The translations under genes were made by a program, and so were the position numbers. The notes below the pieces were generated by a model. The model was given only the letters and a program-made list of their open reading frames with translations. It did no database searches and was not told the origin of the DNA. From Verrucomicrobiales bacterium (GTDB lineage: Bacteria; Verrucomicrobiota; Verrucomicrobiia; Verrucomicrobiales; DEV007), in contig JAEUHH010000005.1 of NCBI GenBank assembly GCA_016795505.1, forward strand, positions 91,979 through 155,978: a stretch of 64,000 bases of DNA, read 5' to 3'. This document shows, in pieces, positions 1 to 64,000 of this stretch. Numbering within the stretch: the stretch's first letter is position 1; every line of letters begins with the position of its first letter.

Positions 1-734
1 TAGACGAGGGAAATGTTCGGATGGCTGACGAGCGCCCGGGAGCGTGCCTCGTGGGCGAAGGTGCCGACCCAGGTGGGATCGGTGCGGTGCCGGCGGAAGA
101 GGGCCTTCAGCGCCACCTGCCGGCCGATGGAGATCTGCTCGGCCTCGTACATGGCGAGGTCGTCATCGTGCTGGATGATGCTCAGTAGCCGATAGTCGCC
201 CAGCTGTGTGCCCACCCGTAGCAAGCCATCGGGCAGGGAGTCGCCCGCGACCGGCGCCGTCTCGGCGGACGCGTCATAAGCCGGCTCGGACGGATAGGCG
301 GGCGCCTCGTAGGCCTCCGGCTCGGGCGCGGCGGCGGCACCGCCGGTCAGGGACAGGCCGGTGTTGCCCGAGAGCCAGTCGCGCATCACGTCGTCGTTGA
401 CGGGTTTGAAGAAAAGCATCTCGCCCTCGATGACCCGGTCGTAATACGGGCTCATGTCCTCCCGGCTGCAGAAGGCCGTGGCCACCGGGCCGAAGCGCTC
501 GACGAGCCGGTCGCGCAGGTCGAAGATGGCGGCGCCGTTTTCCTCCGGAATGCCGGCCACGATCGCTTCCAGATGATCCAGGGTGCTCGCGATCTCCCAG
601 GCTCCCTTCAGCGTGGCGGCCTGGTGGATGGCGCCGGCATCGGTGATGACGGACGACAGGATGCGGAACAACTGGTCGCGGTCGGTATCCGACTCGTCGA
701 TCAGCAGCAGATTCAGGTGGGAGGAGCCGCTCAT
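1..734 (-). CDS. Ser/Thr protein-kinase-like protein with N-terminal receiver-like domain (partial; C-terminus lies beyond the window start)
   Basis: Not in the ORF track because it runs off the edge. Reverse-strand translation from the ATG at 734-732 gives MSGSSHLNLLLIDESDTDRDQLF (CheY-like acidic pocket), then LGDYRLLSII...VALKAL...FAHEARSRALVSHPNI (kinase beta-3 Lys, alpha-C Glu, HPNI motif). The glycine loop is degenerate, so it may be a pseudokinase. The start overlaps the stop of the upstream gene (ATGA). Confidence 0.55.
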   Translation of the reverse strand, partial: MSGSSHLNLLLIDESDTDRDQLFRILSSVITDAGAIHQAATLKGAWEIASTLDHLEAIVAGIPEENGAAIFDLRDRLVERFGPVATAFCSREDMSPYYDRVIEGEMLFFKPVNDDVMRDWLSGNTGLSLTGGAAAAPEPEAYEAPAYPSEPAYDASAETAPVAGDSLPDGLLRVGTQLGDYRLLSIIQHDDDLAMYEAEQISIGRQVALKALFRRHRTDPTWVGTFAHEARSRALVSHPNISLV

Positions 735-2014
735 TCGGGTGCGTTCGGGACAGTGGGAAACAGGGAATTGTCAGGACCGAGAGGGGGCTCGCTCATCGGC
801 GTGGGGGTGGATCCGGGATTCAAATTTTTCAGGTCGGGGGGAAAGGCGGCGGTGTCCTGCAATTCGTCCCGATAGTAAAGCTCTACGATGTAACCATAGA
901 AGGCCCGTTCGCCAAGCTCGCGCTTCTGTTCGGGCGTAAAAACCGGCTGGTGATAGATCACTTCGATCCTTTCGGAGCCCTCCGAGGCCCAATCGTAGGG
1001 CTTCGAGACGAATTGCTGGGCGGTGTCGGCGGTGGACGCCTCGGTTTTCTCCCCGTTCACCAAATCGTAGAAATAGACCAGCATCGACATCTCCGAGGCG
1101 CTCGGCCGGGAGGCAGGATCGGCCAGGATGGAGACGCTGAGCACCACCCGCTCGCCCTGCCCCTCCCGGATGGCGGGGTCGTGGAGTGTCTCGATTTTGC
1201 CGAGTTTCAGCACGGGCGGCCGTTTGGCCCCGCCAGCGCGGTGACCGCTCAGTTCGCCGAGTGCGATGGGATGCCAGGCGCCGGCTTTGTCCGCCCCGAG
1301 ATCTCGCACCCGCTCCCAGTAGAGGGTGGATTTCCGGTCCAGACCGAGCTGATCGTAGGTGGCGGCGATCTCGGACAGCACCCGCGGGTGTTCGGGCAAC
1401 AGAGCCTCCGCCTGACGCAGGGAGTCGAGCGACCCTTGCATGTTTCCGCTGGATCGCAGCTCGGCTCCGGTGTCGACCATCGCGGCGACCTCTGGATCGG
1501 GAATGCCCAGCGCCGGCGGCGCGGCCAGGGCGGCTTCGGTCAGCAGCGTCGATAGCGGTGGCACCGTCTCCGCGCCGGCATAGCGCGGCCCCGGCAGTAG
1601 CGACTCACCCAGAGCCGGCGGCGCGGCCATCGGCGGCACTGCACCGGTCGTGACCGACGGGGAAAAGTCGGCCCCCAGCGGGGGATTCGGCGGCGCGGCC
1701 ACGCCGGGTGAGGGCGGCACGTCCACGGTCTGCGAAAGCGGCGCAGTCTGCGGCTCTGGCGCAGGTGGCGGCTCTGCGGAGGGCAGATAGGGTTTCGCCG
1801 GATACACCGTCGGCATCTGGATCTGGGCCGGCGGCGGCGGGACGGGCGGTCCGGCTGCGAGAGGCGCCGGTTCCGGAGCCGGCTGGCTCGGGCGGGTCAG
1901 GATCGCCCAGCCCGCCATCGCCACCTGCAGGACCGCCAGCGTCCCCAGCACCCAGAGTGCGGACGTGAAAGTCCTCCCAAAAACGGGACGGGTTGAAAAC
2001 AGATCCTGAGCCAT
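731..2014 (-). CDS. proline-rich membrane-anchored hypothetical protein
   Basis: The track ORF 731..2248 is trimmed to the ATG at 2014 (MAQDLFSTRPVF...). It has one N-terminal TM helix, a long P/A-rich low-complexity region and a conserved C-terminal domain. It is translationally coupled to the kinase-like gene (ATGA overlap at 731-734). Confidence 0.5.
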   Translation of the reverse strand: MAQDLFSTRPVFGRTFTSALWVLGTLAVLQVAMAGWAILTRPSQPAPEPAPLAAGPPVPPPPAQIQMPTVYPAKPYLPSAEPPPAPEPQTAPLSQTVDVPPSPGVAAPPNPPLGADFSPSVTTGAVPPMAAPPALGESLLPGPRYAGAETVPPLSTLLTEAALAAPPALGIPDPEVAAMVDTGAELRSSGNMQGSLDSLRQAEALLPEHPRVLSEIAATYDQLGLDRKSTLYWERVRDLGADKAGAWHPIALGELSGHRAGGAKRPPVLKLGKIETLHDPAIREGQGERVVLSVSILADPASRPSASEMSMLVYFYDLVNGEKTEASTADTAQQFVSKPYDWASEGSERIEVIYHQPVFTPEQKRELGERAFYGYIVELYYRDELQDTAAFPPDLKNLNPGSTPTPMSEPPLGPDNSLFPTVPNAPE

Positions 2015-2116
2015 GCGCGCACGCTTCGACCGCGCGCGCCATCGCCACGGATCGAAACCCGGAACGGTACGGACCCTTGCCCCGCCTGTCAATGCAGCGG
2101 GCGGCCCCTTGCGCCG

Positions 2117-3454
2117 ATGGCGAACTGCGTCAGATTGGCACTGCAACGAGATCGCCCCATGTCCTCTCCCCACATCGACACCGCGCCGACGCTGCGTCCC
2201 TGCGGGTTGGCCCTGACCCCGGTGGAGGCGGCCCGCGGCCTCGCGCATCTCCCCGGATTGGTCTTTCTCGACTCATCCACCGCCGAAGCCGAGCCCTATC
2301 GCACCGATTCCCGCTTTTCCCTCGTTGCCGCCCGGCCCGTCGAGGTGCTGGAAGGCGATTTCTTCCACGCTCCCGACCGCGAGCGTCTGCGCCAGCGCCT
2401 TGCCGCCACCGGTGGCCCCGGTGACACGCCCGACTGCGGCTATCCCGCTGGCGGTGCCATCGGATGGATCGAATACGAAGGCCGGTTCCGCTTCGGCCTG
2501 TATCCCGAGGTGCTCATCTACGATCACCGGCACGAAAGCTGGCTCGAGCGCGGCGACCTGAGCCGCGCCATCGATCCCGGTGCCCCGCCCGCCGGCCCCG
2601 CGCCGCTGCCCGGCCCGTTTTTGGCCAACCAGACGCCCGACCAGTTCCAGGCTGCCGTCCGCCGCGCCCAGGAATACATCGCCGCCGGCGATATCTATCA
2701 GGTGAATCTCTCCCGCCGCCTCCGTGCCGCCTGGCCGGGTGAAAAAATGCCCCTGTTCGCCCCTCTCGACCTCTACGAGCGGCTCCGCGACGCATCCCCG
2801 GCGCCCTTTGCCGCCTACCTTGCCCTCGGCGGCGACCGGCACGTGCTGTCGTCCTCTCCCGAGCTGTTTCTCGAGATCAGCGGCAGCGCCATCCGCACCC
2901 GGCCCATCAAGGGCACCCGGCCCCGCTTTCGCGATCCCGCTGAGGACGAGCAGTCCGCCTACGACCTGCTCACCTCGCCCAAGGAAATCGCCGAACTCAT
3001 CATGATCACCGACCTCGAGCGCAACGACCTCGGGCAGATCTGCGAGTATGGCAGCGTGCGCGCCACCGACCTGCTCAAGCTCGAGCGCTACGCCCAGGTC
3101 TTTCACCTCGTCTCCACCGTCGAAGGCCAGCTCCGGCCCGGCATCGACTCCATCGAGGCCCTCGCGGCCTGCTTTCCCGGCGGCTCCATCACCGGCGCAC
3201 CCAAGCGCCGCGCCCGCGAGATCATCGCCGAGCTGGAGCCCGAGCCCCGCGGACTCTACACCGGTGCCATCGGACTGTTCGGCTACAACGGCGAGAGCCG
3301 CTTCAGCATCGCCATCCGCACCGCCCTCATCGAGCGCGACGAGATCCATTTCCACACCGGCGCCGGCATCGTCGCCGATTCCGAGCCGGAAAAGGAATAC
3401 GCCGAGACCGGTCACAAGGCCGCCGGCATCCTGCGGGCCTGCGGGGTGGGTTGA
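2117..3454 (+). CDS. pabB: aminodeoxychorismate synthase component I (chorismate-binding enzyme, PabB/TrpE family)
   Basis: Chorismate-binding signature blocks are present: GDIYQVNLSRR, PELFLEISGSAIRTRPIKGTRPR, ITDLERNDLGQICEYGSV and GGSITGAPKRRA. At about 430-445 aa it has no TrpE-type N-terminal regulatory domain, which favours PabB. An alternative start lies at 2159 (MSSPHIDT). Confidence 0.8.
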   Translation: MANCVRLALQRDRPMSSPHIDTAPTLRPCGLALTPVEAARGLAHLPGLVFLDSSTAEAEPYRTDSRFSLVAARPVEVLEGDFFHAPDRERLRQRLAATGGPGDTPDCGYPAGGAIGWIEYEGRFRFGLYPEVLIYDHRHESWLERGDLSRAIDPGAPPAGPAPLPGPFLANQTPDQFQAAVRRAQEYIAAGDIYQVNLSRRLRAAWPGEKMPLFAPLDLYERLRDASPAPFAAYLALGGDRHVLSSSPELFLEISGSAIRTRPIKGTRPRFRDPAEDEQSAYDLLTSPKEIAELIMITDLERNDLGQICEYGSVRATDLLKLERYAQVFHLVSTVEGQLRPGIDSIEALAACFPGGSITGAPKRRAREIIAELEPEPRGLYTGAIGLFGYNGESRFSIAIRTALIERDEIHFHTGAGIVADSEPEKEYAETGHKAAGILRACGVG

Positions 3455-3476
3455 TGCCCCCGATGCGTCTGCCCGA

Positions 3477-3527
3477 TTCCGATCAGACCCTGTTGGATCG
3501 GAGATGATACCCTGTTTGATCGGAAAC
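3477..3527. repeat. dispersed GATC-rich palindromic element, copy 1 (intergenic between pabB-like and GT2 genes)
   Basis: The sequence is ttccgatcagaccctgttggatcggagatgataccctgtttgatcggaaac. It is built from copies of the module ACCCTGTTKGATCGGA and its reverse complement around a central GATCGGAGATG. Confidence 0.7.
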
Positions 3528-3636
3528 CCCGCCGCGCCGGGGCGGCAGGATTTCGGCCGGCCGGCTTCAATGTCGGGTGTATCGCGGGGATTTTGCGGTA
3601 TCATGGCCCCTCCCGCCCCTTTCGAAAAAAAACCGC

Positions 3637-4890
3637 ATGCCACGACTCGCTGCCGTCATCGCCTCCTACAATCACGCGCGCTACCTGCCCGCGGCGATCG
3701 AATCCGTGCTGCGGCAGACGCGGCGGCCGGACCGCTTTCTCATCATCGACGACGGGTCGAAGGATGACTCGGTCGAAGTGATCCGCCGCTACGAAAAGGA
3801 CGGCGTGGAGCTGATCGTGCAGCCGAATGCCGGCGCCCATGCCACCTGGAACCGTTGCATCGAAACGGTGGCGCGGGACTGCGAGCTGGTGTCGATCCTG
3901 AACTCCGACGACATCTACGCGGCGGAGCGCTTCGCGAAATGCCTGCCACTTTTTGATCAGCCGGGTGCCCGCTCGGTCGTCTGCACGGGCCTGCGCATGA
4001 TCGGTCCGGACGACTCGCCGCTGGCCGCGGACGAGCCCCGCGCGCGCTGGCTGCGGGCCGCCTGGGCGCTGGGCGGCGCGCCGGTTATCACGACCTGGGA
4101 GTGGATGGCGATGGCCAACTTCGCGGTCACCAGCAGCAACATCGTCGCCCGGGCGGACTATTTGTTGGCGAACCCGTTCCGCCCCTACCGGTTCAACCAC
4201 GACTACTTTTTTCTCTCCGGCGCCGCGCTCCGTGACGAGATCGCCCTGCTCGACGAGGTGCTGCTCGACTACCGGGTGCATCCGCAGAACAACATCAACA
4301 CCAATCCCGCGCCGCTGCTGAAGGAGATGCTGCGGATGCACGTGGATCTCTACCACCACTTCGCCGCCGAGCTGGAAGCCGATGGCGCGGTGCGGGCGCG
4401 TTTTTACGACTACATGCGCGCGACTGAGCACAGCATCTCCAGCTTCCATCCGGGACTGTTCCAACTCCTGCTCGCGCGGCTGGCCGCCGGTGCCAGCGAC
4501 GAAAGCCTGGAGCAGCTCGTCGCCAGTCTCGACGAGACCCGGCTGCCGGAGCTGCATGACTATCCCAACAAGGCCCTGGTGAATGCCTGGGACGGGCAAT
4601 CGCCGCCCCAACTGGCGGTGAATCTGGCGGGAAAGTACGAAGCCGCCCGCGAGGCCCGGCGCGAGGCCGAGGCCGATCGTCAGGCGCTGCGCGATCTGGC
4701 GCGGGCGCGACGGGAGCTGCTCGATTCGAAGTGGCTGGCGCTGGGCCGCCTGTTTGGAGCGGGCCGGGAACTGAATGCCGACACCGGCAAGACGCCGGCC
4801 GAGAAGCTGGATCACCTGCGCACGGCAGCGGGCCGGTCGGCCTGGCTGCGGATGGGCCGCCGTCTGGGGGCGGGACCGCATCTGGAGTGA
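3637..4890 (+). CDS. family 2 glycosyltransferase with C-terminal coiled-coil region
   Basis: MPRLAAVIASYNHARYLPAAIESVLRQT...FLIIDDGSKDDS is the GT-A fold signature (DxD-type, GT2). The track ORF starts at 3577; the first ATG is at 3637. Confidence 0.7.
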   Translation: MPRLAAVIASYNHARYLPAAIESVLRQTRRPDRFLIIDDGSKDDSVEVIRRYEKDGVELIVQPNAGAHATWNRCIETVARDCELVSILNSDDIYAAERFAKCLPLFDQPGARSVVCTGLRMIGPDDSPLAADEPRARWLRAAWALGGAPVITTWEWMAMANFAVTSSNIVARADYLLANPFRPYRFNHDYFFLSGAALRDEIALLDEVLLDYRVHPQNNINTNPAPLLKEMLRMHVDLYHHFAAELEADGAVRARFYDYMRATEHSISSFHPGLFQLLLARLAAGASDESLEQLVASLDETRLPELHDYPNKALVNAWDGQSPPQLAVNLAGKYEAAREARREAEADRQALRDLARARRELLDSKWLALGRLFGAGRELNADTGKTPAEKLDHLRTAAGRSAWLRMGRRLGAGPHLE

Positions 4891-4899
4891 CCGGCCGGC

Positions 4900-5652
4900 T
4901 CAGCCGCGCAGGGAGTGGAGCACGATGGCCGACGCCGAGGCGACATTGAGCGACTCGACGCGGTCGGAGAGCGGGATGGTGAGGCATTGCCCGCAGGCGG
5001 CCAGGATGGCGGGCGGGAGACCGTCGGCCTCACTGCCGAAAAGGACGGCGAGGGAATCCGGGGCGCTTTCGACAAACTCGTCGAGCGGAATCGCGCCCGG
5101 GACCAGCGCGGTGCCGACCCAGACGGTCCCGGGTGCGGCAGCGGCGAGGGCGGTGGGCCAGTCTTCCTCGACAAAGACGGGCAGGCGGAACAGCGCCGTG
5201 GCCGAGGCGCGGACGGCCTTGGCATGGTAGGGCGAGGCGCCGGCGCGGGAGCAGATCACGGCATCGAAGCCAAAGGCGGCGGCATTGCGGATCACGGTGC
5301 CGACATTGCCGGGATCGGCGAGCCGGTCCAGCACGCAAAGCCGGCGGACGGTGTTCGTTTTGGCCCAGTCGGAGAAGGAAATCCCCGGTTTCCGGGCGAT
5401 GGCGAGCACGCCGCGGTGAAAGTCGAAGCCGACCAGCCGCGAGAGGCGCCCGGGGTCGATCTCCCGGAACCAGCGGCCCGACCGGGGCGTCACGCCGACC
5501 GACTCGGTCGCGGTGTCGAAGCCGGCGATGATCTCCAGGTCCGATTCGAGCAGGGCCCGAACGGCGTGACGGCCCTCGACGCGGAAATGATCGTCGTCCG
5601 CGGCCGGCAGCAGCCAGGCGCGGAGCGTGTCGTCGTCGGGGAGCGGATCCAT
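4900..5652 (-). CDS. TrmH/SpoU-family RNA 2'-O-methyltransferase
   Basis: The SPOUT motifs LDRLADPGNVGTVIRNAAAFGFDAVI, LFGSEADGLP and ESLNVASASAIVLH are present. The start is trimmed to the ATG at 5652 (MDPLPDD). Confidence 0.75.
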   Translation of the reverse strand: MDPLPDDDTLRAWLLPAADDDHFRVEGRHAVRALLESDLEIIAGFDTATESVGVTPRSGRWFREIDPGRLSRLVGFDFHRGVLAIARKPGISFSDWAKTNTVRRLCVLDRLADPGNVGTVIRNAAAFGFDAVICSRAGASPYHAKAVRASATALFRLPVFVEEDWPTALAAAAPGTVWVGTALVPGAIPLDEFVESAPDSLAVLFGSEADGLPPAILAACGQCLTIPLSDRVESLNVASASAIVLHSLRG

Positions 5653-5665
5653 CGGCGCGGCGCGG

Positions 5666-6553
5666 TCAATGCCGCCGGGGTGCACAACACGCCGGGCAAC
5701 ACCAGCCCACCAGGAAAGCCAGAAAGGCCCCCAGCACGGCGCCACCGAGCCAGACGACAGGTCGCGGCGGGCCGACCGGCTCGGCCGGGACGCTGGCGGG
5801 CTCGGCGAGGCGCAGGGTCACGGCCGGACCGGGAAAGTCCGCCGGAGCGGGGGTAACCGGACCGGTGAGTTCGGCGAGCAGTCGCTGGACGGCCTCCGCG
5901 GGATCGGCGATCTCGGCGGCTGCGAGCCCGAAATCGCGGCGCCATGTAGCGACCTGATCGAGGATGCGGCTGCGCAGCCCGTCGAGCCGCTCGCGGGCGC
6001 CCACGACGGCGGGATGCGCGGCTTCGTTGCCGTAGCGGGCGGCGAGTTTTTCGAATTCGGCACGCTGGCTGGTCCAGGCGGCGGATAGGCTCTGGGGCGA
6101 GTCGGCGGCGGCAGCATCCGGCAGGGCGGCGGCGGGCCGGGGCCGGGTCGGTCCGGGCGAAACAGAGGCGAGAAAAACCTCCGCCAGTCGATCGGCCTCT
6201 GCGGCGGCTTGGGCGGGCTCAGAATGGCTGACGATCACCGCCATGAGCTGGCTGCCTCGCCGCACCCGGACGCGGGTGCGCTGGGCGAGATCGCGCGCGG
6301 CCTCGTCGGATTCCGCGGCGGCCCGGTAGAGTGAGGGGAAGCGGAGTTTTTCCTCCAGAGTTGGCAGGGCGGCGGCCGGAGCGGCCTCCAGATAGGCGGT
6401 GGCCTCGTAGGTCGGCCCCAGCAGCAGGGTCGCCACCGCGGCGGTGATGAGACCGGCGATGGCGCCCAGCACAAGGCGGCGCAGCGTCACGACCGCGGGA
6501 CAGCACGGGCCCGCGGCGTCGCCGGCGCGGGAGGCAGGGGGAGTTTCGGACAT
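5666..6553 (-). CDS. polysaccharide chain-length-determinant (Wzz-like) membrane protein
   Basis: The topology is an N-terminal TM helix (LVLGAIAGLITAAVATLLLGPTYEA), a periplasmic helical region and a C-terminal TM helix (VVWLGGAVLGAFLAFLVGW), which is typical of Wzz/GumC short forms. It lies 14 bp upstream of the trmH-like gene. The start is trimmed to the ATG at 6553. Confidence 0.45.
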   Translation of the reverse strand: MSETPPASRAGDAAGPCCPAVVTLRRLVLGAIAGLITAAVATLLLGPTYEATAYLEAAPAAALPTLEEKLRFPSLYRAAAESDEAARDLAQRTRVRVRRGSQLMAVIVSHSEPAQAAAEADRLAEVFLASVSPGPTRPRPAAALPDAAAADSPQSLSAAWTSQRAEFEKLAARYGNEAAHPAVVGARERLDGLRSRILDQVATWRRDFGLAAAEIADPAEAVQRLLAELTGPVTPAPADFPGPAVTLRLAEPASVPAEPVGPPRPVVWLGGAVLGAFLAFLVGWCCPACCAPRRH

Positions 6554-6623
6554 GGCGATCGATGAGTGGGAGTGCCACATGTTCGGCCCGGCACGCGCCG
6601 TTGCAAGTCGCCGTGGCTTTCCT

Positions 6624-7562
6624 ATGCTGGTCGGAGTGTCTCCCACCGAGTCCAGCCCGTCCGCGACGCCGGAGGTCCGCCTGCCGGACTTCCTGGCCAT
6701 TGGGGCCATGAAATGCGGCACCACCACGCTCTACCGCGACCTGCTGGGCCAGCCAGGCCTGTATCTGCCGGACAAGGAAAGCAATGCCCTGCTCGCCGCC
6801 GATCCCGCTGCCGCGCTGGCGCGATTGACCGACGGGGCGCCGGCAGATGGCCTGACCGGCGAGGTGTGCCCCGACTACACCAAGCCCGGTCTGGACCTCC
6901 GGGCGGCGGCCGCGGCGCGGCAGCTCTACGCGGGTCGCCGGGCGCCGCGGCTGATTTTCCTCGCCCGCGAGCCGATCGCGCGGTTGCTGAGCCACCATCA
7001 TTTCATCAGCACCCAGCAGGGTGCGGGCAATCCGGGCGGCATGACGCGGGATCTCGCCGCGAGCCTGCGCGATTTTCCCGAACTGATCGAGACGAGCCGC
7101 TACGCCGCGCGACTGGCACCGTGGGTCGAGGCCTTTGGCCGCGAGTCGCTGCTGGTGCTGCGGTTTGAGGATTACATCGCGGATCGGGCCGGGACGCTGG
7201 GGCGGATCGCCGCTTTCATCGGTCACCCCGGCTTTGCCGCTGCCCGCATCGAGGCCCGGCGCGTGTACAATGCCGGAGTGGCCCGGCCGGTGGCCACGCC
7301 GGGCTGGCGACGAATTCTGGGAAATTCGCTTTATCGCCGCTGGGTGCGTCCGCTGCTGCCCATCGGTCTGAGGGACCACCTGCGCGACCGGCTGCTGCCA
7401 AAAGCGCCGCCCCGGCCCTCGCCGCCCGATCGGGAAAGGCTGCGCGAGTTGGCGGAATCCCTGAAGCCCGATGTGGCGGCCCTGTCCTGCCTGCTGGGAC
7501 AGGATGAGCCGCTGTGGGATCTGGACCGGGCGGTGGAAACCCTGGCCGCGGGAGAACCATGA
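6624..7562 (+). CDS. sulfotransferase family protein
   Basis: PDFLAIGAMKCGTTTL is a 5'-PSB (PAPS-binding) loop, and RLIFLAREPIARLLSHHH is a 3'-PB-like region. The start is ambiguous (ATG at 6552, 6579 or 6624). 6624 is chosen so that the PSB loop sits about 20 aa from the N-terminus. Confidence 0.7.
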   Translation: MLVGVSPTESSPSATPEVRLPDFLAIGAMKCGTTTLYRDLLGQPGLYLPDKESNALLAADPAAALARLTDGAPADGLTGEVCPDYTKPGLDLRAAAAARQLYAGRRAPRLIFLAREPIARLLSHHHFISTQQGAGNPGGMTRDLAASLRDFPELIETSRYAARLAPWVEAFGRESLLVLRFEDYIADRAGTLGRIAAFIGHPGFAAARIEARRVYNAGVARPVATPGWRRILGNSLYRRWVRPLLPIGLRDHLRDRLLPKAPPRPSPPDRERLRELAESLKPDVAALSCLLGQDEPLWDLDRAVETLAAGEP

Positions 7563-9016
7563 GCGGCCATCTGTCCCAGCCCAGAGGTCCGTTCGCCCGC
7601 CCGGTGGGCGTTTTTGCCGTGGCGGCGGCCGCCCTCGCCGCTTCCCTGGCCACGGCAGCGATGCTGCGCGACGAGCGTTTCGTATTTCTCGCGACCGGCC
7701 TGTGGGCGCTGGCCCTGATGCTGGTGCCCTACGCGCGCGCCGAGCGGCCGGGACTGTTCTCGGTGTGGTCCTTCGTCGTACTCACCGTGGGCATCGGGGT
7801 GACGGCCCGCGGGGTCTGCCTCACGCTCGGCTATCCCGAGGCCGGGCGGCTCGATGAGTTGTATTTCCGCGGACGGGAGGCGGCGTTTTTCTTCGAGCCG
7901 GCGCTGGCCCTGCTGACGGGATTGGGAATGCTCGTGCTGGGGCACGAATGGCGTGTCCGTCGTCCGGGCCCGGTGGACCTGGCTCCGGTATGTCCGGATC
8001 GACTGCGTCTCGTCTGTGTGGCGGTGCTGGTAGTTTCGGCGGCAGCTACCTGGCTTTACGTGTCCCGCACTGGCGGCTGGCAGGGCGGCGACTGGTCGGG
8101 CAAACGCACGCCCATCCCCGGCCTCGACGTGGCGGGCACAGGCTACCAGAGCCACGGGGGACTGCGCTTTGCCGCTTCGCTGGCGGGCTTTGGCCATGTG
8201 CTGGCTGTGGCGGGATGGTTTGCCGCCCCGGCAGGAAGGCGGATCGGTTGGGCCGTGCTGGCGGCCGCCTTGCTGCTCGTGGCGGTGGCGGTGCCTTTCC
8301 ATGCCAGCCTGCGCACGCCGCTGGTGCTGTTGCTGGTCCTGCCGGCCGCGATGGTCCATCTGGCGGGCCGGCGCATCCGCCCCGCAGCCCTCGCGGCGAC
8401 GGTGGTGGCGGCGCTGCTGGCGATCCAGGTGATGACGGTCCTGCGAAACTCGGGTAGCGACCGCGACGCCGCCATTGACCCGCCGACGCCGGCGGCGCTG
8501 TTTGATGCGGCCGTGCTGAACCGCAATCAGATCGAGCTGCCGAAAACCGCGCACCTCTATCACGCGGTGCCGCGGGAGCTGCCCGTCGCCTGGGGCGCCA
8601 CGGTGGCCCGCTGGGTGCTGGCGCCGATCCCGCGCAGCCTCTGGCCCGACAAGCCGGTGATCCAACCCGGTCCCATCGTCGGACAGACCCTGTACGATCA
8701 GCCGATCGCCGGGGTGCCGCCGTCGCTGGTGGGCGAGCTTTTTTGGAATTTCCACTGGCCGGGTGTGATCATCGGCGCCTTCCTGATCGGACTGGCTCTG
8801 CGGATGGTGGAGGCGGTCTTCCAACCGATCCGGGGCGGCGATCCGATGCGGGCGGCGCTCTTCGTGGCCGGACCCATGACGATGGGTTTCGAAATGGTCG
8901 GCGGCAGCATCGGGTCGGGCCTGTTTCGCGGATGCCTTCAGACAGCCGTCATGCTGGGCCTGCTGTGGCTGGCCCAGGATCTAAGCCGCGTTCGCCATTC
9001 CTCTGTCCCGAGATGA
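7559..9016 (+). CDS. O-antigen/oligosaccharide repeat-unit polymerase-like (Wzy-type) polytopic membrane protein
   Basis: It has about 10-12 predicted TM helices with a large periplasmic loop and no other motif, and it sits between glycosyltransferases in a polysaccharide cluster. There is an ATGA overlap with the upstream sulfotransferase (7559-7562). Confidence 0.5.
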   Translation: MSGHLSQPRGPFARPVGVFAVAAAALAASLATAAMLRDERFVFLATGLWALALMLVPYARAERPGLFSVWSFVVLTVGIGVTARGVCLTLGYPEAGRLDELYFRGREAAFFFEPALALLTGLGMLVLGHEWRVRRPGPVDLAPVCPDRLRLVCVAVLVVSAAATWLYVSRTGGWQGGDWSGKRTPIPGLDVAGTGYQSHGGLRFAASLAGFGHVLAVAGWFAAPAGRRIGWAVLAAALLLVAVAVPFHASLRTPLVLLLVLPAAMVHLAGRRIRPAALAATVVAALLAIQVMTVLRNSGSDRDAAIDPPTPAALFDAAVLNRNQIELPKTAHLYHAVPRELPVAWGATVARWVLAPIPRSLWPDKPVIQPGPIVGQTLYDQPIAGVPPSLVGELFWNFHWPGVIIGAFLIGLALRMVEAVFQPIRGGDPMRAALFVAGPMTMGFEMVGGSIGSGLFRGCLQTAVMLGLLWLAQDLSRVRHSSVPR

Positions 9017-10113
9017 CGATCCTCCACGCCGTCGAATCGCTCTCCCGTCAGGCCGGCGGTCTGCCCGTCGCGGTGGCGGGCATCGCCGGGTCCGTGGTGG
9101 CGGAGGCCCGCTGCACGGTGCTCGCGGCGGAGCGGCCCAACGAATCGGACTTTCCCCTGCCTTCCGGCGTGGAACGACTGACCAACCGGCGATCGGCGAT
9201 CGATGGCTGCACCCTGGTGCATCAGCACGGCCTGTGGGCTCCGCTCCCGGTGTGGGCTGGCCGGGCCGCCCGGCGCCGGGGTGTGCCGCTGCTGATCTCG
9301 CCCCATGGCATGCTGGAACCCTGGGCGCTGAACCATCACGCCTGGCGGAAACGGCTCGCCTGGATGGCTTATCAGAAAGGAAATCTGGAATCCGCCGCCG
9401 CACTGCATGCCACTTCGGCGGGGGAAGCCGGTCATTTCCGGGATCTGGGCCTGACGCGGCCCATCGCCGTCATTCCCCTCGGGTTGGAGCCGATTCCCGC
9501 CGCCCCGCTTGATCCGGCGGCCGTTACGGCGCCTCGGGAACGGCGGCAGCTTCTGTTCCTGTCGCGGCTGCATCCGAAAAAGGGCCTCGACCATCTGCTC
9601 CCGGCTTGGGCCGCGGTGAAGGCGCCGGACTGGGAGTTGATCATCGCGGGCATGGACGAGGGCGGCCATCGTGCGGCCATGGAGGGGCTGACCGATCGGC
9701 TGGGCATCGCGGACCGGGTGCGGTTTGTCGGACCGCTGCACGGTGCGGCGAAGGACACCGCTTTTCGACGGGCGGATGTGTTCGTGTTGCCCTCGCATTC
9801 GGAAAACTTCGGCTTCGTCGTGGGCGAGGCCCTTCAGTATGGTTTGCCGGTGATCACGACGACCGGGACGCCCTGGCAAGGGCTCCTGGAGGAGGGTTGT
9901 GGCTGGCAGGTGGCGCCCGAGTCGGAGCCGATTGCCGGAGCCCTGCGCGCGGCGGTGGCGCTTTCTGACGAGCAGCGCCGGGCGATGGGGCGGCGCGGGG
10001 CGGCGTGGATGGAGCGCGAATACGGCTGGGCCGCTCTCGGGCCGCGCTATTTGGCCGTCTATCGCTGGCTGTCGGGTGAGGGCCGGCCTCCCGGTGACCT
10101 GCTGGCGCATTGA
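9013..10113 (+). CDS. family 4 (GT-B) glycosyltransferase
   Basis: The GT4 C-terminal signature is present: SHSENFGFVVGEALQYGLPVITT (EX7E-type). ATGA overlap with the upstream gene at 9013-9016. Confidence 0.8.
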   Translation: MTILHAVESLSRQAGGLPVAVAGIAGSVVAEARCTVLAAERPNESDFPLPSGVERLTNRRSAIDGCTLVHQHGLWAPLPVWAGRAARRRGVPLLISPHGMLEPWALNHHAWRKRLAWMAYQKGNLESAAALHATSAGEAGHFRDLGLTRPIAVIPLGLEPIPAAPLDPAAVTAPRERRQLLFLSRLHPKKGLDHLLPAWAAVKAPDWELIIAGMDEGGHRAAMEGLTDRLGIADRVRFVGPLHGAAKDTAFRRADVFVLPSHSENFGFVVGEALQYGLPVITTTGTPWQGLLEEGCGWQVAPESEPIAGALRAAVALSDEQRRAMGRRGAAWMEREYGWAALGPRYLAVYRWLSGEGRPPGDLLAH

Positions 10114-10171
10114 GCCCTCGCCAAGCCCGGGGTGGCGCGGGGGAGCGCTCCGTGGCATCGTTGCCGAATCC

Positions 10172-10732
10172 ATGACTGAGCCGGCTTCCGTCGATCTTTC
10201 CCAATACCAGCGCGGGTACTACGATCCCGGTCCTCCTGTATTGCGCGCCCTGTGGTATGTGGCGGGTCTGTTGTTCATCGAGTCGCCGATCCCCTGGCCG
10301 TATTCGATGAAGGCCGCGATCCTGAGATGGTTCGGCGCCTCGATCGGGGAGGGGGTGGTGCTCAAGCCGCGACTCAGGATCAAGTACCCCTGGTTCCTGA
10401 CGGTGGGCGATCACTGCTGGCTCGGTGAGGATCTGTGGATCGACAATCTGGCGGCCGTGCGAATCGGAAATCAGGTGTGCCTGTCCCAGGGGGCCTGTGT
10501 CCTGACGGGAAACCACGATCGGACCTCGCGGACTTTCGACCTGAGGCTGGCTCCGGTGGAAATCGGTGACGGTGCCTGGATCGGCGCCCGCGCTCTGTTG
10601 TGTCCGGGCACCCGCGTGGGCGGGCTCGCCGTGGTGCAGGCGGGAGCCGTGGCCCATGGCGACATCGAGCCGGCCGGTATCTATGCGGGCAATCCCGCCG
10701 TCCGGATCGGCACGCGGGAAATCCGGTCATGA
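10172..10732 (+). CDS. WcaF-like polysaccharide O-acetyltransferase (hexapeptide-repeat, left-handed beta-helix)
   Basis: YPWFLTVGDHCWLGEDLWIDNLAAVRIGNQVCLSQGACVLTGNHD...GAWIGARALLCPGTRVG shows hexapeptide repeats and resembles colanic-acid WcaF. The track ORF starts at 9899; the start is trimmed to the ATG at 10172. Confidence 0.75.
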   Translation: MTEPASVDLSQYQRGYYDPGPPVLRALWYVAGLLFIESPIPWPYSMKAAILRWFGASIGEGVVLKPRLRIKYPWFLTVGDHCWLGEDLWIDNLAAVRIGNQVCLSQGACVLTGNHDRTSRTFDLRLAPVEIGDGAWIGARALLCPGTRVGGLAVVQAGAVAHGDIEPAGIYAGNPAVRIGTREIRS

Positions 10733-11622
10733 GCGAGGCTGGCTTCCCAGACACCGGCCGCCGGGTGCGGGCGCCGATTCTTATCGTCGGCAGCCCGCGA
10801 TCGGGCACCACCTGGCTGGGCCAGCGACTCGGCTGCCATCCCCAGGTCGCCTACTGGGAGGAGCCCCGGCCCATCTGGTCGATCGGCCATGCCTGGCGTG
10901 ACGACGACACCCTCGATGCGGATGACCTGACGCCCGTGATCGCCCGACGGATCGACGCCCGCTTTGCTGAATTCCTCGCTGAATCGGGCAGGCAGCGGTT
11001 TGGAGAGAAAACGCCGAGCAACTGCCTGCGGCTGCGTTTCATCGCCGCGCTCTATCCGGATGCGCGCGTCATCCACCTGGTGCGGGACGGCCGTGCCGTG
11101 GTCGCCTCGATGCTGAAGATGCTGGACAGGGCGCCGGACCGCGGGCGCGTCGCGGCCCGCTGGCGGGAGACGCCCTGGCGGGACCTGCCGACGCTGGCTC
11201 CGCTGTTTTTTCGCGATGTGGTGGGGCGGGCGCTCCGTGGGTCCAAGTCCCACTGGGGGCCGCGGCCTCCGGGTTGGCGGGACTGGCTCGATCTGCCTCC
11301 GGCCACCCGGTTGGCGCGCCAGTGGCGGGTCCTGGTCGAGACCGCCCGTCGCGATCTGGGGGCGTTTCCCCCGGAAAACACGCTGACCATGCGCTATGAA
11401 GACCTCACCGCGTCTCCGGCGATCTGGCTGGAGCGAATCCTGGCCACAGCCGGTCTGGAACTTGATCGGGACTGGCTGGCCGGGGCCGTTGACAGCGCGC
11501 AGTCCGATCCCGCCGGGGCGTGGCGACAGCAATTGAGCTCCGATCAGGTCCGGGCGGTGGAGGCCGAGGCCGGTTCGCTGCTCAACGAACTAGGATATCA
11601 ACCGGACTTTCCCCAATCGTGA
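10729..11622 (+). CDS. sulfotransferase family protein (second copy)
   Basis: ILIVGSPRSGTTWLGQRL is a PSB loop and RVIHLVRDGRAVVASM is a 3'-PB motif. ATGA overlap with the WcaF-like gene at 10729-10732. Confidence 0.75.
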   Translation: MSEAGFPDTGRRVRAPILIVGSPRSGTTWLGQRLGCHPQVAYWEEPRPIWSIGHAWRDDDTLDADDLTPVIARRIDARFAEFLAESGRQRFGEKTPSNCLRLRFIAALYPDARVIHLVRDGRAVVASMLKMLDRAPDRGRVAARWRETPWRDLPTLAPLFFRDVVGRALRGSKSHWGPRPPGWRDWLDLPPATRLARQWRVLVETARRDLGAFPPENTLTMRYEDLTASPAIWLERILATAGLELDRDWLAGAVDSAQSDPAGAWRQQLSSDQVRAVEAEAGSLLNELGYQPDFPQS

Positions 11623-12410
11623 AAATCACCGTCATCACCGTCTGCCGAAACGCGGTGGACACCATCCGCGACTGCATCGAGTCGGTTTCGGCCCAGACCC
11701 ATCCGGAGGTGGAGCATTGGATCATCGACGGCGACTCCACCGACGGCACCCGCCAGTTGCTGGTGGCGATGCAGGCAGAACATGGCTTTCATCTGCTATC
11801 CGAGCCGGATCGGGGCCTCTATGACGCCATGAACAAGGGCCTGGCTCGTGCCACGGGCGACGTGATTGGCTTTCTGAATGCCGACGATTGGTATGCCACC
11901 GAAACGGTGCTGGCCGAAGTCGCGGCGGCGCTCACCGATCCCGCGCCCCAGGCTTGCTACGGCGACCTCAGATACGTGGACCGCTGGGACAGCGACCGCG
12001 TGGTGCGCGACTGGATCGCCGGAGCTTACCAGCCGGGTGCGTTTTTTCGCGGCTGGATGCCACCGCATCCCACCTTTTTCGCCAGGGGCACCGTCTACAC
12101 GCGCTGGGGTGGCTTTGACACCCGCTATCGTTTCGGAGCGGATTGGGAACTGCTTTTCCGACTGTTCGAAGTCGCGAAAATCGAAACCGTTTACGTGCCG
12201 CGTCACTGGGTGACGATGCGCCTCGGCGGAGAGACGAACCGCAGCCTGCGCAACATCCTCGCCAATCACCGCGAATGCCTCGCCGCCTTCCGCCACCACG
12301 GGTACCGGGCCGGATGGCTGTTTCCGATTCGGAAAGTGGCGCATCGACTGCGACAGTTTCGGTGGCGCCAGCCGGAAAATCGGGACACGAATGAGGCCGG
12401 CGTCGCGTGA
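11619..12410 (+). CDS. family 2 glycosyltransferase
   Basis: ITVITVCRNAVDTIRDCIESV...WIIDGDSTDGT...FLNADD are GT-A motifs. It has a GTG start whose last base overlaps the stop of the upstream gene (GTGA). Confidence 0.75.
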   Translation: MKITVITVCRNAVDTIRDCIESVSAQTHPEVEHWIIDGDSTDGTRQLLVAMQAEHGFHLLSEPDRGLYDAMNKGLARATGDVIGFLNADDWYATETVLAEVAAALTDPAPQACYGDLRYVDRWDSDRVVRDWIAGAYQPGAFFRGWMPPHPTFFARGTVYTRWGGFDTRYRFGADWELLFRLFEVAKIETVYVPRHWVTMRLGGETNRSLRNILANHRECLAAFRHHGYRAGWLFPIRKVAHRLRQFRWRQPENRDTNEAGVA

Positions 12411-13471
12411 CCGCGTGCGCCGTTCTGCCAGCCGGACCGATGACTCCCCTCGACAGCATCCTCCTCTTTGGTGCCGTGGCCATTCCCGCGTGGCTGGCGG
12501 GATTCCCCCTGCGCGGCTGGCTGGCCCGGCGGGGCATTCTGGACCTGCCGAAAGCCTATTCGAGCCACGACCGGCCGGTGCCGCGTGGCGGCGGGCTGCT
12601 GGTGGTGGTGGCTTTTTTCGGCTGGTTCTTTTTCGGCAGCCATGAAGACCTGCCCGCGATCGGCTGGGTGGGGCTGGGCACGCTGGCGGTGGCGGCGATT
12701 TCTTTCCGCGATGACATCCAGCACCAGTCGCGGCGGCTGCGATTCGCCATCTACACGGTGGCGGCGGCGATCTTCGTCTTTGCCCTGCGGCATCATCCGG
12801 CGTTTGGCGCGTGGGGGCCCTTCTGGCTTTTCGCCCCGTGGCTGTGGCTCTGGGTGGCGGGATATGCCAATGCCCTGAACTTCATCGACGGCATCGACGG
12901 TCTTGCCGGTTCGCAGGCGGTCGGGGCCCTGCTGTTCGGTGCGGTGATCTGCCTGTTCGCGGAGCCCACCGGCGCCGCGGGGGAATTGGCCGCACTCCAG
13001 CTCGTGCTCGCCGGGGCGATGGCGGGTTTCCTCGGCCACAACCTGCCGCGGGCGCGGCTCTTCCTCGGGGATGTGGGCAGCATCGCGACCGGTTTTTTGC
13101 TCGCGGCGGTCGCGGTCCTCGCGGCCCTCACTCTGGGCTGGCAGGTCGGACTGGCGATGGCGGCGCTGCACCTCGGACCGGTGCTCGACACCGGCATCAC
13201 GCTGCTCCGGCGGATGATCCAGGGGCAGCCGGTCTACGAGCGCCACCGGGAGTTTTTCTTTCACCGCGCCATCCGGTCGGGCCGATCACATCTCTCCGTG
13301 ACGCTCACCGAGGCCGCGATCCAGGCGGGCGGGGGCGGACTGCTGCTCGTCGCCTGCCAACAGCCGGTGCCCACGTTTTTCCTGGCCATCGGCGGACTCG
13401 CCGCTGTCTGGCTGATCTTTTTCGGCTGGTGCGAATGGCGTTTCCGCCGCAGTCGGGTTGCCGGAAAATAG
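12407..13471 (+). CDS. polyprenyl-phosphate sugar-1-phosphate transferase (WecA/MraY family, GT4 of PNPT superfamily), likely initiating enzyme
   Basis: NALNFIDGIDGLAGS and the LGDVGS motif are present with about 10 TM helices. The start is either GTG at 12407 (GTGA overlap) or ATG at 12440. Confidence 0.8.
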   Translation: MTACAVLPAGPMTPLDSILLFGAVAIPAWLAGFPLRGWLARRGILDLPKAYSSHDRPVPRGGGLLVVVAFFGWFFFGSHEDLPAIGWVGLGTLAVAAISFRDDIQHQSRRLRFAIYTVAAAIFVFALRHHPAFGAWGPFWLFAPWLWLWVAGYANALNFIDGIDGLAGSQAVGALLFGAVICLFAEPTGAAGELAALQLVLAGAMAGFLGHNLPRARLFLGDVGSIATGFLLAAVAVLAALTLGWQVGLAMAALHLGPVLDTGITLLRRMIQGQPVYERHREFFFHRAIRSGRSHLSVTLTEAAIQAGGGGLLLVACQQPVPTFFLAIGGLAAVWLIFFGWCEWRFRRSRVAGK

Positions 13472-13498
13472 CAGGAATGCCCGTGGGCAATTGCCGAC

Positions 13499-14998
13499 TC
13501 AGAGCTTCACATACGGTGCCAGACCGTGGAGCCCGCCCTCGCGGCCGAAACCGCTTTCCTTGTAGCCGCCGAAGGGACTGGTGGGATCGAACTGGTTGTA
13601 GGTGTTCGCCCAGATCACCCCGGCCTTGAGTTGATTGGCGAGTTTGAAAATCTTGCTCCCCTTGTCGGTCCAGATGCCGGCGCTGAGCCCGTAGCAGGTG
13701 TTGTTGGCGCGCTCCACCGCTTCCTCGGGCGTGCGGAAGGTCAGCACGCTGAGCACCGGGCCGAAAATCTCCTCGCGGGCGATGCGGTGGCTCGGGGTGA
13801 CGCCGGTGAAAAAGCTGGGGCGAAACCAAAGTCCATTTTCCGGCAGCGGGCACCGGGATTGGAACAGCTCCGCGCCTTCGGCCAGCCCCGAGTCCACCAG
13901 TTCCTGGATGCGCCCGAGCTGCTCGCCGGAATTGATGGCCCCGACATCGGTGTTCTTATCGAGCGGATCGCCCACTCGCAGGGTCTGGATGCGGTCGCGG
14001 AGCTTGCGCACCACGGCATCGTGCACGCCCTCCTGCACCAGCAGGCGGCTGCCGGCACAGCAGACGTGCCCCTGATTGAAGTAAATGCCGTTGACGATGC
14101 CCTCCACTGCCTGATCCAGCGGCGCATCCTCGAAGACAATGTTCGCCGCCTTGCCTCCCAACTCGAGAGTCAGACGCTTGCCCGTCCCGGCCACGGCGGC
14201 GGCGATTCTCTTGCCGACTTCGGTGGATCCGGTAAAGGCGACCTTGTCGATGCCAGGATGCCTCACCAGGGCGGCGCCGACATCGCCGGCACCGGTCACG
14301 ATGTTGACCACGCCCTCCGGCAGGCCGGCGTCCTGAAAAATCCGCGCCAGATGCATCGCGGTGATGGAGGTGGTCTCAGCCGGTTTCAGCACCACGGTGT
14401 TCCCACAGGCCAGGGCGGGAGCAATCTTCCATGCCGCCATCAGGAGGGGAAAGTTCCACGGGATCACCTGCCCCGCGACGCCGAGAGGCCGGGGTTTTCG
14501 ACCGGGAAAGGCATACTCCAGCTTGTCCGCCCAGCCGGCATAATGGAAAAAATGGGCCGCCACGAGCGGCAGATCGATGTCGCGGCTCTCCTTGATTGGT
14601 TTGCCGCCGTCCAGACTCTCGAGGATGGCCAGTTCGCGGGATTTCTCCTGAATCAGCCGGGCGATCCGGAACAGGTATTTTCCCCGCTCCGCCCCGGACA
14701 GGCGGCCCCAGACCCGGCCCTGAGCGGCACGGGCCGCCTGGACGGCGCGATCCACATCGGCTTCGCCGGCTTCCGCGAGACGGGCGAGCCGCTCCCCGGT
14801 GGCGGGATTGATCGACCAGAAGGATCGGCCGCTCTGCGCGGGCACGAATTTTCCGCCGATGAAGAGATCGTAGGACTTTTGCAGCGGTACCGGAGTCGTC
14901 TCCGGTGCCGGCGCGTACTCCCAGGCTGAGCCGAAAGTCAGCGCGGGAGAAGGCTGGGGAGCGGAAGGAGGTGATTTCGATTTGCGGGAGGTAGCCAT
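13499..14998 (-). CDS. NAD(P)+-dependent aldehyde dehydrogenase
   Basis: The family hallmarks are present: GQVIPWNFPLLMAAWKIAPALACGNTVVLKPAE, the ELGGK catalytic-Glu block and FNQGHVCCAGSR with the catalytic Cys. The start is trimmed to the ATG at 14998 (MATSRKSK). Confidence 0.85.
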   Translation of the reverse strand: MATSRKSKSPPSAPQPSPALTFGSAWEYAPAPETTPVPLQKSYDLFIGGKFVPAQSGRSFWSINPATGERLARLAEAGEADVDRAVQAARAAQGRVWGRLSGAERGKYLFRIARLIQEKSRELAILESLDGGKPIKESRDIDLPLVAAHFFHYAGWADKLEYAFPGRKPRPLGVAGQVIPWNFPLLMAAWKIAPALACGNTVVLKPAETTSITAMHLARIFQDAGLPEGVVNIVTGAGDVGAALVRHPGIDKVAFTGSTEVGKRIAAAVAGTGKRLTLELGGKAANIVFEDAPLDQAVEGIVNGIYFNQGHVCCAGSRLLVQEGVHDAVVRKLRDRIQTLRVGDPLDKNTDVGAINSGEQLGRIQELVDSGLAEGAELFQSRCPLPENGLWFRPSFFTGVTPSHRIAREEIFGPVLSVLTFRTPEEAVERANNTCYGLSAGIWTDKGSKIFKLANQLKAGVIWANTYNQFDPTSPFGGYKESGFGREGGLHGLAPYVKL

Positions 14999-15131
14999 GG
15001 CGATCGGTCGCCGCCATTTAGGACACAAATTTCCCTTTCGGGAAAGGAGTATTCTGGAGCCATCTGAAAAGCCGGTGGCGATTCTGCATTTGACACCTTT
15101 TAAGGCAAATGTTACATACCAACCGGTTTGT

Positions 15132-15791
15132 ATGTCCAAGAAAGCCGCCACTCGTTCCCGCGAGCGCGATCCCGCTGCCACCCGGCAGCGGCTGATCGAC
15201 GCGGCGGTGCGGCTGATGCTCAAGCAGGGCTTCGCCGGGACATCGGTGGATCAGATCTGTGCCGAAGCCGGGCTGACCAAGGGCAGCTTTTTCCACCATT
15301 TCGAAAGCAAGGAAGCCCTCGCCGAGGCGGCAGTGGCCTGGTGGGGACGGATGGGCAGCTCCCTCTACGCGGCGGCGTGGGAAAACACCTCGGCCGGTCC
15401 GCTGGAGCGGCTCCACCAGATGCTCGACATCATGAGTGGCTTCACCCGTCGCGAGGGTGAGGATTGCGTCTGCATGGTCGGCATGATGTCGCAGGAACTC
15501 GCGGCGACGCATCCGGCGATGCAGGCGGCCTGCGGCCGGGAGCTGCAACACTGGACCGACCAGGTCGCCCGGCTGCTGACGGAGGCCCGGGAACAGCTCC
15601 AGCCTGTCACCGACTTCGATCCGGAGGAAGTCGCCTGGTTTCTCAACAGCCTGTGGCAGGGATCAATGCTCGTCGGCAAGGCGAGCGGCTCGCAGGCTCT
15701 CATCCGCGCCAATCTCCAGCTCGCCCGCGATTTCGTGGACGGGCTGTTCGCCAATCCGCCGGTTCTTCCGGTCGTTCATCAACCCAGCTGA
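15132..15791 (+). CDS. TetR/AcrR-family transcriptional regulator
   Basis: The N-terminal HTH RQRLIDAAVRLMLKQGFAGTSVDQICAEAGLTKGSFFHHFESKEAL is present. It is divergent from the aldehyde dehydrogenase gene with a 133-bp shared intergenic region. Confidence 0.85.
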   Translation: MSKKAATRSRERDPAATRQRLIDAAVRLMLKQGFAGTSVDQICAEAGLTKGSFFHHFESKEALAEAAVAWWGRMGSSLYAAAWENTSAGPLERLHQMLDIMSGFTRREGEDCVCMVGMMSQELAATHPAMQAACGRELQHWTDQVARLLTEAREQLQPVTDFDPEEVAWFLNSLWQGSMLVGKASGSQALIRANLQLARDFVDGLFANPPVLPVVHQPS

Positions 15792-15795
15792 ATCC

Positions 15796-16335
15796 ATGAT
15801 CAAGAAAATCGCCCTCGGCCTTGCCGCCGCCATCGTCATCGTGCTCGTCGTCGCATCGTTCCAATCGGACAGGATGCAGGTCACCCGGTCCGCCGTCATT
15901 CCTGCACCCCCAGCGGCGGTTTTCGGGGTGGTGAACGATTTCTCCCGCTGGCTGGCCTGGTCGCCGTGGGCGGATGTCGATCCCGCCATGAAATCGCGCC
16001 TGGAAGGCCCGACGAAGGGAGTGGGAGCCCAATTTCACTGGGAAGGCAATGCCGCCTGTGGCGCCGGCGTCTCCCATCTCACCGAAAGCCGCGAAAACGA
16101 ACTCGTGGCCATGCGCATCGACATGACGCGCCCCATGGAGGGCAGCACCGAGGTGCGCTTCACTTTCGCTCCGGAAGCCAACGGTACGCGGGTGACCTGG
16201 TCGATGGAAGCGACGAAGCCGTTTCTCGGGAAGGTGATGAGCCTGTTCATGGATTGTGAAAAACAATGCGGCGACGACTTCGACAAGGGGCTCGCCAATC
16301 TCGCCAAAGTCGTCACCGAAACACCGAAATCCTAA
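15796..16335 (+). CDS. SRPBCC (polyketide-cyclase/Bet v1-like) ligand-binding protein with N-terminal membrane anchor
   Basis: It has a TM/signal segment and then a Polyketide_cyc2-like fold (VNDFSRWLAWSPW...TRVTW). It starts 5 bp after the TetR stop. Confidence 0.65.
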   Translation: MIKKIALGLAAAIVIVLVVASFQSDRMQVTRSAVIPAPPAAVFGVVNDFSRWLAWSPWADVDPAMKSRLEGPTKGVGAQFHWEGNAACGAGVSHLTESRENELVAMRIDMTRPMEGSTEVRFTFAPEANGTRVTWSMEATKPFLGKVMSLFMDCEKQCGDDFDKGLANLAKVVTETPKS

Positions 16336-16353
16336 GCTGAATCCCATCCCGCC

Positions 16354-16818
16354 ATGCTTTCCCCACTTTCCCTCGTCCGGACGGAGGCTGTGCCCGCGGC
16401 GGCGATCCGTCTCACCGTGTCACGCGATCAGATCCAGGAGGTGATGTGCCCCGCCATCACCGAAGTCATCGATGCCGTCCTCGCCCAAGGCATCGGGCCG
16501 GCCGGGCCGCTCTATACCCACCATTTCCGGGTGGATCCCGACCGTTTCGATTTCGAGGTGGCCGTTCCCATCTCAGGTCCTCTGCAAGCGGTAGGCCGGG
16601 TGGTGGCTACAGAGACGCCGGCTGCCGACCGGGTCGCTCGCGTCATCTACACCGGTCCCTACGAGGGGCTGGAGGCCGCCTGGGGCGACTTCATGGGGCT
16701 AATCGGGGAAGCTGGCCACCAGCCCGGTCCCAACGCCTGGGAAAGCTACCTCACCGATCCCGCCGACACGCCGAATCCGGCCGATCACCGCACCGAACTC
16801 AACCGTCCCATTCTCTGA
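16354..16818 (+). CDS. GyrI-like small-molecule-binding domain protein
   Basis: It is about 150 aa with the pattern ...YTHHFRVDPDRFDFEVAVPI...VIYTGPYEGLEAAWGDFMGLI...WESY, typical of the AraC effector-binding/GyrI-like fold. Confidence 0.55.
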   Translation: MLSPLSLVRTEAVPAAAIRLTVSRDQIQEVMCPAITEVIDAVLAQGIGPAGPLYTHHFRVDPDRFDFEVAVPISGPLQAVGRVVATETPAADRVARVIYTGPYEGLEAAWGDFMGLIGEAGHQPGPNAWESYLTDPADTPNPADHRTELNRPIL

Positions 16819-16821
16819 ACC

Positions 16822-17304
16822 ATGTCCACCGACCCTTCCTCCCATTCCCCGCTTTCCGACCGCGAACTCATCCTGGTGCGCGAGACCGATGTGCCCCGTG
16901 AAAAGCTCTACGCCGGCTGGACCGACCCGGAGGCTTATCCGAGGTGGTTTTGCCCCAGGCCCTGGGCCGTCTCCGATGTCGAACTCGACGTGCGACCCGG
17001 CGGAGCCAGCCGGATGACGATCTGCGGACCGGATGGCGAGCGGGTTCCCAATCAGGGCGTTTACCTCGAAGTCGTCCCGAACGAAAAACTCGTCTTCACC
17101 GACGCCTACTTCGCGAAATGGGAGCCGAACCCCGAGCCGTTCATCACAGGAATCATTACCTTCGAGGCCCTTCCCGGCGGCGGCACCCGCTACACGGCCC
17201 GCGCCCGCCACTGGACCCGGGAGGCCTGCGAGAGACATGCCGCCATGGGATTCCACGAGGGTTGGGCCAAGGCCTTTGACCAGTTGGTGGAAATCTGCCG
17301 CTGA
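16822..17304 (+). CDS. SRPBCC/AHSA1-like (activator of Hsp90 ATPase homolog) domain protein
   Basis: ELILVRETDVPREKLYAGWTDPEAYPRWF...GPDGE...VYLEVVPNEKLVFTD matches the AHSA1/START-like family. Confidence 0.7.
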   Translation: MSTDPSSHSPLSDRELILVRETDVPREKLYAGWTDPEAYPRWFCPRPWAVSDVELDVRPGGASRMTICGPDGERVPNQGVYLEVVPNEKLVFTDAYFAKWEPNPEPFITGIITFEALPGGGTRYTARARHWTREACERHAAMGFHEGWAKAFDQLVEICR

Positions 17305-17356
17305 ATCGGCTTTCCCGCGCCCAACCCCCTTTCACTCAAGCCAAACCAAACCAGCC

Positions 17357-17824
17357 ATGTCCCGCGTCAGCACCTATCTGAACTTCCCCGGCAACACCGA
17401 AGAGGCATTCGCCTTTTACCAGTCGGTTTTCCAGACCGATTACTCCTGCCACATCGCCCGATTCAAAGACGCGCCGCCGAATCCCGACTGCCCGCCGCTC
17501 TCAGAAGCCGATGCGAATTTGATCCTGCACATCGAGCTGCCCATCCTCGGCGGTCACATCCTGATGGGCACCGATGCGCCGGAGTCGATGGGCTTCCAGT
17601 GTCGGCCCGGCAACAACGTCCACCTCAATCTCGAACCAGACACGCGTGAGGAAGCGGAGCGGCTCTTCCACGCCCTCTCTGTCGGCGGGCAGGTCGAGAT
17701 GCCATTGCAGGACATGTTCTGGGGGGCCTATTTCGGCTCTTTCTCCGATCGTTTCGGCATCCACTGGATGGTGAATTGTGCGGCTCCTGCCGAAAATGAT
17801 GCCCCGGGCGAACGCAATGGGTGA
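17357..17824 (+). CDS. VOC-family (glyoxalase/PhnB-like) protein
   Basis: MSRVSTYLNFPGNTEEAFAFYQSVF...LHIELPILGGHILMGTD...EMPLQDMFWGAYFGSFSDRFGIHWMVN is a 3-demethylubiquinone-9 3-methyltransferase-like/PhnB fold. The start is trimmed to the ATG at 17357. Confidence 0.7.
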   Translation: MSRVSTYLNFPGNTEEAFAFYQSVFQTDYSCHIARFKDAPPNPDCPPLSEADANLILHIELPILGGHILMGTDAPESMGFQCRPGNNVHLNLEPDTREEAERLFHALSVGGQVEMPLQDMFWGAYFGSFSDRFGIHWMVNCAAPAENDAPGERNG

Positions 17825-17848
17825 CAGAAGCCCGATTCCCTCACCATC

Positions 17849-18280
17849 ATGCCGTTTTCCGTCAAAACCCCGCCATCTCCCATGAAATACGCCTCCCTCA
17901 TCGCCTCCATCCTGCTGGGTGGACTCTTCGTCATGTCCGCCGTCACCGTGCTGTTCGGCTTGGCGCCCACCCCGGAATTGCCGAAGGACACGCCCATGTG
18001 GCATTTCATGACCGCGTTCGCTCCGACCGGCTACCTCACTTTTGTCAAAGTGCTGGAACTGCTCGGAGGACTACTCGTCGTCATTCCCAGGACGCGAAAC
18101 CTCGGCCTGCTCGTGCTGGGGCCGATCATCGTGAACATCTTCGCCTTTCACCAGTTCGTCGCCGGCGATGGCATCTTCCAGCCCATGCTCATCGGCATCG
18201 CGGTGCTTTCACTGTTCCTCCTTTGGAGCGGACGACAGGCCTGGATGGGGCTGCTTGGCAGAGCGAGCCGACCCTCGTAA
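17849..18280 (+). CDS. DoxX-like small integral membrane protein
   Basis: It has four predicted TM helices and a DoxX-like pattern (GLLVVIPRTRNLGLLVLGPIIVNIFAFH). Confidence 0.55.
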   Translation: MPFSVKTPPSPMKYASLIASILLGGLFVMSAVTVLFGLAPTPELPKDTPMWHFMTAFAPTGYLTFVKVLELLGGLLVVIPRTRNLGLLVLGPIIVNIFAFHQFVAGDGIFQPMLIGIAVLSLFLLWSGRQAWMGLLGRASRPS

Positions 18281-18299
18281 CCCGAAACGCCTTTGGGTC

Positions 18300-18569
18300 A
18301 TGCCGACCGTCGAATTCACTGCCAATCTCGCCAGCCAGACTGCGGCGCCGAAGAGCCGGGTGGCCGGCGGCACGGTGCGGGAATGCCTCGACGCGGTCTT
18401 TGCCCTCCACCCGGCCCTGCGGGGCTATGTGCTCGACGATCAGGGCGCGCTCCGGCAACATGTCGTGGTCTTCCTCGATGGGGCTGCGGTGCGTGATCGC
18501 CGGGCCCAGTCCGATCCCGTCTCCGAGCAGTCAGAATTGATCGTCATGCAGGCACTCTCGGGCGGCTGA
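18300..18569 (+). CDS. MoaD/ThiS-family ubiquitin-like sulfur-carrier-like protein (C-terminal Gly-Gly)
   Basis: It is an 89-aa beta-grasp-like protein ending ...QSELIVMQALSGG. The start is trimmed to the ATG at 18300. Confidence 0.6.
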   Translation: MPTVEFTANLASQTAAPKSRVAGGTVRECLDAVFALHPALRGYVLDDQGALRQHVVVFLDGAAVRDRRAQSDPVSEQSELIVMQALSGG

Positions 18570-18597
18570 GACATTTCGGCGCAATTCCCTTACCACC

Positions 18598-19716
18598 ATG
18601 AAACCCACCCTCTATCTCGGCACCCGCAAGGGTCTCCTCTCCGTCGTTCGCGGCCCAGGCGGCTGGGAAATCGAACGAATGTCCTTTCTCGGCGTTCCTG
18701 TCCCCATGCTGCTGCCGGACGGGCGCGCTGGCACGCTCTACGCGGCGGTCGAGCACGGGCATTTCGGGTCGAAATTACACGCTTCGGTCGATGGCGGCGC
18801 GACGTGGGAGGAGCGGGCCTGCCCGGCTTTTCCTCCCAAGCCGGACGACTATCCGGACGTGTTGAATCCCATGAGTCAGATGCCGATTCCCTGGACGCTG
18901 AAGACCATCTGGTCTCTCGAAGCGGGTGCGGCGGATGGCGATCTCTGGTGCGGCACCATCCCTGGCGGATTGTTCCACTCGCGGGACCGCGGAGCCTCCT
19001 GGCGCCTGGTGGAGAGTCTTTGGGATCATCCCGGCCGGGGAAAATGGTTCGGCGGCGGCGCCGACTGGCCCGGCATTCACAGCATCCTCGTCGATCCGCG
19101 CGACCGGCGGCGGGTGCTGCTGGCGGTGAGTTGCGGCGGCGTGTGGGAATCGCGCGACGACGGCGCCACCTGGCACAACATCGGCGAGGGACTGCGGGCC
19201 GATTTCATGCCGCCCGACCAGGCGGGTGATCCGGGCATTCAGGACGCCCACCGCATCGCCTGGTCCCTCTCGGATCCCGACACGATCTGGATGCAGCACC
19301 ACAACGGCATTTTCGTCAGCCGCGATGGCGGCCGGCACTGGAGCGAGATCGAAAACGCCGCGCCTTCAGCCTTCGGCTTTGCCGTCGCGGTGCATCCCGG
19401 CGACCCGCAGACAGCGTGGTTCATCCCCGGCATCAAAGACGAATGCCGGGTCGCCTGCGATGGCGCGCTCTGCGTGACGCGGACCCGCGACGGCGGCGCC
19501 ACCTGGGAGGCGCTCCGCGAAGGTCTGCCCCAGCAGCACGCCTACCACTTGGTTTACCGTCACTGTCTCGATGTGACCGGCGACGGCCGGACTCTGGCCT
19601 TCGGCAGCACCACCGGCAGCGTTTGGATCAGCGAAGACGGCGGAGACTCCTGGCAACGCCTCAGCGCGGAACTGCCGCCGGTCTATTGCGTGCGATTCGG
19701 TCCGGAAAAGGCCTGA
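18598..19716 (+). CDS. BNR/Asp-box repeat beta-propeller protein (sialidase-like/glycosyl-hydrolase-like)
   Basis: Repeated S-x-D-x-G-x-T-W motifs are present (SVDGGATWEE, SRDRGASWRL, SRDDGATWHN, SRDGGRHWSE, TRDGGATWEA, SEDGGDSWQR). Confidence 0.65.
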   Translation: MKPTLYLGTRKGLLSVVRGPGGWEIERMSFLGVPVPMLLPDGRAGTLYAAVEHGHFGSKLHASVDGGATWEERACPAFPPKPDDYPDVLNPMSQMPIPWTLKTIWSLEAGAADGDLWCGTIPGGLFHSRDRGASWRLVESLWDHPGRGKWFGGGADWPGIHSILVDPRDRRRVLLAVSCGGVWESRDDGATWHNIGEGLRADFMPPDQAGDPGIQDAHRIAWSLSDPDTIWMQHHNGIFVSRDGGRHWSEIENAAPSAFGFAVAVHPGDPQTAWFIPGIKDECRVACDGALCVTRTRDGGATWEALREGLPQQHAYHLVYRHCLDVTGDGRTLAFGSTTGSVWISEDGGDSWQRLSAELPPVYCVRFGPEKA

Positions 19717-19729
19717 GCCAGACCGTGTC

Positions 19730-20605
19730 TCACTTGCCGTAGCCGGCGCTGGGCTTGCCGTCGGGCTCGATCTTGCCCGTCGCCCAGAGCAGACCGCGGG
19801 CGACGAGGTCTAGGTAGCGGTCGTCGGCCACCGTTTCGTTGTTGTGTCCGATCGTGGTGCTGAAGATGCGGGTCTTGCCGGGGCCGTATTCGTTGGTCCA
19901 CGCCACCACGGCTTCGACCGGCGCGGCCTTGGCGTTGGGATCGGCGGGCTCGCCTTTCTTCGGCCGGGGCTTGACCATCTGGAGTCCCTTGGCCAGCGGG
20001 CGGGCCGACGGATAGATCTCGATGTTGTTGTAGAGTTCCTCCTTGATGGTGGTCCAGTTCGCCAAACCTACCGTGATGGGATGCTGGCTGTCCACGTAGG
20101 TGATGTCGATCGGTTCCTGGGGGCCGTGACCGGTGGAGTGCAGGCCGAGCATCTCATACCAGCCGGCATTGTCGGCGCCGGGCTTGACCGGCTCGCGGAA
20201 ATTGCCCCAGCGGTAGCTGTGCATGCCACAATGGAGATTCACCGCCGGAACGCCGCCCCGGTGGGCGTCGAGGATGCGCTTCACATAGGCGGGGTCGGTC
20301 ACGTCGGCGGAGCATTCGTCGTGGATCACGACATCGTAGCCCTGGGCCCAGTCGGCCGATTGGTAACGGGCAAAAGTGGCCTTCGTGCTCTTGTCCTCGT
20401 TGAAATCAATATCCACCACCGCGTTGATTCGCGACTCGAGGCCGGCTTTCAGCAGCTTGGTCTGGGTGGCGTAGTCGTGGCAGCAGCCGCCGGCGACGAG
20501 CAGGACGCGCAGGGGCTTCGGAGCGGCCTTTTCGGCGGCGTTGACCAGCAGCCAGCCGCTCAGGGAGACGGCGGCGACGAGGAACAGGGGCAGAATGCGT
20601 TTCAT
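19730..20605 (-). CDS. ThuA-family (trehalose-utilisation, class-I glutamine-amidotransferase-like) secreted protein
   Basis: It has a signal peptide (MKRILPLFLVAAVSLSGWLLVNAA) followed by LRVLLVAGGCCHDY...DVVIHDECSA...HCGMHSYRW. The start is trimmed to the ATG at 20605. Confidence 0.75.
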   Translation of the reverse strand: MKRILPLFLVAAVSLSGWLLVNAAEKAAPKPLRVLLVAGGCCHDYATQTKLLKAGLESRINAVVDIDFNEDKSTKATFARYQSADWAQGYDVVIHDECSADVTDPAYVKRILDAHRGGVPAVNLHCGMHSYRWGNFREPVKPGADNAGWYEMLGLHSTGHGPQEPIDITYVDSQHPITVGLANWTTIKEELYNNIEIYPSARPLAKGLQMVKPRPKKGEPADPNAKAAPVEAVVAWTNEYGPGKTRIFSTTIGHNNETVADDRYLDLVARGLLWATGKIEPDGKPSAGYGK

Positions 20606-20796
20606 GGGGATGGGAATGACAGATGGGGGTCGATCGGAGGGTGGGAAAGCCCGATTAACGCACTTTTCGCCTCCGGCGTCGAGCCGGAAGCCAGCGCTCG
20701 ATCGCGTCCGGCCCGGTTGGCGCGCAATTTTTTTGGCCACGCGGAAAAAATAGCCTTGCCGTGTGCTAACGAACTGTCGCATCATTCCCTGACGAT

Positions 20797-21711
20797 ATGA
20801 AAAAGCAAACGCGATGCACCCCGGGCGGTAATCTGGCCGCGATCTTGATGATGATTGGGCTGGCTCTGCCAGTGATGGCCCAACAGGAGAGCCCTCCCGC
20901 GGATGGCGACGCCTCTGCCGCCTCCACCGAAGCCGAGATCGAAGCGGCTTTCGAAGCCATCGGCTGGCAGCGCGAAGGCGTGGGCGAACTCGACAAGTGG
21001 GCCGAACTCACCATTCCGGAGGGTTTTCGCTTCACCAAGAACGCCGGCGCCGTCCTCGAAATGACCGGCAACATCCCGAGCGGCGAGGAAAGCGGCGTCA
21101 TCGCCAAGGAGGACTTCAGCTGGTGGGTGCTGTTCCGATTCAACGACATCGGCTACGTGAAGGATGACGAAAAGGACAAGATCGATCCCGTGGGCTTGCT
21201 CAAGCAAAAGCAGGAAATGCAGGAACTAGGCAACGAGGAACGCCGCGACATGGGGCTCGATGAGTTGTTCGTCGAAGGCTGGGCGCGGGAGCCGTTTTAC
21301 AACGAACAATCCAACAATCTCGAGTGGGCGCTGACGCTGCGCGCCGGCGACGGCGGTCGCTCGGTCAACTACAACAGCAAGATCCTCGGGCGCAGCGGCT
21401 TCATGGACGCCGTGCTGGTGTGCGACCCCGAACAGCTCGATGCCGTGCTGCCGGAGTTTCAGAGCCTGATCCAGGGCTACCGCTTCAAGTCCGGCGAAAC
21501 CTATGCGGAATACACCAGCGGCGACCGGCTGGCGAAGGTCGGTCTCACCGCCCTGATCGTCGGCGGTGGAGCGGCAGCGGCGGCCAAGACGGGCCTTTTT
21601 GCCGGACTGTTCAAGTTCTTCGGCAAACTGGGCAAAGCCGCCATCCTTCTGGTGGCCGCGGTCGTGGCCGGGATCGTGAACGCCTTCAAACGGCTCTTCG
21701 GCCGCCATTGA
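20797..21711 (+). CDS. secreted/membrane-anchored hypothetical protein (DUF2167-like; C-terminal double TM)
   Basis: It has a signal peptide, an acidic N-terminal region, and a C-terminal hydrophobic hairpin (LTALIVGGGAAAAAKTGLFAGLFKFFGKLGKAAILLVAAVVAGIV). The family assignment is from memory only. Confidence 0.45.
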   Translation: MKKQTRCTPGGNLAAILMMIGLALPVMAQQESPPADGDASAASTEAEIEAAFEAIGWQREGVGELDKWAELTIPEGFRFTKNAGAVLEMTGNIPSGEESGVIAKEDFSWWVLFRFNDIGYVKDDEKDKIDPVGLLKQKQEMQELGNEERRDMGLDELFVEGWAREPFYNEQSNNLEWALTLRAGDGGRSVNYNSKILGRSGFMDAVLVCDPEQLDAVLPEFQSLIQGYRFKSGETYAEYTSGDRLAKVGLTALIVGGGAAAAAKTGLFAGLFKFFGKLGKAAILLVAAVVAGIVNAFKRLFGRH

Positions 21712-21748
21712 TGCCCCGCCGCGCCAGCCCGCCGAGGCCCGACTGGTC

Positions 21749-22909
21749 ATGACCGACGGCGAAGTCCTTCTGCTCGTCTTCGCGCTGATCTACCTGAGCG
21801 AATGCCTCGTCTGGCTCACGCCGACGAGCTATGCCCTGGTGGCCTGGTGGTCCCGCCGGCACACGGTGACGCGCGCGGCGATGCATTTCAGCGCCGTCGG
21901 CCGGGGCATCGCCCTCCTCCAGCCGCTGCCGCCCTTCGGATCTGTCTTCGTCGGTCAGGCCTGGCCGGTGTCGCCGCTACCCGATGGGCTCAGCCTTCTC
22001 TCCCGCGAGACGCCCAACCTCGGCCCCGCCCGCGAAGGCGCCCGTCGTCGCGACTCGGCCGCGTGGTTCACTTGGGAGACCATTCAGGGCTTTTGGGCCG
22101 ATGGCTCCAGCGTGCGCATCGAGACACCAGATCCGCCGCCTCCGGTGGCTTGTGCGACCGCCGCACACGCCGTGCAACTTGCCCGCGATCTGGAGGTCAT
22201 CCGCCGCGCCGATCCCGATGCCCGATCCCGAGTCATCGACCGGATCTTGCGGCGCTCGTTTCGGGCTCGCCGGGCCGGGCGGAAAGCCGCCTTTTTCCGC
22301 CGCGCCACCGCCCCGCTCCGGCTCAATCAATGCGTCCTCTTCGTGGCTGTGTTCGTCGGACTGCCGCTCTCCTATTGGCGCTTTCACGACGAACCCCGCT
22401 TCTTCATCGCCCTCGGCGGGACCTGGCTGATGATGGCACTGGTGGCGATCGATGGCTTTCTCCTGCATCGCCGGTTTTATCCGCGCCTCGCTTCGGACCG
22501 GTGGCAGCACCTCATTCTCTCGCTGATTTTTCCCCACTACACCCTGCGCACGCTCGATACCCTGTCGAAAGGCTTCCTCGCCGATTGCCATCCCACCGCC
22601 ATGGCGGCCGCTCTCGCCGATGAGCCCCTGGCCATGCGATTCCTTGCCGCCGTGGCGCGCGATGCGCATTGGCCCGTGCCGCTGGTTCATCCCGATGGGA
22701 CGGCAGTCTCGGCTGCGGACGCCTTCCGCCTGAGATCCTTCCAACCGGGCTTCCTTGCCGCCTTTGGTCCGCAGGATCGTTTTGCTGCCATCCGCCCGAG
22801 CGACGACAACTATCCCGCCCACTGCCCCCGCTGCGGCACGGCCTACCGCGCGGAGGGGCTTCCCTGCGATGATTGCGGCGGCATTCGCACTGTCGCAGCC
22901 CGCCTGTGA
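21749..22909 (+). CDS. hypothetical polytopic membrane protein with C-terminal zinc-ribbon-like CPRCG...CDDCGG motif
   Basis: It has a long ORF with good codon-periodicity-like composition, TM helices, and a terminal CxxC..CxxC. It lies 38 bp downstream of the previous gene. Confidence 0.45.
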   Translation: MTDGEVLLLVFALIYLSECLVWLTPTSYALVAWWSRRHTVTRAAMHFSAVGRGIALLQPLPPFGSVFVGQAWPVSPLPDGLSLLSRETPNLGPAREGARRRDSAAWFTWETIQGFWADGSSVRIETPDPPPPVACATAAHAVQLARDLEVIRRADPDARSRVIDRILRRSFRARRAGRKAAFFRRATAPLRLNQCVLFVAVFVGLPLSYWRFHDEPRFFIALGGTWLMMALVAIDGFLLHRRFYPRLASDRWQHLILSLIFPHYTLRTLDTLSKGFLADCHPTAMAAALADEPLAMRFLAAVARDAHWPVPLVHPDGTAVSAADAFRLRSFQPGFLAAFGPQDRFAAIRPSDDNYPAHCPRCGTAYRAEGLPCDDCGGIRTVAARL

Positions 22910-22956
22910 CGCCAAATCCGGGCCCTTTTTCGGCACTATCCGGGCGCCACCCGGCT

Positions 22957-23072
22957 CAAAAACAAAAATATATAAAAGTTATTAAAATTTGACTATCTAT
23001 GGTTTATCCTTACCTTTCGCCAAATCGGACCCTTGTGGACCGGCCAACAACCAATCGAACGAACCAACACCC
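22957..23072 (+). promoter_or_regulatory. AT-rich putative promoter/UP-element region upstream of outer-membrane protein gene
   Basis: The stretch caaaaacaaaaatatataaaagttattaaaatttgactatctatggtttatcc is about 60 bp of AT-rich sequence in a roughly 68% GC background. It contains a sigma70-like -35 hexamer TTGACT at 22989-22994. I could not fix the -10 hexamer. Confidence 0.35.
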
Positions 23073-23708
23073 ATGTACCAAGCAAAAAACCTGAACCGTG
23101 TCGCGGCCATTGCCGCCCTTGCCCTGATCGGGGCTGTCCCTGCCTTTGCCGGCTCTGGCGGCAAGGTGGTGTCCGTTCCGGCGGCTCCCAGTGAGTCCTG
23201 CCTCACCTACGATTTCTTCGATGTGCAATACATCTACACCGCCTTCGACCATCTCGACGACGGTCACGGCGCCGGTGCCAATCTCTCCAAGAGCCTCTTC
23301 GGCAATGTCTACCTGACCGCCTCCGGCTCCTGGACCTCCACCGGCACCGACTGGTCCGGAGACGCCGATCTCTACGGCGCGTCAGCCGGCCTCGGCTACT
23401 ACATCCCGCTGAGCGATCGCTTCCACCTCAATGTCGAGGCAGGCGGCCTCTACGGCGGTTCCGATGGCCTCGGTGACGACGACGAAAGCTGGGGCTTCTT
23501 CGCCGGCCCCGGATTCCGCTATTGCCTGAATCCCGGCCTCGAACTCTTCAGCAACGTCTACTACAACCGCTTCGAAGACGGCTTCGACCAGTGGAATGTG
23601 AACGTCGGCCTGATCGCCGACATTACCGACACCGTCGCCTTCAAGCTCGCCGGTCTGCTCAACGAAGACGACCAGTCCGTCCTCGTCGGCCTGCGTTTCT
23701 ACTATTGA
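23073..23708 (+). CDS. outer-membrane beta-barrel protein (OmpW/OmpA-like porin family), secreted
   Basis: It has a signal peptide (MYQAKNLNRVAAIAALALIGAVPAFA), alternating aromatic/Gly-rich amphipathic strands, and a C-terminal ...LVGLRFYY beta-signal-like end. The track ORF starts at 22989; the start is trimmed to 23073. Confidence 0.55.
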   Translation: MYQAKNLNRVAAIAALALIGAVPAFAGSGGKVVSVPAAPSESCLTYDFFDVQYIYTAFDHLDDGHGAGANLSKSLFGNVYLTASGSWTSTGTDWSGDADLYGASAGLGYYIPLSDRFHLNVEAGGLYGGSDGLGDDDESWGFFAGPGFRYCLNPGLELFSNVYYNRFEDGFDQWNVNVGLIADITDTVAFKLAGLLNEDDQSVLVGLRFYY

Positions 23709-23723
23709 TCCGCCCGGCGGAAA

Positions 23724-23753
23724 CCGGTCTTCGCGGACCGGTCCCCGTTTTTT
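23724..23753 (+). terminator. rho-independent terminator (hairpin ccggtct-tcgcg-gaccgg followed by T-tract)
   Basis: A GC-rich stem-loop at 23724-23741 is followed by tccccgtttttt. It lies immediately after the outer-membrane protein gene stop. Confidence 0.6.
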
Positions 23754-23760
23754 CCGAAAA

Positions 23761-23792
23761 GGCAGTCGCGCTCCGGCGGGACTGCCTTTTTC
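23761..23792 (+). terminator. second rho-independent terminator (hairpin ggcagtc-...-gactgcc followed by tttttcg)
   Basis: It is tandem to the first terminator. The stem ggcagtc/gactgcc has a 12-nt loop followed by a T-run. Confidence 0.5.
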
Positions 23793-23823
23793 GTATTCCT
23801 CCGCAGCCATTCGGATCGCCTGC

Positions 23824-24543
23824 ATGAGCAAATCCCCCGACCGACTCGTCATCCTCACCGGAGCCGGCATCTCCGCCGAGTCCGGACTGCCCACCTTTCG
23901 AGGGGCCGACGGTCTCTGGGAGGGCCACCGGGTGGAGGATGTCGCCAGCCCCGTGGCCTTCGCGCGGGATCCGGAGTTGGTGCATCGGTTCTACAACCTC
24001 CGCCGCGCCGCTCTCCGCACCGTGGAGCCGAATGCCGCCCATCTCGCCCTCGCCCGGCTCGAGGCCGCCTGGCGTGGTAGTTTTCTGCTCGTCACCCAGA
24101 ATGTCGACGACCTCCACGACCGCGCCGGCAGCCGCCGCCTCCTCCACATGCACGGCGAACTGATCCGGGCGCGCTGCAAGGCCTGCCGACACGGTTGGGA
24201 ATGGCGGGATGATCTGAGCCCCGACAGCATCTGCCCGTCCTGTGGCAAATCGGGGCGCGTCCGGCCCGACATCGTCTGGTTCGGCGAGGAACCGCTTCAC
24301 CTCGGCGAGATCTTCGATGCCCTGTCCCGCGCCAGCCTGTTCATCGCCATCGGCACCTCGGGCCATGTCTATCCCGCGGCCGGCTTCGTCGATGTGGCCA
24401 GGGGAGCCGGAGCCCGTGCCATCGAGATCAATCTCGCCGACACCGCCGCCTCCGCCGCCTTTGACGAACGCCGCACCGGTCCCGCCACGGACCTGGTGCC
24501 TGCGTTGGTGGAGGAATTGCTCGCCGCTCAATCCGTCGGCTGA
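23824..24543 (+). CDS. cobB: NAD-dependent protein deacylase (Sir2/CobB sirtuin)
   Basis: ILTGAGISAESGLPTFRG, TQNVDDLH and the zinc-ribbon pattern CxxC...CPSCG, plus FGE, are canonical sirtuin motifs. Confidence 0.9.
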   Translation: MSKSPDRLVILTGAGISAESGLPTFRGADGLWEGHRVEDVASPVAFARDPELVHRFYNLRRAALRTVEPNAAHLALARLEAAWRGSFLLVTQNVDDLHDRAGSRRLLHMHGELIRARCKACRHGWEWRDDLSPDSICPSCGKSGRVRPDIVWFGEEPLHLGEIFDALSRASLFIAIGTSGHVYPAAGFVDVARGAGARAIEINLADTAASAAFDERRTGPATDLVPALVEELLAAQSVG

Positions 24544-27500
24544 TCCACCCCGGATTCCACGTCCACCGGCAGCCCCTGCGGCTTGCCTTTTACCCGTTTC
24601 CTCTTTGGCGCGGTCGCCGCTTCCTCACCGGCCTCCTCCCCTTCGCGCACCGGCACCACCTTGATCTCTACATTCACCGGGACCGCGCGCAGGTCGGCGA
24701 TGATCCGCTCCAGTTTCTCCACCGTCACATCGGCCAGGGTTGCGGGCTTCTCACGATGCTGGGCCGCGCGCGTCAGCACCCCTTCGATCCGGCCCAGCCC
24801 TTCGGAAAAGCCCGCCAGCGTGCCGATCACCCGGCCCACCGGGTCATTCTCGCCGGCTTGCGCGCCCATCAGCAGGTTCCGGCTGAACTTGCGCTTGATC
24901 TCCTCCCACCGCTCTGACTCGGCTTCGGTCAGCACGCCCTCCAATTCGCGGAACTTCAGCAGATTCGCCTCCGCACCCTTGGTCAGCGTCTGTGCCTCGT
25001 TCTCGTAATGGGCAAAAATCGCCGCCTCCACCTCGGCATCCGTCATCAGGGGCACGATGCGTTCGGCGATGCGGTTCATGTTGCGATACGAACCCTGCAG
25101 ACGGAAGGCCGGCTCGGTCCGATAGGCATCCTCCATCGCCGCGGAGCGGATGTATTCCCGATTCACCCGCAGGATCGTGTCGCGCACCCGCATCAGCTTC
25201 TTCATCGCCGACACGTATTCCTCCATTTCTTCCAGGCTGTGACTGCCCTCCAGGTCGATCCCCTCGCGCGAGCCGGTCTGGGCGATGCGCATCACGGCCA
25301 TCAGGTCGGCCGGATGCCGCGCCACTAGTCGCGCCAGCACCGCGTTCGATGTGGCGGCATTCTCAATATAGCTCGCCTCAAAATCGCCCGAGTGATCGCC
25401 CGCGATGTCGCCGAGGTTGTAGGTGTCGGCCCGGTTGGCCAGCATGTCGGGTATCTGGAACTTGCCACCACTCTCGGTGTAGGGGTTGCCCGCCATCACC
25501 ACGCAGACCTTGCGACCGCGGAGGTCATAGGTGCGCGGGCGACCGTTCCACACGCCCTCGATCTTCCGCTGCGCATCGCAGAGCGAGATGAACTTCTGCA
25601 AAAATTCGGGATGCGTGTGCTGAATGTCATCGACATAGAGCATGATGTTGTCGCCCATCTCCAGCGCGAGGTTCAGCTTGTGGATCTCCTCGCGCGCCCC
25701 GGCATTCGGCGCGTCGGCGGGGTCGAGAGAGGTCACCTCGTGGCCCAGCGCCGGACCGTTGATTTTCATGAAAGCCAGGCCGAGCCGGTTCGCCACGTAT
25801 TCCATCAGCGTCGTCTTGCCATAACCGGGCGGCGAAATGAGCAGCAGCATCCCCATCCGGTCCGTGCGGGTGTCGGCCCCGGCCGTGCCCATTTGTTTCG
25901 CCAGATTGTCGCCGATCAGAGGCAGGTACACCCGATCCAGCAGCCGGTTGCGGACAAAAGCCGGCATCACCTTCGGCTTGAACTCCTCCAGCCGCATCGC
26001 CGCGCGGCGCGACTCGATCAGCGCGACCTTTCCCGCCTCATAAGCCTCGAAGCGCGGCACCGTGAGCGCGCAGAAGCCGCGCAGACGGCGGGTGAACTCG
26101 TGATAGTCGAAAGCCAGCCGTCCGCCGTCGATCCGCGGGTGATCCCCGGCCAAACCGGAAAGCTCGGCCGTGAGCGCGACGTCATTCACCGCCAGTTGGC
26201 CCGTCTCCCCACGAATCAGGTGCGCCGCGGCCTCCAGCAGGCAGGCGCGGTTTCCGATCAAAGAGGGTCTGATCTCCGATGCAACAGGGTCTGATTGGAA
26301 TTCGCCACCCAGGGCCCCGCCGATCCAGTCGCAGGCCACCTGGAAGCGGGCCACGGGGTCGGCGGCCAGCTCGGTCATCGCGGCGGCAAAGGTCTTGTCG
26401 AGCCGGCGCTCCGTGAGCGCATTCCGGAACTGTTCCATCAGCTCCGCTGCGCGTGGGGAAATCGTGAACGGCGTCGGGTCGATCGACTCGAAGAACAAAT
26501 ACTCGGCGGCGAGCGTGGCATCAACCTCCCCAAAGCCCGGGCACTCGCGCCGGAAAGCCTCCAGGCCGCGCGAGAGTTCCGCCACGTAGCTGCTTTGGAC
26601 TCCGGCCGCCTCGGGAAAGCCGCGGCGCATCTGCCCAAAGGCGGACAACTGGCGCGTCAGGCGAACCTTTTCCGGCGACGCCGGATCCCACGTGGCGTGC
26701 CACAGCAAAGCCAGCGCACGCTCGTCGGGTCCGTAGCGGAGCAGGCCGGCCTCGCGGTGGATGCGGCCCAGTACGCTGAGAATCGCCACCGCATCGCGGT
26801 CGTGAACGCCCTTGGTGTAGCCCTCGCGATACCGCGGCGCCATGAACTCGCGCACGGCTTCGAGTTTTCCTTCGTCATTCGCAGCGAGCCACGCGTCGAG
26901 CGTTTCGAGGTCGAGCAACAGTCGCCAGGCCAGATATTCCGCCCGATAGACGGTGCGATCCTCGGACACGACCTCCTGGCTCCACACCTCGCGGGTGGCG
27001 AGGAAGGCCTCGTCCGCGATCGGCTCGAAGAAATTGGTGCCGGCGAGATGCAGGCACAGCGTGTCGTCCTTCGGCACGATGGACAGCTCCAACTCCTGCC
27101 GGTTCACGGAGAAGCGGTGATTGCCGAGCTGGATCACGTCGCGTCCATCGACAAACAGTTCCTGCCGGTCCTTGAGTTGCCGCACGGCATCCTCCCGCAG
27201 CGTCTTGAGCCGGGTCTGGATCTCGTCGGCTTTCACCGGATCGCCCATCGCGGTGAGTTGGGCGATGGTGTCGCGCACCTTCTCGACCATCAGATCGCCG
27301 GCGAGGTAGCCGGCGATCCCGGCGGCGGAGTCAAAGCCGTCGAGTCGGTGTTTGATCGTCGTCAGGAGACGGTCGGCCGACTTCGCGAGCGAGGCCGTGC
27401 GGCGGTTGCGGGCCTCCACCAATTGGAGCTTGCGGGCTTCGAAGGCATTGTAAACCTCGTCGCGTTTCTCGACGAGCTGGGCCACGTACTCGTCGAACTC

Positions 27501-29687
27501 GGCGAAGCGACCCTCCAACTCTTCGAGCTGGACCATCGTCTTCGACAGGTATTCGTCGCACTTCGCGGGCGTGTCGCAGAGATCGAGGTAGTTGACGACC
27601 GCCTGATTGAGCAGCTTCAGTTGTGCGCCAAACTGCGCCACTCCCTCGGCCCGGGCGAGGTCTTTGCGCCGGTTTTTCAGGGCGGAACGCACCCGGTTCA
27701 GGATGGCGTAGATGCCGGAGATGTCCTCGATGATCTGGGTGCTCTGGGTGGCATCCGCGATCTTCAGGCCGCCGACGATGTCGATCAGCATTTCCAGTTC
27801 CGCCCCGCCGCGGCTGAGTTCCTCGTCGATGGCGTCGGCTTCGGCGACCTTGGCGACGGCAGGGATGCGCGCCTCCTGGTCGGTGATCTGGCTTCGGTAG
27901 GGATCGAGCGCCTCGGGCCGGAGGAGAAACTCCACGCAGCGCTGCGAGACGGCGCCGGTGGCGTCGATGACATCGTTTTCCATCGCCTCGATCGCCGCGG
28001 CGTCAGCGTAGCGGAGTTCGCGCAGGGCGATCACCTCGCCGCGCACCTCCCGGAGCCCGGCGAGGCTGTGAACAAAGCCAAGGATGTCGTCCGGCCGCGT
28101 GTTGCGGCCCGCGGTGGCCAGCTTGCGGGCCTTGTCGCCGACCCGCTTCATGTCTGACGCGGTGGACTGACGCAGGCGACGCACTTTGTCAAACTCGGCA
28201 ATGGCCGCCTGGGCGGCGCCACGGATCTCGCTGAGCGCGGCCCTCAGATCGAAGGTCTCCGCGTGGCCGATCCAGAAATAGGCGTCGCAGATGTCGCCGG
28301 CGCGCTTCGCGAGATCGACGTAGAGATCGGCGTAGGTGTCGTCTTTGCCCAGCAGGTTGAGCACCTCGTGGCACTCGGCCATGCAGCGGACGATGGCGGC
28401 GTTGCCGATCTTGTTGAGATGACTGTCGCTCCGGCCGGGGGCGCGGAATTCACCCTCCATGTAGGGCGTGCGCCAGATCTGGAGGGCGTGGTGCTTTTGC
28501 GGCTCGGCTTCGGCGCGGAAATGGATCAGCCCGCCGTCGGGGAACACGGTGTAGCCGTGGCAGACGATCGGTGTGTCCACGGACTGCTCGATGATGTGAT
28601 AGGGCATCAGGGCATTGACGCCGGTGACGCGGTTGTGGAAGGCGTATAGATAGTCCTCACCGTTCGGCGACGCGATGCGGCGCTCGAAGATCATGCCGGT
28701 GAGGCCGTTGTCGAAGCGCTTGGTTTCGCCGGTCTGGAGATGGTAGCCGTCGGCGAAGATGATGCCCTGGTCGCCCGGCAGCAGCACGCAGGAATCGGCG
28801 ATGGAATCGATGCGGGTGACGGAGCGAACCTTTTCGTTGAAGACAAGGTAACGAAATGCCTTTTCCTGATAGGGCTGGATCTTCAGCAGGATGAGGTTCC
28901 CGACGATGGCGTAGAAGATGGTGGCATCGTCCAGCTTCTGGTCGCGGTGCTCGACCGGCTCGGCGTGAATGCCCTCGCCGGTGGCGGTGTTGTCCTCGAC
29001 CTTGATCGTCAGGTCGCCGCCGACCGTCTCCACAAAGACGCGGTCCTCGATCGATATGTGCGGGTGCACCCCGTCGCGGTGCATCGACCGGTTCACGCGG
29101 GTCCACTCGAACTCGACCGGGGGAGGGAAGACGTATTCGTGGTCGAAACGATTGCCGAGATAGTCGATACCGGCATCAGTGTCGCGCCATTTGAAGCACT
29201 TGATGTCATCGACGGTCTTCCCAGCCCGGAAAGCCATGTAGAGATGCGGGCCGATGCGGCGGAACTTGAGGAACGACGCCTCGCGGTAGTACTTGTAGAG
29301 GTAGGCGAAATCCTCCGCGAAGCTGCCCTGGAGGAGAAAGTCCAGGCTGGTCTCTGAGAACGTGTGGTTTTCCGGATGATACTGGTAGGCGGCAAAGACG
29401 TCGGCCGGCGCCGTGGTAGTCTTCAGGCCGAACTGGACATTGAAGCCGAAGAGGAATCGATTTCCCCCGATGGCCACCAGGTCGCGTGGCGTGCAGGCGT
29501 GGGCGGTGGAGACCCGCTCGGTGGCGAGCAGAGTCGGCTCGACGGCGCCGAAAACGGCCTGCCGTTCGGCATTGAGCCTGGCGAGCCGGGCACGAAGGTC
29601 GGATCCGTGCGTGGCGAGCCGCGACCGGATGATCTCGTAGGCACCCGCTTCGAGTTGGGCGGCCGGTGCTGTGGGGTCAGTGGGCAT
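24528..29687 (-). CDS. very large (1719 aa) AAA+ ATPase-domain protein of unknown function (DUF3686-like architecture?)
   Basis: It is a single uninterrupted ORF. An AAA+ core lies near residues 1250-1400 (Walker A LLLISPPGYGKTTLM; Walker B IMLYVDDIQH; sensor VCVVMAGNPYTE). It has a long N-terminal region and an acidic C-terminal tail with a KRKRVKGK patch. It overlaps the cobB stop convergently by 16 bp. It contains an in-frame copy of the dispersed palindromic repeat (see findings). Confidence 0.75.
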   Translation of the reverse strand: MPTDPTAPAAQLEAGAYEIIRSRLATHGSDLRARLARLNAERQAVFGAVEPTLLATERVSTAHACTPRDLVAIGGNRFLFGFNVQFGLKTTTAPADVFAAYQYHPENHTFSETSLDFLLQGSFAEDFAYLYKYYREASFLKFRRIGPHLYMAFRAGKTVDDIKCFKWRDTDAGIDYLGNRFDHEYVFPPPVEFEWTRVNRSMHRDGVHPHISIEDRVFVETVGGDLTIKVEDNTATGEGIHAEPVEHRDQKLDDATIFYAIVGNLILLKIQPYQEKAFRYLVFNEKVRSVTRIDSIADSCVLLPGDQGIIFADGYHLQTGETKRFDNGLTGMIFERRIASPNGEDYLYAFHNRVTGVNALMPYHIIEQSVDTPIVCHGYTVFPDGGLIHFRAEAEPQKHHALQIWRTPYMEGEFRAPGRSDSHLNKIGNAAIVRCMAECHEVLNLLGKDDTYADLYVDLAKRAGDICDAYFWIGHAETFDLRAALSEIRGAAQAAIAEFDKVRRLRQSTASDMKRVGDKARKLATAGRNTRPDDILGFVHSLAGLREVRGEVIALRELRYADAAAIEAMENDVIDATGAVSQRCVEFLLRPEALDPYRSQITDQEARIPAVAKVAEADAIDEELSRGGAELEMLIDIVGGLKIADATQSTQIIEDISGIYAILNRVRSALKNRRKDLARAEGVAQFGAQLKLLNQAVVNYLDLCDTPAKCDEYLSKTMVQLEELEGRFAEFDEYVAQLVEKRDEVYNAFEARKLQLVEARNRRTASLAKSADRLLTTIKHRLDGFDSAAGIAGYLAGDLMVEKVRDTIAQLTAMGDPVKADEIQTRLKTLREDAVRQLKDRQELFVDGRDVIQLGNHRFSVNRQELELSIVPKDDTLCLHLAGTNFFEPIADEAFLATREVWSQEVVSEDRTVYRAEYLAWRLLLDLETLDAWLAANDEGKLEAVREFMAPRYREGYTKGVHDRDAVAILSVLGRIHREAGLLRYGPDERALALLWHATWDPASPEKVRLTRQLSAFGQMRRGFPEAAGVQSSYVAELSRGLEAFRRECPGFGEVDATLAAEYLFFESIDPTPFTISPRAAELMEQFRNALTERRLDKTFAAAMTELAADPVARFQVACDWIGGALGGEFQSDPVASEIRPSLIGNRACLLEAAAHLIRGETGQLAVNDVALTAELSGLAGDHPRIDGGRLAFDYHEFTRRLRGFCALTVPRFEAYEAGKVALIESRRAAMRLEEFKPKVMPAFVRNRLLDRVYLPLIGDNLAKQMGTAGADTRTDRMGMLLLISPPGYGKTTLMEYVANRLGLAFMKINGPALGHEVTSLDPADAPNAGAREEIHKLNLALEMGDNIMLYVDDIQHTHPEFLQKFISLCDAQRKIEGVWNGRPRTYDLRGRKVCVVMAGNPYTESGGKFQIPDMLANRADTYNLGDIAGDHSGDFEASYIENAATSNAVLARLVARHPADLMAVMRIAQTGSREGIDLEGSHSLEEMEEYVSAMKKLMRVRDTILRVNREYIRSAAMEDAYRTEPAFRLQGSYRNMNRIAERIVPLMTDAEVEAAIFAHYENEAQTLTKGAEANLLKFRELEGVLTEAESERWEEIKRKFSRNLLMGAQAGENDPVGRVIGTLAGFSEGLGRIEGVLTRAAQHREKPATLADVTVEKLERIIADLRAVPVNVEIKVVPVREGEEAGEEAATAPKRKRVKGKPQGLPVDVESGVDQPTD
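26252..26301 (-). repeat. dispersed GATC-rich palindromic element, copy 2 (intragenic, in-frame within the AAA+ ATPase ORF)
   Basis: The sequence is tttccgatcaaagagggtctgatctccgatgcaacagggtctgattgg. Its reverse complement has the same modular layout as copy 1. It is translated as ...SEIRPSLIGNRACL... inside the 1719-aa ORF without breaking the frame. Confidence 0.7.
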
Positions 29688-30588
29688 CTGATGAGAGGAG
29701 TGGCAGCGGCGGAGCCTCCCTATTCAGGGTGGGCGGGACGCCTGCGGTGCCAGTGAGTTTTCGGACCGGTATCTCAATCGGGCGAGGCGTAACACACTGG
29801 GACCGCAGGCGTCCCGCCTGCTCCATTTCGTCGGGTGTATTTCGGTGGGGATGCCCAATTTCGAAGCGATCGCGATCATTCTGGGCGGGCGGGACGCCCG
29901 CGGTCCCGGTGGGGTGTCGGACCGATGTCAATTCGGGTGGCTCCTGGAAAGTACCGTCCGGCATCACCACTTTCGATAATTCACGACGGCCTTTGCTGGC
30001 ACTGCTACACAGCCAGTCCTCGGGAGTTTCACACAAGCCAGCGGAAACAGGATTCCGATGAATGTATGCCACTACTGATTCGAAATGGGCAAAGTCGCGA
30101 ACGAAGCGATCCCTATAATCAGGCCACCAAAATGGCGGCTCAAAAGCCACCCATTTGGCCGCCTCGTGCGCGGTGTACGACTTCCAGCAGTGAACCAACT
30201 GTGTCAGCGTGAAGCCAGGGATTGTCTCGAAAACACAATGCACGTGGTTCGGCATAATCACCCAGGCCAACATACGGTAGCGGACACCATCAAAATGAAG
30301 CAGGGCATTTTCGACCATCTCGGCAACATCGGGATTTCGCAGGTGGCAGGCGCCAATGCCTTTGTCGAGCAGGGATTCCAGGCGTTTCGACTGGCGGGCT
30401 CGAATTGGTTCGTTCTCCAATTGTTCACGAAGGTTGGCCGGAATGGAGTCTCCCAATCGGAATGTAAGGCTTTGAACCAGATCAGCCCGGTCAAAGTGAG
30501 GCAGGTATCCACGTGAATACCAGCCTCGATGCGGTCCCTGACCCAAAGAGTCACCAACACCATTATTCTGTCGGTACTCTGGTCTCAT
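29677..30588 (-). CDS. REP-associated tyrosine transposase (RAYT; IS200/IS605-like Y1 HuH transposase)
   Basis: It begins with the RAYT N-terminal motif RGYLPHFD, then has the HuH motif MPNHVHCVF and the catalytic-Tyr block VAYIHRNPVSAGL. The catalytic domain ends near ...WLCSSASKGRRE. The remaining roughly 85 codons of the ORF are read-through of REP repeats (PTGTAGVPPAQN... twice). The ORF overlaps the start of the AAA+ gene by 11 bp. Confidence 0.75.
   Translation of the reverse strand: MRPEYRQNNGVGDSLGQGPHRGWYSRGYLPHFDRADLVQSLTFRLGDSIPANLREQLENEPIRARQSKRLESLLDKGIGACHLRNPDVAEMVENALLHFDGVRYRMLAWVIMPNHVHCVFETIPGFTLTQLVHCWKSYTAHEAAKWVAFEPPFWWPDYRDRFVRDFAHFESVVAYIHRNPVSAGLCETPEDWLCSSASKGRRELSKVVMPDGTFQEPPELTSVRHPTGTAGVPPAQNDRDRFEIGHPHRNTPDEMEQAGRLRSQCVTPRPIEIPVRKLTGTAGVPPTLNREAPPLPLLSSDAH
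29731..29912. repeat. REP cluster (family GGGACCGCAGGCGTCCCGCCTGC and its inverse) on the 3' side of the RAYT gene
   Basis: The cluster has three units: gggcgggacgcctgcggtgcc at 29731, gggaccgcaggcgtcccgcctgc at 29799-29821, and gcgggcgggacgcccgcggtcccggtgg at 29884-29911. They are arranged as inverted pairs (REPIN-like). Confidence 0.7.
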
Positions 30589-30622
30589 GAGGTGAATGCG
30601 TTCAATGAACTAGAAACATACT

Positions 30623-30890
30623 GGGACCGCAGGCGTCCCGCCTGCCCCGACATGCCGGGGTAGCAGAATCGCGTGCCGTCTCCGATACCGCCCTTGCCAT
30701 CCGTAGCGGGCGAGACGCCCGCGGTCCCGGTGGGTTTTCCGAACGTTGAGTGGGTTCGCAGAGGCGCAACAAACCGGGACCGCAGGCGTTCCGCCTGCCC
30801 CAACATGCCGGGGTAGCAGAATCGCGTGGCGACTCTGACACAGTCCTTGCCATCCGTAGCGGGCGAGACGCCCGCGGTCCCGGTGGGTCT
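30623..30890. repeat. tandem pair of REP doublets (about 153-bp period) immediately upstream of the RAYT gene
   Basis: Unit 1 runs about 30623-30733 (gggaccgcaggcgtcccgcctgc ... gcgggcgagacgcccgcggtcccggtgg). Unit 2 runs about 30776-30888 with the same sequence and a few substitutions. Each unit is a long imperfect palindrome. Confidence 0.75.
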
Positions 30891-30970
30891 ATGTGGCTCG
30901 GAGGTCACTTTATCTTTAAAGGACTGCGGCATCGACCGATTAGCCCGCGGGTGAATCCCATGCGACCAGC

Positions 30971-33031
30971 TCACGCCCCCAGCCGTTTCAGCACGCTGCC
31001 GGCGGGTTCGTCGCCCAGGCCGAAGCGCTTGGCGGCGCCGAGCAGGCTGCCCAGCTTGGCGCGGGTCGCCTCGTCGTCGCCGGTCTGGCCCATCAGGCGG
31101 GCGAGGAGGGCGGCGATGCTCAGGTTCTTGAGATCCTCGCTGGTGACGCCGAAGAGGTCGATCCATTCCTTCAACTGGGCCTTGAACTGCTCGGGGTCGC
31201 CGGTAAACAAGGTGTCGCGCACCGAACTCAGGGTGCGGCTGTTGTCCACCAGCCGGTCGAGTGCTTTGCCGGCGCCGATGGCGCGCGTGATCTGGTCGAA
31301 AAAGGCTGATTCGCCGCCCACGATGTCGATCTTGGCGCTGCGCAGGGCCTCGGCGAGGATCTCGGAGTGCTTCGCGGCGATGGCGCGGCGCACGTCGATC
31401 TCGGCGAGTTCGACGGCTTTCTCCTTTTCGAGTTCGAGCTTGAACTCCTCGTGATCCTTGCCGGCTTCGTTGAATTTCTTCATCGCCTCGGCCTTGGCAT
31501 CGATGCCGCCGGCTTCCGCTTCGGCTCTGGCGGCAATGCCAGCGGCCTCGGCCTGGGCCTTGGCGGCGATGACATCGGCTTCCGCCTTCCCGGGAGCGGC
31601 TGACTCGGCCATGATGCCCTCGGCGAGGACTTTCTTGGCCACGGACAGTTTCTCGGCGGCGGCCTGCTCGGCCTCGGCCTTGATCAGGATCTCCTTGGCG
31701 TGCAGTTCGGCAGCCTGCTTCTCGGCCTCTGCATGGCGGACGCGCTCGTAGAGGTCCTGATCGGCATGCAGCAGGGCGGCCTCCTTGGCGGCTTCGGCTT
31801 CCTTGATTTTCTTGATCAACTCGGACTGGGCGGCCTTTTCGGCCTGGGTCACGGCCACCTTTTTCTCGCGCTCGGCACCAGCGAAGGCCTCGGTGTCGAG
31901 GATCTTCTGCTGTTCCTCGACTACGGTCTTCTCCACCGCGACGCGCTCTTTGATCACGTCCTGGATCGCCTTCCTTTCGACCTCGACCGCCTTTTCCTTC
32001 TCGATTTCCTTCAATGTCGTGACGCGCTCGCGCTCGATCGCCTCCAGTTCGCGGTCGCGCACCACGCGCTCCTGCTCGACACCGTCGGTGCGCTCCTTGC
32101 CGCGCTGGGCCACCAGGACCTCGCGCTCCTTGTTTTGCAGGGCGACTTCGACTTCCTCCTCGGTGGCGATGCGGGCACGCTCGGCTTTCAGCTTTTCCTC
32201 GGCCTGCACCTTGGCAGCCTCGGCCTCCTCGCGGGCGCGCACAGCGGCGATCTCGCGGGCTTGTTTGGCTTCGGCCTCCGCCTGCTGGCGCTCCAGTTCG
32301 AGGATCGCCTCGCGGGTCTCGACATCCTGTTGCTTGATCACCTTTTCCTTGTCACGCTGGATCTGGTTCGCCAGCTTGGCCTGCGTGGCGGTGAGTTCGG
32401 TGATCTTCTTGATGCCCTCGGCATCGAGGATGTTGTCCGGGTCCATCGCCTCGATCTTCGTTTGCTCAAGGAAGTCGATGGCAGCGTCCTCCAGCGAAAA
32501 GCCGTTCAAGTCCGTGCCGATCAGCTTCAGGATCTCGTCGCGGAACGTGTCACGCTCCTCGTACAATTCGGTGAATTGGAATCGCTTGCCCACGGTCTTC
32601 AGCGCCTCGGAAAACTTCGCGTCAAAGAGCTGCTCGATCGCCTCCAGGCTGGAGGCGCGTTCGCAGCCGATCGAGTTGGCCACTCGGACGACATCCTCGT
32701 CGGTCGGATTCACCCGCACAAAGAAGGCCACCTTGATGTCGGCGCGGATGTTGTCCTTGCAGATCAGACCGTTGGCACCGGATCGGTCGATCTCGAGCCG
32801 TTTCACCGAGAGATCCATCTCTTCCACCCGGTGAAAAGCGGGAAAGACCCAGATGCCGTCCAGTCCGACGCGGGTTTTGCCCATACCGGTGCGGACGAGG
32901 GCGGAACCTTTGCGGACTTTCTTGAACAGCGAGGCGTACAGCATCGCGGTCAGAATAAGCACGCCGATGATCGCGCCGATCACGAGGGCGGCGACGAGGG
33001 CGAGGGGATTGAGGTCGAGTGCGAGTATCAT
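30971..33031 (-). CDS. flotillin-family protein (SPFH/band-7 domain plus long Glu/Ala/Lys-rich coiled-coil; YqiK-like)
   Basis: It has an N-terminal TM helix and an SPFH domain (VRTGMGKTRVGLDGIWVFPAFHRVEEMDLSVKRLEI), followed by EA-rich flotillin repeats and a C-terminal flotillin domain. Confidence 0.85.
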   Translation of the reverse strand: MILALDLNPLALVAALVIGAIIGVLILTAMLYASLFKKVRKGSALVRTGMGKTRVGLDGIWVFPAFHRVEEMDLSVKRLEIDRSGANGLICKDNIRADIKVAFFVRVNPTDEDVVRVANSIGCERASSLEAIEQLFDAKFSEALKTVGKRFQFTELYEERDTFRDEILKLIGTDLNGFSLEDAAIDFLEQTKIEAMDPDNILDAEGIKKITELTATQAKLANQIQRDKEKVIKQQDVETREAILELERQQAEAEAKQAREIAAVRAREEAEAAKVQAEEKLKAERARIATEEEVEVALQNKEREVLVAQRGKERTDGVEQERVVRDRELEAIERERVTTLKEIEKEKAVEVERKAIQDVIKERVAVEKTVVEEQQKILDTEAFAGAEREKKVAVTQAEKAAQSELIKKIKEAEAAKEAALLHADQDLYERVRHAEAEKQAAELHAKEILIKAEAEQAAAEKLSVAKKVLAEGIMAESAAPGKAEADVIAAKAQAEAAGIAARAEAEAGGIDAKAEAMKKFNEAGKDHEEFKLELEKEKAVELAEIDVRRAIAAKHSEILAEALRSAKIDIVGGESAFFDQITRAIGAGKALDRLVDNSRTLSSVRDTLFTGDPEQFKAQLKEWIDLFGVTSEDLKNLSIAALLARLMGQTGDDEATRAKLGSLLGAAKRFGLGDEPAGSVLKRLGA

Positions 33032-33062
33032 ACAGTTGGCAGGTTAGGTTGAAAGGATGGCT

Positions 33063-33752
33063 TTAGGAGGCGGACTCCCCGGCCAGGGCCAGGGGACGAA
33101 CCAGAAAGGTGCCGGGCCGGCTTTCGTCCTCCAGCACGACGAGGACTTCGGTGCCGCGGCTCAGCGGCTCCCGCCCCGGGGCGACGCGGGCTTGGAGCAG
33201 GATGGGCGCTCCATCCCGGAGCACCTCGATCTGCCCGCCGGCGTCGGTGACCGTGAGGGAGCGTACCGTGCCGGACAGGCCCACCAGGGGCACCCGGTTT
33301 TCGGTGTCGCGGATGAGCTTCATCAGCGGTCTCAGCGGGCGGACGAGCAAGCGCGTCATGATGAAGGCCACGGCGATCGATCCGCCGAAGATGCCGGTGG
33401 CCAGCGTCCCGGAGTCACCGGCATTCAGGTAGATATTCCCCAGCAGATTTGCGGCCCAGAGCAGCAGAGTGAAGAGCGTGATCACGAACATCACCGGTGC
33501 ATCGGTGGCGCCGAGCACCTTCATCAGGGAGCCGAAAAAGCCGGGGCTGTGGTCGTCTCCCTGATCGTGACCGTGGCCGTCGCCCTCTCCGACCGCGTCG
33601 GCGTGATGGCTGTCCGTCCCGATCGCGCCATCGAGGGCGTCAAAATCCATCAGGCCGATCAGCGAGAGCAGCCAGTAGATCCCGATCAAGCCCAACAGGA
33701 TCGTCAAAGGCAGGCTGTGCGCGCTGATGGCTTCCTGTAGGACAATTTCCAT
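33063..33752 (-). CDS. NfeD/YqiJ-like membrane protein (OB-fold; partner of flotillin)
   Basis: It has N-terminal TM helices and a His/Asp-rich loop (HHADAVGEGDGHGHDQGDDH), and a C-terminal NfeD-like beta-barrel (GTVRSLTVTDAGGQIEVLRDGAPILLQARV). It lies 31 bp upstream of the flotillin gene, the canonical yqiJK order. Confidence 0.6.
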   Translation of the reverse strand: MEIVLQEAISAHSLPLTILLGLIGIYWLLSLIGLMDFDALDGAIGTDSHHADAVGEGDGHGHDQGDDHSPGFFGSLMKVLGATDAPVMFVITLFTLLLWAANLLGNIYLNAGDSGTLATGIFGGSIAVAFIMTRLLVRPLRPLMKLIRDTENRVPLVGLSGTVRSLTVTDAGGQIEVLRDGAPILLQARVAPGREPLSRGTEVLVVLEDESRPGTFLVRPLALAGESAS

Positions 33753-33982
33753 GAAAATGATTCTCGGGTAGTTCGGGTTCCTCCCCCGATTGTGCAGAAT
33801 CCAGCGTCGGGGTCAAGACCGACGGTCTCGCGACCGACCGGTCTTTTCCCCTGCCCCTGGATGGGATGCACCGAGTTTAGCGATTTCGAATCGGAAAACG
33901 ATTATAAACGCCTCCGGGGATTGTAACGATTCCGCCCATCGGGCTTGTCAATCGGCCCGGATGTGTCCACACTGGCGCTGCC

Positions 33983-34477
33983 ATGGAATCCCACGAAATC
34001 CTGAAACGCGCCTTCGACAGCCCGCAGACCAGTCCGAAGCAGATCGCGGCTGAGATGGGCGTGTCCCTGTCTCTGGTGTACAAATGGGCTCAGCCCGACG
34101 GCGACGGCCCCGGGACGGGCTCGGGAAGCAAGAATCCCCTCGACCGGGTGGCGGAATTGCTCGACCTCACCCACGACACCGCCATCGTCGAGTGGCTCTG
34201 CCAACGGGCCAACGGGTATTTCGTGCGCAATCCCAAGAGTTCCTGCCAAAAGGGCTACGAAGTGGTGCCGGCGACGCACGAGATCGTGCAGCAGTTCGCC
34301 GGCCTGCTCTCGGTGATCAGCCAGGCGGCGATCGACAACTCCATCAGCGATGCCGAGTCCGCCCAGATCCGCAAAGTCTGGGACGGCCTGAAGTCGTTCT
34401 GCGAGGGTTTCGTGCGCTGCTGCGAAGAGGGCGACTTTCAACCCATCCAGAAGGAGCTGATCCGGAAGCGCGGATAG
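33983..34477 (+). CDS. helix-turn-helix regulatory protein (phage CII-like/YdaS-like N-terminal HTH), hypothetical
   Basis: SPKQIAAEMGVSLSLVYKWAQP is an HTH. The Cys-rich C-terminal half is of unknown function. It is preceded by a 230-bp intergenic region with several short inverted and direct repeats (gaccgacggtc..gaccgaccggtc; aacgatt x3). Confidence 0.5.
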   Translation: MESHEILKRAFDSPQTSPKQIAAEMGVSLSLVYKWAQPDGDGPGTGSGSKNPLDRVAELLDLTHDTAIVEWLCQRANGYFVRNPKSSCQKGYEVVPATHEIVQQFAGLLSVISQAAIDNSISDAESAQIRKVWDGLKSFCEGFVRCCEEGDFQPIQKELIRKRG

Positions 34478-34493
34478 CCGACCTGCCGGGGTG

Positions 34494-34545
34494 TTTCCGA
34501 TGCAACAGGGTCTGTCCGGCGATGCTACCCTGTTTGATCGGAAAC
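34494..34545. repeat. dispersed GATC-rich palindromic element, copy 3 (between convergent genes)
   Basis: The sequence is tttccgatgcaacagggtctgtccggcgatgctaccctgtttgatcggaaac, a near-perfect inverted repeat (TTTCCGAT..AACAGGGT / ACCCTGTTTGATCGGAAA). Confidence 0.7.
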
Positions 34546-34550
34546 TGAAA

Positions 34551-36074
34551 TCATGAGCCGGACGCCGCGGGGATGCGGTTCAGGGTGTAATAGGCGTCGG
34601 GATAGAGCAGAGGCTGGCTTTTCCGGCTGCGAATGCCGGCCGCTTTGAGCGAAAATACGTGGAGTTCGCGGAGTCCGGCCACTTTCAGCCGGACGCTGAG
34701 GCCGTCGGTAGAAACCGTGGCGGACTCGACGGCGTGATCGGCCGGATCGATCTCCTCGCTGCCGTAGGCGCCGGAATACAGGTAGGTGTGGCTGGAAATC
34801 GCATAACTGGCCGGATCAGTCGCGGCAGCGGCATCGACCGGCTCGGTGAAGACCAGTTCGAAGCCGTCGCTCTTTGCCCGCATCTCGCGGATGGCAAACG
34901 CCAGGTCACCGGCCCGCCGCACCCGGACCAGACCGTAGCTGCGGTTGCCCAGAGAGGACCAGCCGCGATTGGTCATGCCGACGAAAAGACTGCCGTCGGG
35001 GGCGAAGGCGAGCCGCACGACTGCCGCGGGGAAGCCGCTGAGGAAGGGGAAACAGGCGCCCTGGTATTCTCCGCCGACTTTTTCCAGAAAGACCCGGCTC
35101 ACAGCGGCGTTGGTGAACTCGCCGACGAGCAACTGGCCGTCGAAGGGGCCGAACTTCCCCGCCTGATCGATGACCTGGATGTCCGTGGCGCTGCGTCCCA
35201 TCTTGTTATAGGGCAGCCAGACCGCTGCGGGCGCCATCTCCGGCAGGGCGCGGACCGCCTCGGCATAGGTTTTGCCCTCGGGCACCGGAGCGGACAGGCG
35301 CAATGGCGATCCGGGGGCCTCCTGGGCGGCGATGCCCTCGGGATTGGTGTAGAAGACGCCCCGCCGCAGGTGGTGGATCGGCGTGGCGGCGACCCAGGTG
35401 CCCTGCTGGTCGGTGACGAACAGGTCGCCCGCCAGATTCGCCCCCATCCCGCAGGGCGAGCGCAGTCCCGCGGCCATTGGTGTGACGGTGCCGTCGGCAT
35501 TGGCCGTCAGCGCCCAGCCGTGCCAGGGAGCGGCGTTGTTGGCCCGGTCGCCCATGTCCACGTTGGTCGTGATCCAGAGCCGCCCCGAGCCGTCGCGCTC
35601 GGGACCGTAGGCGTAACCATGATAGTTCCCCGAGACATTCCAACCCCGTGCCGCGGTCAGGTATTCATCGGCGATGCCGTCGCCGTCCGTGTCGCGCAGA
35701 CGGGTCATCTCGGTGCGCTGGACGACGAGAAAGCCGTCGCCGTCGGGCAGCAATCCGAGCGGCTCGTGCAGGCCGCTGGCAAAGCGATGGTAGGTCATCT
35801 GCTTCGGATCCTCGCCGAGGACGCCGTCGATGAACCAGACTTCGCCCTTGCGCACCGCCACGGCGATGCGGTCGGGCCCGATCCAGGCGAGGCCGCTGAC
35901 TTCGAGTGTCACGCCATCGCCGGGCTTCCACGTGGTGTCGCGGGAACTGGAAGGCGACAAGGCGGTGTAGATGTCGAGCGCCTCGTAGCCGGGCTCGATC
36001 GCGGCGAGGGGACCGGCCGACAGCAGCAGGAGGACGACCGCGCCGAGGCGGGAGAAGGAACGGTGGGGAGTCAT
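34551..36074 (-). CDS. secreted glucose/sorbosone-dehydrogenase-like beta-propeller protein (PVC 'membrane-bound dehydrogenase' domain)
   Basis: It has a signal peptide (MTPHRSFSRLGAVVLLLLSAGPLAA), the DTDGDGIADE calcium-binding-like loop and propeller blades. The start is trimmed to the ATG at 36074, which overlaps the stop of the cytochrome gene (ATGA). Confidence 0.6.
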   Translation of the reverse strand: MTPHRSFSRLGAVVLLLLSAGPLAAIEPGYEALDIYTALSPSSSRDTTWKPGDGVTLEVSGLAWIGPDRIAVAVRKGEVWFIDGVLGEDPKQMTYHRFASGLHEPLGLLPDGDGFLVVQRTEMTRLRDTDGDGIADEYLTAARGWNVSGNYHGYAYGPERDGSGRLWITTNVDMGDRANNAAPWHGWALTANADGTVTPMAAGLRSPCGMGANLAGDLFVTDQQGTWVAATPIHHLRRGVFYTNPEGIAAQEAPGSPLRLSAPVPEGKTYAEAVRALPEMAPAAVWLPYNKMGRSATDIQVIDQAGKFGPFDGQLLVGEFTNAAVSRVFLEKVGGEYQGACFPFLSGFPAAVVRLAFAPDGSLFVGMTNRGWSSLGNRSYGLVRVRRAGDLAFAIREMRAKSDGFELVFTEPVDAAAATDPASYAISSHTYLYSGAYGSEEIDPADHAVESATVSTDGLSVRLKVAGLRELHVFSLKAAGIRSRKSQPLLYPDAYYTLNRIPAASGS

Positions 36075-38191
36075 TTCCACGAATAGATGAAGGTGCGTTG
36101 CCGGGGGCCAGCGGCTGGGCCGGCGTCGACGGTGAGGCCTTCGGGATGCTGCCAGGCCGGTTCGGCAGCCCCATCCGCCCAGGTCACGGTGCGAAAAAGC
36201 CGGCCCTCGCGGGCTTCGTAGCGATCCTCCACCGCGACGCCGTCGATGGTGGCGAGGAAGGTGGGCAGGCCGGCCGCATCGAGCCGGTAGCCGCGGAAGC
36301 CGCCGCTCTCGCTTTCGGAGGACCGGGGCCAGGCATGGACCTCGCTCTCCAGCGGATCCTCGAACGGCGCGGCCCGAACGAACCAAGTCGAGTAGGCATC
36401 GAAGAAGCGGCCCCGCCAGGCGAGCCGCGGGCGACCCTTCTCGCCATCATAAGCCAGATTCACCCCGCCGGGAAATCCCGCCAGGATGGCGTGGGTGCCC
36501 ACTTCATTGAGAAAGGCTCGCTGCACGATGGGTCGGTCCTTCGGCACCAGCTCGAAGGCACCGGTCACGTGGTCGGGGTAGCCCTCCGGCAGTCCCTCGC
36601 CGCGCTCGATGTAGGCCCACAATGCGGCGATCTGCCGCTCGCTGTCGCCGCCGAGGATGTCGCGGTTCAGCGACTGGCCGCCCGGCCAGAGAGGCGGCAT
36701 CAGGGTGCCGGGCCGGTAGCCGGCGGGATTGAGCAGGTAGTCGCGGAACCAATCCGGCCGCAGGCGCTGGTCGAGCTGGCTGATGTCGAGGGCCTGGATG
36801 CCGAGCGAGGGTCGGTCGCCCCAGACGTGGCAGGTGACGCAGTTCATTCCGCCAGCCACTCCGGCGAGGCGGCGGCCCGCTTCCAGGTCGTGGGGACCGC
36901 CCGCCAGCGGCGGCAGATCGCGGCGGTCGGCTTCGGTGAGTAGTTTGGTCAGAAAGTCGGCCTGGGCCGAATACTTCGGCATCTTGGTGTGGACGTAGGG
37001 CCGCACCCGCCCCTTGCCCTCGAAGACACCCTTCAGCCAGCCCGGCTGGAGCTTCCGCCCGATGCCGGTCAGAGGCGGCGCGAGGCGCCCGGCGTCGGCG
37101 ATGCCCTCGTCGCCGACGAAAAAGCGGTTCCGCGCCGCATCGGGTCCGCCGGTTCCGTCGCGGTCGTGGCAGGCGAGGCAGTTCATCGCCCGCAGCGAGA
37201 GATCGGCGGTTTCGGCGGCGGAAAAGGCCGGTCCAGATGAGTCTTTCAGATAGGCGATCAGGGCGGAGCGCTGGTCCGGACTCAGTTCGTAGTGGGGTCG
37301 CCCTGCGGCGGCCGTCTCGGACAGACAACCGGACGCGGGAGTCATCCCAGCGATCGGAAGCGGGGCGGGAGCGGCGATTTTTTCGAGGTGATGACAGGCT
37401 GCGCAGCTCATCCGGGTAGCAATTTCCCGGCCGCGCTTCGCTTTTTCCCCATCGACGACGAATCGCGGCAGCGCGGGCGCCTGGCGCGGATCGCTGTCGC
37501 GGTAGTCGAACAGGTGAGCGGCGATGTCGAGGGCGTCCTCGTCGGTGAGGCCGAGATCGGGCATCCGACCGTCGGGACGGACATGGCTCGAATTTCCCAG
37601 GAAGGCGGCCAGGCTGAGAAGGCTGTATTTTTCGCGCAGATCCGGAAAGGGCACCGGACGACTGGAAAAATCCTCCGGTTTCGGCGCTCCGGCGGAGGGA
37701 TGAAAGTCCGGCGTGGGCGCATGGCAGGCCACGCAGCCCACCTGATGATAGCGGGCGCTGCCGCGCTCGGCGTTCGCGTGGCGCGGCACCTTCGGCTTGG
37801 GCGCCTTTGGGTCGGGCTTCAGGGACATCAAATAATGCACCACGGCATCAATCTGGGCGGCCTTTTCTGCCTTCGGCAGGCCTTCGAACAGCGCGGGCAT
37901 CATCGTGCCGGCCTTGGCTTGCTGCGGTGAATCGAGAAAGGCCGCGATCCATTCCGCCGAGGCGCGTCCGGATAGGCCCGCCAGGACAGGCCCGCTCCGC
38001 GCCGGCAGGCCGGGGCTGTTGCCGTGGCAGGAGACACAGCCCAATTCGGAAAACAGCACCGCGCCATCGTGCCGGTCCGGCGAATCGGCGTGGAAGCGCT
38101 CATAGCCGGTGACCAGCGGCTGGGCTGAAGCCAAACCCGTTCCCAATAGGCCGGCCAGACAGGCCAGCGTCGTCCTGGTGCGGGTCTTCAC
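36071..38191 (-). CDS. multi-haem c-type cytochrome (five CxxCH sites), secreted
   Basis: Haem-binding motifs CVSCH, CVACH, CAACHH, CLACH and CVTCH are spread over 706 aa after a signal peptide. It has a GTG start at 38191 that overlaps the stop of the upstream isomerase gene. Confidence 0.75.
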   Translation of the reverse strand: MKTRTRTTLACLAGLLGTGLASAQPLVTGYERFHADSPDRHDGAVLFSELGCVSCHGNSPGLPARSGPVLAGLSGRASAEWIAAFLDSPQQAKAGTMMPALFEGLPKAEKAAQIDAVVHYLMSLKPDPKAPKPKVPRHANAERGSARYHQVGCVACHAPTPDFHPSAGAPKPEDFSSRPVPFPDLREKYSLLSLAAFLGNSSHVRPDGRMPDLGLTDEDALDIAAHLFDYRDSDPRQAPALPRFVVDGEKAKRGREIATRMSCAACHHLEKIAAPAPLPIAGMTPASGCLSETAAAGRPHYELSPDQRSALIAYLKDSSGPAFSAAETADLSLRAMNCLACHDRDGTGGPDAARNRFFVGDEGIADAGRLAPPLTGIGRKLQPGWLKGVFEGKGRVRPYVHTKMPKYSAQADFLTKLLTEADRRDLPPLAGGPHDLEAGRRLAGVAGGMNCVTCHVWGDRPSLGIQALDISQLDQRLRPDWFRDYLLNPAGYRPGTLMPPLWPGGQSLNRDILGGDSERQIAALWAYIERGEGLPEGYPDHVTGAFELVPKDRPIVQRAFLNEVGTHAILAGFPGGVNLAYDGEKGRPRLAWRGRFFDAYSTWFVRAAPFEDPLESEVHAWPRSSESESGGFRGYRLDAAGLPTFLATIDGVAVEDRYEAREGRLFRTVTWADGAAEPAWQHPEGLTVDAGPAAGPRQRTFIYSWK

Positions 38192-39099
38192 GCGTTCACC
38201 TCCCGGAGCAGCCCCTCGATGTGGTCGCGGGAGCGGTTGATGGCGGAAGTGATCTCACCCGGAGTCGGCAGCATCGGCAATCCGCGCGGAGTCGGGTGCA
38301 TGAAGATCTCGACATACCCGCCAAAACCCACCTCGCGCAGCGCTGCCAGGATCGGCCGGTAGTCGAGGGTGCCATAGCCGGGGAGCTGTTGCAGTTCGAT
38401 CTCCTTGGCGACGGTCTGCTTGCTGCCGATGCCGTATTCCTGAAAGTAGATGAAGGGCAGGTTCTTCGCGCCCAGTTCGCGGATCAGCTTCGGCATTTCG
38501 CCGACATGCTCGTGGAGATGGTGCGGGGCGAAAGCCACGCCGAGGGCGGGATGGGTGTTGAGTTCGGCCCAGTAGCGTATCGAGTCCGGTGTGTAAAGCA
38601 GGGCATTGGCATGATTCTCGATCGCGATGGTGAGGCCGTGTTCGGCGGCGGCATCGGCGTGGGGTTTCATCGCCTCGAGGAACTCCCGGATGCCGGCTTT
38701 GGCCTCGGCGCCGCTGACGTTTTTCGGCCCCTTGGAGGCGCAGACCAGCAGTTTGCCGCCGAGGCGCTTCAACAACGGCATCTCGGGCTGGAGGCCGAAG
38801 GGACCGAGCGGGTAACGCGTCGAGCAGACCAGTTGCACGGCATGCTTTTTCAACAGCGCCTCGAAGGCATCCACCCCGATCGCGTCCACCTCCTCGCGGT
38901 GGGTGGCGTGTTGTTTGCCCCACAGGTCGAGGCCCACGCAGCCGGCCGGCGCCACCTCGGGCAGCACCTGTTCCAGCTTCAGGTCGCCGTAGAGGGCCGA
39001 GGATAGGAGGTAGTTCAGCCGAAGCGGAGCGGGTGCTGCGGCGGCGAGCGCGGGAGCGGCGAAGATCGGCAGGGCGGCGAGGAGACGACGGCGTTTCAT
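38188..39099 (-). CDS. sugar-phosphate isomerase/epimerase (xylose-isomerase-like TIM barrel), Tat/Sec-exported
   Basis: It has an RR-type signal (MKRRRLLAALPIFAAPALAAA) followed by ...LTIAIENH...YVEIF, typical of AP-endonuclease-2/xylose-isomerase-like barrels. Confidence 0.8.
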   Translation of the reverse strand: MKRRRLLAALPIFAAPALAAAAPAPLRLNYLLSSALYGDLKLEQVLPEVAPAGCVGLDLWGKQHATHREEVDAIGVDAFEALLKKHAVQLVCSTRYPLGPFGLQPEMPLLKRLGGKLLVCASKGPKNVSGAEAKAGIREFLEAMKPHADAAAEHGLTIAIENHANALLYTPDSIRYWAELNTHPALGVAFAPHHLHEHVGEMPKLIRELGAKNLPFIYFQEYGIGSKQTVAKEIELQQLPGYGTLDYRPILAALREVGFGGYVEIFMHPTPRGLPMLPTPGEITSAINRSRDHIEGLLREVNA

Positions 39100-39138
39100 G
39101 GGGATCTGGAACGTGGGAAAGGGCTTTCCGATTGTCGA

Positions 39139-39720
39139 TCAGGACTGGGCAGCCAACCAGGCATCGAGCGCCGCGATCCAGGGGCCGACGAAGTGACCGC
39201 TGTCGTGATAGGTGCGCCCGCTGTACATGTGGCGGTCGATCACGCAGGGCTCGTTGACGTAGATGCCGCCGCAGACCTCCAGGTCGAACTGGCATTTTGC
39301 CACCGTAGCCATCCGCAGTCCCTTCACGATGCCGGCGCGCGCCGGGATTTCGACCCCGTGGCAGACGCTGGCCATGGGCCGCTCCTGCTCCCAGAACCAG
39401 CGCGTGATGCGGAGCAGGTCGGCGTCCTCGCGGATGTATTCCGGTGCCCGGCCGCCGCTGAAGAAGATGCCTGCGTAGTCCTCCGGTTGGATCTCGGAAA
39501 AGGCCACGTCGGCCATGATGCTGTAGCCTTCCCACTCTTTGGTGATCGTCCAGCCGGGCTTGATCTCGTGCAGCACCATCTGGTAGCGGCGCTTCTCCGG
39601 CGCGGCCACCACGGGTTGGTAACCACCCTCGATGAGACGGTAGTAGGGGTAGAGCGTATCGACGGTTTCGGTGGCGTCGCCGACGATGATGAGGACCTTG
39701 GCTTTGGGTTGGGAATTCAT
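39139..39720 (-). CDS. DJ-1/PfpI-family protein
   Basis: KVLIIVGDATETVDTLYPYYRL...MASVCHGVEIPARAGI carries the nucleophile-elbow Cys within the CHG motif. Confidence 0.85.
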   Translation of the reverse strand: MNSQPKAKVLIIVGDATETVDTLYPYYRLIEGGYQPVVAAPEKRRYQMVLHEIKPGWTITKEWEGYSIMADVAFSEIQPEDYAGIFFSGGRAPEYIREDADLLRITRWFWEQERPMASVCHGVEIPARAGIVKGLRMATVAKCQFDLEVCGGIYVNEPCVIDRHMYSGRTYHDSGHFVGPWIAALDAWLAAQS

Positions 39721-39921
39721 GAGTGCGTCAGCATAGACCCGGACCGGCCCGTGCGTCAGTGCGGGAATGAGGCGGAAAACCTGCGCTTTTCCGTCATGAT
39801 CGCGAAAGTCAAGCAGGCGCCCAAGTGGTCGGAAAACGGACTATTTAAGCCCAATTCGGCGCGGCGATTTCTGTGAAAGCCAGTTGACGGCCAGTCTACC
39901 TGCGGTTTTTCGTCACGTCGC

Positions 39922-41079
39922 ATGTCTGGCCGCAGTCCCGCCATTCCGCGGGTCGCCCTGCTCATCGAGACGACCCGCAGCTACACCCGCGACATCCTCG
40001 CCGGGGTGCGCCGCTACGTCGATGAGTTCGGCCCGTGGTCCACATACATCGAGCTGCGCGCACCCGATTCAGCACCGCCGCCCTGGCTGATGAACTGGGA
40101 CGGCGATGGCATCCTGACGCGGACCTTCACCCCGGAGATGAACCGCGCCGTGGCAGCCACCGGTCTGCCTGCCGTCGAACTGCGCTCCACCAGTCTGCCG
40201 CACGACCGGCCCTTCGTCGGCGTGGACAACGGTCTCATCGGCCAGTCCGTCGCCGAGCACTTTCTCAATCGCGGTTACCGGCAGTTTGCCGTCTATGGGC
40301 TGACCAGCGAGGCCTTCTTCATCGAGCGGATCGACAATTTCGTCAGCCGGCTGCGGCGCGGCGGCTTTCCCTGCGTCACCCTGCCGGCAAATGATTCCGA
40401 CCACCCCGCGGACTGGGAGCGGCATCAGGCCCGGCTCATCGCGGCTCTCCGCGGCCTGCCCAAACCCGTGGGAATCTTCGCGGCCAACGACCCCCTCGGC
40501 GTCCACCTGCTCGATGCCTGCCTGCGGGCCGGGCTCGCCGTGCCCGAGGAGATCGCCGTGGTCGGCTGCGAGGATGACGAGACTCTCTGCACGCTGGCTA
40601 CGCCTCCGCTGACCAGCGTGCGCCTCGATGGCCGGCGGGTCGGCTACGAGGCGGCGCGCCTGCTCGACGGGCTGATGCGGGGCGGTCAGCGTCCGGCGAC
40701 GCCGCTGTTGCTGCCGCCGCGCGGCATCGTGACCCGCCAGTCATCCGACGACCTGGTCATCACCGATCCGCTGGTGGCGCATTGCTGCCGCCTCATCCGG
40801 GAAAAATTTCCCAGCGGACTGGGTGTCGCCGATCTCTGTGCGGCGGTGAACGCCTCCCGCAGCACCCTCGAGCGCCGCATGAAGGCCGCCATCGGCCGCA
40901 CTCCGAAGGAGGAGATCCAGCGGCTCCGCTTCCGCGAGGTCGAGCGTCTGCTGCGCGAGTCGGACCTCACCCTCGAAGCCATCGCCGAAAAGACCGGCTT
41001 CGTCAGCGCCAGCCATTTCCAGAATGCGTTCCGGGAGCGCCACGGCATCACGCCCGGCCGGTTCCGTCGCGGCGGCTGA
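39922..41079 (+). CDS. XylR-like transcriptional regulator (periplasmic-binding-protein-like sensor domain + AraC-family HTH)
   Basis: The N-terminal LacI/PBP-like fold (RVALLIETTRSYTRDILAGVRRY...GVDNGLIGQ) is followed by a C-terminal AraC HTH (STLERRMKAAIGRTPKEEIQRLRFREVERLL...SHFQNAFRERHGITPGRFRR). It is divergent from the DJ-1/isomerase/cytochrome/dehydrogenase operon. Confidence 0.85.
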   Translation: MSGRSPAIPRVALLIETTRSYTRDILAGVRRYVDEFGPWSTYIELRAPDSAPPPWLMNWDGDGILTRTFTPEMNRAVAATGLPAVELRSTSLPHDRPFVGVDNGLIGQSVAEHFLNRGYRQFAVYGLTSEAFFIERIDNFVSRLRRGGFPCVTLPANDSDHPADWERHQARLIAALRGLPKPVGIFAANDPLGVHLLDACLRAGLAVPEEIAVVGCEDDETLCTLATPPLTSVRLDGRRVGYEAARLLDGLMRGGQRPATPLLLPPRGIVTRQSSDDLVITDPLVAHCCRLIREKFPSGLGVADLCAAVNASRSTLERRMKAAIGRTPKEEIQRLRFREVERLLRESDLTLEAIAEKTGFVSASHFQNAFRERHGITPGRFRRGG

Positions 41080-41123
41080 TCAAACAGGGTAGCATCTCCG
41101 ATCCAACCCTGTTTGATCGGAAA
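41078..41123. repeat. dispersed GATC-rich palindromic element, copy 4 (starts within the stop codon of the XylR/AraC-like gene; convergent gene pair)
   Basis: The sequence is gatcaaacagggtagcatctccgatccaaccctgtttgatcggaaa. The central part is in the opposite orientation to copy 5. Confidence 0.7.
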
Positions 41124-41131
41124 TTGGCCGG

Positions 41132-43708
41132 TCAGGCGCCCGGCTCCGCGGACAGGAAAGCCAGCAGGTCGCGCAGCTCGCGGTCGGTCAGCAGGGCGGG
41201 CAGGCCGGGTGGCATCAGCGAGGTCTTCAGCTCGGTGCGCTCGACGATTTCCTCCGGCTTGAAGGAGCGTTCCCGGCCAGTGATGTCGCGGAATACCTCG
41301 GTGCTGGAAGATCGCAGCAGGATGCCGAGAAATCCGGTGCCATCGGCGAGGGTCAGTTGGGTGGGGTAATACTGCGGGGCGACCTCGCGATGGGGCTCGA
41401 GGAGGGATCGGAGCAGGCCCTCGCGATCGCTCTGTCTGCCGATCAGGCTGAGATCGGGGCCGACCACGACGCCGCGGCCACTGTGCCGGTGACAGGTGCC
41501 GCACAGGGCGATCCGGGAGTGGAAAAAGAGGCGTCGGCCCGCGGCTAGATCGGCGGGGCCGGGCACGGCGTCGAGACGTCTCAGCCAGCCGGCGGTGTCG
41601 TCGAGGCCGGGCCGCCCGGCCTGGATGGACGAGGCGTCGGTGACGGCGGCAACGAGCGGGGTGGCTTCGGGATGGGCTTCGGCCACCGGTTGCAGCGCCG
41701 CCTTTGACGACTCGTCGAGTGGGACGAGCCGCAGGGCGCGCAGGGCTTCGTCCCGGAGGCCCGCGTCTGTGTCAGTCTTGGTGGCGAGGCGGATGAGCAG
41801 CGCCTGGTGCTCCGGCACAGTCGATCCGGCCAGTCCGACGACGGCTTCGGTGCGGGCGGCGGCGGGGCGCTGCGCATCGGAGGCCACCTCGGCCAGGACG
41901 GCCCGGGCGTCGTCGGCTTGGCGTGCCGCGAGGGTGCGGATGGCCTCCAGCGCGAGATCGGGGTCGCCCGCATTGAGCAGTTCGCGCAGCAGAGGCACGG
42001 TGATGCGGGCGTGGGTCGCCGGAGCCAGCCTCAGGGCATAGCCCCGGAGCCGGGCCGGGGTCTGCGGATCGGCGATGCGGTCGGCGAGCACCTCGGGATT
42101 CGTCACGCCGGCCCCGGGATCGCCCCGGAGGGTGTTCCACGCGGCGAGGCTGGCTTCGAACAGTCGGTAGTCGAGCGCGGGATCGCGGAGCAGGGCTTCG
42201 ACCTCTTTTTGAAAATCGGTCAGTACGGCGTCGGCGATCCAACGGAGGCATTCGAAGCGGATTTCGGGATCGGGATCGTCCCAGAGGGCGCGCACCCATC
42301 GGCCATTGGTCAAATCGACGCGTCGCAGGGCCACCAGGGCCCAGACCCGGTCGGCGGCGGGCAGGGCGCGGACGGATTCGGGCGTCCACGAGGCGCTGCG
42401 CTTTGCCAAGGCGGTTAGGGCGGCGTCGGCAAGATAGCGATCGTTGCCGCGGACGAGCGCAAAGAGCCGGGCCTCGTCGAGGTCGGCTTTTCCGCTCCGC
42501 AGATCGCGGGCGAGCCGGCTGGAATCGGTCTCGGGAGAGCGCTCCCGCTGGATCCATTCCGCCGCGGCCCGGTCGATCTCAAGCTTCCAGAGCCGGCCGC
42601 GGGCGTGAATGGGATAGGAACTGAATACCCAGTCCGTGAGGTAGAATGAGCCGTCCGGCCCTGCCGCCAGACCGACGGGACGGAAGTGGTCGCCGCCGCT
42701 GACGAGGGCGTGCCGCTCGGAGCGAAAGCCGGCGCCGTCGCGGGTGAGGGGGTAGTAATCGACCCGGTGATCGCTCCACGAGGGAATCAGCAGGCCGCCG
42801 CCGAGTTCCACCACCGCGCAGGGGCCCTCTCCGCTGGGATGGACCATGCCGAGCGTGCCGCGCAGTTCGCCGTTCCACGCCACGAAGGGATGCACCGCCG
42901 AGCTGCCATAGACCCACTGAAAGCCATAGTCGGCGCCTTCGACCACGTTAAGCAGGCGGCACGGCGGCCGGCTGCCGGGGTCGTTTTCGGCTGCGAAGAT
43001 CTCGCCATCGTCGCGGACGAAGAGGCCGAAGGGATTCCAGAACCCCTGGGCAATGCGGCGCATCTCCCGGCCGTCGGGGGTGCAGCGGAAGACGCCGCCT
43101 TCGCCGCGCCCCTTTTCCTCAGAGCCGTCGCGGGCGGAAAGCACCCAATCCTTCCCAAAATTCTCACCCAGCGAGAAGATGAGCGCCCCGTCGGGATGCC
43201 AGGCCATGCCGCTCAAGCCGTTGTGCGGGTAGTCGGCCACGGTGTCGAGGGCGGCGAGCGTCTCCTCGACATCGCCTTTCCCGTCGCCATCGCTGTCGCG
43301 GACGCGGAGGATGCGGTCGCGCTCGGCGAGGTAGACCCAGCCGTCGGGACCGAGGATGAGCTGCATGGTGGCCTCGGTCCGGTTGTAGAAAACGCGGCGG
43401 TTTTTGCCGTCCTTGTCAAAGACGAGGATCTCGTCGTGCTCGGGCCCCTGATAGCCCTCGGGACGGAAATGGGTGTGGCAGGCCACCAGCCAGACGTCGC
43501 CGCGGTCGTCGACATCGATGCCGGTGGGCGTGACGAGGTCGGGATGCTCGGCCAGGAGCGTCAGCTTTACGCCGGGCAGCCGCGTCTCGATCTTGGGCGA
43601 GAGGTCGTCGGGCACCACCGGTGCCTTGGGCGGCGGGGCGCCGGGAGGCGCGGCGATGGCGGCCAGCGGTAGGAGGAGAAAAAGCGGCAAAGATATGGCG
43701 ATTCTCAT
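41132..43708 (-). CDS. PVC-type haem-binding protein: sorbosone-dehydrogenase-like beta-propeller + HEAT repeats + C-terminal cytochrome c domain
   Basis: It has a signal peptide, DSDGDGKGD loops, HEAT-like Ala/Leu repeats and a C-terminal CGTCH haem-binding site. The start is trimmed to the ATG at 43708. Confidence 0.7.
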   Translation of the reverse strand: MRIAISLPLFLLLPLAAIAAPPGAPPPKAPVVPDDLSPKIETRLPGVKLTLLAEHPDLVTPTGIDVDDRGDVWLVACHTHFRPEGYQGPEHDEILVFDKDGKNRRVFYNRTEATMQLILGPDGWVYLAERDRILRVRDSDGDGKGDVEETLAALDTVADYPHNGLSGMAWHPDGALIFSLGENFGKDWVLSARDGSEEKGRGEGGVFRCTPDGREMRRIAQGFWNPFGLFVRDDGEIFAAENDPGSRPPCRLLNVVEGADYGFQWVYGSSAVHPFVAWNGELRGTLGMVHPSGEGPCAVVELGGGLLIPSWSDHRVDYYPLTRDGAGFRSERHALVSGGDHFRPVGLAAGPDGSFYLTDWVFSSYPIHARGRLWKLEIDRAAAEWIQRERSPETDSSRLARDLRSGKADLDEARLFALVRGNDRYLADAALTALAKRSASWTPESVRALPAADRVWALVALRRVDLTNGRWVRALWDDPDPEIRFECLRWIADAVLTDFQKEVEALLRDPALDYRLFEASLAAWNTLRGDPGAGVTNPEVLADRIADPQTPARLRGYALRLAPATHARITVPLLRELLNAGDPDLALEAIRTLAARQADDARAVLAEVASDAQRPAAARTEAVVGLAGSTVPEHQALLIRLATKTDTDAGLRDEALRALRLVPLDESSKAALQPVAEAHPEATPLVAAVTDASSIQAGRPGLDDTAGWLRRLDAVPGPADLAAGRRLFFHSRIALCGTCHRHSGRGVVVGPDLSLIGRQSDREGLLRSLLEPHREVAPQYYPTQLTLADGTGFLGILLRSSSTEVFRDITGRERSFKPEEIVERTELKTSLMPPGLPALLTDRELRDLLAFLSAEPGA

Positions 43709-43733
43709 CTCAATGGGAATGCTTCGGAATTGA

Positions 43734-44600
43734 TCAACTGGCTTTGGCTCTCTCCAGCGCGGCGGCAATTTCGCGCTCGATGACGTCGAGGGAGTTCAGC
43801 AGCGTGGTCGGATCGGGGACGGGGGTGACTTCATTGGTCACCGGATCCCAATTGACCGGGCCGTAGCGGCAGGGCTCGGGGTTGCCGGTGAGGATATGCG
43901 CGCCGGCATCGCCCTTGTTGAAGTGCCAGAACTCGAAGGGGAAGTGCATGAAGCCCCGCGCCTCCATGACGGCGGTGATGGCGAGGCGGTTTTCCAATTC
44001 CTCAGCCGTGATGTAGGGCGAGCGCATGGGGGTGCGCTCGCTCATCTCGAGATAGGGCACCCCGCGCCAGACTTCGCCGCCGCCATCCCGCCGGAAAACG
44101 GAGATGTCGATGGCCGATCCGGACATGTGGGTGCCGATTTTGGGCATGTTCGCCGTCAGGACGATGGCGCGGCGGAAGACGAACTCGGGCGTGGGGATCT
44201 CGCCACCGAGTTCCCAGAGACACTTCTTCAGCACATTGTCGAAGACGGAGGGCCGGCGAACGAGCTGGCGCTGCATCTCCAGGGTGCGAAAGCCGTCCTC
44301 GATTTTCAGCACCCAGCCGCGGGCATTCATGTCCCGGCCGGCTTCGACGACCTCGCGGGCGAGCGACTCGCGCATGAAAAAGACGCGGTCGAGATCGCCG
44401 GCGATCTTCGAGGTGGAGAAAAGCATCTCCACTCCGGCGGCGGCGGCGAGGTTGGGCAGCGAGGCGAATCCCTCGCCGCATTCGGCCACGGGGAAGGCGA
44501 TGAGTTGCTCGACCATGGCATAGCCCTGCTCCATCTGTTCAGTCCAGTAGGCGCGGCGGGCCGCCTGATCGGCGTGGTCCGGGGAAAGTTCGGTCGTCAT
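43734..44600 (-). CDS. M15-family D-Ala-D-Ala dipeptidase-like zinc peptidase (VanX-like)
   Basis: HMSGSAIDIS (SxHxxGxAxD zinc-ligand motif), the downstream EFWHF motif and an upstream ...R...E... region are present. The start is trimmed to the ATG at 44600. Confidence 0.65.
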   Translation of the reverse strand: MTTELSPDHADQAARRAYWTEQMEQGYAMVEQLIAFPVAECGEGFASLPNLAAAAGVEMLFSTSKIAGDLDRVFFMRESLAREVVEAGRDMNARGWVLKIEDGFRTLEMQRQLVRRPSVFDNVLKKCLWELGGEIPTPEFVFRRAIVLTANMPKIGTHMSGSAIDISVFRRDGGGEVWRGVPYLEMSERTPMRSPYITAEELENRLAITAVMEARGFMHFPFEFWHFNKGDAGAHILTGNPEPCRYGPVNWDPVTNEVTPVPDPTTLLNSLDVIEREIAAALERAKAS

Positions 44601-44729
44601 GATGGCCTCATTTTCCCGCCTTCCCCCCGTCTCTGGCAAGCCGCGGATGGGACCGAATCGCGCGGGGGAAGGCGGAATCCTCCGAACGGGACGTTGAATC
44701 CGGGGCCGAAATCAGGTAGGATCGACCTC

Positions 44730-45524
44730 ATGCCGCCGAAGAACAATCCGTTTCCGGGGATGAATCCCTTTTTCGAGCTGCGTTGGCCGGATGTCCATTC
44801 GCGCCTGATCGCCTATATCGGCGACGCGTTGTCGGATGATTTGCCATCGGACCTCTCCGTGCGGGCCGAGGAGCATGTCGTGGTGGCGGGCCCCGAGGGC
44901 GACTCGGCCTACCGATCCGATGTGGCCATCCGGGAAGGATGGCAAAATGGCTTCCCGCCCCTTTGGCAGCCGGAGACCGAAGGCGCCGCAGTGATCGCAG
45001 TGGCCGACCCCGAGATCGTTCTGGCAAGTCCTGTGATTGAGCGCTGGCTGGAGATCCGCGATCGCGATGGCCGTCTCATCACGGCGATCGAGGTGCTGAG
45101 TCCCCGGAACAAGGAGGGCAATGGCCGGGTCAGCTATCTGGAAAAGCAGGTCGATTACATTTCCTGCGGAGTGAATTTGGTGGAAATCGATCTCGTTCGC
45201 GCCGGACTCCCCACGGTGGCTGCCGCGCGCGCCATGGTGGGCGAGGTCCAGGGGACGGAGTCGATCATCTGCGTGACCCGCGCTTCGCGGTCGGACCGGC
45301 ATGAGGTATATCGGACGCCCCTGCGCGAGCCGCTGCCGGCGTTCCGGGTGCCCTTGCGGGAATGCGACCCCGATGTGCCTCTGGCTCTCCAGCCGCTGAT
45401 CGACCGTTGCTACCGCACCGGTCGCTACTGGCAGATCAGCCAACCCTTTGCCCTGCGCAACACGCTGTGGGTGGACGAGATCGAGTGGGTAGAGCAGCGA
45501 CTGGCTTCCGCCGGAGGGGAATGA
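44730..45524 (+). CDS. DUF4058-family protein
   Basis: The N-terminus MPPKNNPFPGMNPFFELRWPDVHSRLIAYI matches the characteristic MPSPFPGM(D/N)PYLE..W..H start of DUF4058 proteins. The track ORF 43896..45524 is trimmed to the ATG at 44730. Confidence 0.65.
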   Translation: MPPKNNPFPGMNPFFELRWPDVHSRLIAYIGDALSDDLPSDLSVRAEEHVVVAGPEGDSAYRSDVAIREGWQNGFPPLWQPETEGAAVIAVADPEIVLASPVIERWLEIRDRDGRLITAIEVLSPRNKEGNGRVSYLEKQVDYISCGVNLVEIDLVRAGLPTVAAARAMVGEVQGTESIICVTRASRSDRHEVYRTPLREPLPAFRVPLRECDPDVPLALQPLIDRCYRTGRYWQISQPFALRNTLWVDEIEWVEQRLASAGGE

Positions 45525-45571
45525 AACGGCGGTGAGTCCCTGCAGCCGAATTTTTTTGGCCAGGCGCCGGT

Positions 45572-45623
45572 TTTCCGATCAAACAGGGTTGGATCGGAGA
45601 TGAGACAGGGTCTGATCGGAAAG
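45572..45623. repeat. dispersed GATC-rich palindromic element, copy 5 (between convergent DUF4058 and DUF1501 genes)
   Basis: The sequence is tttccgatcaaacagggttggatcggagatgagacagggtctgatcggaaag. Confidence 0.7.
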
Positions 45624-45644
45624 GGCCGGGCAAAGCGGGATCGC

Positions 45645-47057
45645 TCAGACGACCAATTCCGGAATCGGCTTGCCGTGATCGACGATGGGCGTCGGGCGGC
45701 CGTTGAAGTCTTCGATGGTGATCTTTGAGGAATCGATGCCGAGGTGGTGGTAGATCGTGGCGAGGAAATCGCCGGGACCGCAGGGGCGCTCGACGACATC
45801 TTCGCCGCGTTTGTCGCTGGCGCCGATGATGCCGCCGGTTTCGATGCCGCCGCCGGCCCAGACGTTGGAAAAGGCACGGGGCCAGTGGTCGCGGCCGGGC
45901 TGGAGGGTGCCGGCGGGGGCGCTGGCATCGCCGGCTCCGGTGCTGCGGTCGAAGCTGATCTTCGGTGTGCGGCCGAACTCGCCGGTGACGACGACGAGGA
46001 CGCGCTTGTCGAGGCCGCGGGCATAGATGTCCTCGATGAGGGCGGAGACGGCGCGGTCGTAGTTCGGCATGCGGAAGCGCAGGGCTTCGAACTGGTGCTG
46101 GTTCACGGCGTGGTCGTCCCAGTTGCCGACGCGTCCGCAGAGGGGACCGCTGAGGCTGCTGGTGACGATCTCGACACCGGCCTCGACGAGGCGGCGGGCG
46201 AGGAGGAGCTGCTGGCCCCAGCGGTTGCGGCCATAACGGTCGCGGATGGCGGGATCTTCCTTGCTCAGGTCGAAAGCGTCGCGGGTCTGCGGATTGGTCA
46301 GCAGGGTCATGGCCTGGCTCTCGAATTCATCGAGCGCGCCGAGTTCGCCCTCCTTGTCGAAAGCGCGTTCGAGTTTGTCGAGGTTTTTGCGCAGCAGGAC
46401 ACGGTCGCTGAGGCGGCGGGTCTCGGCGGCGTCGGAGAGGCCGATGTTCGGCACGGTGAAATTGGGCCGGTTCGGGTCGTCGCTGACGGAGAAGGGCGCG
46501 AAGGCATCACCCAGGTAGGCGGGGCCGTTGTATTCGAGTGGGGGATTGACACCGATGTAGTTCGGGAGCGGATGGGAGCGCTTGCCATCCTTGGACCGCA
46601 GGTAGTGGGCGACGGACATCCAGTCGGGGAGGCGCGGCTTGGGCTTGTCGCGCTCGTCACTGTCGCCGGAGAGCATCTGCATCGAGCCCGCGGGATGGCC
46701 ACCGGCCTTTTGGTTCATCGAGCGGACGATGGTGAACTTGTCGGCGATCTTGGCATTCATCGGGAGCAACTCGGTGAGCTGCATGCCGGGCACGTTGGTG
46801 GAGATGGTCTTGAAGGGGCCGCGGTACTCGCTGCCGATCTCGGGCTTCGGATCGTAGGTGTCGACGTGGGACTGGCCGCCCGGCAACCACACCATGATGA
46901 TGGCTTTCCGCTCGCTGCTGGAGAGCAGGGCGTTCTCGGCCCGCAGGCGCATCAGGCTCGGCCACGACAGGGAAGCGAAGCCGGTGAGACCGATCTGCAT
47001 GAAACCGCGTCGGCTCAGCGGGCCGCTGCAGTGGAGGAGGGGCGAGGTGGCTTTCAT
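45645..47057 (-). CDS. DUF1501 domain protein (sulfatase-like, Tat signal)
   Basis: The Tat-like N-terminus RRGFMQIGLTGFA is followed by IIMVWLPGGQSHVDTYDPKP and VVVTGEFGRTP, hallmark DUF1501 blocks. Confidence 0.85.
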   Translation of the reverse strand: MKATSPLLHCSGPLSRRGFMQIGLTGFASLSWPSLMRLRAENALLSSSERKAIIMVWLPGGQSHVDTYDPKPEIGSEYRGPFKTISTNVPGMQLTELLPMNAKIADKFTIVRSMNQKAGGHPAGSMQMLSGDSDERDKPKPRLPDWMSVAHYLRSKDGKRSHPLPNYIGVNPPLEYNGPAYLGDAFAPFSVSDDPNRPNFTVPNIGLSDAAETRRLSDRVLLRKNLDKLERAFDKEGELGALDEFESQAMTLLTNPQTRDAFDLSKEDPAIRDRYGRNRWGQQLLLARRLVEAGVEIVTSSLSGPLCGRVGNWDDHAVNQHQFEALRFRMPNYDRAVSALIEDIYARGLDKRVLVVVTGEFGRTPKISFDRSTGAGDASAPAGTLQPGRDHWPRAFSNVWAGGGIETGGIIGASDKRGEDVVERPCGPGDFLATIYHHLGIDSSKITIEDFNGRPTPIVDHGKPIPELVV

Positions 47058-47222
47058 GGGCTAAAGATGAAGGGGTGGAACGCGATGATTCCCGGAGAGA
47101 TCGCACGATCCGCCCGTTTTTGTGCCTCAACCAGCCGCGTGATCCCGCTATCGGTCGGAGGGGGCTTCCGGGGCGGAAAAGTCCTCGCCGACCCGGTGTT
47201 CCGTGTGGCATGCTGCCGACCG

Positions 47223-47918
47223 ATGAAACCTGTCGCTTTATCGCTTTTCCTTCTCGTTTTCGCCACGCAGGGTGGTCTGTCCGCGGCTGAAGCGCTCCCC
47301 GACCGGCCTCTTGCGGAAAAGGGCGAGCCGCTGTTCTCCGATGACTTCGAGCGCACCGACCCCGGCGAATGGAAGGCGGTGGTGCCGAGTTTGGCGGTGG
47401 GCGGAGGGGTGTTGCGAGTTCACCAAACCCGCGATGACCACGGGGCGGTGGCGCGGGTGCACCGGCCGATGCGGGATGTGATCGTGTCCTTCCGCTACCG
47501 GCTGGACGGGTCCACGGGCTTCAATGCCGTATTCGACGACAAAAGCCACAAGGGCTCCCACGCCGGGCATATCTGCCGGGTCGCCTTTGCCCCGACCCAG
47601 ATCCGGCTGGGGGACGATCGTGAGGGGGTGATGCGGAACGACATTTTCGCGATGCGGAAGGACCCCTCCCGCAAAGCCGAGGCCGACGCTCTACTGAAAG
47701 GACGGGGCGCGGCGTTTCCCCACAAGCTCGATCCCGCAGCTTGGCACCAGGTTGTGATTGAGATCGTCGGCGACCGGATGCGGGTGAGTGTGGATGGCCA
47801 GTCCGCGGGCTTTCTGCAATCGCCCGGTCTGGCCCACGAGACCAAGGGCAGCTTCCACTTCACAGTGAACGGCGCCGGGGTCCTCTTTGACGAAGTTCGC
47901 GTCTGGGCGGCGCGTTGA
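47223..47918 (+). CDS. secreted hypothetical protein, probable concanavalin/LamG-like jelly-roll (DUF1080-like)
   Basis: It has a signal peptide (MKPVALSLFLLVFATQGGLSAAEA), a beta-rich composition and a GEWKAVV...FDEVRVW pattern. This is the real part of the long track ORF 45744..47918. Confidence 0.5.
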   Translation: MKPVALSLFLLVFATQGGLSAAEALPDRPLAEKGEPLFSDDFERTDPGEWKAVVPSLAVGGGVLRVHQTRDDHGAVARVHRPMRDVIVSFRYRLDGSTGFNAVFDDKSHKGSHAGHICRVAFAPTQIRLGDDREGVMRNDIFAMRKDPSRKAEADALLKGRGAAFPHKLDPAAWHQVVIEIVGDRMRVSVDGQSAGFLQSPGLAHETKGSFHFTVNGAGVLFDEVRVWAAR

Positions 47919-47957
47919 CGTCGTTTCACTCAGGCAGTCCTTCATTCACCGAAAGCG

Positions 47958-49244
47958 ATGCGTGGCCTTCACCTCTGTCTGCTGGTCCTATTCGGAATTC
48001 CCGTCCTGATGGGTGCCGACGGTGCTGGCGAGATCAGCTCGGCCGATTTTCCGTCGATCCAGGCCGCGATCGACGCGCATCCGGGCCGGATGGTTTTTGT
48101 TCCTGCGGGCGATCATCACATCACTGAAAAGATCCGGCTCAGGGGCGACCGCAGCGGTCTGTATGGTCCGGGTCGAATCATTCAGGAAAACCCCGGGCAA
48201 CCGATCATCGAAGTGGAGGACGCCAGTGGGGCCGTCATCCGCGATCTCACCCTCACCCGGCCGGAAAAGGCGGCCGAAACGGACTGCGAAGGGCTGCTTG
48301 CCATCCGGTGCCGCGATCTGGTGGTGGAAAATGTCACCGTCGTGGACAACCGCTCCCGCGCGGCCTCCATCTCCCTCCGCGAGTGCCAGGATGCACGGGT
48401 CAGCCGCTGCTTGGTGCGCAATTACATGCGGGTATCAATCGACGACCGGACCGGCAGCGCGGATTGGGGCTATGCCTTCCGCTGCACGGATGGAACGGGC
48501 ATCGGCCTGTCCTACAGCCGGGGTTCCCTGATTGAGGGCAACCGTGTCGTCGAGGAACGTCTCAAGCCCACGCCGGAAATCAAAAAGGCGCACGGCCTGG
48601 GAGACTTTACCCAGAAAAACGCCACCCGCGGAGGCATTGTCAACCCAGCCACCTGGGAGGCCGGCTACACGGACAACTGGCAGCAGGGGTCGGCGATCAT
48701 CGTGACGGCGCCAAAGACGGCCGATCTGACCCGCGTGCTGGGAAATCACATCGAAAATGCCGCCCAGGGCATCGATCTCCACGGTGACCATGTCATCGTC
48801 GCCCACAACATCGTGGCGAACGCCTTCATCGGCATGAAGGCCATGCATGGCTCCCGGAATGTGCTCATCACCGGCAACCAGTTCATCCGAAACAGCCTCT
48901 GGGCGATCGGTCTGATGCCCGGAGCCGGCGCTGACGGTGAAAACGTTGACGGTGGATCACTGATCGCCAACAACCTGATCTCCGACTTCGGCCATGGCGA
49001 TGCCCATTGGATCTGGGGCCGGGAACGCTCCCCGTTCAAATTTGACGAGGGCCAGCAGCCGGATGATCCGCCGCTATCAGACGTGCTCATTCAGGGAAAT
49101 CTCATCCATGTCCATGGGGAACCCCGCTATCGCTACGCGGTCGTCATCGCCGGTGGGCCGAAGGGACCCCGGGGGCTGCATTTCAGCCAAAATGTGTTCC
49201 CGCCGGGCTCCGGTGGCGTGTCGAACATCGATTTGCCACCGTAA
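47958..49244 (+). CDS. secreted right-handed parallel beta-helix repeat protein (pectate-lyase-fold)
   Basis: After the signal peptide there are repeated short beta-helix rungs (NxxIxxN, GIDLHGDHVIVAHNIV, ITGNQFIRN, IANNLISD, IQGNLIHVHG). Confidence 0.65.
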   Translation: MRGLHLCLLVLFGIPVLMGADGAGEISSADFPSIQAAIDAHPGRMVFVPAGDHHITEKIRLRGDRSGLYGPGRIIQENPGQPIIEVEDASGAVIRDLTLTRPEKAAETDCEGLLAIRCRDLVVENVTVVDNRSRAASISLRECQDARVSRCLVRNYMRVSIDDRTGSADWGYAFRCTDGTGIGLSYSRGSLIEGNRVVEERLKPTPEIKKAHGLGDFTQKNATRGGIVNPATWEAGYTDNWQQGSAIIVTAPKTADLTRVLGNHIENAAQGIDLHGDHVIVAHNIVANAFIGMKAMHGSRNVLITGNQFIRNSLWAIGLMPGAGADGENVDGGSLIANNLISDFGHGDAHWIWGRERSPFKFDEGQQPDDPPLSDVLIQGNLIHVHGEPRYRYAVVIAGGPKGPRGLHFSQNVFPPGSGGVSNIDLPP

Positions 49245-49311
49245 TTCCTGACCGATATGCGGGCCTTCGCCCGGGTGGCCATGTCGGCTATTCTTTATCC
49301 CGATTCGTTCC

Positions 49312-51957
49312 ATGAAAGCCCCGCTATCACTCCTCCTTCTCGCAGCCTGCCTCCCGGGCGTCCCCCTCGCCGCGGCTGATCTGACCCTGCTCGCCGACAA
49401 GCGCAGCGACTACGAGATCATCCTGCCCGATCCCCTCCCCGAAGGCACGCTCGGCGAATGCCTGCGCCAGACCGCCCGGCTACTGCAGACGGCGTTCCAG
49501 GCCAACGGTGCCGAAGTGCCCGTGGTCGCTGAAAGCGCGGATGATCCTGCCAAGCCGGCGCTGTATCTCGGCGACACCGCCTTTGCGCGTGCCCAGGGCA
49601 TTCAGACGACGGCGCTCCGCGACTGGAGCTATGTCCACCGAGTTGTGGGACGTGATCTCATCCTCGCTGGTCACGATCATCCGGCTCGCGGCGAGACCAC
49701 CAATGCCCGGAGGCCGAATTGGGACCGGGTCGGCACCGCCAAAGCCGCGGTCGACTTTGCCCGCGAGTATTTCGGGGTGCGCTTTTTGTTTCCCGAACTG
49801 CCGGCCTACCAGTCCGTCGCGGGAGCGGCCAAGATCGACTTGCTCGCCACGCCGGCGATTGAGTATCTGCCGCGGCCAGTCGTCTCCGTTCCCGCCGGTC
49901 TCGCGGTGGAAAAGACGCCTCTGCTGCGGCTCAATACCGCCCATCCCGCCGGAGGCAGTTTTTACGATCTCGCCCACAACCGCTTCCCGCGCGTTGATGA
50001 AGTCTTCGGTGGCCACACCTGGGAGCGCGCGGTGCCTCCCGAACAATACTGGGATTCGCATCCGGAATACTTTGCCCTCATCAGCGGCTCGCGGCTCAAG
50101 CCCGAAGGCGGCAAGGCCCAGTACTGCCTCTCGAATCCCGACGTGCAAGAGCTGATCTACCGCGATCTCGCCGGGTGGCTGGACCGCGGCTATCGCGCCG
50201 TCGATCTCGGTCAGCCGGACGGCTTTCGCGAATGCCAGTGTGCCGAATGCGACGCGCTCTACGGCACCGGCAAGGACTGGAGCGAGAAGATCTGGATTTT
50301 CCACCGGCAGGTCGCGGAGAAGCTCGAGAAATCGCATCCCGGTCGCGATGTGACGATGATGTCCTACATCCTCACGGCCCAGCCGCCGAAGACCTTCAAG
50401 AAGTTTCCGTCCAACACCTGCATCATGCTCACCGGCACGAACGAGGAGGACATCGCGCCCTGGCGTGATATCGAGGTGCCGCGGGGCTTCACCGGTTACG
50501 TCTACAACTGGTGCCCGAACCTCGGCACCCGCTACACTCCGATGCGAACGCCCGGCTTTATCGAAATCCAGGTGAAACGCCTCGCGGAAAATCGCATCCA
50601 GTCGCTCTATCGCGACGGATCTGGACAACTGTTTGGTTTGGAAGGACCCGTTTACTACACCATGGGACGGATGTTCGACGATCCGGAGGGGAATGCGGCC
50701 CACACCTTGCTGCCCGAGTATTGCGAGGCCGCCTTTGGCAATGCCAGCGCCGCCTTTTACATGCGGTCGTTCTACGATCAGCTCTATCATGCCATCGCGC
50801 TCTATTCAGACCGCATTGGGACGCGCTGCGACGCCTGGACCTATCAACCGTTGCCTGGCGAGGGACGCCCGCGCAAAACGGTGCAGGATCCTTTCCAACT
50901 CATCGCCTTTCTCTATCCGCCGAACGTGATCGCCGCGCTTGACGAAGCACTGAAGCTCGCAGAGAGGCAGGCCACCGGCGACAAGGCGAAAACCCGCCTC
51001 GCCCTCATTCGGACCGAGTTCGATTACCTCAGGCATTTCGCCACTGTGGTGCATCTCCACCAAGCCTATCAGATGGTGCCCGATGTCGCCCTGCGCGACC
51101 GGCTCCTCGACGCCATCGATTCCCGCAACGCCTTCATCGACGGTCTATTCGAAAAGCCGGCCCTCTCCGCGGTCGGCGAAAAATGGGGGCAGGTCTTTTT
51201 CCCGTTCCCGGGACACGATGCCAAGCACCTCCGACTCGCCCACGACGGCTATCAGGAGCCCTACGCGAGTACCTGTTTCAACTGGGATACCAAGGCCATG
51301 CGCCAGGCACCCGCACCGGGACGGAAACGGCTCACCGTCGGTCGCACCGGTGGCCCGGTCGGTCTCGATACTCCCGACTGGGAGAAGGCGGAAAGTCACG
51401 AACTCACCCACCTCACGCCGGTCCGCGGCCTGCCACGACGCACCGCCATCCGCCTGCTGCACGATGGCACCCACCTCTATCTTCGGGCCGAGTGCGAGCT
51501 GGCGCCCGATCATCCTGCCACCTATCCCGAGCTGCCCCGCGACCGCGATCTGACCGCGGTGGAGTCCATCGATCTCTCCCTCGCCGCCCGGCCCGGCCGC
51601 GAGGTGTATCATCGTTTCGGCGTCGCCCCGCAGGCCACGACCCGTTACGATGCCGTGGCCGGACTCATCGCTGATGCCATGGACCCCCGTCACGGTCGCG
51701 ACGATCCGACCTGGAACGGCGAATGGACTGCCACGACCCGGCTCGATGGCGAAGGGCATCGCTGGCTCGCCCTCATCGCCATTCCCTTTGCGACCCTCGA
51801 AGCCACACCGCCAGCCAAGGGTGATGTGTGGCGGGCCAATATCGCGCGTTACCACCAGATTCCCCGCAGCCAAGTCGACCGCGCCCTCTGGTCGAGTTCG
51901 CTCCAGGCCACCGGCATGGCGGACCGCAACCTGATGGGCGAGATCGTGTTCGAATGA
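49312..51957 (+). CDS. secreted large hypothetical glycoside-hydrolase-like protein (DUF4838-like; Cys cluster CQCAECD)
   Basis: It has a signal peptide and a TIM-barrel-like N-terminal half carrying the FRECQCAECDALYG motif. The family assignment is from memory and uncertain. Confidence 0.55.
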   Translation: MKAPLSLLLLAACLPGVPLAAADLTLLADKRSDYEIILPDPLPEGTLGECLRQTARLLQTAFQANGAEVPVVAESADDPAKPALYLGDTAFARAQGIQTTALRDWSYVHRVVGRDLILAGHDHPARGETTNARRPNWDRVGTAKAAVDFAREYFGVRFLFPELPAYQSVAGAAKIDLLATPAIEYLPRPVVSVPAGLAVEKTPLLRLNTAHPAGGSFYDLAHNRFPRVDEVFGGHTWERAVPPEQYWDSHPEYFALISGSRLKPEGGKAQYCLSNPDVQELIYRDLAGWLDRGYRAVDLGQPDGFRECQCAECDALYGTGKDWSEKIWIFHRQVAEKLEKSHPGRDVTMMSYILTAQPPKTFKKFPSNTCIMLTGTNEEDIAPWRDIEVPRGFTGYVYNWCPNLGTRYTPMRTPGFIEIQVKRLAENRIQSLYRDGSGQLFGLEGPVYYTMGRMFDDPEGNAAHTLLPEYCEAAFGNASAAFYMRSFYDQLYHAIALYSDRIGTRCDAWTYQPLPGEGRPRKTVQDPFQLIAFLYPPNVIAALDEALKLAERQATGDKAKTRLALIRTEFDYLRHFATVVHLHQAYQMVPDVALRDRLLDAIDSRNAFIDGLFEKPALSAVGEKWGQVFFPFPGHDAKHLRLAHDGYQEPYASTCFNWDTKAMRQAPAPGRKRLTVGRTGGPVGLDTPDWEKAESHELTHLTPVRGLPRRTAIRLLHDGTHLYLRAECELAPDHPATYPELPRDRDLTAVESIDLSLAARPGREVYHRFGVAPQATTRYDAVAGLIADAMDPRHGRDDPTWNGEWTATTRLDGEGHRWLALIAIPFATLEATPPAKGDVWRANIARYHQIPRSQVDRALWSSSLQATGMADRNLMGEIVFE

Positions 51958-51976
51958 TCGGCTGGGAGCCGGCCCT

Positions 51977-53332
51977 TCACGCCAGGATCTCGCGCACGAC
52001 ACGGCCCTTCACATCCGTGAGCCGGTAATCGCGACCACCGTGGCGGTAGGTGAGCCGCTCGTGATCGAGACCGAGCAGGTGAAGCATCGTGGCATGCAGG
52101 TCGTGGGTGTGAACCTTCCCATCCACCGCCTCGTAGCCCAGTTCGTCAGTCGCGCCGTGGATGTGGCCGGCCTTCACCCCGCCGCCGGCCATCCACATGG
52201 TGTAGCCTTTGTTGTTGTGCCCGCGTCCGTCGGTGGTGGCGTCATCCGGGGTGCGGCCGAACTCGCCGCCCCACACCACCAGAGTGTCCTGCAGCAGGCC
52301 GCGCTGGTCCAGATCCTCCAGCAGGCCGCCGATGGGTTTGTCGATCTGCGCGCAGTTGCGCGTCATGCCGCTCTGGAGTGAGCCGTGGAGATCCCATTCC
52401 AGATGACTGATCTCGATGAACCTCACACCCGCCTCGGCGAATCGGCGCGCCAGCAGGCACTGCTTGGCAAAACTCTCGCCACCCGCCCGGTCCGCTCCGT
52501 AGAGCTTCAGCGTCGCATCGCTCTCGCCGGCCAGATCCATCACCCGCGGCATTTCGCCCTGCATGCGGAAGGCCAGTTCCGCGCTCTCAATCATGCCCTC
52601 CACCCGGGGATCGGCCGTCTGGGCGAGTAGATCGCGGTTCATGCCTTGGAGCAGATCGAGTTGGTCCCGCTGCGCCGCCGCGGTGATGCGCGGGTTGGAT
52701 ACGTTGCCGAGCGTGAGTTTCGCGCCGGGAAAATTGGCGTTGCCGAGCATCGTCGCCGAACACGCCGCCGGCAGAAAGGCGCTGGAGTAGTAGCGCGCCC
52801 CACCCAGCGCCGTCAGCGGATTGATGGAAATGAAGCCCGGCAGGCTCGCATTTTCCGAACCGAGGCCGTACACCGTCCACGCGCCCATGGAGGGCCTGAC
52901 GAACTGAAAGCTGCCCGTGTGGAGTTGTTCCAGCGCCTGGGGATGGTTCTCGTTGTCCGTGTGCATGCCGCGCAGCACGCAGAGCTTGTCGGCGTGCTTG
53001 GCCGTCTCGGGCAGCAGTTCCACGATGTCGATGCCGCTCTGGCCATGCTGGTTGAACTTCCACCGCGAGCCGAGCAGCTTGGCCGCCGGATTGCTCCGGC
53101 CCGGCTGGCCCGTGCGGGCGGTGAGCTCCGGCTTGGGATCGAATGTCTCCATGTGCGAGGGACCGCCCCGCATGCAGAGAAAGATCACCCGTTTGGCTTT
53201 GGCAGGAAAATGTGGCGCCTTGACCGCGAGCGGACCGGCCTCGCGGGCGGCGCTTTCCGTGGCGAGCCCGGCAAAGGCGAGATATCCGAAGCCGGCAGAG
53301 GCTTGTTGGAGGAGTTGGCGGCGGGAGTGCAT
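51977..53332 (-). CDS. DUF1501 domain protein (Tat signal)
   Basis: The Tat-like N-terminus RRQLLQQASAGFGYLAFAG is followed by VIFLCMRGGPSHMETFDPKP and VVWGGEFGRTP. Confidence 0.85.
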   Translation of the reverse strand: MHSRRQLLQQASAGFGYLAFAGLATESAAREAGPLAVKAPHFPAKAKRVIFLCMRGGPSHMETFDPKPELTARTGQPGRSNPAAKLLGSRWKFNQHGQSGIDIVELLPETAKHADKLCVLRGMHTDNENHPQALEQLHTGSFQFVRPSMGAWTVYGLGSENASLPGFISINPLTALGGARYYSSAFLPAACSATMLGNANFPGAKLTLGNVSNPRITAAAQRDQLDLLQGMNRDLLAQTADPRVEGMIESAELAFRMQGEMPRVMDLAGESDATLKLYGADRAGGESFAKQCLLARRFAEAGVRFIEISHLEWDLHGSLQSGMTRNCAQIDKPIGGLLEDLDQRGLLQDTLVVWGGEFGRTPDDATTDGRGHNNKGYTMWMAGGGVKAGHIHGATDELGYEAVDGKVHTHDLHATMLHLLGLDHERLTYRHGGRDYRLTDVKGRVVREILA

Positions 53333-53375
53333 GGCGGAGAAATGGTAACCCCGTATCCCAGTCCCGTGAATGGCG

Positions 53376-53786
53376 CTATGGCGGCGGAAACGCCCCGGCG
53401 TGGATAAACCAAGTCCGCTCGACGACTCGCTCCGGGGTATTGAATTTCAGCAGCCGCACCGTTACCCGGCCGGTGGCTGTCAGTGGAACAATGATCGCAT
53501 TTCGCAGTTGGAAGTGATCGCTCCAACGATCCCGCCGGGGATGGAAAAGCATGCTGACTTGGTCGGTCTGCCAGTCAATCGATGCAAAGTCGCTGCCTTT
53601 GTGTTGGTTGCAGATGATGCAGCTCAAAGCCAGATTCGCTTCGATCGATTGCCCACCATGTTTGATCGCGACGATATGATCAACTTGATGGGGCTGAAAG
53701 CATAACCTCGCCGGAGCCTGGCAGTACTCGCACCGATCGCCCGCACGGCTCCAATCTCCGCAATAATGCAGGGATGTAGTCCGCGC
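53376..53786 (-). CDS. HNH endonuclease (intact catalytic motif) lacking a canonical start codon; possible pseudogene or fused/readthrough partner of the upstream small ORF
   Basis: Manual reverse-strand translation upstream of the track ORF 53376..53627 (which starts at a TTG) continues in-frame: ARTTSLHYCGDWSRAGDRCEYCQAPARLCFQPHQVDHIVAIKHGGQSIEANLALSCIICNQHKGSDF... This is a CxxC...CxxC zinc finger plus HNH (DH...N...H). There is no ATG or GTG between the in-frame TGA at 53787-53789 and the motif, and the only TTG lies inside the motif. Confidence 0.5.
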   Translation of the reverse strand, partial: ARTTSLHYCGDWSRAGDRCEYCQAPARLCFQPHQVDHIVAIKHGGQSIEANLALSCIICNQHKGSDFASIDWQTDQVSMLFHPRRDRWSDHFQLRNAIIVPLTATGRVTVRLLKFNTPERVVERTWFIHAGAFPPP

Positions 53787-54155
53787 TCATGCCGCGGCAT
53801 GATCCGCGTTGAGCTTGGCCAGGGCTTTTGCCTTGGCGATTCGAACCACATGTTCGATCCGGAGTATGCCATCCCATTCCACCTGTTCAGAGGCACTCAA
53901 TCCCCCGCTTGCTTTGCTCTTCTCCAGGAGAAAGGCCGAGCGGGTCGACAGGGCCTCGGATGGATGAATGGCGAGGATCTCCTGAGGAGACGGCATGCCA
54001 GCCAGCATCTCAGCGATGTCCAAAAAGTCACTGATCTCTCCAGATTCCGCTCTCCGCAGGTGGCGCAGGCCCGCCGTTAGGACTGCCGCGATGCCCGCCT
54101 CATCTTGGGGCAGGTAGTCGGCGCATTCGTCAGGCAGGGTAACGGTCAGCTTCAT
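53787..54155 (-). CDS. small hypothetical protein (122 aa)
   Basis: The ORF reads MKLTVTLPDECADYLPQDEAGIAAV... Its TGA stop is immediately followed, in the same frame, by the HNH endonuclease reading frame. Confidence 0.4.
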   Translation of the reverse strand: MKLTVTLPDECADYLPQDEAGIAAVLTAGLRHLRRAESGEISDFLDIAEMLAGMPSPQEILAIHPSEALSTRSAFLLEKSKASGGLSASEQVEWDGILRIEHVVRIAKAKALAKLNADHAAA

Positions 54156-54212
54156 GTTGGCACTTTTCCGCTAAATTCCCGCCGCCGCAAGGTTCCAAAA
54201 TCCCATCGTCTC

Positions 54213-56768
54213 TCACCGCACCACGCGAAACTCCGCGCTGGCGATGAGCATCTGGCAAAAGCTGGTCCAGCGCGCCTCGCGAAGCGCCTCGGGCGTGGCC
54301 GGCTCTTTCGATCCGGGGGTGGTGAGGGTCTCCTCGGGCCGGCTCACATAGGCGACGCCCCGTTGCAATTCGGCTGCCGAGGGTTCGCGGCTGTAGGCGA
54401 GCGCGTAAAGATGCCGCACCCGGGCTTCGTCGCTGGCGAAGCGGGTCTCGTCCAACACGCGCCGCGCCGCATGGGCGGCCTGCTCCATCACCCAGGGGCT
54501 GTTCATCAAAAAGAGCGCCTGTGCCGGCACGATGCTTTCCTCGCGCCGGGCCACGGTCCGGTCCGGCGGGGCAAAGTCGAACAGACTGAACATCTCCGGC
54601 AGGGTGCCGCGCACCACGGGCAGATACACGCTGCGATGGGTATCCACGATCATGTCCACCGTCAGGAATGGCTTGAAGGAATGCAGCTCCGCGTCGCGTT
54701 GCGGGTGAAACCGGCTCAGGAACGGCTCCCGCGGCGGGTAGGGATCGAGCTGTCCGCTGAAGTCGAGGATGGCATCGCGCAACACCTCGACCTCGACCGG
54801 GCGCGGCGTCATGCGCCAGAAATGGGTGTTGTCCGGATCGCGCTCCAAGTTCGCGGCATTCCCATCCGTGCTCATCCGATAGGCGCGGCTCAGCGCGATC
54901 TCGCGGATGAGCTTTTTCACCGACCAGCCTTCCTCCATGAAGCGCACCGCCAGATAGTCGAGCAGTTCGGGATGCGTCGGCGCGGCGCCCGTGACGCCGA
55001 AATCGTCCGGCGTCATCACCAGCGCGCGTCCCATCAGATGCTGCCATACCCGGTTCACCATCACGCGGGCGGTGAGGGGATGGCTGCGATGGGTGAGCCA
55101 CTGGGCCAGTTCCAACCGGCCACTCTGGTTTTTCGAAGGCGGCGACGCACCGGGAAGGTTGACGACCTGGAGAAAGCCGCGCGGGACGGGATCGCCGAGG
55201 TTCGTGGGATCGCCCCGCACATGGATGCGGCTGTCGATGATCGTTTCGCGGTCGCGGGCGCCCATGGTCCAGCCCGGCTGGGGAGGTGCCGCATCCTGCA
55301 GATCGGCCACGCCTTTTTCAAGCACGGTGATTTTCCGGTTCCAGTCCTCGATGTCGGCGAGCAACTTGTCCCTCTCGGCCTCGGCGGCGGCCTTTTCCTC
55401 CGGGGTTTTTGCGTTGTCGATCTTCAGCTTGGCGTCAGGCTGGCGACGCTGGAGGCGATAGCGGTCGCTGCGAGCCGTGTGCATCGTCAGCGTGTCGGCG
55501 TCGAGCTTTTTGTAGTAAGCCAGAGCGGCCGGTGCCAGGGTCGAGGCTTCCGGCCCGATGGCATGCCATTCGGTGTGGTGAAACATCGTTGCCTTGATGC
55601 CCCGCGGCCCGTAGCCATAGAGCGGCAACGTGCTGCGCAGGATGCCGGCCAGGGCGTAGTAGTCCGCCGTCGGGATCGGGTCGAATTTGTGGTCGTGGCA
55701 GCGCGCGCAGGCGACCGACAGCCCCATCACGCCGCGGCCGATGGTCTCGATCTGCTCGTCCACGACATCCATCCAGTAGAGGTCTTGCTTTTGTTCCTCG
55801 TAGGCCTTCGCTCCGAGGGCGAGGAAGGCCGTGGCCGTGAGCCGCTCGTCGCGCTGGGCCGCATCGCGAGCCGGCATCAGGTCGCCGGCGATCTGCTCGC
55901 GCAAAAATTCGTCGTAGGGCTTGTCGGCATTGAACGATGCGATCACGTAGTCCCGGTAGCGCCACGCGTGGTAGAAAATCACGTTCCGATCACGACCGTT
56001 GCTGTCCGCATAACGCGCCACATCCAGCCAATGCCGTCCCCAGCGCTCACCAAAGTGGGGAGACTCCAGCAGGCGGTCGATAGCCTCGTCGAGAGCGTCT
56101 GCCGTCGATCCCGCGGCCAGAAAAGCGGCCCGATCTTCCGGCGTCGGAGGCAGGCCGGTCAAATCGAGGTGCAGCCGGCGGAGCAGCGCCTCGGGATCGG
56201 CTTCGGTATTGGGCGCCAGCCCGGCGGCCTCGAGTTTCGCGAGGACGAAGCGATCAATCGCTCCGGCCGGCCACGCGGCATCCCGCACCGCCGGCTCGGC
56301 GGGCAACCGGGGCGGGATGAGGGACCAGAATTGCCGGCCCGCCTCGAGGCTCATGCCTGGCTTTTTCGCCGCCGGAGTGGGGCTTCCGTCGCGCGGATCG
56401 GCCGCCCCGTCCCGAATCCATCGCTCAAAGTCGGCGATCACGGCCGCAGCGAGTTTTTCCTCCTTCGGCGGCATGGCGAGGTCCTTTGCGTCATGTCGCA
56501 GGGCCCGCAGCAGCAGGCTCTTTGCAGGATCGCCCGGCACGATGGCCGGACCGGAGTCGCCGCCCCGCAGCAGTCCGTCGCGCGAGTCGAGCAGCAGGCC
56601 GGCTTTGAGCTTCCCCTGTTGTTGTGCCTCAGTGGAGTGGCAGGACTGGCATTTTCCGACCAGCACCGGCCGGATCTTGGATTCAAAAAAGGCGATCTGC
56701 TCCGGGGCCGATGCGGACACGGCGGAGGCTCCGGCGAAAAAGCCGATCAGCAGCAGGGGACGAATCAT
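54213..56768 (-). CDS. PSCyt1/PSCyt2/PSD1 (DUF1549/DUF1553) domain protein with N-terminal cytochrome-c-like CxxCH
   Basis: After the signal peptide come VGKCQSCHS (PSCyt1), the DUF1549 block RRLHLDLTGLPPTPED...FL, and a C-terminal DUF1553 region. The start is trimmed to the ATG at 56768. Confidence 0.85.
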   Translation of the reverse strand: MIRPLLLIGFFAGASAVSASAPEQIAFFESKIRPVLVGKCQSCHSTEAQQQGKLKAGLLLDSRDGLLRGGDSGPAIVPGDPAKSLLLRALRHDAKDLAMPPKEEKLAAAVIADFERWIRDGAADPRDGSPTPAAKKPGMSLEAGRQFWSLIPPRLPAEPAVRDAAWPAGAIDRFVLAKLEAAGLAPNTEADPEALLRRLHLDLTGLPPTPEDRAAFLAAGSTADALDEAIDRLLESPHFGERWGRHWLDVARYADSNGRDRNVIFYHAWRYRDYVIASFNADKPYDEFLREQIAGDLMPARDAAQRDERLTATAFLALGAKAYEEQKQDLYWMDVVDEQIETIGRGVMGLSVACARCHDHKFDPIPTADYYALAGILRSTLPLYGYGPRGIKATMFHHTEWHAIGPEASTLAPAALAYYKKLDADTLTMHTARSDRYRLQRRQPDAKLKIDNAKTPEEKAAAEAERDKLLADIEDWNRKITVLEKGVADLQDAAPPQPGWTMGARDRETIIDSRIHVRGDPTNLGDPVPRGFLQVVNLPGASPPSKNQSGRLELAQWLTHRSHPLTARVMVNRVWQHLMGRALVMTPDDFGVTGAAPTHPELLDYLAVRFMEEGWSVKKLIREIALSRAYRMSTDGNAANLERDPDNTHFWRMTPRPVEVEVLRDAILDFSGQLDPYPPREPFLSRFHPQRDAELHSFKPFLTVDMIVDTHRSVYLPVVRGTLPEMFSLFDFAPPDRTVARREESIVPAQALFLMNSPWVMEQAAHAARRVLDETRFASDEARVRHLYALAYSREPSAAELQRGVAYVSRPEETLTTPGSKEPATPEALREARWTSFCQMLIASAEFRVVR

Positions 56769-56851
56769 AAGCGGCTGGAAATGCCGCCAGAATACCCGAA
56801 TCCGATCGCAAACCAATCCCGCAACCGCGGAGGACCTCCCGGGCCGGACGG

Positions 56852-56903
56852 TTTCCGATCAAACAGGGTTGCATCGGCGATCATACCCTGTTTGATCGGA
56901 AAC
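56852..56903. repeat. dispersed GATC-rich palindromic element, copy 6 (between the UbiA-like gene stop and the PSD1-family gene start)
   Basis: The sequence is tttccgatcaaacagggttgcatcggcgatcataccctgtttgatcggaaac. Confidence 0.7.
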
Positions 56904-56933
56904 CGCGCGTCCGGCTCGACCATAGATCGCGGC

Positions 56934-57893
56934 TCAGGGCACTTGGTAGTCCGATGGCGAGTCCAGAAAGCTCCGGGCATTGAAGGTGCCCGACTTGTGC
57001 GCCCACAGCAGGCCTGCCGCGGCCACCGCTGTCACCATGGTGGAAAGGATGATCCACTTGTTTTGCAGCAGTTGCTCCGGCTCCAGCCGGGCGCCGATCT
57101 CGCTCATGGCGTGGCGGAAATACAGGGCCACGGCCACGATGATGAGCGGAAAGACAAAGACGAGATTGTTCAGCGGCGGATAGCTGCAGATCGCCCAGCC
57201 GGCACAGAAGCAAAAGAGGTTCGCATAGACGATCATGGCGATGATCAGGGAGCGCTCCGTGTAGATTTGAAACGACTTCCGATACTGCCCGCTCAGGTCC
57301 TTGTCGCCAATGAAGCGGAACTCCGAGTAGCGCTTGCCGGTCATGAGCAGTCCGCCGAAGCACCACCAGGCCAGCATGATGGACAGGGGTGGAAAGCGGT
57401 GCGTCTCCACCAGGGCGAACCAGCCGAGCCAGAGGCGGATGGGATTGTTGAACGACTCGGCGATGACGTCGAGGAAGGCGCGGTCTTTCAGTCGCACCGG
57501 CTGGATGTTGTAAACCAGGCCGCTGAGCAACAAAAGGCCCAGAGCCACCCAGTAGCCCGGATTCCGGAACCACCAGACCGCGAGTGCAAAGCCGACCACG
57601 ATGCAGACGCCCATCAGGCCCCAGAGAATCGGCACACTGACCCGTCCGGCCGGGATGGGCCGCATCTGTTTACGCGGATGCAGCTTGTCGAACGGGGCGT
57701 CGAGGATTTCGTTCAGGATGTAGTTGGCCGATGCGATGAGGCAGGCCGGCACCAGGGACAGGGCGGCCTGGAGGAGGGTGGAGCTGCCGATTTCCATGTC
57801 GAGCACCAGCACGACCGCCACCGCGTGGCCGAAGACGATGAAGATGTTCTTCAACCAGTGGTCGACGCGGGCGACTTTCAGGTAATCGATCAT
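56934..57893 (-). CDS. UbiA-family prenyltransferase (decaprenyl-phosphate phosphoribosyltransferase-like)
   Basis: MIDYLKVARVDHWLKNIFIVFG matches the N-terminus of DPPR-synthase-type UbiA enzymes. It has the aspartate-rich NEILDAPFD motif and about 8-9 TM helices. Confidence 0.7.
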   Translation of the reverse strand: MIDYLKVARVDHWLKNIFIVFGHAVAVVLVLDMEIGSSTLLQAALSLVPACLIASANYILNEILDAPFDKLHPRKQMRPIPAGRVSVPILWGLMGVCIVVGFALAVWWFRNPGYWVALGLLLLSGLVYNIQPVRLKDRAFLDVIAESFNNPIRLWLGWFALVETHRFPPLSIMLAWWCFGGLLMTGKRYSEFRFIGDKDLSGQYRKSFQIYTERSLIIAMIVYANLFCFCAGWAICSYPPLNNLVFVFPLIIVAVALYFRHAMSEIGARLEPEQLLQNKWIILSTMVTAVAAAGLLWAHKSGTFNARSFLDSPSDYQVP

Positions 57894-58026
57894 GGGCGGA
57901 TGGGGCGGGGGGCTTCACTAGCGCAGCCACCGGGGGTTCTCAACGCAATTTGTCCCGTCCCGGTGAGCCTGAGCTTGAGGACCGGGCTGCTGGATGCTAT
58001 CGATACGGGCCGTGGATGGCTTTTCT

Positions 58027-58098
58027 GTCCCCGTAGTTCAACGGATAGAACGAGAGTTTCCTAAACTTTAAATCTGGGTTCGATTCCCGGCGGGGACA
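58027..58098 (+). tRNA. tRNA-Arg (anticodon CCT)
   Basis: I folded it by hand. The acceptor stem is GTCCCCG/CGGGGAC (7 bp). The D-arm is GTTC-AACGGATA-GAAC. The anticodon arm is AGAGT-TTCCTAA-ACTTT (U33, anticodon CCT, A37). The T-arm is CTGGG-TTCGATT-CCCGG. The discriminator is A and there is no encoded CCA. Confidence 0.85.
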
Positions 58099-58180
58099 TA
58101 GGTCAGGCGGTGCGGGTTGCGCGTGTGCGCCCGTGATTCGGTCTGGTCAAATGCGGGCGGCCTGATAGGGTGGCGACACC

Positions 58181-58714
58181 ATGAAGTCCCTCCTCCTCCG
58201 CCTCCTCCCGCTGGCTGCTGCAGCCGGCCTGCCGCTGTCGGCCGTCGCCCAGGATGCCGCGGCCGCCCTGCCCATCCTCGCCGCGACCGAAACGGCCGCG
58301 CTGAAGGGAAAGGATGGCCAGAAAATCGTCGTCTATGGCGAGACCGCCCGGTCGGGCAAATCGCAGAGTGGGATGAATTTCGTCAATTTCGCGGGCGCGG
58401 AGTTCTATCTGGTGGCTTTCAAGTCCGACCTCGGTGTTTTCAAGGACGGGGAGCCGGCGGATGTCTATGAAGGAAAACGGCTGGTCGTGACCGGCGTGGT
58501 GACGATCTACAAGGACAAGCCGCAGATCAAATTGACGAGCCCCGATCAGGTTCGCGTGCTCGCAGCCGACGAGGCCTGGCCGCAGGCTGCTGCGCCCGAC
58601 CAGTCCGCCGCTCCCGCCCCGACGCCTCAGGCAAATCCCGCGCCAGCAGCGGCGAAATCGGCGGAAGAGCCCAAGAAAAAGCCGCCGGTCGATCCGAAAC
58701 TCTATTTCAAATGA
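58181..58714 (+). CDS. secreted hypothetical protein with Pro/Ala-rich C-terminal tail
   Basis: It has a signal peptide (MKSLLLRLLPLAAAAGLPLSAVA), a small beta-rich domain and a PA-rich tail ending KKKPPVDPKLYFK. Confidence 0.55.
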   Translation: MKSLLLRLLPLAAAAGLPLSAVAQDAAAALPILAATETAALKGKDGQKIVVYGETARSGKSQSGMNFVNFAGAEFYLVAFKSDLGVFKDGEPADVYEGKRLVVTGVVTIYKDKPQIKLTSPDQVRVLAADEAWPQAAAPDQSAAPAPTPQANPAPAAAKSAEEPKKKPPVDPKLYFK

Positions 58715-58742
58715 AGCGGAGCCTCCCGCCCCCGAGCCACCC

Positions 58743-59696
58743 ATGAAAGCCGCCCTCTTCGGAGCCTCCGGAAAAATCGGTCGCCGCGCCCTCGCCCTGC
58801 TGAAGGATCGCGGTGCCACCGTCCGGGCGCTCATCCACCACACGCCGTTGCCCGAAGACCTCGCTGCGGGCGTCGAGATCGTCACCGGATCTGTCACCGA
58901 TCCCGCTGCGGTGGACGCCACGGTGGCGGGAGCCGACATCGTGCTCCAGATGGCCACGACGAAGGAGGATCCCGAGACTTTTTTCGATGTGTCGATCAAG
59001 GGCACCTTTCACCTCCTCGAGGCCTGCCGGCGTCACCGGCCGCGGCAGTTCCTGCTGCTTGGCGGGGATGCGGCGATGGGGATCTGGTTCTACCCGCATC
59101 CGCGCCCGATCGCCGAGACCGAACCGAAGATCGCCTACCCGGGCTATTACGCCTTTTCCAAGGTGATCGAGGAAACGATGACGGAGCAGTACCGGCACCA
59201 GTACGGCCTCGCGACCACGATCCTCCGGTCGAGTTGGGTGTTTGATAATGACGACCTGCTGAACCATTTTTCGCTGCTGAAGAACGTGAATCCCGCCGAA
59301 AAAGGCCACGGTTTTGGCCAGCCCTCGGAGGCGACGCTCGACTTGGTGCGCGAGGGTCGCGAACATCTGCCCATCCTGCTCGACCGCGATGGCCGGCCGC
59401 TGCGTCGCCACATCGTCCACATCGAGGATGTCATCCACGCTCTGGACCGCATGATCGACCAGCCAGTCGCCTTGAACGAGGATTTCAACATCGCGGGACC
59501 GGCCGCCTTCGACTACCGCAGTGCGGCGGCCTGTCTGGCGGAAAAGACCGGCCTGCCCACCGTGGAGATTCCGTGCCCGGACTATCACAGCTTCGAGATC
59601 GACATCTCCAAGGCCCGCGAGCGCCTGGGATACGCGCCGCGGAACGACTTCGCCACGATGGCCGACCGGGCGATCGCCTGGCGTGCCCAGTCGTGA
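58743..59696 (+). CDS. NAD(P)-binding NmrA-like/atypical SDR epimerase-dehydratase family protein
   Basis: MKAALFGASGKIGRRAL is a Rossmann GxxGxxG, and the gene is about 317 aa. Confidence 0.8.
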   Translation: MKAALFGASGKIGRRALALLKDRGATVRALIHHTPLPEDLAAGVEIVTGSVTDPAAVDATVAGADIVLQMATTKEDPETFFDVSIKGTFHLLEACRRHRPRQFLLLGGDAAMGIWFYPHPRPIAETEPKIAYPGYYAFSKVIEETMTEQYRHQYGLATTILRSSWVFDNDDLLNHFSLLKNVNPAEKGHGFGQPSEATLDLVREGREHLPILLDRDGRPLRRHIVHIEDVIHALDRMIDQPVALNEDFNIAGPAAFDYRSAAACLAEKTGLPTVEIPCPDYHSFEIDISKARERLGYAPRNDFATMADRAIAWRAQS

Positions 59697-59745
59697 TGGG
59701 TTGCCGAGTAATTCCTCCCTTTTTCAGCCCTTTCCCTCCCCAAAA

Positions 59746-60105
59746 ATGATCAAGCACTTCCACCACATCGGCCTGCCCACGGACGATCCGCAAACGGGCG
59801 AAACGTATGTCTCTGAAACCAAGGTCTGGGTCACCCGGCCGGAGAATCACGCCTATCGCGTCGAATTTCTCCGCTTCGAGCCCGACTCGCCGGTCACCGG
59901 TCCGGTTCGCGACCTGCCGCACATCGCCTACCGACTCGAAGGCATCGACATTCACGAGGCCCTGCGCGGCGAGGAGGTCATCATCGAGCCCTTTGCCCCC
60001 ATGGACGGGCTGCTGGTGGCGTTCTTCCTGAAGGATGGCGCGGTGGTCGAGTACATGCAGTTCCGCGAGGGAGCCACCGAATTCCGCGACCTGCAGGATG
60101 CCTGA
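59746..60105 (+). CDS. small VOC/glyoxalase-like hypothetical protein
   Basis: MIKHFHHIGLPTDD is a typical VOC N-terminal beta-alpha-beta-beta-beta start. The track ORF 59521..60105 is trimmed to the ATG at 59746. Confidence 0.5.
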   Translation: MIKHFHHIGLPTDDPQTGETYVSETKVWVTRPENHAYRVEFLRFEPDSPVTGPVRDLPHIAYRLEGIDIHEALRGEEVIIEPFAPMDGLLVAFFLKDGAVVEYMQFREGATEFRDLQDA

Positions 60106-60133
60106 TTCACAGCCTGATTTCCCCATCTCCGAC

Positions 60134-60901
60134 ATGAAAGACAAAGTCATCATCGTCACGGGCGGCACTTCCGGCATTGGAGCGGCTTGCGTGCGTCATT
60201 TTGCCCGGCTCGGCGCCCGCGTGGTGGCCGCCTCCATCCAGGAAGCCGAAGGCGCCGCTCTCACGGCTGAAATCCGCGCGGCCGGCGGCGTGGCCGATTT
60301 CGTGGCCTGCGACGTGTCGCGCGAAGACAGCGTGCGCGATCTCGTCGCCGCGACACTGGACCTCCATGGCCGGCTCGATGCGGTGCATGCGAATGCCGGC
60401 GTCTGGGGGAAAGGCCGGGTGACCACTTTTGCCGATGCGGATTGGGAAAAGGTGATGGGCGTGAATGTGAAGGGAGCTTTCTGGACCGCCAAGCACTGCA
60501 TCCCGGCGATGGAGCGCAACGAGGCTGGCGGCGTCTTCCTGATCACCACCAGTGTGGCCGCCCACGTTGGCTTTCCCGCCCATGCCCTCTATTGCGCCTC
60601 CAAGGCGGCTCTCGAGGCGATGGTTCGGTGCCTCGCCGTCGATCACGCCGGCAAGATCCGGGCGGTCGGCATCTCCCCCGGCACCATCGACACCCCCATG
60701 CTGGCCGCCACCTGCGAGGGCTGGGATGCTCCGGTCGAGGAACTCTATGCCCAGGTCGAGCAGAAAATTCCCGTCCGCCGCCTGGGGCAGCCCGATGACA
60801 TTGCCCGGGCCGCCGCCTTCCTGATCAGCGACGATGCGGCCTACGTGAATGGCACCATCCTGACCCTCGACGGTGGGACGATGGCCTTGCCGCCGTGGTG
60901 A
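60134..60901 (+). CDS. short-chain dehydrogenase/reductase (classical SDR)
   Basis: The coenzyme-binding motif VIIVTGGTSGIGAA, the central NAGV block, and the catalytic triad S...YCASKAA are present. The start is trimmed to the ATG at 60134. Confidence 0.85.
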   Translation: MKDKVIIVTGGTSGIGAACVRHFARLGARVVAASIQEAEGAALTAEIRAAGGVADFVACDVSREDSVRDLVAATLDLHGRLDAVHANAGVWGKGRVTTFADADWEKVMGVNVKGAFWTAKHCIPAMERNEAGGVFLITTSVAAHVGFPAHALYCASKAALEAMVRCLAVDHAGKIRAVGISPGTIDTPMLAATCEGWDAPVEELYAQVEQKIPVRRLGQPDDIARAAAFLISDDAAYVNGTILTLDGGTMALPPW

Positions 60902-60943
60902 GGGACGGGCTCAAGCCTGTCCGGCTCCCGACCACGCAAATCC

Positions 60944-61834
60944 GTGCCTCGATCCCCGCGGCAAACGGGCGGAAATTCGCCGCCCTGCACCGTGACTGCC
61001 CATCTTTGCCATCACCTGAAATACCTGCCGCTGTGTGCCGCCATCGCGGGGCTCTCCGTGTGGCTCGGCGGCTTGTCGGCTCAGGATCTTGCCTCATCCA
61101 CCGGTCCAAAAGGAGTGACCGTCCCCGCGCCGCCGATGCCGGGTGATTTGGAGCCGGTGCCCGTGGCTGTCCCGGGACTCCCGGAGCGGTTGACCGACGG
61201 CCATTTCGAGGCATTGCGGACGCATTCGCCTTTTTTGCGAACACTGGATCTCTCGCGCTCACTGATCATCACCGGTGTCGCCCGGATCGACAACGAGCCG
61301 GTCGCCACCCTGCTCGATCTGGAGACGAGCAAGACTTCGATCGTGACTCGCCACGGGGAAAGCCCGGAGGGCTGGCAACTGGTCGAGGTGAGCGGCAATC
61401 CGGCCGACATCGAGAGCCTGACCGCAAAAATCCGGATGGCGGGCGGGACGGAGACCTTTTCCATCCGCTACGAAAAGGCGCCCCCGCAGACCCGGGGACC
61501 GGGCGGTGTGGTGGTGTCGAGCCGGGTCGGCAATGGCACGGCTGGCGGCGGCACAGGGCCGCACGGTGGACCGGACCCGCGGGTGCTGACCCCGGACCAG
61601 ATGAACGACGCGCGCAATGCGGCGCGGAACATCAATCAGGGCTTCAAAGCCGACGGCTATGGCGACGGCCAGACCATCCCGCCCGAGGTGGTTTCCAAAA
61701 TCTCCCGCCTCAGCGTGCAGCAACGGGAAAGCATCAACGTGAAGATGTACGAATACCGCAACCGCGGCTTGGGCATGCAGGAGCGGCAGCAGATTTACAA
61801 CCGGATGCTGGATCAGGCGGTGCAGCAGCGCTGA
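60944..61834 (+). CDS. hypothetical secreted protein
   Basis: It is a long ORF with a hydrophobic signal-like segment (LPLCAAIAGLSVWLGGLSAQ) and a Gly-rich region. The start codon is uncertain and it resembles no known family. Confidence 0.4.
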   Translation: MPRSPRQTGGNSPPCTVTAHLCHHLKYLPLCAAIAGLSVWLGGLSAQDLASSTGPKGVTVPAPPMPGDLEPVPVAVPGLPERLTDGHFEALRTHSPFLRTLDLSRSLIITGVARIDNEPVATLLDLETSKTSIVTRHGESPEGWQLVEVSGNPADIESLTAKIRMAGGTETFSIRYEKAPPQTRGPGGVVVSSRVGNGTAGGGTGPHGGPDPRVLTPDQMNDARNAARNINQGFKADGYGDGQTIPPEVVSKISRLSVQQRESINVKMYEYRNRGLGMQERQQIYNRMLDQAVQQR

Positions 61835-61887
61835 TTTTTCCACTCTGACCTGGGCCCGCGCTGGCTTTGGCCCTCCGGGGCCACCGC

Positions 61888-62859
61888 TCAGATGACGAGC
61901 GCGCGGGCGAGGTCGCGGTTGTCGCGGTACCAGCCGATGGTGCGGTCCAAGCCTTCCTCGAGAGGGATTTCGGGCTCCCAGCCGAGGAGGCGCTTGGCTT
62001 TGGAGATGTCGGCCCAGGTCTCCATCATGTCGGCCTTGTTGAAGGGCTTGTGATCGATGACGGCCTTCCTCCCGAGGCGCTCCTCCATGGCGGCGATCAG
62101 TTCCATCAGGGTGGTGGGTCGCTGTCCGCCACCGAGATTGATGATTTCGTAGCCGAGCGGCTTGGCGGCGAGGATGGTGCCGCGGGCGATGTCGTCCACA
62201 TAGGTGAAATCGCGGGCTTGGGAGCCGTCGCCGAACATCTCGATGGTGGTGCCTTCGTCGATCCAGCGAATGAAGCGGAAGGGCGCCATGTCGGGCCGTC
62301 CTGCCGGGCCATAGACCGTGAAAAAGCGCAGGATCGACACATCCAGGCCAAAGAGGTGGTGGTAGGTGTAGGCGAGGACCTCGGCGGCCTTTTTCGAGGC
62401 GGCATAGGGAGAGAGCGGACGGTCCACCGGGGTCTCCTCGTTGAACGGCATCGGTGTGCCGGCATAGAGCGAGGAAGTCGAGGCGAGGAGGAATTTCTTC
62501 ACGCCGTGGAAGCGCATGGCCTGGAGCAGGTGGCGGGTGCCGTCGACGTTGGTGGAAAAGTAAACGTCGGGATTTTCGATGCTGTAACGCACCCCGGCGC
62601 GGGCCGCGAGATTGAAGACGGTGTCGAATCGGTGTTCGGCGAAAACCTGGTCCACCAGGGCCTTGGACTCGATGTCGCCCTCGATGAAGGTGAGGCCGGC
62701 ACGGCCGCGGAGCGCCTCCATGCGGTGGTGCTTCAGCCTCACATCGTAGGCGTCGTTGAAATTGTCGATCGCCACGACTTCCACGCCCTGGTCGAGCAAT
62801 TGCGCGGCGACGCGGGAGGCGATGAATCCGGCGGCGCCGGTGAGGAGGACTTTCTCCAT
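61888..62859 (-). CDS. NAD-dependent nucleotide-sugar epimerase/dehydratase (extended SDR, UDP-glucuronate/UDP-glucose 4-epimerase-like)
   Basis: The Rossmann motif VLLTGAAGFIASRV, the catalytic motif SPYAASKKAAE (YxxxK) and an NLGGG block are present. Confidence 0.85.
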   Translation of the reverse strand: MEKVLLTGAAGFIASRVAAQLLDQGVEVVAIDNFNDAYDVRLKHHRMEALRGRAGLTFIEGDIESKALVDQVFAEHRFDTVFNLAARAGVRYSIENPDVYFSTNVDGTRHLLQAMRFHGVKKFLLASTSSLYAGTPMPFNEETPVDRPLSPYAASKKAAEVLAYTYHHLFGLDVSILRFFTVYGPAGRPDMAPFRFIRWIDEGTTIEMFGDGSQARDFTYVDDIARGTILAAKPLGYEIINLGGGQRPTTLMELIAAMEERLGRKAVIDHKPFNKADMMETWADISKAKRLLGWEPEIPLEEGLDRTIGWYRDNRDLARALVI

Positions 62860-63099
62860 GATCTCGGAGGACAGGGGCTGGTGTTTCGGGTGGGAGGGGC
62901 CGGCCGCTTCTGAGCGATCGGGGGGGCGAATCTAGCGCGATTCGGTCGGGGGGAAAGCCGGAAATCGCCCCGCCAAGCCGTCGGCGGCGGGACGGATTTC
63001 GAGTCGGCCGGGACTTGGCGGTCGGTGAAAAGACGCGTAACTTTTCCCCCGGTGCCGGGTTTTTACTGGCTCCGACCCGATCTGCATCGCATCCTCCGC

Positions 63100-64000
63100 A
63101 TGAAAGCCGCTTTTTCCGCTCTTCTGGCCGTCTCGGCCCTTTTCGTGATTGCCTCTGCCGGGGCCGCTCCGGACGCCAAATCCGCCAAGGCACGGGGCAA
63201 TTCCCAGACCGGCGACAAGCCGAAGGTCTCCGCCAGCCAGCGGATCGACCAGATGATCGAGAAAAATCTCGCCGCTCAGGGCTTGCAGCCGAATGCTCCG
63301 GCGAGCGACGCGGTTTTTGTCCGCCGCATCTATCTCGACATCGTCGGCCGCATCCCGAGCCGGGCGGAGACGGTGCGCTTTCTGGAGTCGAAGGAGCCGA
63401 ACAAGCGCACCCGACTCGTCGATGAGTTGCTGGCCAGCGACGGCTATGTGTCCCACTTTTTTCACTACTGGGCGGACCTGCTGCGGGCAAAAACGGAGCT
63501 GAATGGCAATGGCCAGAGCGCCCCCGCCGGCCTGGCCTATGGCGCGTGGATCAAGGAGTCGCTGCGCCAAAACAAGCCCTACGATGAGTTTGTCCGCGAG
63601 ATGCTGGTCGCCAGCGGTTCGAGTTGGGACAACGGAGCCGTCGGCTATTACATCCGCGATTTCGGCATGCCGCTCGACAATCTGGCCATCACCACCCAGG
63701 TCTTCCTCGGCACCCAGATCGTCTGCGCCCAGTGCCACAATCACCCCTTCGATGCGTGGACGCAGATGGACTACTACCACCTCGCGGCTTTCACCTACGG
63801 AATGAATGGCTCGAATGTGACGCCGAACCAGCGCGCGGCGACGGATGGCCTGCCGAAGGGCCGGAAAAGCGGCATTCCGGTCGAGGAGCGGCAGGATCTC
63901 CAGCGGGCTTTTTCCGAAATCCTGAAGCCGGTGCGCTTCAACAATGTCTATGAAACCAAGCGCGCCCTGAGGCTGCCCGACGACTATCAATACACCGATG
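63100..64000 (+). CDS. PSCyt2/PSD1-family (DUF1549) protein, N-terminal part (runs off window end)
   Basis: It is not in the ORF track because there is no stop within the window. It has a signal peptide (MKAAFSALLAVSALFVIASAGA) and then RRIYLDIVGRIPSRAETVRFLES...DELL, the DUF1549 signature. Confidence 0.75.
   Translation, partial: MKAAFSALLAVSALFVIASAGAAPDAKSAKARGNSQTGDKPKVSASQRIDQMIEKNLAAQGLQPNAPASDAVFVRRIYLDIVGRIPSRAETVRFLESKEPNKRTRLVDELLASDGYVSHFFHYWADLLRAKTELNGNGQSAPAGLAYGAWIKESLRQNKPYDEFVREMLVASGSSWDNGAVGYYIRDFGMPLDNLAITTQVFLGTQIVCAQCHNHPFDAWTQMDYYHLAAFTYGMNGSNVTPNQRAATDGLPKGRKSGIPVEERQDLQRAFSEILKPVRFNNVYETKRALRLPDDYQYTD

Follow-up and report, generated by a model that had tools for sequence, protein, structure and literature searches.

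The six copies of a short palindromic element found in a 64,000-nt stretch of a Verrucomicrobiales MAG (hereafter, the window) are members of an apparently undescribed mosaic palindromic family, approximately 51 bases long, that is spread across the Verrucomicrobiales. We give about an even chance to the reading that they are selfish or neutral interspersed palindromes comparable to RPE and REP/BIME, copied by a templated route. In the window, the six elements comprise twelve 22-nt units where chance predicts ~0.01 to 0.07: the 18-mer arm gave 10 matches at ≤3 mismatches (0.01 expected), the 16-nt module gave 11 at ≤2 mismatches (0.07 expected), and none of the shuffled sequences attained the observed arm or module count. 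A position-weight scan built from the units recovered exactly 12 of them, scoring 29-45 bits and all lying within the six elements; the next score in the window was at most 10.4 bits, with a null maximum of 11.6, so no seventh element emerged. Together, these scans confirmed the six copies reported in the initial annotation. A look-alike at 8655-8705, considered as a seventh copy, was rejected. An independent sign of repetition comes from k=31 Logan contigs that belong to this species but derive from other samples: they break off exactly where the arms common to copies 4, 5, and 6 begin (L176 and L177 terminate within copy 4, L178 within copy 5, and L050 at the edge of copy 6).

The building block of the family is a 21-22-nt unit, CGAWCS-AACAGGGT-NNRN-TCG, in which the core AACAGGGT is an invariant 8-mer. 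The unit ends are inverted copies of one another and adjoining units share a palindromic junction, TCG-n-CGA, so that a unit fits the fixed 22-nt lattice in either direction. A tail-to-tail pair (+-) makes up the 51-nt hairpin-forming element (copies 3, 4, and 6), and a head-to-tail pair makes up the direct-repeat form, in which both cores point the same way (copies 1, 2, and 5). In relatives, there are also arrays of 3 to 5 units and tandem whole elements at a 54-nt period; the occurrence of units in both orientations, as initially described, was borne out. Among the core-to-core spacings of ≤100 nt, 139 of 150 are exactly 22 nt. The architectures comprise 86 +- and 38 ++/-- elements, together with arrays of up to 5 units, and the -+ arrangement was seen only once or twice, even among copies outside the selection imposed by the search pattern. 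Sequence conservation ends ~9-11 nt beyond the cores, and no conserved target sequence was found next to the elements. Two details of the initial description needed correction: both arms are exact in copy 6 only, rather than shared by all copies, and the number of GATC sites per element ranges from 1 to 3 (copy 3 has one), rather than from 2 to 3. Neither the strict 22-nt lattice nor the order-wide conservation of the AACAGGGT core had been noticed in that description.

Copy 1 (3476..3527) is of the direct-repeat type, with cores ACCCTGT at 3487 and 3509, both in minus orientation; a chorismate-binding-enzyme gene (2117-3454 +) has its stop 22 nt before it, and a co-directional GT2 glycosyltransferase gene (3577-4890 +) starts 49 nt after it. 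Copy 2 (26251..26301), a partly decayed direct repeat (AGAGGGT, GATTGG), is situated in frame within the gene of a 1719-aa DUF3686/AAA 'DNA repair ATPase' (24528-29687 -). Copy 3 (34494..34545), a hairpin type (+-) whose sequence is identical in Logan contig L176, sits between two convergent genes, a CII-like gene (33983-34477 +), whose stop is 16 nt before it, and a DUF7133 gene (34551-36386 -), whose stop is 5 nt away. The degenerate left arm, CGGCTGATC, of copy 4 (41073..41123; +-, hairpin type) contains the TGA stop (41077-41079) of an AraC/XylR-like gene (39922-41079 +), in line with the earlier remark that one copy starts in a stop codon, and 8 nt separate the end of this copy from the stop of a convergent DUF7133/HEAT gene (41132-43768 -). 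Copy 5 (45572..45623; direct-repeat type, ++) follows the stop of a DUF4058 gene (43896-45524 +) by 47 nt and is 21 nt from the stop of a convergent DUF1501 gene (45645-47057 -). Finally, copy 6 (56852..56903) is an almost perfect hairpin (+-) in which both 18-nt arms are exact and the flanking bases GGACG / CGTCC lengthen the stem; a UbiA gene (56934-57893 -) has its stop 30 nt before it, and a co-directional PSCyt/PSD1 gene (54213-56816 -) starts 35 nt downstream. Hence, the intergenic copies all lie 0 to 50 nt past stop codons and the preference for gene 3' ends stands, but only three of the five (copies 3, 4, and 5), and not four, separate convergent pairs, copies 1 and 6 being placed between co-directional genes.

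The computed hairpin energies of the +- copies range from -27 to -43 kcal/mol (copy 3, -27 kcal/mol, z -3.6 and -5.2; copy 4, -28 to -31 kcal/mol; copy 6, -42 to -43 kcal/mol, z -8.8 and -10.1). Copy 5 reaches -24 to -27 kcal/mol, and the direct-repeat copies 1 and 2 fold poorly (z -0.3 to -2.4; -19 to -21 kcal/mol for copy 1). Very stable hairpins located 0-50 nt after stop codons, both in the window and in its relative L183, could be primarily transcription terminators, or stabilisers of RNA 3' ends, that arose in situ, their repetition reflecting a shared optimal hairpin, and the initial annotation had indeed pointed to terminator-like behaviour; we regard this as improbable. The hairpins are flanked by 5' TTT and 3' AAA and thus have no U-tract, U preceding and A following the stem on either strand, and our terminator scan passed over the elements. 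Moreover, the poorly folding direct-repeat forms, as well as copies between divergent genes (L183, 3550-3625) and within genes, do not suit such a role, the stem sequence is conserved rather than covarying, and a purely structural function gives no reason to exclude the -+ arrangement.

The same design is present in related MAGs and in more than 120 metagenome contigs, which upholds the earlier proposal of a dispersed repeat family: copies recur in other genomes, beyond the six and not private to the window's genome. In a single-unit genome scan, all matches whose partner core lay exactly 22 nt away were in Verrucomicrobiales or Akkermansiaceae MAGs. A metagenome scan with GATCNAACAGGGT-N15-ACMSKGT, some matches of which are chance occurrences in conserved coding sequence such as aldehyde dehydrogenase (L073, L126), returned ACCCTGT (87) or ACAGGGT (37) as the second 7-mer in 124 of 132 matches, the remaining six allowed 7-mers totalling 8. 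Beyond the core, lineages differ in dialect, with a non-core identity of 0.68 within the window vs. 0.49-0.52 against other lineages. The description of the element as GATC-rich holds for the window but not for the family: other lineages carry GTTC/GAAC or AGTC/GACT, and GATC richness is a lineage dialect, not a family feature. The density is 1 per 5-10 kb in the window, and other loci have ~1 extra element per 26 kb. In L183, 5 elements, one of them the copy 2 orthologue, fall within 25 kb, and no core 7-mer was found in 25 kb of Haloferula helveola. No matching Rfam family was found.

Some copies are coding. The initial annotation treated the FPIKQG...TLFDRK frame as a contaminant of spurious ORFs. 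This is incomplete, as real proteins read family members in the same frame. Copy 2 sits inside a genuine gene and encodes FQSDPVASEIRPSLIGN in a hypervariable linker of the DUF3686/AAA ATPase. In-gene copies elsewhere, usually read as xIQQGxFxExTLLDR, lie in loops or linkers. They occur in frame in a PBP gene (same site in L021 and L127), a squalene-hopene cyclase gene (same site in L026 and L078), a sulfatase gene (L116), a PSD1 gene (L155), a DUF7133/cytochrome c gene (L139, two copies), and a MenD-like gene (L081, two tandem 18-aa copies). An AF2 model of the cyclase (mean pLDDT 88.7) shows the peptide as a loop of low confidence that joins two helices. In L183, the site of copy 2 holds an orthologous copy (13388-13439) that matches the consensus better; the window's copy has drifted from the consensus at roughly the pace of its gene (90% against 92% identity), and its peptide was not found in homologues at ≤74% identity. 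Similarly, near-consensus, decayed, multi-unit, and absent states coexist at the cyclase site among 120 homologues, most of which have lost the consensus.

Exact cores nevertheless persist at orthologous PBP and cyclase sites in genera whose genes are only ~65-70% identical in DNA, which selection on a DNA motif fits as well as re-homogenisation does. In an Hsp70 gene and a PBP gene, the element stands in for a native loop and adds little or no net length, and simple insertion does not explain this. These observations bear on the main rival reading, in which the elements are arrays of double-stranded DNA binding sites for an order-conserved host protein, possibly a nucleoid-associated or chromosome-organising factor or a domesticated transposase, with one protomer per AACAGGGT unit, two helical turns apart, and with sites kept by selection rather than mobility. 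We consider it a possible but rather unlikely explanation. It would account for the absence of net insertion, for an invariant 8-mer core and exact 22-nt spacing in lineages of 49-68% GC, for spacings of 22, 32, and 54 nt that place the cores on one helix face, for the dependence on polarity (+- and ++ are found, -+ nearly never), and for cores kept at orthologous genic sites despite diverged flanking codons. Arm base-pair covariation is also weak, apparent pairing being mostly sequence conservation, which suggests that sequence weighs more than pairing. However, the free decay of copy 2 and of most cyclase homologues argues against maintenance by selection, as do the patchy distribution and widely varying density, including the Haloferula region devoid of elements, and no candidate protein emerged. 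Moreover, the 45-51-nt matches to the consensus lie beyond the reach of point mutation, so that templated copying would be needed even for such binding sites.

As to the enzyme that might have moved the elements, the initial annotation favoured a further REPIN/MITE family, with a second RAYT or an IS200-like Y1 transposase from another part of the genome acting on it in trans; we think this unlikely. Like REP, BIME, and REPIN sequences, the elements are short imperfect palindromes in many copies, largely extragenic, at gene 3' ends or between operon genes, and they form mosaics of units in both orientations with genome-specific sequence flavours. Furthermore, target-site duplications are missing at every offset, as HUH/Y1 enzymes would leave it, the dependence on polarity is compatible with an enzyme that reads a hairpin together with a guide sequence, and this enzyme class is represented in the genome by a RAYT. 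However, the one RAYT seen (29732-30881) is flanked not by these elements but by its own, unrelated REP, as recognised earlier, which occurs nowhere else in the window, and no RAYT homologue was detected in ~970 kb around 134 element-bearing loci, a weak negative; nor did any transposase adjoin the ~170 elements surveyed. REP families are usually species-specific, unlike the order-wide AACAGGGT core. Direct-repeat forms and arrays with as many as 5 units are atypical of REPINs, and the coding copies are a further difference from REP elements. The elements also have no GTAG or CGTC head, the defining feature of the REP super-families (PMC3733652). With bacterial MITEs and modular repeats (Correia, ERIC, BOX), the elements share terminal inverted repeats, in the hairpin form, and a modular make-up of variable internal unit number, as in BOX; in-frame fusions with host ORFs, as seen here, are occasionally reported for that group (PMC10969869). 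Nonetheless, MITE status is not supported: target-site duplications are missing, the length of 51 nt is at or under the lower MITE limit, and no parent IS with matching ends was seen.

A core resembling DNA-uptake signals, accumulated through biased uptake and recombination, is very improbable. Such signals likewise have a short conserved core with lineage dialects, inverted pairs downstream of genes, and a favoured reading frame within genes, and some genic copies here add no net length. DUS and USS occur at roughly 1 per kb. The elements are about tenfold sparser (~0.1-0.2 per kb), their core is almost never solitary (11 of the 13 core 7-mers in the window belong to lattice pairs), the conserved unit spans 21-22 nt on a rigid lattice within a 51-nt element, and the 45-51-nt consensus matches imply templated copying.

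We return to selfish or near-neutral palindromes. Under this reading, we infer mobility: new copies would be templated from existing ones, possibly by single-stranded DNA-hairpin (HUH-type) transposition or by gene-conversion-like copying, slippage on the 22-nt lattice could alter the unit number, and copies would afterwards decay through mutation. No clean filled-versus-empty site between close relatives was found, and no insertion event was caught. Copies may persist where harm is small, that is, right after stop codons, at times providing the stop (copy 4), or in frame in protein surface loops or linkers; the placement is observed, and low harm would be the reason for survival. The invariant core and the near-absence of -+ imply that an order-conserved protein recognises the unit with a defined polarity. 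In the window, the main physical effect of the elements would probably be a strong stem-loop at transcript 3' ends. The closest parallel is the Rickettsia RPE, palindromic repeats present in non-coding DNA and in frame in unrelated housekeeping genes, to which they add a conserved peptide (PMC10969869). The elements described here are likewise palindromic, interspersed, and found both in non-coding DNA and in frame within unrelated housekeeping genes, to which they too contribute a conserved peptide, and neither group has a known transposase. In related lineages, RPEs occupy matching positions of orthologous genes, some of them decayed, and so do the present elements. However, homology, judged by length, is very unlikely: RPEs measure ~100-150 bp in an obligate intracellular alphaproteobacterium, whereas the 51-nt elements of free-living Verrucomicrobiales are assembled from orientation-flipping 22-nt units and are mostly intergenic, just past stop codons.

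The six copies of the GATC-rich palindromic element, each about 51 nt long, lie at 3476-3527, 26251-26301, 34494-34545, 41073-41123, 45572-45623 and 56852-56903 (copies 1 to 6), and three approaches agree on the places at which the initial annotation had put them. In the window, whose GC content is 62-71%, the arm TTTCCGATCAAACAGGGT has 10 matches with ≤3 mismatches against 0.01 expected and the 16-nt module has 11 matches with ≤2 mismatches against 0.07 expected, all of them confined to these six intervals; the top family returned by a repeat finder consists of the same six copies, and a scan with a position-weight matrix derived from the units recovers 12 units at 29-45 bits, the rest being not above the null. 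As with REPs and REPINs, this is a short palindrome present in multiple copies (six per 64 kb, five of them intergenic). The elements are composed of 22-nt units, each with a 7-mer core, ACAGGGT (+) or ACCCTGT (-); of the 13 occurrences of the 7-mer in the window, 11 lie inside the six elements as pairs 22 nt apart, and a twelfth unit, in copy 2, carries AGAGGGT in its place. The core-to-core distance within each window element is 22 nt without exception. Copies 3, 4 and 6 have the +- core order, possess 18-nt inverted arms resembling the terminal inverted repeats of MITEs, and fold into long RNA hairpins (-27 to -43 kcal/mol, z down to -10), while copies 1, 2 and 5, with cores in the same orientation, fold weakly, their shared ends being limited to the outer 10-11 nt. 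The unit consensus obtained from 146 pooled half-elements of many genomes is CGAWCS-AACAGGGT-NNRN-TCG, with AACAGGGT as an invariant 8-nt core and conservation fading about 9-11 nt beyond the cores. The two ends of the unit are inverted copies of each other, hence neighbouring units have a palindromic junction, TCG-n-CGA, in common, and a unit can flip with the lattice undisturbed, which explains why the hexamer and the central segment had been described as inverted between copies. The element termini are TTTCCGATC and GATCGGAAA, with TTTACGATC in other lineages.

The initial annotation anticipated a dispersed family with copies beyond the window, and these were found in related MAGs and in metagenomes. 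The scan of the genome collection relied on a single-unit pattern and has chance matches mixed in; among the matches listed, all those with a second core at 22 nt belong to Verrucomicrobiales or Akkermansiaceae MAGs, including a five-unit array (locus L009). In the metagenome scan, whose pattern allowed eight possible sequences at the second 7-mer, 124 of the 132 matches carried a core orientation there (87 of the hairpin type and 37 of the direct type). The core spacing is exactly 22 nt in 139 of the 150 spacings of ≤100 nt, with a minor 54-nt class that corresponds to tandem whole elements. The architectures comprise 86 elements of the +- type, 38 of the ++/-- type and arrays of up to five units; the opposite inverted order, -+, is nearly missing, also among copies that were not selected by the search pattern. 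Identity at non-core positions amounts to 0.68 within the window versus about 0.5 between lineages. Some lineages have GTTC/GAAC or AGTC/GACT in the arms where the window has GATC, so that the richness in GATC, noticed at the outset, does not extend to the family. A related JGI contig (L183), whose ATPase gene shows 92% nucleotide identity, carries, within 25 kb, five elements in the dialect of the window, among its elements being one of three units between divergent genes, and its synteny with the window stops precisely at copy 3. Zero cores were present in 25 kb of Haloferula helveola, indicating a patchy distribution. The sole match in viral contigs was an unrelated perfect terminator-like palindrome adjoining a tRNA. 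Logan k=31 contigs of the window species from several SRA runs (L050, L176, L177 and L178) break off precisely where the shared arms of copies 4, 5 and 6 are reached, and the more divergent copy 3 is traversed by such same-species contigs. The family breaks up short-read assemblies of these organisms.

Copies also occur inside genes. A hypervariable linker of a 1719-aa DUF3686/AAA ATPase contains copy 2 as an in-frame segment; homologues at ≤74% identity lack the peptide of this copy, and its strand and frame differ from those of the other genic copies. Since the orthologous copy in L183 is nearer to the family consensus, the window copy is decaying. Other genic copies, in Pfam-confirmed genes, were found in a PBP (L021 and L127, at one shared position), a squalene-hopene cyclase (L026 and L078, likewise at one shared position), a MenD-like enzyme (L081, two 18-aa tandem copies), a sulfatase, a PSD1 protein and a DUF7133/cytochrome c protein (two copies), all of which are read in the frame xIQQGxFxExTLLDR. 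The FPIKQG...TLFDRK translation had been regarded as a contaminant of spurious ORFs; the frame is indeed the same, yet it is read within Pfam-confirmed genes and hence is not only a contaminant. Among 120 homologues, the cyclase site exhibits near-consensus, decayed, multi-unit and absent states, and an AF2 model of the cyclase (mean pLDDT 88.7) predicts the element peptide to be a low-confidence loop linking two helices. In-frame copies in unrelated genes that give a conserved peptide are characteristic of Rickettsia palindromic elements (RPEs) as a kind, with the caveat that the Hsp70 and PBP elements stand in for a native loop, at a gain of about 2 aa or less. In Hsp70 (L091 4275-4325, also L098), the position of the native DnaK segment AGL...IDEV, directly before VILVGG, is taken by a complete direct-repeat element, CGATCGAACAGGGTTGGATCGATGAATCAACAGGGTTGGATCG, with a net length gain of just 2 aa; this element is not accounted for by simple insertion, and plain insertion therefore does not cover every case. 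Some database matches, such as those in ALDH, fall by chance in conserved coding sequence. A variant peptide, QGCLYDxTxLDR, and its DNA were observed in a Dxr-like reductoisomerase and in an unrelated CarboxypepD_reg-domain protein (L164 7438-7488, L170 319-369, L181 10213-10241 and L183 17491-17540); for each of the two proteins, its position agrees between two organisms. A candidate seventh copy at 8655-8705, suggested by an inverted-repeat match and a core 7-mer, was rejected, as it scores only 8.9 bits, within the null range, and encodes DKPVIQPGPIVGQTLYDQ, which is present without indel in 34 of 34 homologues of the O-antigen-polymerase-like protein (gene at 7514-9016, + strand). This segment reads VIQPGPIVGQTLYDQ in the window lineage versus VIPPGPEIGRTVYGQ in most homologues, its DNA and peptide being nearer to the element consensus in the element-rich lineage; the likeness may be accidental, or copies of the element may have partially converted the segment.

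The neighbourhood of the elements was described initially as mostly convergent gene pairs (four of the five intergenic copies), which proved right for copies 3, 4 and 5, while copies 1 and 6 have co-directional neighbours. Copies 1, 3, 4, 5 and 6 have at least one stop codon 0-47 nt away, and the stop of the AraC/XylR-like gene falls within the degenerate left arm of copy 4, in accordance with the earlier remark that one copy overlaps a stop codon. Over all loci, with rough gene calls, the element edge is found a median 16 nt from the upstream stop, this distance being between -10 and +20 nt in roughly half of the cases. ORF-based calls in the metagenome loci, rough and indicative only, gave 56 co-directional, 24 convergent, 17 divergent and 55 "inside" contexts, several of the last being due to spurious ORFs or to conserved coding sequence matched by chance (ALDH in L073 and L126; L100; L131). 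On crude gene calls, direct-repeat copies showed no significant preference for one strand over the other with respect to the upstream gene (14 versus 6). Window copy 1 comes after a chorismate-binding gene. In L155, the orthologue of this gene has one degenerate unit, AACTAGGGTGTGTTCGAAAAC, immediately past its stop (approximately 120-170, reverse strand), and in L084 a multi-unit array follows the same gene at about 250 nt; together with copy 1, this places the element downstream of the chorismate-binding gene in three lineages. A tRNA gene (58027-58098) is located just upstream of the UbiA gene preceding copy 6. The position at gene ends had been likened to terminator hairpins. However, AAA follows the stem on both strands in place of a U-tract, and a terminator scan of 33800-47200 called no element, so this comparison is not supported. 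At the gathering score, the only Rfam 15 match in the window was the tRNA, with no family for the elements, and copy 6 gave only sub-threshold, generic matches to miRNA-precursor hairpins. A purely structural RNA role would agree with the strong hairpins of the +- copies; nevertheless, the covariation of arm base pairs is close to that expected from column composition, one central pair excepted. The arm pairing is thus mostly sequence conservation rather than covariation, which speaks against such a role, and we make no claim of RNA structure.

How the elements spread is a separate question. The initial annotation regarded them as unrelated to the REP family of the window RAYT and proposed a MITE- or REPIN-like family mobilised by another transposase. 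The first part is borne out: the flanks of the RAYT (Y1_Tnp; within 29677-30588, - strand) carry only seven copies of the REP GGGACCGCAGGCGTCCCGCC, split between the two sides as three and four, and this REP family is confined to 29732-30881 in the window. The REP/RAYT cluster (29677-30888) includes a 121-nt tandem duplication (30615-30735/30768-30888). In L183, the orthologous spacer between the same two genes measures 17 nt and the cluster of approximately 1.25 kb is missing; it was therefore gained or lost in a lineage-specific manner. In REPs and REPINs, one end of the stem-loop carries a conserved tetranucleotide, either GTAG or CGTC (PMC3733652); neither stands at the element termini. 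No RAYT homologue, and hence no second RAYT, was found in about 970 kb around 134 element-bearing loci. Both the separate REP family, restricted and missing in L183, and the lack of RAYT homologues near these loci speak against mobilisation by a RAYT. A classical DDE MITE would account for the terminal inverted repeats of the hairpin copies, but such an origin is at odds with the target sites: among 72 distinct elements (k = 2-5, offsets 4-19), matches suggestive of target-site duplication did not exceed the level of shuffled controls, and there is no target consensus, so that the MITE proposal is not supported. Among the Verrucomicrobiales matches listed, no solitary arms lay beside a transposase gene.

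Matches of 45-51 nt to the consensus are out of reach of point mutation, hence the copies must have been templated on copies. The decay, patchiness, dialects and variation in unit number fit a birth-and-death repeat, and the invariant core together with the excluded -+ order imply that a polarity-sensitive protein reads the units. We therefore favour the reading that the family would be a selfish or neutral interspersed palindrome, similar to RPE and REP/BIME, and we give it an even chance of being correct. Its main rival, a selected array of binding sites for a host protein, seems to us rather unlikely. The LexA motif of Verrucomicrobia is reportedly TGTTC-N4-TGTTC, which differs from the element motif, and literature searches found no description of the latter. 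Quite improbable, in our judgement, is a third possibility, namely that the units form the operator lattice of a putative sequence- and polarity-specific protein, present throughout Verrucomicrobiales, and that this protein, or a process driven by it, writes the 51-nt palindromes, also into coding sequence, overwriting native loops in one tolerated frame. If so, it would represent a templated loop-replacement mechanism apart from DDE and known HUH transposition, and protein-coding palindromes would be a general phenomenon beyond Rickettsia.

The selfish or neutral palindrome that we favour has its closest parallel in the Rickettsia palindromic elements, which behave alike (reviewed in PMC10969869); compared by description, only behaviour is in common, since RPE-1 to RPE-10 are about 100-150 bp long, in contrast to a 51-nt element with 22-nt units. 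The match to REP/BIME is partial and concerns behaviour as well, as the element possesses neither the REP head tag nor RAYT flanks, and, unlike the single motif of a DNA uptake sequence, scattered at high density, its cores are paired at 22 nt. Translated interspersed palindromes in housekeeping proteins have been documented mainly for Rickettsia (PMC10969869), and hence the family is of moderate to high interest: it is a second, unrelated palindrome family, that of free-living, partly culturable Verrucomicrobiales, widespread in environmental metagenomes. Its very small and sharply defined unit, with the 8-nt core and the 22-nt lattice, offers a tractable system in which the route of copying, the reading protein and the reshaping of protein loops could be addressed. 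Practical effects, besides the breaks in short-read assemblies, include long spurious ORFs in high-GC genomes, and gene callers could be misled by elements at stop codons. A further repeat was observed at 19153-19675, where an ORF at 18598-19716 (+ strand) contains a 43-nt coding repeat (RDDGATWHNIGEGL-like) three times; the ORF probably encodes a BNR/Asp-box-type repeat protein unrelated to the palindromic elements.

What the first reader, a model, noticed from the sequence alone, without database searches (positions are those of the whole stretch)
26252..26301. Palindromic repeat copy inserted in-frame inside the 1719-aa AAA+ ATPase gene
Copy 2 of the dispersed element lies about 1,130 codons into the uninterrupted 24528..29687 reverse-strand ORF. 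It is translated as ...QSDPVASEIRPSLIGNRACLLEAAAH... with no stop or frameshift. In-frame coding insertions of palindromic elements are known for Rickettsia RPEs and for some Neisseria/enterobacterial MITEs, and are otherwise rare. If real, the element contributes a short peptide segment upstream of the ATPase core.
Basis: partly seen in the sequence, partly recalled or inferred. Interest (0 to 1): 0.75.

Follow-up and report, generated by a model that had tools for sequence, protein, structure and literature searches.

The report
Palindromic repeat translated inside ATPase gene
A 51-base copy of a dispersed palindromic repeat sits in frame inside a large ATPase gene and is read as about 20 extra amino acids in a loop; related bacteria carry other such repeats in the same loop, but in-frame repeats of this kind are already known in this phylum.

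Summary
Window 26251-26301 is one of six full copies of a 51-nt repeat, here called REP-A. Its layout is TTTCC, a 19-nt module, 3 nt, a second 19-nt module, GGAAA. The other five copies lie just downstream of genes.

This copy lies inside the 1719-aa DUF3686/AAA+ gene (24528-29687, minus strand). It is translated without a stop as (E)FQSDPVASEIRPSLIGN(RA), residues 1129-1148. In an AlphaFold model this segment is a low-confidence loop between two confident helices, about 140 residues before Walker A.

A 94%-identical protein from an independent assembly has the same insert, with the peptide a consensus REP-A would encode. So it is not an assembly artefact, and it predates that split.

The 120 orthologues are collinear across the site, which is a length-hypervariable linker. 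Of ten other orthologues read as DNA, eight carry repeat-derived sequence in that linker. Three carry copies of the repeats flanking a REP-associated tyrosine transposase (RAYT) gene directly upstream of the ATPase.

I conclude it is a real in-frame insertion of a REP-like element in a permissive, repeatedly hit loop. In-frame REPs are documented, most abundantly in the verrucomicrobium Opitutus terrae. This is therefore a new member of a known kind, and the recurrently hit loop is the moderately interesting part.

The parts
26251..26301 (-). REP-A copy 2, the finding. Layout: TTTCC, module 1 (26256-26274), TCC, module 2 (26278-26296), GGAAT. Both modules have the same orientation. It is read on the minus strand as FQSDPVASEIRPSLIGN.
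   Evidence: PWM dimer 52.7 bits against a null maximum of 15.4; 58 nt at 90% to copy 1.
26244..26303 (-). The 60-nt in-frame segment, codons 1129-1148 (EFQSDPVASEIRPSLIGNRA). This is the element plus its GC-rich outer stem. Removing it leaves DWIGGALGG|CLLEAAAH, a short loop like those of relatives.
   Evidence: P0155 has DFRSDPVASEIIPCLIGNRP at the same place.
24528..29687 (-). Host gene: 1719-aa DUF3686 + DUF7902 + AAA+ protein, annotated 'DNA repair ATPase'.
3476..3526 (.). REP-A copy 1 (direct type). It lies 21 nt after the stop of a chorismate-binding enzyme gene (2117..3454+).
34494..34544 (.). REP-A copy 3 (inverted type, hairpin z = -4.5). It lies 16 nt after the stop of the Phage_CP76-like gene 33983..34477(+).
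41073..41123 (.). REP-A copy 4 (inverted type). It fills the gap between the convergent genes 39922..41079(+) and 41132..43768(-).
45572..45622 (.). REP-A copy 5 (direct type). It lies 22 nt after the stop of the DUF1501 gene 45645..47057(-).
56852..56902 (.). REP-A copy 6 (inverted type, hairpin -44 kcal/mol, z = -8.7). It lies 31 nt after the stop of the UbiA gene 56934..57893(-).
29677..30588 (-). RAYT (REP-associated tyrosine transposase) gene directly upstream of the ATPase. The conserved core is 29944-30588. The ORF tail runs through three REP-B copies and overlaps the ATPase start codon by 11 nt.
   Evidence: Y1_Tnp, 27.8 bits, cut-off 23; NF047646, 7e-20, 71.4 bits, cut-off 80; HUH and Tyr motifs conserved; GC 0.54 against 0.65.
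29732..29907 (.). Three REP-B copies (GGGACCGCRGGCGTCYCGCC) in alternating orientation, downstream of the RAYT core.
   Evidence: (families D3, D4).
30623..30881 (.). Four REP-B copies in alternating orientation upstream of the RAYT. Two of them carry the GTAG tag.
   Evidence: (family D2).

Best explanation
A copy of a dispersed, REP-like, two-module palindromic element (REP-A) has been inserted into the coding sequence of the DUF3686 AAA+ ATPase gene. The core is 51 nt, and about 57-60 nt counting its GC-rich outer stem.

Shown: the insert is a multiple of three and free of stops in the frame used. The gene therefore stays intact and the element is translated as about 19-20 extra residues. 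They sit in a loop between two helices, about 140 residues before the Walker A motif.

Shown: the insertion is older than the split from a 94%-identical relative. That relative's copy encodes exactly what a consensus element would encode. The window's copy differs from it at three residues (R to Q, I to R, C to S), each one base away from the consensus, so it is drifting.

Inferred: the peptide is a tolerated passenger with no function of its own. The genic copy is of the 'direct' module type, which folds no better than shuffled sequence, so it should not stall transcription or translation.

Shown: the same loop in orthologues holds REP-A-like dimers, GTAG-type REP-B, a REP-C doublet or a fourth repeat. 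In three lineages these match, at 93-100%, the repeats that flank the RAYT gene just upstream of the ATPase.

Inferred: the loop is both permissive and a preferred landing or conversion site for hairpin repeats. These are probably moved as single-stranded DNA by HUH/Y1 (RAYT-type) transposases, or copied by template switching between hairpins. Which enzyme moves REP-A is not known. The RAYT in this window is flanked by REP-B, not REP-A.
For: Family and copy. Six full copies; 58 nt at 90% to copy 1, including flanking bases; PWM 52.7 bits against a null maximum of 15.4.

Real single gene.

Hypervariable linker with indels exactly here.

Independent assembly with the same insert, carrying the peptide a consensus element would encode. 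Divergence there is 6 of 22 residues against 5.9% overall, p = 0.0014.

Loop position. The pLDDT is 59 over model residues 231-240, between helices 212-226 and 242-260, whose surrounding 10-residue blocks average pLDDT 88-96.

Weak hairpin for this copy and strong ones for the inverted copies.

Elements are stop-free in 3-4 of 6 frames.

Recurrent occupation of the loop: the REP-A PWM gives the top hit of the whole locus at the linker in L001 (31.0), L006 (17.0) and L078 (35.7). The linker matches RAYT flanks in L004 (27/28 and 26/28), L002 (92-96%) and L077 (25/25 and 34/36). In L003 the match is 17/17 to a REP-B pair at the position the RAYT occupies elsewhere; L003 has no RAYT. L080's linker matches an intergenic repeat over 52 nt at 85%.

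Unbiased check: comparing each whole gene with the rest of its locus, all matches in five loci fall in codons about 1129-1186 and nowhere else in about 5.2 kb.

RAYT at the same position in five loci.

Precedent: PMC3733652.
Against: No orthologue closer than 94% lacks the insert, so there is no before-and-after pair and the exact insertion boundaries are inferred.

REP-A lacks the GTAG or CGTC tag of classical REPs. It is not seen next to any RAYT in the sequence available. No target-site duplication is visible. Its mobility mechanism is therefore unproven.

REP-A-like sequence occupies the same register and reading frame in several orthologues. That also fits one old insertion followed by decay and conversion, rather than repeated insertion.

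A REP-A-like sequence at 8659-8699 lies inside a conserved protein motif. This shows that high PWM scores can occur in native coding DNA.

Neutrality of the peptide is inferred from position and divergence only. Solvent exposure was not computed.
Confidence: 0.82

Rival explanations
1. There was one ancient insertion, not a hot spot. A REP-A element entered the loop once in the ancestor of this clade. The present diversity would then reflect in-place decay, deletions, module inversion by hairpin template switching, and gene conversion from dispersed or RAYT-flanking copies. On this view repeated independent insertion did not occur.
For: REP-A-like dimers in the window, L001, L005, L006, L002 and L078 sit in the same register and reading frame relative to the conserved YLxE codons. 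The linker copies in L001 and L002 resemble their own genome's variant of the family, which conversion would produce.
Against: At least three unrelated repeat families besides REP-A occupy the loop: REP-B, REP-C and the L080 repeat. Conversion cannot create them without prior homology. Sister lineages P0002 and P0003 carry different families. P0008 lacks what its sisters P0010 and P0012 have. The window copy is 90% identical to a local intergenic copy, while the host genes are only about 70-74% identical at protein level.
Confidence: 0.25
2. The element has been put to use. The repeat inside the gene would act at the DNA or RNA level, for example as a binding site for a repeat-binding protein, an RNase or processing site, or a pause site. 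Alternatively, the variable peptide would tune the ATPase, so the loop's turnover would be adaptive.
For: The loop is occupied by repeats in most lineages examined. Di Nocera et al. speculate that REPs in repair genes may modify activity. RAYT-ATPase adjacency is conserved in five loci.
Against: The encoded peptides are unrelated between lineages and vary from 0 to more than 50 residues. The window peptide diverges about 4.6 times faster than the rest of the protein, 27% against 5.9%. The mRNA-strand fold is no better than shuffles. There is no promoter or terminator signal and no Rfam family.
Confidence: 0.1
3. The similarity is coincidental or native. The linker would merely resemble the repeat by chance or through codon constraints, as at 8659-8699, and nothing was inserted.
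For: The site at 8659-8699 shows that a conserved peptide can encode REP-A-like DNA.
Against: For copy 2 the match covers the full 51 nt plus flanking bases at 90%. The peptide is absent from all orthologues below 94% identity. The linker length differs by 9-15 residues from the nearest relatives.
Confidence: 0.02
4. It is an assembly artefact, or really two genes: a chimeric join at a repeat, or two ORFs separated by a terminator-like repeat.
For: The source is a metagenome-assembled genome, and repeats can break or mis-join assemblies.
Against: Both flanks are collinear with 120 full-length orthologues. An independent assembly has the same structure. The repeat is shorter than a sequencing read. 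No terminator or promoter is present, and GC3 is uniform across the ORF.
Confidence: 0.02

Closest known systems
Intragenic GTAG/CGTC REPs (Di Nocera, De Gregorio and Rocco 2013, PMC3733652), most numerous in Opitutus terrae (Verrucomicrobia)
   Same: These are short palindromic repeats that are mainly extragenic and lie at gene 3' ends. A minority sit in frame inside known genes, often as dimers encoding 15-30 residues and often in DNA-repair or helicase genes. That paper notes different REPs at about the same site in recB of two Xanthomonas species. REP-B here encodes TGTAGVPP or RAGRP, much like O. terrae GTAG-19 (GTGVPPV, and SRAGRPCH in a dimer).
   Different: REP-A has no GTAG or CGTC tag. 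It is built of two 19-nt modules whose 7-nt core (ACCCTGT or ACAGGGT) can point either way, and it is not seen beside a RAYT. The repeated colonisation of one loop by several families, matched to the neighbouring RAYT's own repeats, was not described there.
Rickettsia palindromic elements (RPE; Ogata et al. 2000, as cited in PMC3733652 refs 13 and 14)
   Same: A palindromic repeat is inserted in frame in genes that remain functional, adding a short peptide segment.
   Different: RPEs are longer (RPE-1 is about 100-150 bp, from my own knowledge), are restricted to Rickettsia, and are unrelated in sequence. They sit at many different sites rather than in one recurrent loop.
REPIN/RAYT systems (Bertels and Rainey 2011, PMC3116915; Nunvar et al. 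2010, PMC2817692)
   Same: The units are doublets of short palindromic sequences. A single-copy RAYT is flanked by its own repeats, inheritance is vertical, and variants are lineage-specific. The L004 linker insert looks like the RAYT unit's two ends joined, which is a REPIN-like derivative.
   Different: Membership of REP-A is not shown, because no cognate RAYT was found. REP-A doublets are much shorter (51 nt) than Pseudomonas REPINs, and half of them are direct rather than inverted doublets.
Bacterial MITEs that occur in frame (for example Correia and ERIC/IRU elements; from my own knowledge and PMC3184786)
   Same: REP-A has terminal inverted repeats (TTTCCGATC / GATCGGAAA), is non-coding and dispersed, and can be read through as coding sequence.
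   Different: REP-A is shorter than typical MITEs (70-300 bp). No target-site duplication was seen and no parent insertion sequence with the same ends was found.

Membership tests
REP / REPIN (RAYT-mobilised) - tested for REP-A | Short imperfect palindromic units, often paired as doublets. | tested here: met
   Two 19-nt modules lie 22 nt apart between TTTCC and GGAAA. The inverted doublets fold strongly (z from -4.0 to -8.7) and the direct ones fold weakly.
REP / REPIN (RAYT-mobilised) - tested for REP-A | Multi-copy and dispersed, mainly extragenic, close to gene 3' ends between convergent or same-direction genes. | tested here: met
   There are six full copies in 64 kb. Five are intergenic and 0-31 nt from a stop codon. 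L034's copy also follows a stop codon.
REP / REPIN (RAYT-mobilised) - tested for REP-A | A conserved GTAG (or CGTC) tetranucleotide tag at one end of the stem-loop. | tested here: not met
   No conserved GTAG or CGTC is present. GTAG appears by chance in only two modules.
REP / REPIN (RAYT-mobilised) - tested for REP-A | A cognate RAYT gene flanked by the same repeat. | tested here: not met
   The only RAYT in the window (29677-30588) is flanked by REP-B, not REP-A. The rest of the genome could not be searched.
GTAG-type REP with REPtron - tested for REP-B | A GC-rich stem-loop with a GTAG tag, in alternating orientation, flanking a RAYT gene. | tested here: met
   Seven copies flank the RAYT in alternating orientation, and two carry GTAG (the others have GTGG or GCAG). 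The RAYT hits are Pfam Y1_Tnp above cut-off and NF047646 at 7e-20, which is just below its cut-off in the window but above it in L001.
MITE | Terminal inverted repeats plus a target-site duplication, derived from an IS with the same ends. | tested here: inconclusive
   Terminal inverted repeats are present (TTTCCGATC / GATCGGAAA). No duplication is visible in the flanks. No parent IS was found in the sequence held.
Rickettsia palindromic elements (RPE) | Membership of the RPE sequence families of Rickettsia. | tested here: not met
   The source is a Verrucomicrobiales MAG. There is no Rfam or other match. The resemblance is in behaviour only.
In-frame coding insertion (behavioural class) | The host ORF is intact and homologous on both sides; the insert is absent or different in orthologues; and the position is structurally permissive. 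| tested here: met

The most novel reading that the evidence does not exclude
The inter-helix loop of this ATPase may be a specific, repeatedly used landing site for repeats mobilised by the RAYT encoded immediately upstream. The clearest case is L004: the loop holds the RAYT unit's left and right terminal repeats joined together (27/28 and 26/28 identical), 3.4 kb from the donor. L002 and L077 show the same pattern with a different RAYT lineage and repeat family. If this reflects RAYT-driven local transposition, these loci are natural donor-target pairs. They could be used to work out how RAYTs create and move REP doublets, which has not been observed directly in vivo.
Probability: 0.35. Interest if true: 0.65.

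Novelty: new member of a known kind. Interest (0 to 1): 0.48.

Why it matters
The finding itself is a clean, verified example of a palindromic repeat living inside a protein-coding gene, in a phylum where this is already documented. As such it mainly matters for annotation. The gene is intact, and the odd 20 residues are repeat-derived rather than functional signal.

The wider pattern is more useful. One permissive loop has been occupied in different lineages by at least four repeat families. In several lineages these are the families flanking the neighbouring REP-associated transposase. That gives matched donor and target sequences for studying how such repeats spread. It also shows how mobile hairpin repeats generate length and sequence variation in protein loops.

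Tried and rejected
Only L034 carried a true element. No genome-wide census was therefore possible.
- A strict pattern in metagenome contigs found one locus (L079). This variant of the family is rare in JGI metagenomes.
- The last protein search, using a 201-residue fragment centred on the linker to find fragments from close relatives, returned nothing, not even the source protein. The 94% relative P0155 was found through the listing of cluster members instead.
- The source protein is not on record in the look-up of encoding contigs, so no further DNA of the source genome could be fetched.
- The following gave nothing at or near the element: Rfam, PADLOC on the ATPase and its neighbours, the promoter/terminator scan, the PDB sequence search and the PDB fold search. 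Only the generic AAA+ core matched in the last two.
- No literature was found on DUF3686.
- I considered that REP-A could be a Dam/GATC cluster or an IHF-type binding site. I did not pursue this, as there is no consensus match by eye and no means of testing it here.
- I considered that 'SLGA/ALGG' at the start of the linker is ancestral. In L002 and L003 it is encoded by REP-B. For the window this remains unresolved.
Full report
**1. The observation**

The sequence at 26249-26300 is unique as an exact string. It belongs to a family of six copies in the window. In register, each copy reads TTTCC, a 19-nt module, 3 nt, a second 19-nt module, GGAAA. A module is GAT-nnn-core-nnn-ATC. The 7-nt core is either ACCCTGT or its reverse complement ACAGGGT.

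The two modules point the same way ('direct') in copies 1, 2 and 5, and in L034. They point in opposite ways ('inverted', a long hairpin) in copies 3, 4 and 6.

I built a position weight matrix from the 12 modules of the other copies, leaving copy 2 out. It scores copy 2 at 52.7 bits. The maximum over 518,012 positions of unrelated genomes was 15.4. Copy 2 is 90% identical over 58 nt to copy 1, and the match includes bases outside the core.

**2. The host gene**

ORF 24528..29687(-) encodes 1719 aa with DUF3686 (E = 1.3e-177), DUF7902 and an AAA+ core. Its GC3 is 0.84, typical of genes in this 65% GC genome. It has 120 or more full-length homologues in Verrucomicrobiales. The source protein is MBL9150985.1, from a Verrucomicrobiales MAG.

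The element is read on the minus strand as GAA TTC CAA TCA GAC CCT GTT GCA TCG GAG ATC AGA CCC TCT TTG ATC GGA AAC CGC GCC. This gives E1129-A1148. No promoter-like or terminator-like site lies at the element, and no Rfam family matches it.

The other five full copies are intergenic and 0-31 nt from the stop codon of a Pfam-supported gene. This is the usual position for REP-type repeats (PMC3733652).

**3. Is it an insertion?**

In an alignment of 120 homologues, the site falls in a length-hypervariable linker between the conserved DWIxG and (Y)LxEAAxH motifs. The nearest sequenced orthologues (70-74% identity) have 5-11 residues there, where the window has 20. Removing 26244-26303 leaves DWIGGALGG|CLLEAAAH, a short loop of the usual kind.

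A 94%-identical protein from an independent JGI/IMG assembly (P0155) reads DWIGGALGG-DFRSDPVASEIIPCLIGNR-PYLLEAAAH. That peptide is what a consensus REP-A would encode: TTC CGA TCA GAC CCT GTT GCA TCG GAG ATC ATA CCC TGT TTG ATC GGA AAC. The relative also keeps the conserved Tyr.

The insert is therefore not an assembly artefact, and it predates the split of these two relatives. The window's copy has since moved one base away from the consensus at each of three codons. In the 22 residues around the element the two proteins differ at 6 positions, against 5.9% overall (p = 0.0014). This indicates relaxed constraint on the peptide.

**4. Structural position**

I made an AlphaFold2 model of residues 900-1719 with a 74-sequence alignment (mean pLDDT 79.5). 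It places the element-encoded residues (model 231-247) between helix 212-226 and helix 242-260. The pLDDT is 59 over residues 231-240, while the surrounding 10-residue blocks average 88-96. This is a loop about 140 residues before the Walker A motif. I did not compute solvent exposure.

As mRNA, this copy folds no better than shuffled sequence (-19.2 kcal/mol, z = -0.2). The inverted-type intergenic copies fold at z = -4.0 to -8.7. Family members are stop-free in 3-4 of the 6 frames. A tolerated in-frame copy is therefore not improbable.

**5. The same loop in orthologues**

I read the linker DNA of ten other orthologues.

The REP-A matrix gives the best hit of the entire locus, on both strands, exactly at the linker in three of them:
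- L001 (31.0 bits)
- L006 (17.0 bits)
- L078 (35.7 bits; an inverted-type palindrome whose TGT core replaces the conserved Tyr with Cys)

It gives the second-best hit of the locus at the linker in L002 (4.7 bits) and L005 (-1.1 bits). On their own these two are not significant locus-wide. These relatives also carry their own intergenic variants of the family (L001 12755, L002 59, L004 3175, L078 4541).

I then compared each linker with the rest of its own locus:
- L004: the linker consists of two repeats, 27/28 and 26/28 identical to those immediately upstream and downstream of the adjacent RAYT gene. In effect the RAYT unit's two ends are joined.
- L002: the linker is REP-B, then a REP-A-like dimer, then an inverted REP-B. 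The REP-B parts are 92-96% identical to the RAYT flanks.
- L077: REP-B in the linker is 25/25 and 34/36 identical to the RAYT flanks.
- L003: 17/17 to a REP-B pair at the position where the RAYT sits elsewhere; L003 itself has no RAYT.
- L080: 52 nt at 85% to an intergenic repeat of yet another family.
- L081: nothing detectable.

Finally I ran an unbiased comparison of each whole ATPase gene with the rest of its locus. In five loci every significant match falls in codons about 1129-1186, and none elsewhere in about 5.2 kb. An approximate neighbour-joining tree shows sister lineages with different occupants.

The loop is thus a recurrent sink for hairpin repeats. Whether REP-A entered once or several times cannot be settled with the DNA available.

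**6. The neighbouring RAYT**

Directly upstream of the ATPase, ORF 29677..30588(-) is a REP-associated tyrosine transposase. The evidence is Pfam Y1_Tnp at 27.8 bits (cut-off 23) and NCBIfam NF047646 at 7e-20, which at 71.4 bits is just under its cut-off of 80. The HUH and Tyr motifs are conserved.

Seven REP-B copies (GGGACCGCRGGCGTCYCGCC) flank it in alternating orientation, and two carry GTAG. No REP-B copy occurs elsewhere in the window. The RAYT core has GC 0.54 and GC3 0.56, against 0.65 and 0.84 for the neighbouring ATPase.

A RAYT sits at the same position in L001 (84.3 bits, above the cut-off), L002, L004 and L077. It is absent in L003, L005, L006 and L081. L080 has a more distant Y1 gene there.

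The window's own linker carries REP-A, not REP-B. Proximity to the RAYT therefore cannot be the only reason the loop is hit.

**7. Comparison with what is known**

Di Nocera et al. 2013 (PMC3733652) describe REPs inside genes in several species. The highest number is in Opitutus terrae (Verrucomicrobia). They are often dimers encoding 15-30 residues, and often lie in repair or helicase genes. The authors note different REPs at about the same site in recB of two Xanthomonas species.

Their supplementary table lists O. terrae GTAG-19 peptides such as GTGVPPV, and a GTAG-19 dimer containing SRAGRPCH. These resemble the REP-B translations seen here: TGTAGVPP in the RAYT tail, and RAGRPRSR in P0010 and P0012.

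The phenomenon is therefore known, and known in this phylum. REP-A itself fails two defining REP features: it has no GTAG or CGTC tag, and no cognate RAYT was seen. It shows no target-site duplication either. I file it as REP-like in behaviour, not as a proven REP or MITE.

**8. Verdict**

The feature is a new member of a known kind.

What goes beyond the known is the repeated colonisation of one loop by several repeat families. These include near-identical copies of the adjacent RAYT's own flanking repeats. That would be a useful natural system if it reflects RAYT-driven local transposition. I put that at about 0.35, since conversion or survivorship in a permissive loop are alternatives.

One observation is unexplained. 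A REP-A-like dimer at 8659-8699 (32.1 bits) lies inside a Wzy-like gene, but it encodes a peptide conserved without indel in 21 homologues. Only 0.5% of synonymous recodings of that peptide score as high.

Noticed in passing
window 29677-30588 (-), with 29732-29907 and 30623-30881: A RAYT gene is flanked by seven alternating GTAG-type repeats (REP-B), a classic 'REPtron'. It is wedged between a flotillin-like gene and the ATPase. Its GC (0.54) and GC3 (0.56) are much lower than those of its neighbours.
   Followed up: yes
window 29677-29943 (-): The RAYT ORF continues for about 90 codons beyond the conserved core, straight through three REP-B copies (translated as ...TGTAGVPPA...). It overlaps the ATPase start codon by 11 nt. 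This is either a repeat-encoded C-terminal tail or an ORF extended by loss of the original stop codon.
   Followed up: partly
window 8659-8699 (+), inside ORF 7514..9016: A REP-A-like two-module sequence (PWM 32.1 bits) lies inside a Wzy-like membrane protein gene. It encodes VIQPGPIVGQTLYDQ, which is conserved with no indel in 21 homologues down to 38% identity. Only 0.5% of synonymous recodings score as high. This could be coincidence, conversion of synonymous sites, or the origin of the family.
   Followed up: partly
L004 6736-6763, 7461-7488 and 10924-10984: In this relative the ATPase loop contains the left and right terminal repeats of the adjacent RAYT unit joined together (27/28 and 26/28 identical). 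The outer ends form a 14-bp inverted repeat, GGAGCGCGACGATC / GATCGTCGCGCTCC. It looks like a deletion derivative of the RAYT unit.
   Followed up: yes
L002 7881-8000: The linker has a nested arrangement: REP-B, then a REP-A-like dimer with one module flipped, then an inverted REP-B. The two REP-B units bracket the older-looking REP-A-like sequence.
   Followed up: partly
window 23824-24543 (+): A SIR2-family gene (Pfam 1.1e-44) converges on the ATPase and overlaps its 3' end by 16 nt. The relatives have a different downstream gene at this position.
   Followed up: no
window 30971-34477 and related loci L002, L004-L006, L077, L080: There is a conserved gene neighbourhood: a Phage_CP76-like regulator (divergent), a YqiJ-like protein, a 670-690-aa flotillin-like protein, an optional RAYT, and the DUF3686 ATPase. 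PADLOC finds no defence-system match. The function of the cluster is unknown.
   Followed up: partly
window 58027-58098 (+): A tRNA gene, the only Rfam match in the window.
   Followed up: no
window 19153-19675 (+): Three diverged 43-nt direct repeats lie inside ORF 18598..19716. They encode the DGGxTW motifs of BNR/sortilin-type repeats, so this is ordinary protein-repeat structure.
   Followed up: no
L082 (Logan SRR28981381_14456): This 19.7-kb contig comes from a relative whose Wzy-like protein is 96% identical to the window's. It is collinear with window positions of about 6.5-19 kb. If collinearity continues, it would end close to the ATPase linker, which may be an assembly break at the repeat. 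The remaining 7 kb could not be fetched.
   Followed up: no

Follow-up and report, generated by a model that had tools for sequence, protein, structure and literature searches.

A locus in a Verrucomicrobiales genome is best explained as a REPtron, in which a single-copy, vertically inherited RAYT (REP-associated tyrosine transposase) gene is accompanied by its cognate REP hairpins, and we place the probability of this reading at roughly 85%. The window, which is the whole 64-kb stretch of DNA that we analyzed, contains the RAYT gene and its REPs as a 1.28-kb insert that separates a flotillin gene from a DUF3686 AAA+ gene, and the three genes would be co-transcribed as an operon. The genes and the parts of RAYT are as follows:

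30971..33031, reverse strand: flotillin-like gene, upstream in the operon, 686 aa
29677..30588, reverse strand: RAYT ORF, TnpA-REP-like Y1 HUH transposase, 303 aa
about 29929-30531, reverse strand: folded core of RAYT, residues ~20-220
30238..30249, reverse strand: HuH motif N114-H115-V116-H117, from the sequence and a 92-sequence alignment
30049..30066, reverse strand: catalytic Tyr motif Y175-IHRNP with the class-2 Y-x3-NP signature, from the sequence, the alignment and the motif table of PMC6006769
29677..29943, reverse strand: C-terminal read-through tail of RAYT, ~88 codons, translated REPs and REP spacers
24528..29687, reverse strand: AAA+ gene, downstream in the operon, DUF3686/DUF7902/AAA+ 'DNA repair ATPase', 1719 aa

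The reverse-strand ORF encodes a class-2 Y1 HUH transposase

An initial annotation had assigned the ORF to the RAYT/Y1-HuH family from three peptide blocks, and all three are present: RGYLPHFD at residues 26-33, the HuH block NHVHCVF, and the Tyr block YIHRNPVSAGL, in which Tyr175 is encoded at 30064-30066. Searches with Y1_Tnp and RAYT profiles returned significant matches, which bears out the assignment. Pfam Y1_Tnp (PF01797) reached 27.8 bits, above its gathering cutoff of 23 bits (E=3e-6), in a match that spans only residues 103-178, and the top family was NCBIfam NF047646 REP_Tyr_transpos (E=7e-20). The score of 71.4 bits for the latter misses the equivalog cutoff of 80 bits, which places the protein outside the NCBI equivalog but still within the broader RAYT family, and the N-terminal half lies outside both HMM matches. 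The sole PDB sequence match was 4ER8, the E. coli TnpA-REP. An AF2 model, in which pLDDT exceeds 90 across residues ~20-220, likewise retrieved 4er8_A first in Foldseek (E=1e-7, TM(target) 0.67), followed by IS200/IS605 TnpAs.

In an alignment of 92 sequences, the columns of NHVH (residues 114-117) and YIHRNP (residues 175-180) are invariant or nearly so, and RAYT retains 23/23 invariant family columns, including H115, H117, N179 and P180. The combination of HuH and Y-x3-NP is the class-2 signature (PMC6006769, Table 1), and many homologues carry the source annotation RayT. Taken together, these results support the identification of the ORF as a class-2 Y1 HUH transposase of the RAYT type, of which tblastn detected one copy in the window. 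Membership in IS200/IS605 was considered as well and rejected, based on the class-2 signature, the single copy in the window and a transpos_IS200 score of 21 bits against a cutoff of 55 (NCBIfam).

Inverted REP doublets bracket the RAYT gene

Using the 23-mer GGGACCGCAGGCGTCCCGCCTGC with up to three mismatches, we found seven REP copies in the window, where shuffled sequence leads to an expectation of zero:

30859..30881, reverse strand: type B (GCGGGCG-TCT-CGCCCGC), in forward orientation relative to RAYT; forms the outer arm of the distal upstream doublet
30776..30798, forward strand: type A with one mismatch; inner arm of the distal upstream doublet, 60-nt spacer
30706..30728, reverse strand: type B; outer arm of the proximal upstream doublet
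30623..30645, forward strand: type A (GCAGGCG-TCC-CGCCTGC); forms the inner arm of the proximal upstream doublet, with 34 nt between it and the start codon of RAYT
29885..29907, reverse strand: copy in the RAYT ORF tail, translated GTAGVPPA; first arm of the downstream doublet
29799..29821, forward strand: copy in the RAYT ORF tail, translated QAGRLRS; second arm of the downstream doublet, 63-nt spacer
29729..29751, reverse strand: degenerate copy with three mismatches in the RAYT ORF tail (GTAGVPPT), with the AAA+ ATG 41 nt downstream
30615..30888: tandem duplication of the REP doublet, 121-nt unit, 153-nt period, 92% identity

The two tandem upstream doublets and the three downstream copies that overlap the 3' end of RAYT were both described in the initial annotation. 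On the sense strand, the copies (F, forward; I, inverted) are ordered F-I F-I [RAYT] F-I F, such that inverted doublets lie on both sides of the gene, and this arrangement supports the view that the doublets and RAYT together constitute a REPtron. The REP has a 5' foot, CTGGGACC, and a stem of 7 bp (GCRGGCG/CGCCYGC) closed by a 3-nt loop, TCY; all seven copies fold as such a 7-bp hairpin. The doublets, with spacers of 60, 60 and 63 nt, fold as long hairpins with z-scores of -2.2 to -9. As previously noted, no further copy occurs across the 64 kb, of which 62.7 kb lie outside the RAYT flanks, even with a 20-mer at three mismatches.

The arrangement had been called canonical for REPINs and RAYTs, which is too strong given that the REP has no GT[AG]G foot. 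An unpaired GT[AG]G 5' foot is the tag of the GTAG-tagged REP superfamily (Di Nocera 2013) and is essential for the characterized E. coli enzyme. The consensus here is (y)aCT-GGGACC, and a compatible C[TC]AC/GT[AG]G flank occurs in 1/225 copies. Two window copies (30706 and 30859) bear GTAG on the opposite strand, which is a local peculiarity. The lack of this tag, the missed NCBIfam cutoff, the N-terminal half outside both HMM matches and the absence of REPs from the 62.7 kb were counted against the REPtron reading.

RAYT occupies one site in five lineages

The RAYT unit is found at the same site in four other syntenic lineages, in which RAYT is 63-69% identical to the window protein. The order flotillin-RAYT-AAA+ with REPs on either side of RAYT is present in L002, L128-130 and L131, and a 1-kb contig, L001, shows REP-RAYT-REP-AAA+ with the upstream gene beyond the contig. 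The flotillin orthologue of L002 (83-84% identical) carries Pfam Band_7. REPs bracket RAYT in 4/4 of the other syntenic orthologue lineages and in one distant homologue; the minimal orthologue, L128, has a single inverted REP on each side. Empty sites occur in L125-L127, more distant relatives (outgroups) that lack RAYT, in which the AAA+ gene directly follows flotillin with a gap of 53-106 nt (L125, L127). The identity matrix of RAYT is congruent with that of AAA+. From these results and the 64 kb of source genome that bear on copy number, we conclude that RAYT is a single-copy gene of the domesticated type that is inherited vertically.

The RAYT frame reads through its downstream REPs

The last ~85 codons of RAYT had been described as translated REPs. 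The tail, at ~85-105 codons, is indeed read-through of REPs and their spacers, but only about 3 x 8 codons correspond to REP cores and the remainder is spacer. A tail peptide, PTGTAGVPPAQN, that was said to occur twice is present once, and the second copy reads LTGTAGVPPTLN. Alignment to 120 relatives, proposed as a means of locating the natural stop, shows that homology ends ~25-45 aa past the Tyr motif. The initial annotation was correct that the ORF overlaps the AAA+ start by 11 nt (ATGCCCACTGA), with the RAYT TGA at 29677-79 and the AAA+ ATG at 29685-87. This ATG is the most upstream start possible, and the conserved N-terminus LEAGAYEII together with a Pfam DUF3686 match from residue 30 indicates that it is the real start. 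The overlap is real and recurs in orthologues, and it may be a by-product of base composition.

One explanation for the tail is that read-through is functional, such that the RAYT frame is kept open across the downstream REPs up to the AAA+ start codon. Functional read-through would provide translational coupling and shield the structured REP stretch, which would otherwise go untranslated, from Rho-dependent polarity, which would enable the operon to tolerate the REPtron. In most syntenic lineages, the RAYT stop lies near the AAA+ ATG, with 11-nt overlaps in the window and L001 (ATGCCCACTGA and ATGCATCCTGA, respectively) and gaps of 5 nt in L002 and 8 nt in L128, and a distant homologue located between a histidine kinase and its sigma54 response regulator ends in TAATG. 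Furthermore, the RAYT frame is free of internal stops in 4/4 loci, in which the other two frames contain 1-4 stops. However, base composition alone would leave the frame open with a probability of 0.06-0.33 per locus, the read-through loci were selected for long products, and stop codons cluster naturally where the initiation region is richer in AT. The ORF of L131 stops after the first REP, leaving one REP and 108 nt of untranslated sequence ahead of the AAA+ ATG, and the tail itself is predicted to be disordered (residues 224-283, pLDDT <50 in AF2) with a sequence dictated by REP DNA. On balance, we consider a functional role for read-through doubtful.

We consider it considerably less probable that the gene is decaying, such that its natural stop was lost and the 303-aa protein is the non-functional, extended product of a pseudogene beside relic hairpins. 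This explanation is consistent with the NCBIfam score below cutoff and with the 128-aa tail past the Tyr motif, which is the longest among the 120 homologues (median 32.5 aa), but it conflicts with the retention of all invariant residues, a confidently folded core and strong purifying selection in orthologues (pN 0.19-0.28 with saturated pS; dN/dS ~0.09 for L128/L131). Similar read-through tails occur in four independent orthologue lineages, which indicates that the tail is neither a private lesion nor an assembly error, and RAYT genes are documented to tolerate in-frame insertion of REPs (PMC6006769).

It is slightly less probable still that the locus is a recently arrived, autonomous IS200/IS605-type insertion sequence with the hairpins as its left and right ends. 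The HUH/Y1 fold is common to the TnpAs of IS608 and ISDra2, the single inverted REP on each side in L128 resembles element ends, and the GC3 of RAYT (0.56 vs 0.84 in neighboring genes) looks foreign. In contrast, the protein combines NHVH with a Y-x3-NP Tyr motif (class 2) rather than DH[VI]H with Y-x3-Q, no tnpB-like ORF is adjacent to RAYT, and the 64 kb contains neither tnpB nor a second copy of the element. A recent arrival is also at odds with the shared location of the gene in five lineages, the saturation of synonymous divergence among them and the congruence of its identity matrix with that of AAA+, and the hairpins are inverted rather than co-oriented and are dispersed without the gene in many genomes.

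The REP belongs to a family dispersed across phyla

The initial annotation had stated that a 23-mer found only at this locus would point to local duplication, but the REP is present in many phyla, in at least 118 stretches of genomes and at least 120 of metagenomes, and among the matches listed a RAYT homologue lies near the REP in only 2/118 and 4/120 of these, respectively. Copies elsewhere are mostly doublets, on several contigs per genome. Neighboring copies form 83 convergent pairs compared with 7, 9 and 8 in the other orientations, with a spacer mode of 50-75 nt. In a set of 240 copies from genomes other than the source, covariation is seen at stem pair 9-21 (GC in 210, AT in 21, other in ~9), and CT directly precedes GGGACC in 87-88%, even though this dinucleotide lay outside the search pattern. 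In L002, an additional doublet is located 3.4 kb away within the AAA+ ORF. We conclude that the REP is a real, dispersed family. That the repeats merely represent local duplication of a terminator-like hairpin unrelated to the transposase is effectively refuted: all seven copies do fall inside 1.2 kb, and the upstream pair of doublets stems from a recent 153-nt tandem duplication, but the same 23-mer and doublet geometry recur in other genomes and in metagenomes, in at least 238 stretches, the REP flanks RAYT homologues 45-68% identical to the window RAYT, its core retains an identity of 20/23 or more at a divergence that saturates synonymous sites, and no T-run terminators were found after the copies on the coding strand.

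We also weighed two linked readings, which jointly appear improbable. In the first, the RAYT frame is held open through its own REPs to the next start and bridges the operon; a REPtron translated as such a bridge would keep coupling and avoid polarity within this RAYT clade. In the second, the CTGGGACC-footed REP represents an unusually conserved or mobile partnership; a near-invariant REP would be served by RAYTs that are only ~45-50% identical, in Acidobacteriota, Planctomycetota, Verrucomicrobiota, Alphaproteobacteria, Chloroflexota and Bacteroidota.

A model for the REPtron

Only the enzymes of E. coli, S. maltophilia and Marinomonas are known to bind, cleave and rejoin the single-stranded DNA (ssDNA) of their cognate REPs in a strand-specific manner (PMC8266576). 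By analogy with these TnpA-REPs, the window RAYT would act as an HUH/Y1 ssDNA endonuclease and strand-transferase that binds the folded REP hairpin and its unpaired 5' foot, cleaves at a nearby dinucleotide through Tyr175 and then rejoins the ends. Cleavage at CT and a guide role for the foot have been described (PMC8266576). In the window, the foot recognized would be (C)TGGGACC, and the dinucleotide cut is probably the conserved CT that precedes GGGACC. Inverted REP doublets (REPINs) would arise and persist through such activity, and the source genome may hold a population of them. We propose that the REPtron entered the spacer between flotillin and AAA+ in an ancestor of the Verrucomicrobial lineage and stayed there, co-oriented with the operon.

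The locus is a clear but ordinary case of a known system in a little-studied phylum, and it leaves the current picture of RAYTs unchanged. Studies of REPINs and RAYTs have been conducted almost only in Gammaproteobacteria, and the locus offers a clean, datable example from Verrucomicrobiota: a conserved flotillin/AAA+ operon took up one ancestral insertion, empty sites can be set beside filled ones, and across the five diverged lineages that carry the unit the REP core is near-invariant while its surroundings are saturated. This natural experiment bears on the duration of the association between a RAYT and its REPs, on the turnover of flanking REPs as singlets, doublets and tandem arrays, and on whether operon-embedded REPtrons are tolerated through read-through translation.

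Comparison with known systems

The TnpAs of IS200/IS605 (IS608, ISDra2) share with the window RAYT the HUH/Y1 fold, recognition of sub-terminal ssDNA hairpins and a guide 5' of the hairpin, but they are class 1 (Y-x3-Q) and multicopy, move as a unit, often accompany tnpB and have co-oriented end hairpins. The REPIN-RAYT system of Pseudomonas fluorescens SBW25 (Group 3, subclass 2.5) likewise features spaced, inverted REP doublets that fold as long hairpins and a single-copy, vertically inherited, doublet-flanked RAYT. SBW25 differs in its GTAG-tagged REPs and hundreds of REPINs demonstrated in its genome, compared with none outside the locus in the 64 kb, and the two RAYT proteins are unrelated at the subclass level. 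TnpAY1 subclass 2.4 (Group 4) resembles the window in that REP DNA is translated within a RAYT ORF with the frame intact; there, the insertions carry GT[AG]G feet and lie between the HuH and Tyr motifs, whereas the window REPs extend the C-terminus and those of homologues also the N-terminus.

The E. coli TnpA-REP (YafM) REPtron, for which structure 4ER8 is available, represents RAYT Group 2, or TnpAY1 subclass 2.2. It shares the HUH/Y1 fold, Y-x3-NP and a single-copy gene amid inverted REPs or BIMEs, and its recognition of an ssDNA hairpin plus foot and cleavage at CT would be expected of the window RAYT by analogy. Identity is ~16% over the structural alignment, and the window protein is extended at its N-terminus (WxSRGYLPHFD) and carries a helical insert of ~50 aa ahead of the HuH strand. 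In contrast to the E. coli system, the window REP has a perfect 7-bp stem and 3-nt loop with neither bulge nor GTAG, and its RAYT is co-directional within an operon with an ORF that passes through the downstream REPs.

The window RAYT probably belongs to TnpAY1 subclass 2.6, or RAYT Group 5 (Bertels). This subclass includes Planctomycetes members and REPs with a CTGG/CTAG foot (PMC6006769, Table S1), and its typical hairpin has a perfect 8-10 bp stem, a 3-4 nt loop and extra genomic copies. Relative to subclass 2.6, the window has a longer foot (CTGGGACC), a stem of 7 bp rather than 8, FWW in place of WQ, R in place of Q/N in YIHRNP, and a Verrucomicrobiales host. The two share NH[LIV]H, YIHxNP and SS (SS195-196) in the protein, as well as a foot containing CTGG, a GC-rich perfect stem and a TCC/TCT loop. 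Both REPs also have further copies in host genomes, which in the case of the window REP are genomes other than the source. With its CTGGGACC foot, 7-bp stem and TCY loop, the window REP corresponds to the 'atypical' non-GTAG hairpins of the subclass. For the Aequorivita protein AFL81591.1, the listed REP is GCTGG-CGCGGGCG-TCC-CGCCCGTG (PMC6006769, Table S1), and a 16-nt core, GCGGGCGTCCCGCCCG, is identical between the window REP and the listed subclass 2.6 REP.

A RAYT with flanking REPs between flotillin and AAA+ genes

The locus is a REP-associated tyrosine transposase (RAYT) accompanied by its own REPs, which together form a REPtron whose REPs are of a non-GTAG type. This agrees with the initial annotation, which had described a RAYT flanked by REP doublets and a reading frame that runs through the REPs to the AAA+ gene. 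The features on which the analysis rests are as follows.

24528-29687, reverse strand: AAA+ gene
29677-30588, reverse strand: RAYT ORF
30064-30066, within the RAYT ORF: codon of Tyr175, in the tyrosine block YIHRNPVSAGL
30238-30249, within the RAYT ORF: HuH motif NHVH
30971-33031, reverse strand: flotillin gene

The RAYT ORF encodes 303 aa, which include RGYLPHFD. The protein scored 27.8 bits against Pfam Y1_Tnp, above the gathering score of 23, and its best family by far was NCBIfam REP_Tyr_transpos (E=7e-20), for which its 71.4 bits did not reach the equivalog cutoff of 80 bits; the IS200 profile gave 21 bits. The sole PDB sequence match was E. coli TnpA-REP (4ER8). The same structure was the top match (E=1e-7) for an AlphaFold model of the protein (92 homologues; pLDDT >90 at residues ~20-220), followed by IS608/ISDra2/IS200 transposases, and these matches bear out the Y1/HuH hallmarks that had been read from the sequence. 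By the classification of Quentin et al. 2018 (PMC6006769), the signature NHVH / Y-x3-NP / SS indicates class 2 (TnpA-REP) rather than class 1 (IS200). The identical GenBank entry, MBL9150986.1 from a Verrucomicrobiales MAG, is annotated 'transposase', and many of its 2,586 homologues carry the source label RayT.

Structure and copies of the REP

Allowing up to three mismatches, we found the REP 23-mer GGGACCGCAGGCGTCCCGCCTGC seven times, always within 29729-30881, and never in 100 shuffles. As previously noted, the family is unseen elsewhere in the 64-kb window, where neither the 23-mer nor its 20-mer core was found outside this interval. The order on the sense strand is forward-inverted, forward-inverted, RAYT, forward-inverted, forward, with spacers of 60, 60 and 63 nt within the pairs. 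The two upstream doublets are a duplicated 121-nt unit with 92% identity, which confirms their reported 153-nt period. The earlier description of the ORF, motifs, REP copies and 11-nt overlap is correct, with the sole exception of a tail peptide said to appear twice: its first occurrence reads PTGTAGVPPAQN, but its second reads LTGTAGVPPTLN.

Every window REP has an unpaired foot followed by a hairpin whose 7-bp stem (GCRGGCG/CGCCYGC) is perfect and whose TCY loop is 3 nt long, the family pattern being CTGGGACC-GCRGGCG-TCY-CGCCYGC. The doublets form long hairpins, for which z-scores were as low as -9. Among 240 REP copies from other genomes, stem pair 9-21 covaries (G-C in 210, A-T in 21, others in about nine), and the same A-T versus G-C switch separates the two REP types within each window doublet: type A, GCAGGCG-TCC-CGCCTGC, and type B, GCGGGCG-TCT-CGCCCGC. 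The two bases 5' of GGGACC are C (88%) and T (87%) in these 240 copies, a CT that lay outside the search pattern. For the long hairpin at 29721-29829, Rfam returned only far sub-threshold miRNA-like or sRNA matches, and a known RNA family was therefore rejected.

In the upstream doublets, the type-B REPs carry an opposite-strand GTAG (30700-30712 and 30853-30865) that abuts a 6-bp stem version (GTAG-CGGGCG-AGA-CGCCCG) and mimics a canonical GTAG REP. The GTAG-foot reading that these two copies raised was rejected for the family, in which a GT[AG]G foot is exceptional (1 of 225 copies). The REP sequence was found neither in a full-text literature search nor in the PMC3733652 supplement.

Dispersal of the REP family

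Scanning one genome per species with GGGACCGCRGGCGTCYCGCCYGC returned at least 118 stretches from Acidobacteriota, Planctomycetota, Alphaproteobacteria, Chloroflexota, Verrucomicrobiota and Bacteroidota, among other phyla, which argues against a purely local duplication; some MAGs carried the REP on several contigs. Among the genome stretches listed, neighbouring copies formed 83 convergent pairs as against 7, 9 and 8 in the other orientations, and the modal spacer of the convergent pairs, 50-75 nt, matches the geometry of the window doublets. A RAYT homologue was present in only 2 of the 118 listed 8-kb stretches. In metagenomes, a scan for the exact type-A 23-mer gave at least 120 stretches, with a RAYT homologue in 4 of the 120 listed; nothing beyond the 26-33-nt REP was similar in these listed matches, and no close relative of the window REPIN spacers was found among them. 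REP-derived peptides were present at the annotated N- or C-termini of 48 of 120 RAYT homologues, which indicates that REPs tightly hug the RAYT gene. Taken together, the dispersed doublets and the REP-derived termini lead us to conclude that this is a genuine REP family with this RAYT clade as its partner, its dispersal being seen in other genomes.

Same-orientation tandem arrays, with periods of about 35-119 nt and up to four or more copies, were observed in a syntenic RAYT lineage (L131, 83-249 and 937-1064) and in metagenome loci L176, L193, L170, L165 and L246, which shows that arrays form besides inverted doublets.

History of the locus

A RAYT 63-69% identical to that of the window occupies the same site in four other lineages, with REPs on either side. 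In L002 (an NCBI MAG), L128-130 and L131 its neighbours are flotillin on one side and the DUF3686 AAA+ gene on the other, and the 1-kb contig L001 holds REPs, RAYT and the AAA+ gene start, the upstream gene being beyond the contig. The flanking REPs are singlets in L128, form tandem arrays in L131 and are paired as doublets in L001, L002 and the window; their cores are identical at 20 or more of 23 positions between lineages. In the more distant relatives L125, L126 and L127 (AAA+ 58-64% identical), flotillin is directly followed by AAA+, with no RAYT in any of the three; the gap is 53-106 nt in L125 and L127, and the window interval is 1,283 nt. Pairwise identities of RAYT and the neighbouring AAA+ are congruent across the syntenic lineages, and RAYT synonymous sites are saturated (pN 0.19-0.28; dN/dS ~0.09 in the closest pair). 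Because the site is shared among the RAYT lineages and empty in the relatives, and because of these identities and saturated sites, we conclude from sequence comparison that the 1,283 nt was inserted long ago and has been passed on vertically ever since, a behaviour described for RAYTs (PMC5581495) and not for insertion sequences.

The RAYT core (29944-30588) has a GC3 of 0.56, as against 0.84-0.85 in the flanking flotillin and AAA+ genes. The deficit recurs in every syntenic orthologue (0.58-0.66 versus 0.77-0.86; L002, L128, L131) and in the distant homologue L003 (0.70 versus 0.88 for its neighbours), so codon usage is unameliorated despite long vertical co-residence and purifying selection; it may reflect low-expression selection or avoidance of REP-like structure.

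The REP families drawn to the flotillin/AAA+ intergenic site differ from lineage to lineage. The 53-nt spacer of L127 (5948-6000) is itself a GTAG-type doublet (GTAGC-ACGGGCA-TCC-TGCCCGT, GTAG-CCCAGGC-TTCCA-GCCTGGG), and the hairpin in the L125 spacer (~5895-6000), GGGAGCGCGGC...GCTGCGCTCCC, resembles a collapsed doublet with an L002-type foot.

Read-through into the REPs and overlap with the AAA+ gene

The RAYT TGA (29677-29679) and the ATG (29685-29687) of the 1719-aa downstream ORF produce the 11-nt overlap initially proposed. This ATG is the most upstream start available, and the conserved N-terminus and a DUF3686 domain from residue 30 identify it as the real AAA+ start. Homology to relatives stops 25-45 aa past the Tyr motif, after which the window protein has a tail of 128 aa, the longest of 120 and predicted to be disordered. 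Downstream REPs are likewise read through by the RAYT ORFs of L001, L002 and L128, so the tail is no assembly error; counted from the AAA+ ATG, these ORFs end at -11, +5 and +8 nt, respectively. TAATG closes the ORF of a distant homologue that separates a histidine kinase from its response regulator.

The RAYT frame is the sole stop-free frame in all four loci analysed and ends near the AAA+ ATG, as would be expected if read-through were selected for translational coupling. However, composition alone leaves the frame open with a probability of 0.06-0.33 per locus, the four loci were picked for long RAYT products, and the AT-richer initiation region naturally gathers stops. Furthermore, L131 is a counter-example, since 108 nt there, one REP among them, are left untranslated, and RAYT genes with in-frame REPs or with REPs overlapping their ends are on record (PMC6006769, PMC3733652). 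For these reasons we consider selected coupling unlikely, a minority possibility.

In L003 (9632-9990; also L004), a ~287-nt tandem duplication upstream of the distant homologue comprises the histidine-kinase 3' end, a REP doublet and a truncated RAYT 5' end. The annotated GTG start in L003 lies upstream of a REP arm, so that the N-terminus too is translated REP (RGRDARGPRG).

Neighboring genes

In the close relative L002, an extra REP doublet lies in frame within the AAA+ ORF (7886-7989 in 4473-9710; residues ~1138-1173, ...GARASGP...RAGRPHS...). At the orthologous window site (26166-26345) REP arms are absent, the spacer is similar in part, and 22 nt are tandemly duplicated at 26253-26295; this linker is hypervariable, a REP landing site or relic. 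Neither the 686-aa flotillin-like protein nor the 229-aa upstream protein (33063-33752) had a Pfam match at E<=1e-3. The L002 flotillin orthologue (83-84% identical) has a precomputed Band_7 match, no precomputed Pfam match exists for the upstream protein's 227-aa counterpart in L002, and an upstream gene in L127 gives a weak YqiJ_N match. The Ala/Glu-rich coiled-coil region of flotillin includes a 33-nt tandem repeat (31484-31587). Long antisense 'shadow' ORFs opposite AAA+ (26295-28157, forward strand, 620 aa) and flotillin (31700-33052, forward strand, 450 aa) give no reason to infer genes, being typical of GC-rich DNA.

Proposed activity and relation to known RAYTs

A sigma70 scan found no promoter-like site separating the RAYT/REP unit from its neighbors, and terminator-like matches were weak, with none positioned behind REPs on the coding strand, which suggests that RAYT is likely co-transcribed with the flotillin/AAA+ operon. 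By analogy with three characterised TnpA-REP enzymes, the protein would bind the folded REP and its foot on single-stranded DNA, and would use Tyr175 to cut the strand and rejoin it. In the characterised enzymes, cleavage falls at a CT on the 5' or 3' side of the hairpin, with the foot as guide (PMC8266576); the conserved CT directly 5' of GGGACC is the candidate site here.

Being embedded in an operon, syntenic over deep divergence and read through into its own REPs are added features of this REPtron, tidy but unsurprising. We weighed a TIRYT (subclass 2.1) on account of Acidobacterial TIRYTs and the GGGGWSAS motif, and rejected it because the protein lacks a C-terminal HTH domain and the repeats form hairpins of which dispersed copies exist, which fits subclass 2.6 better. 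Subclass 2.1 is reported to have no REPs. Subclass 2.6 REPs in Table S1 of Quentin et al. (PMC6006769) include GCTGG-CGCGGGCG-TCC-CGCCCGTG, which shares with the window REP the CTGG foot, the TCC loop and an identical 16-nt core. Given this likeness and the protein motifs, the RAYT most likely belongs to subclass 2.6 (Bertels Group 5), as probably does the REPtron as a whole.
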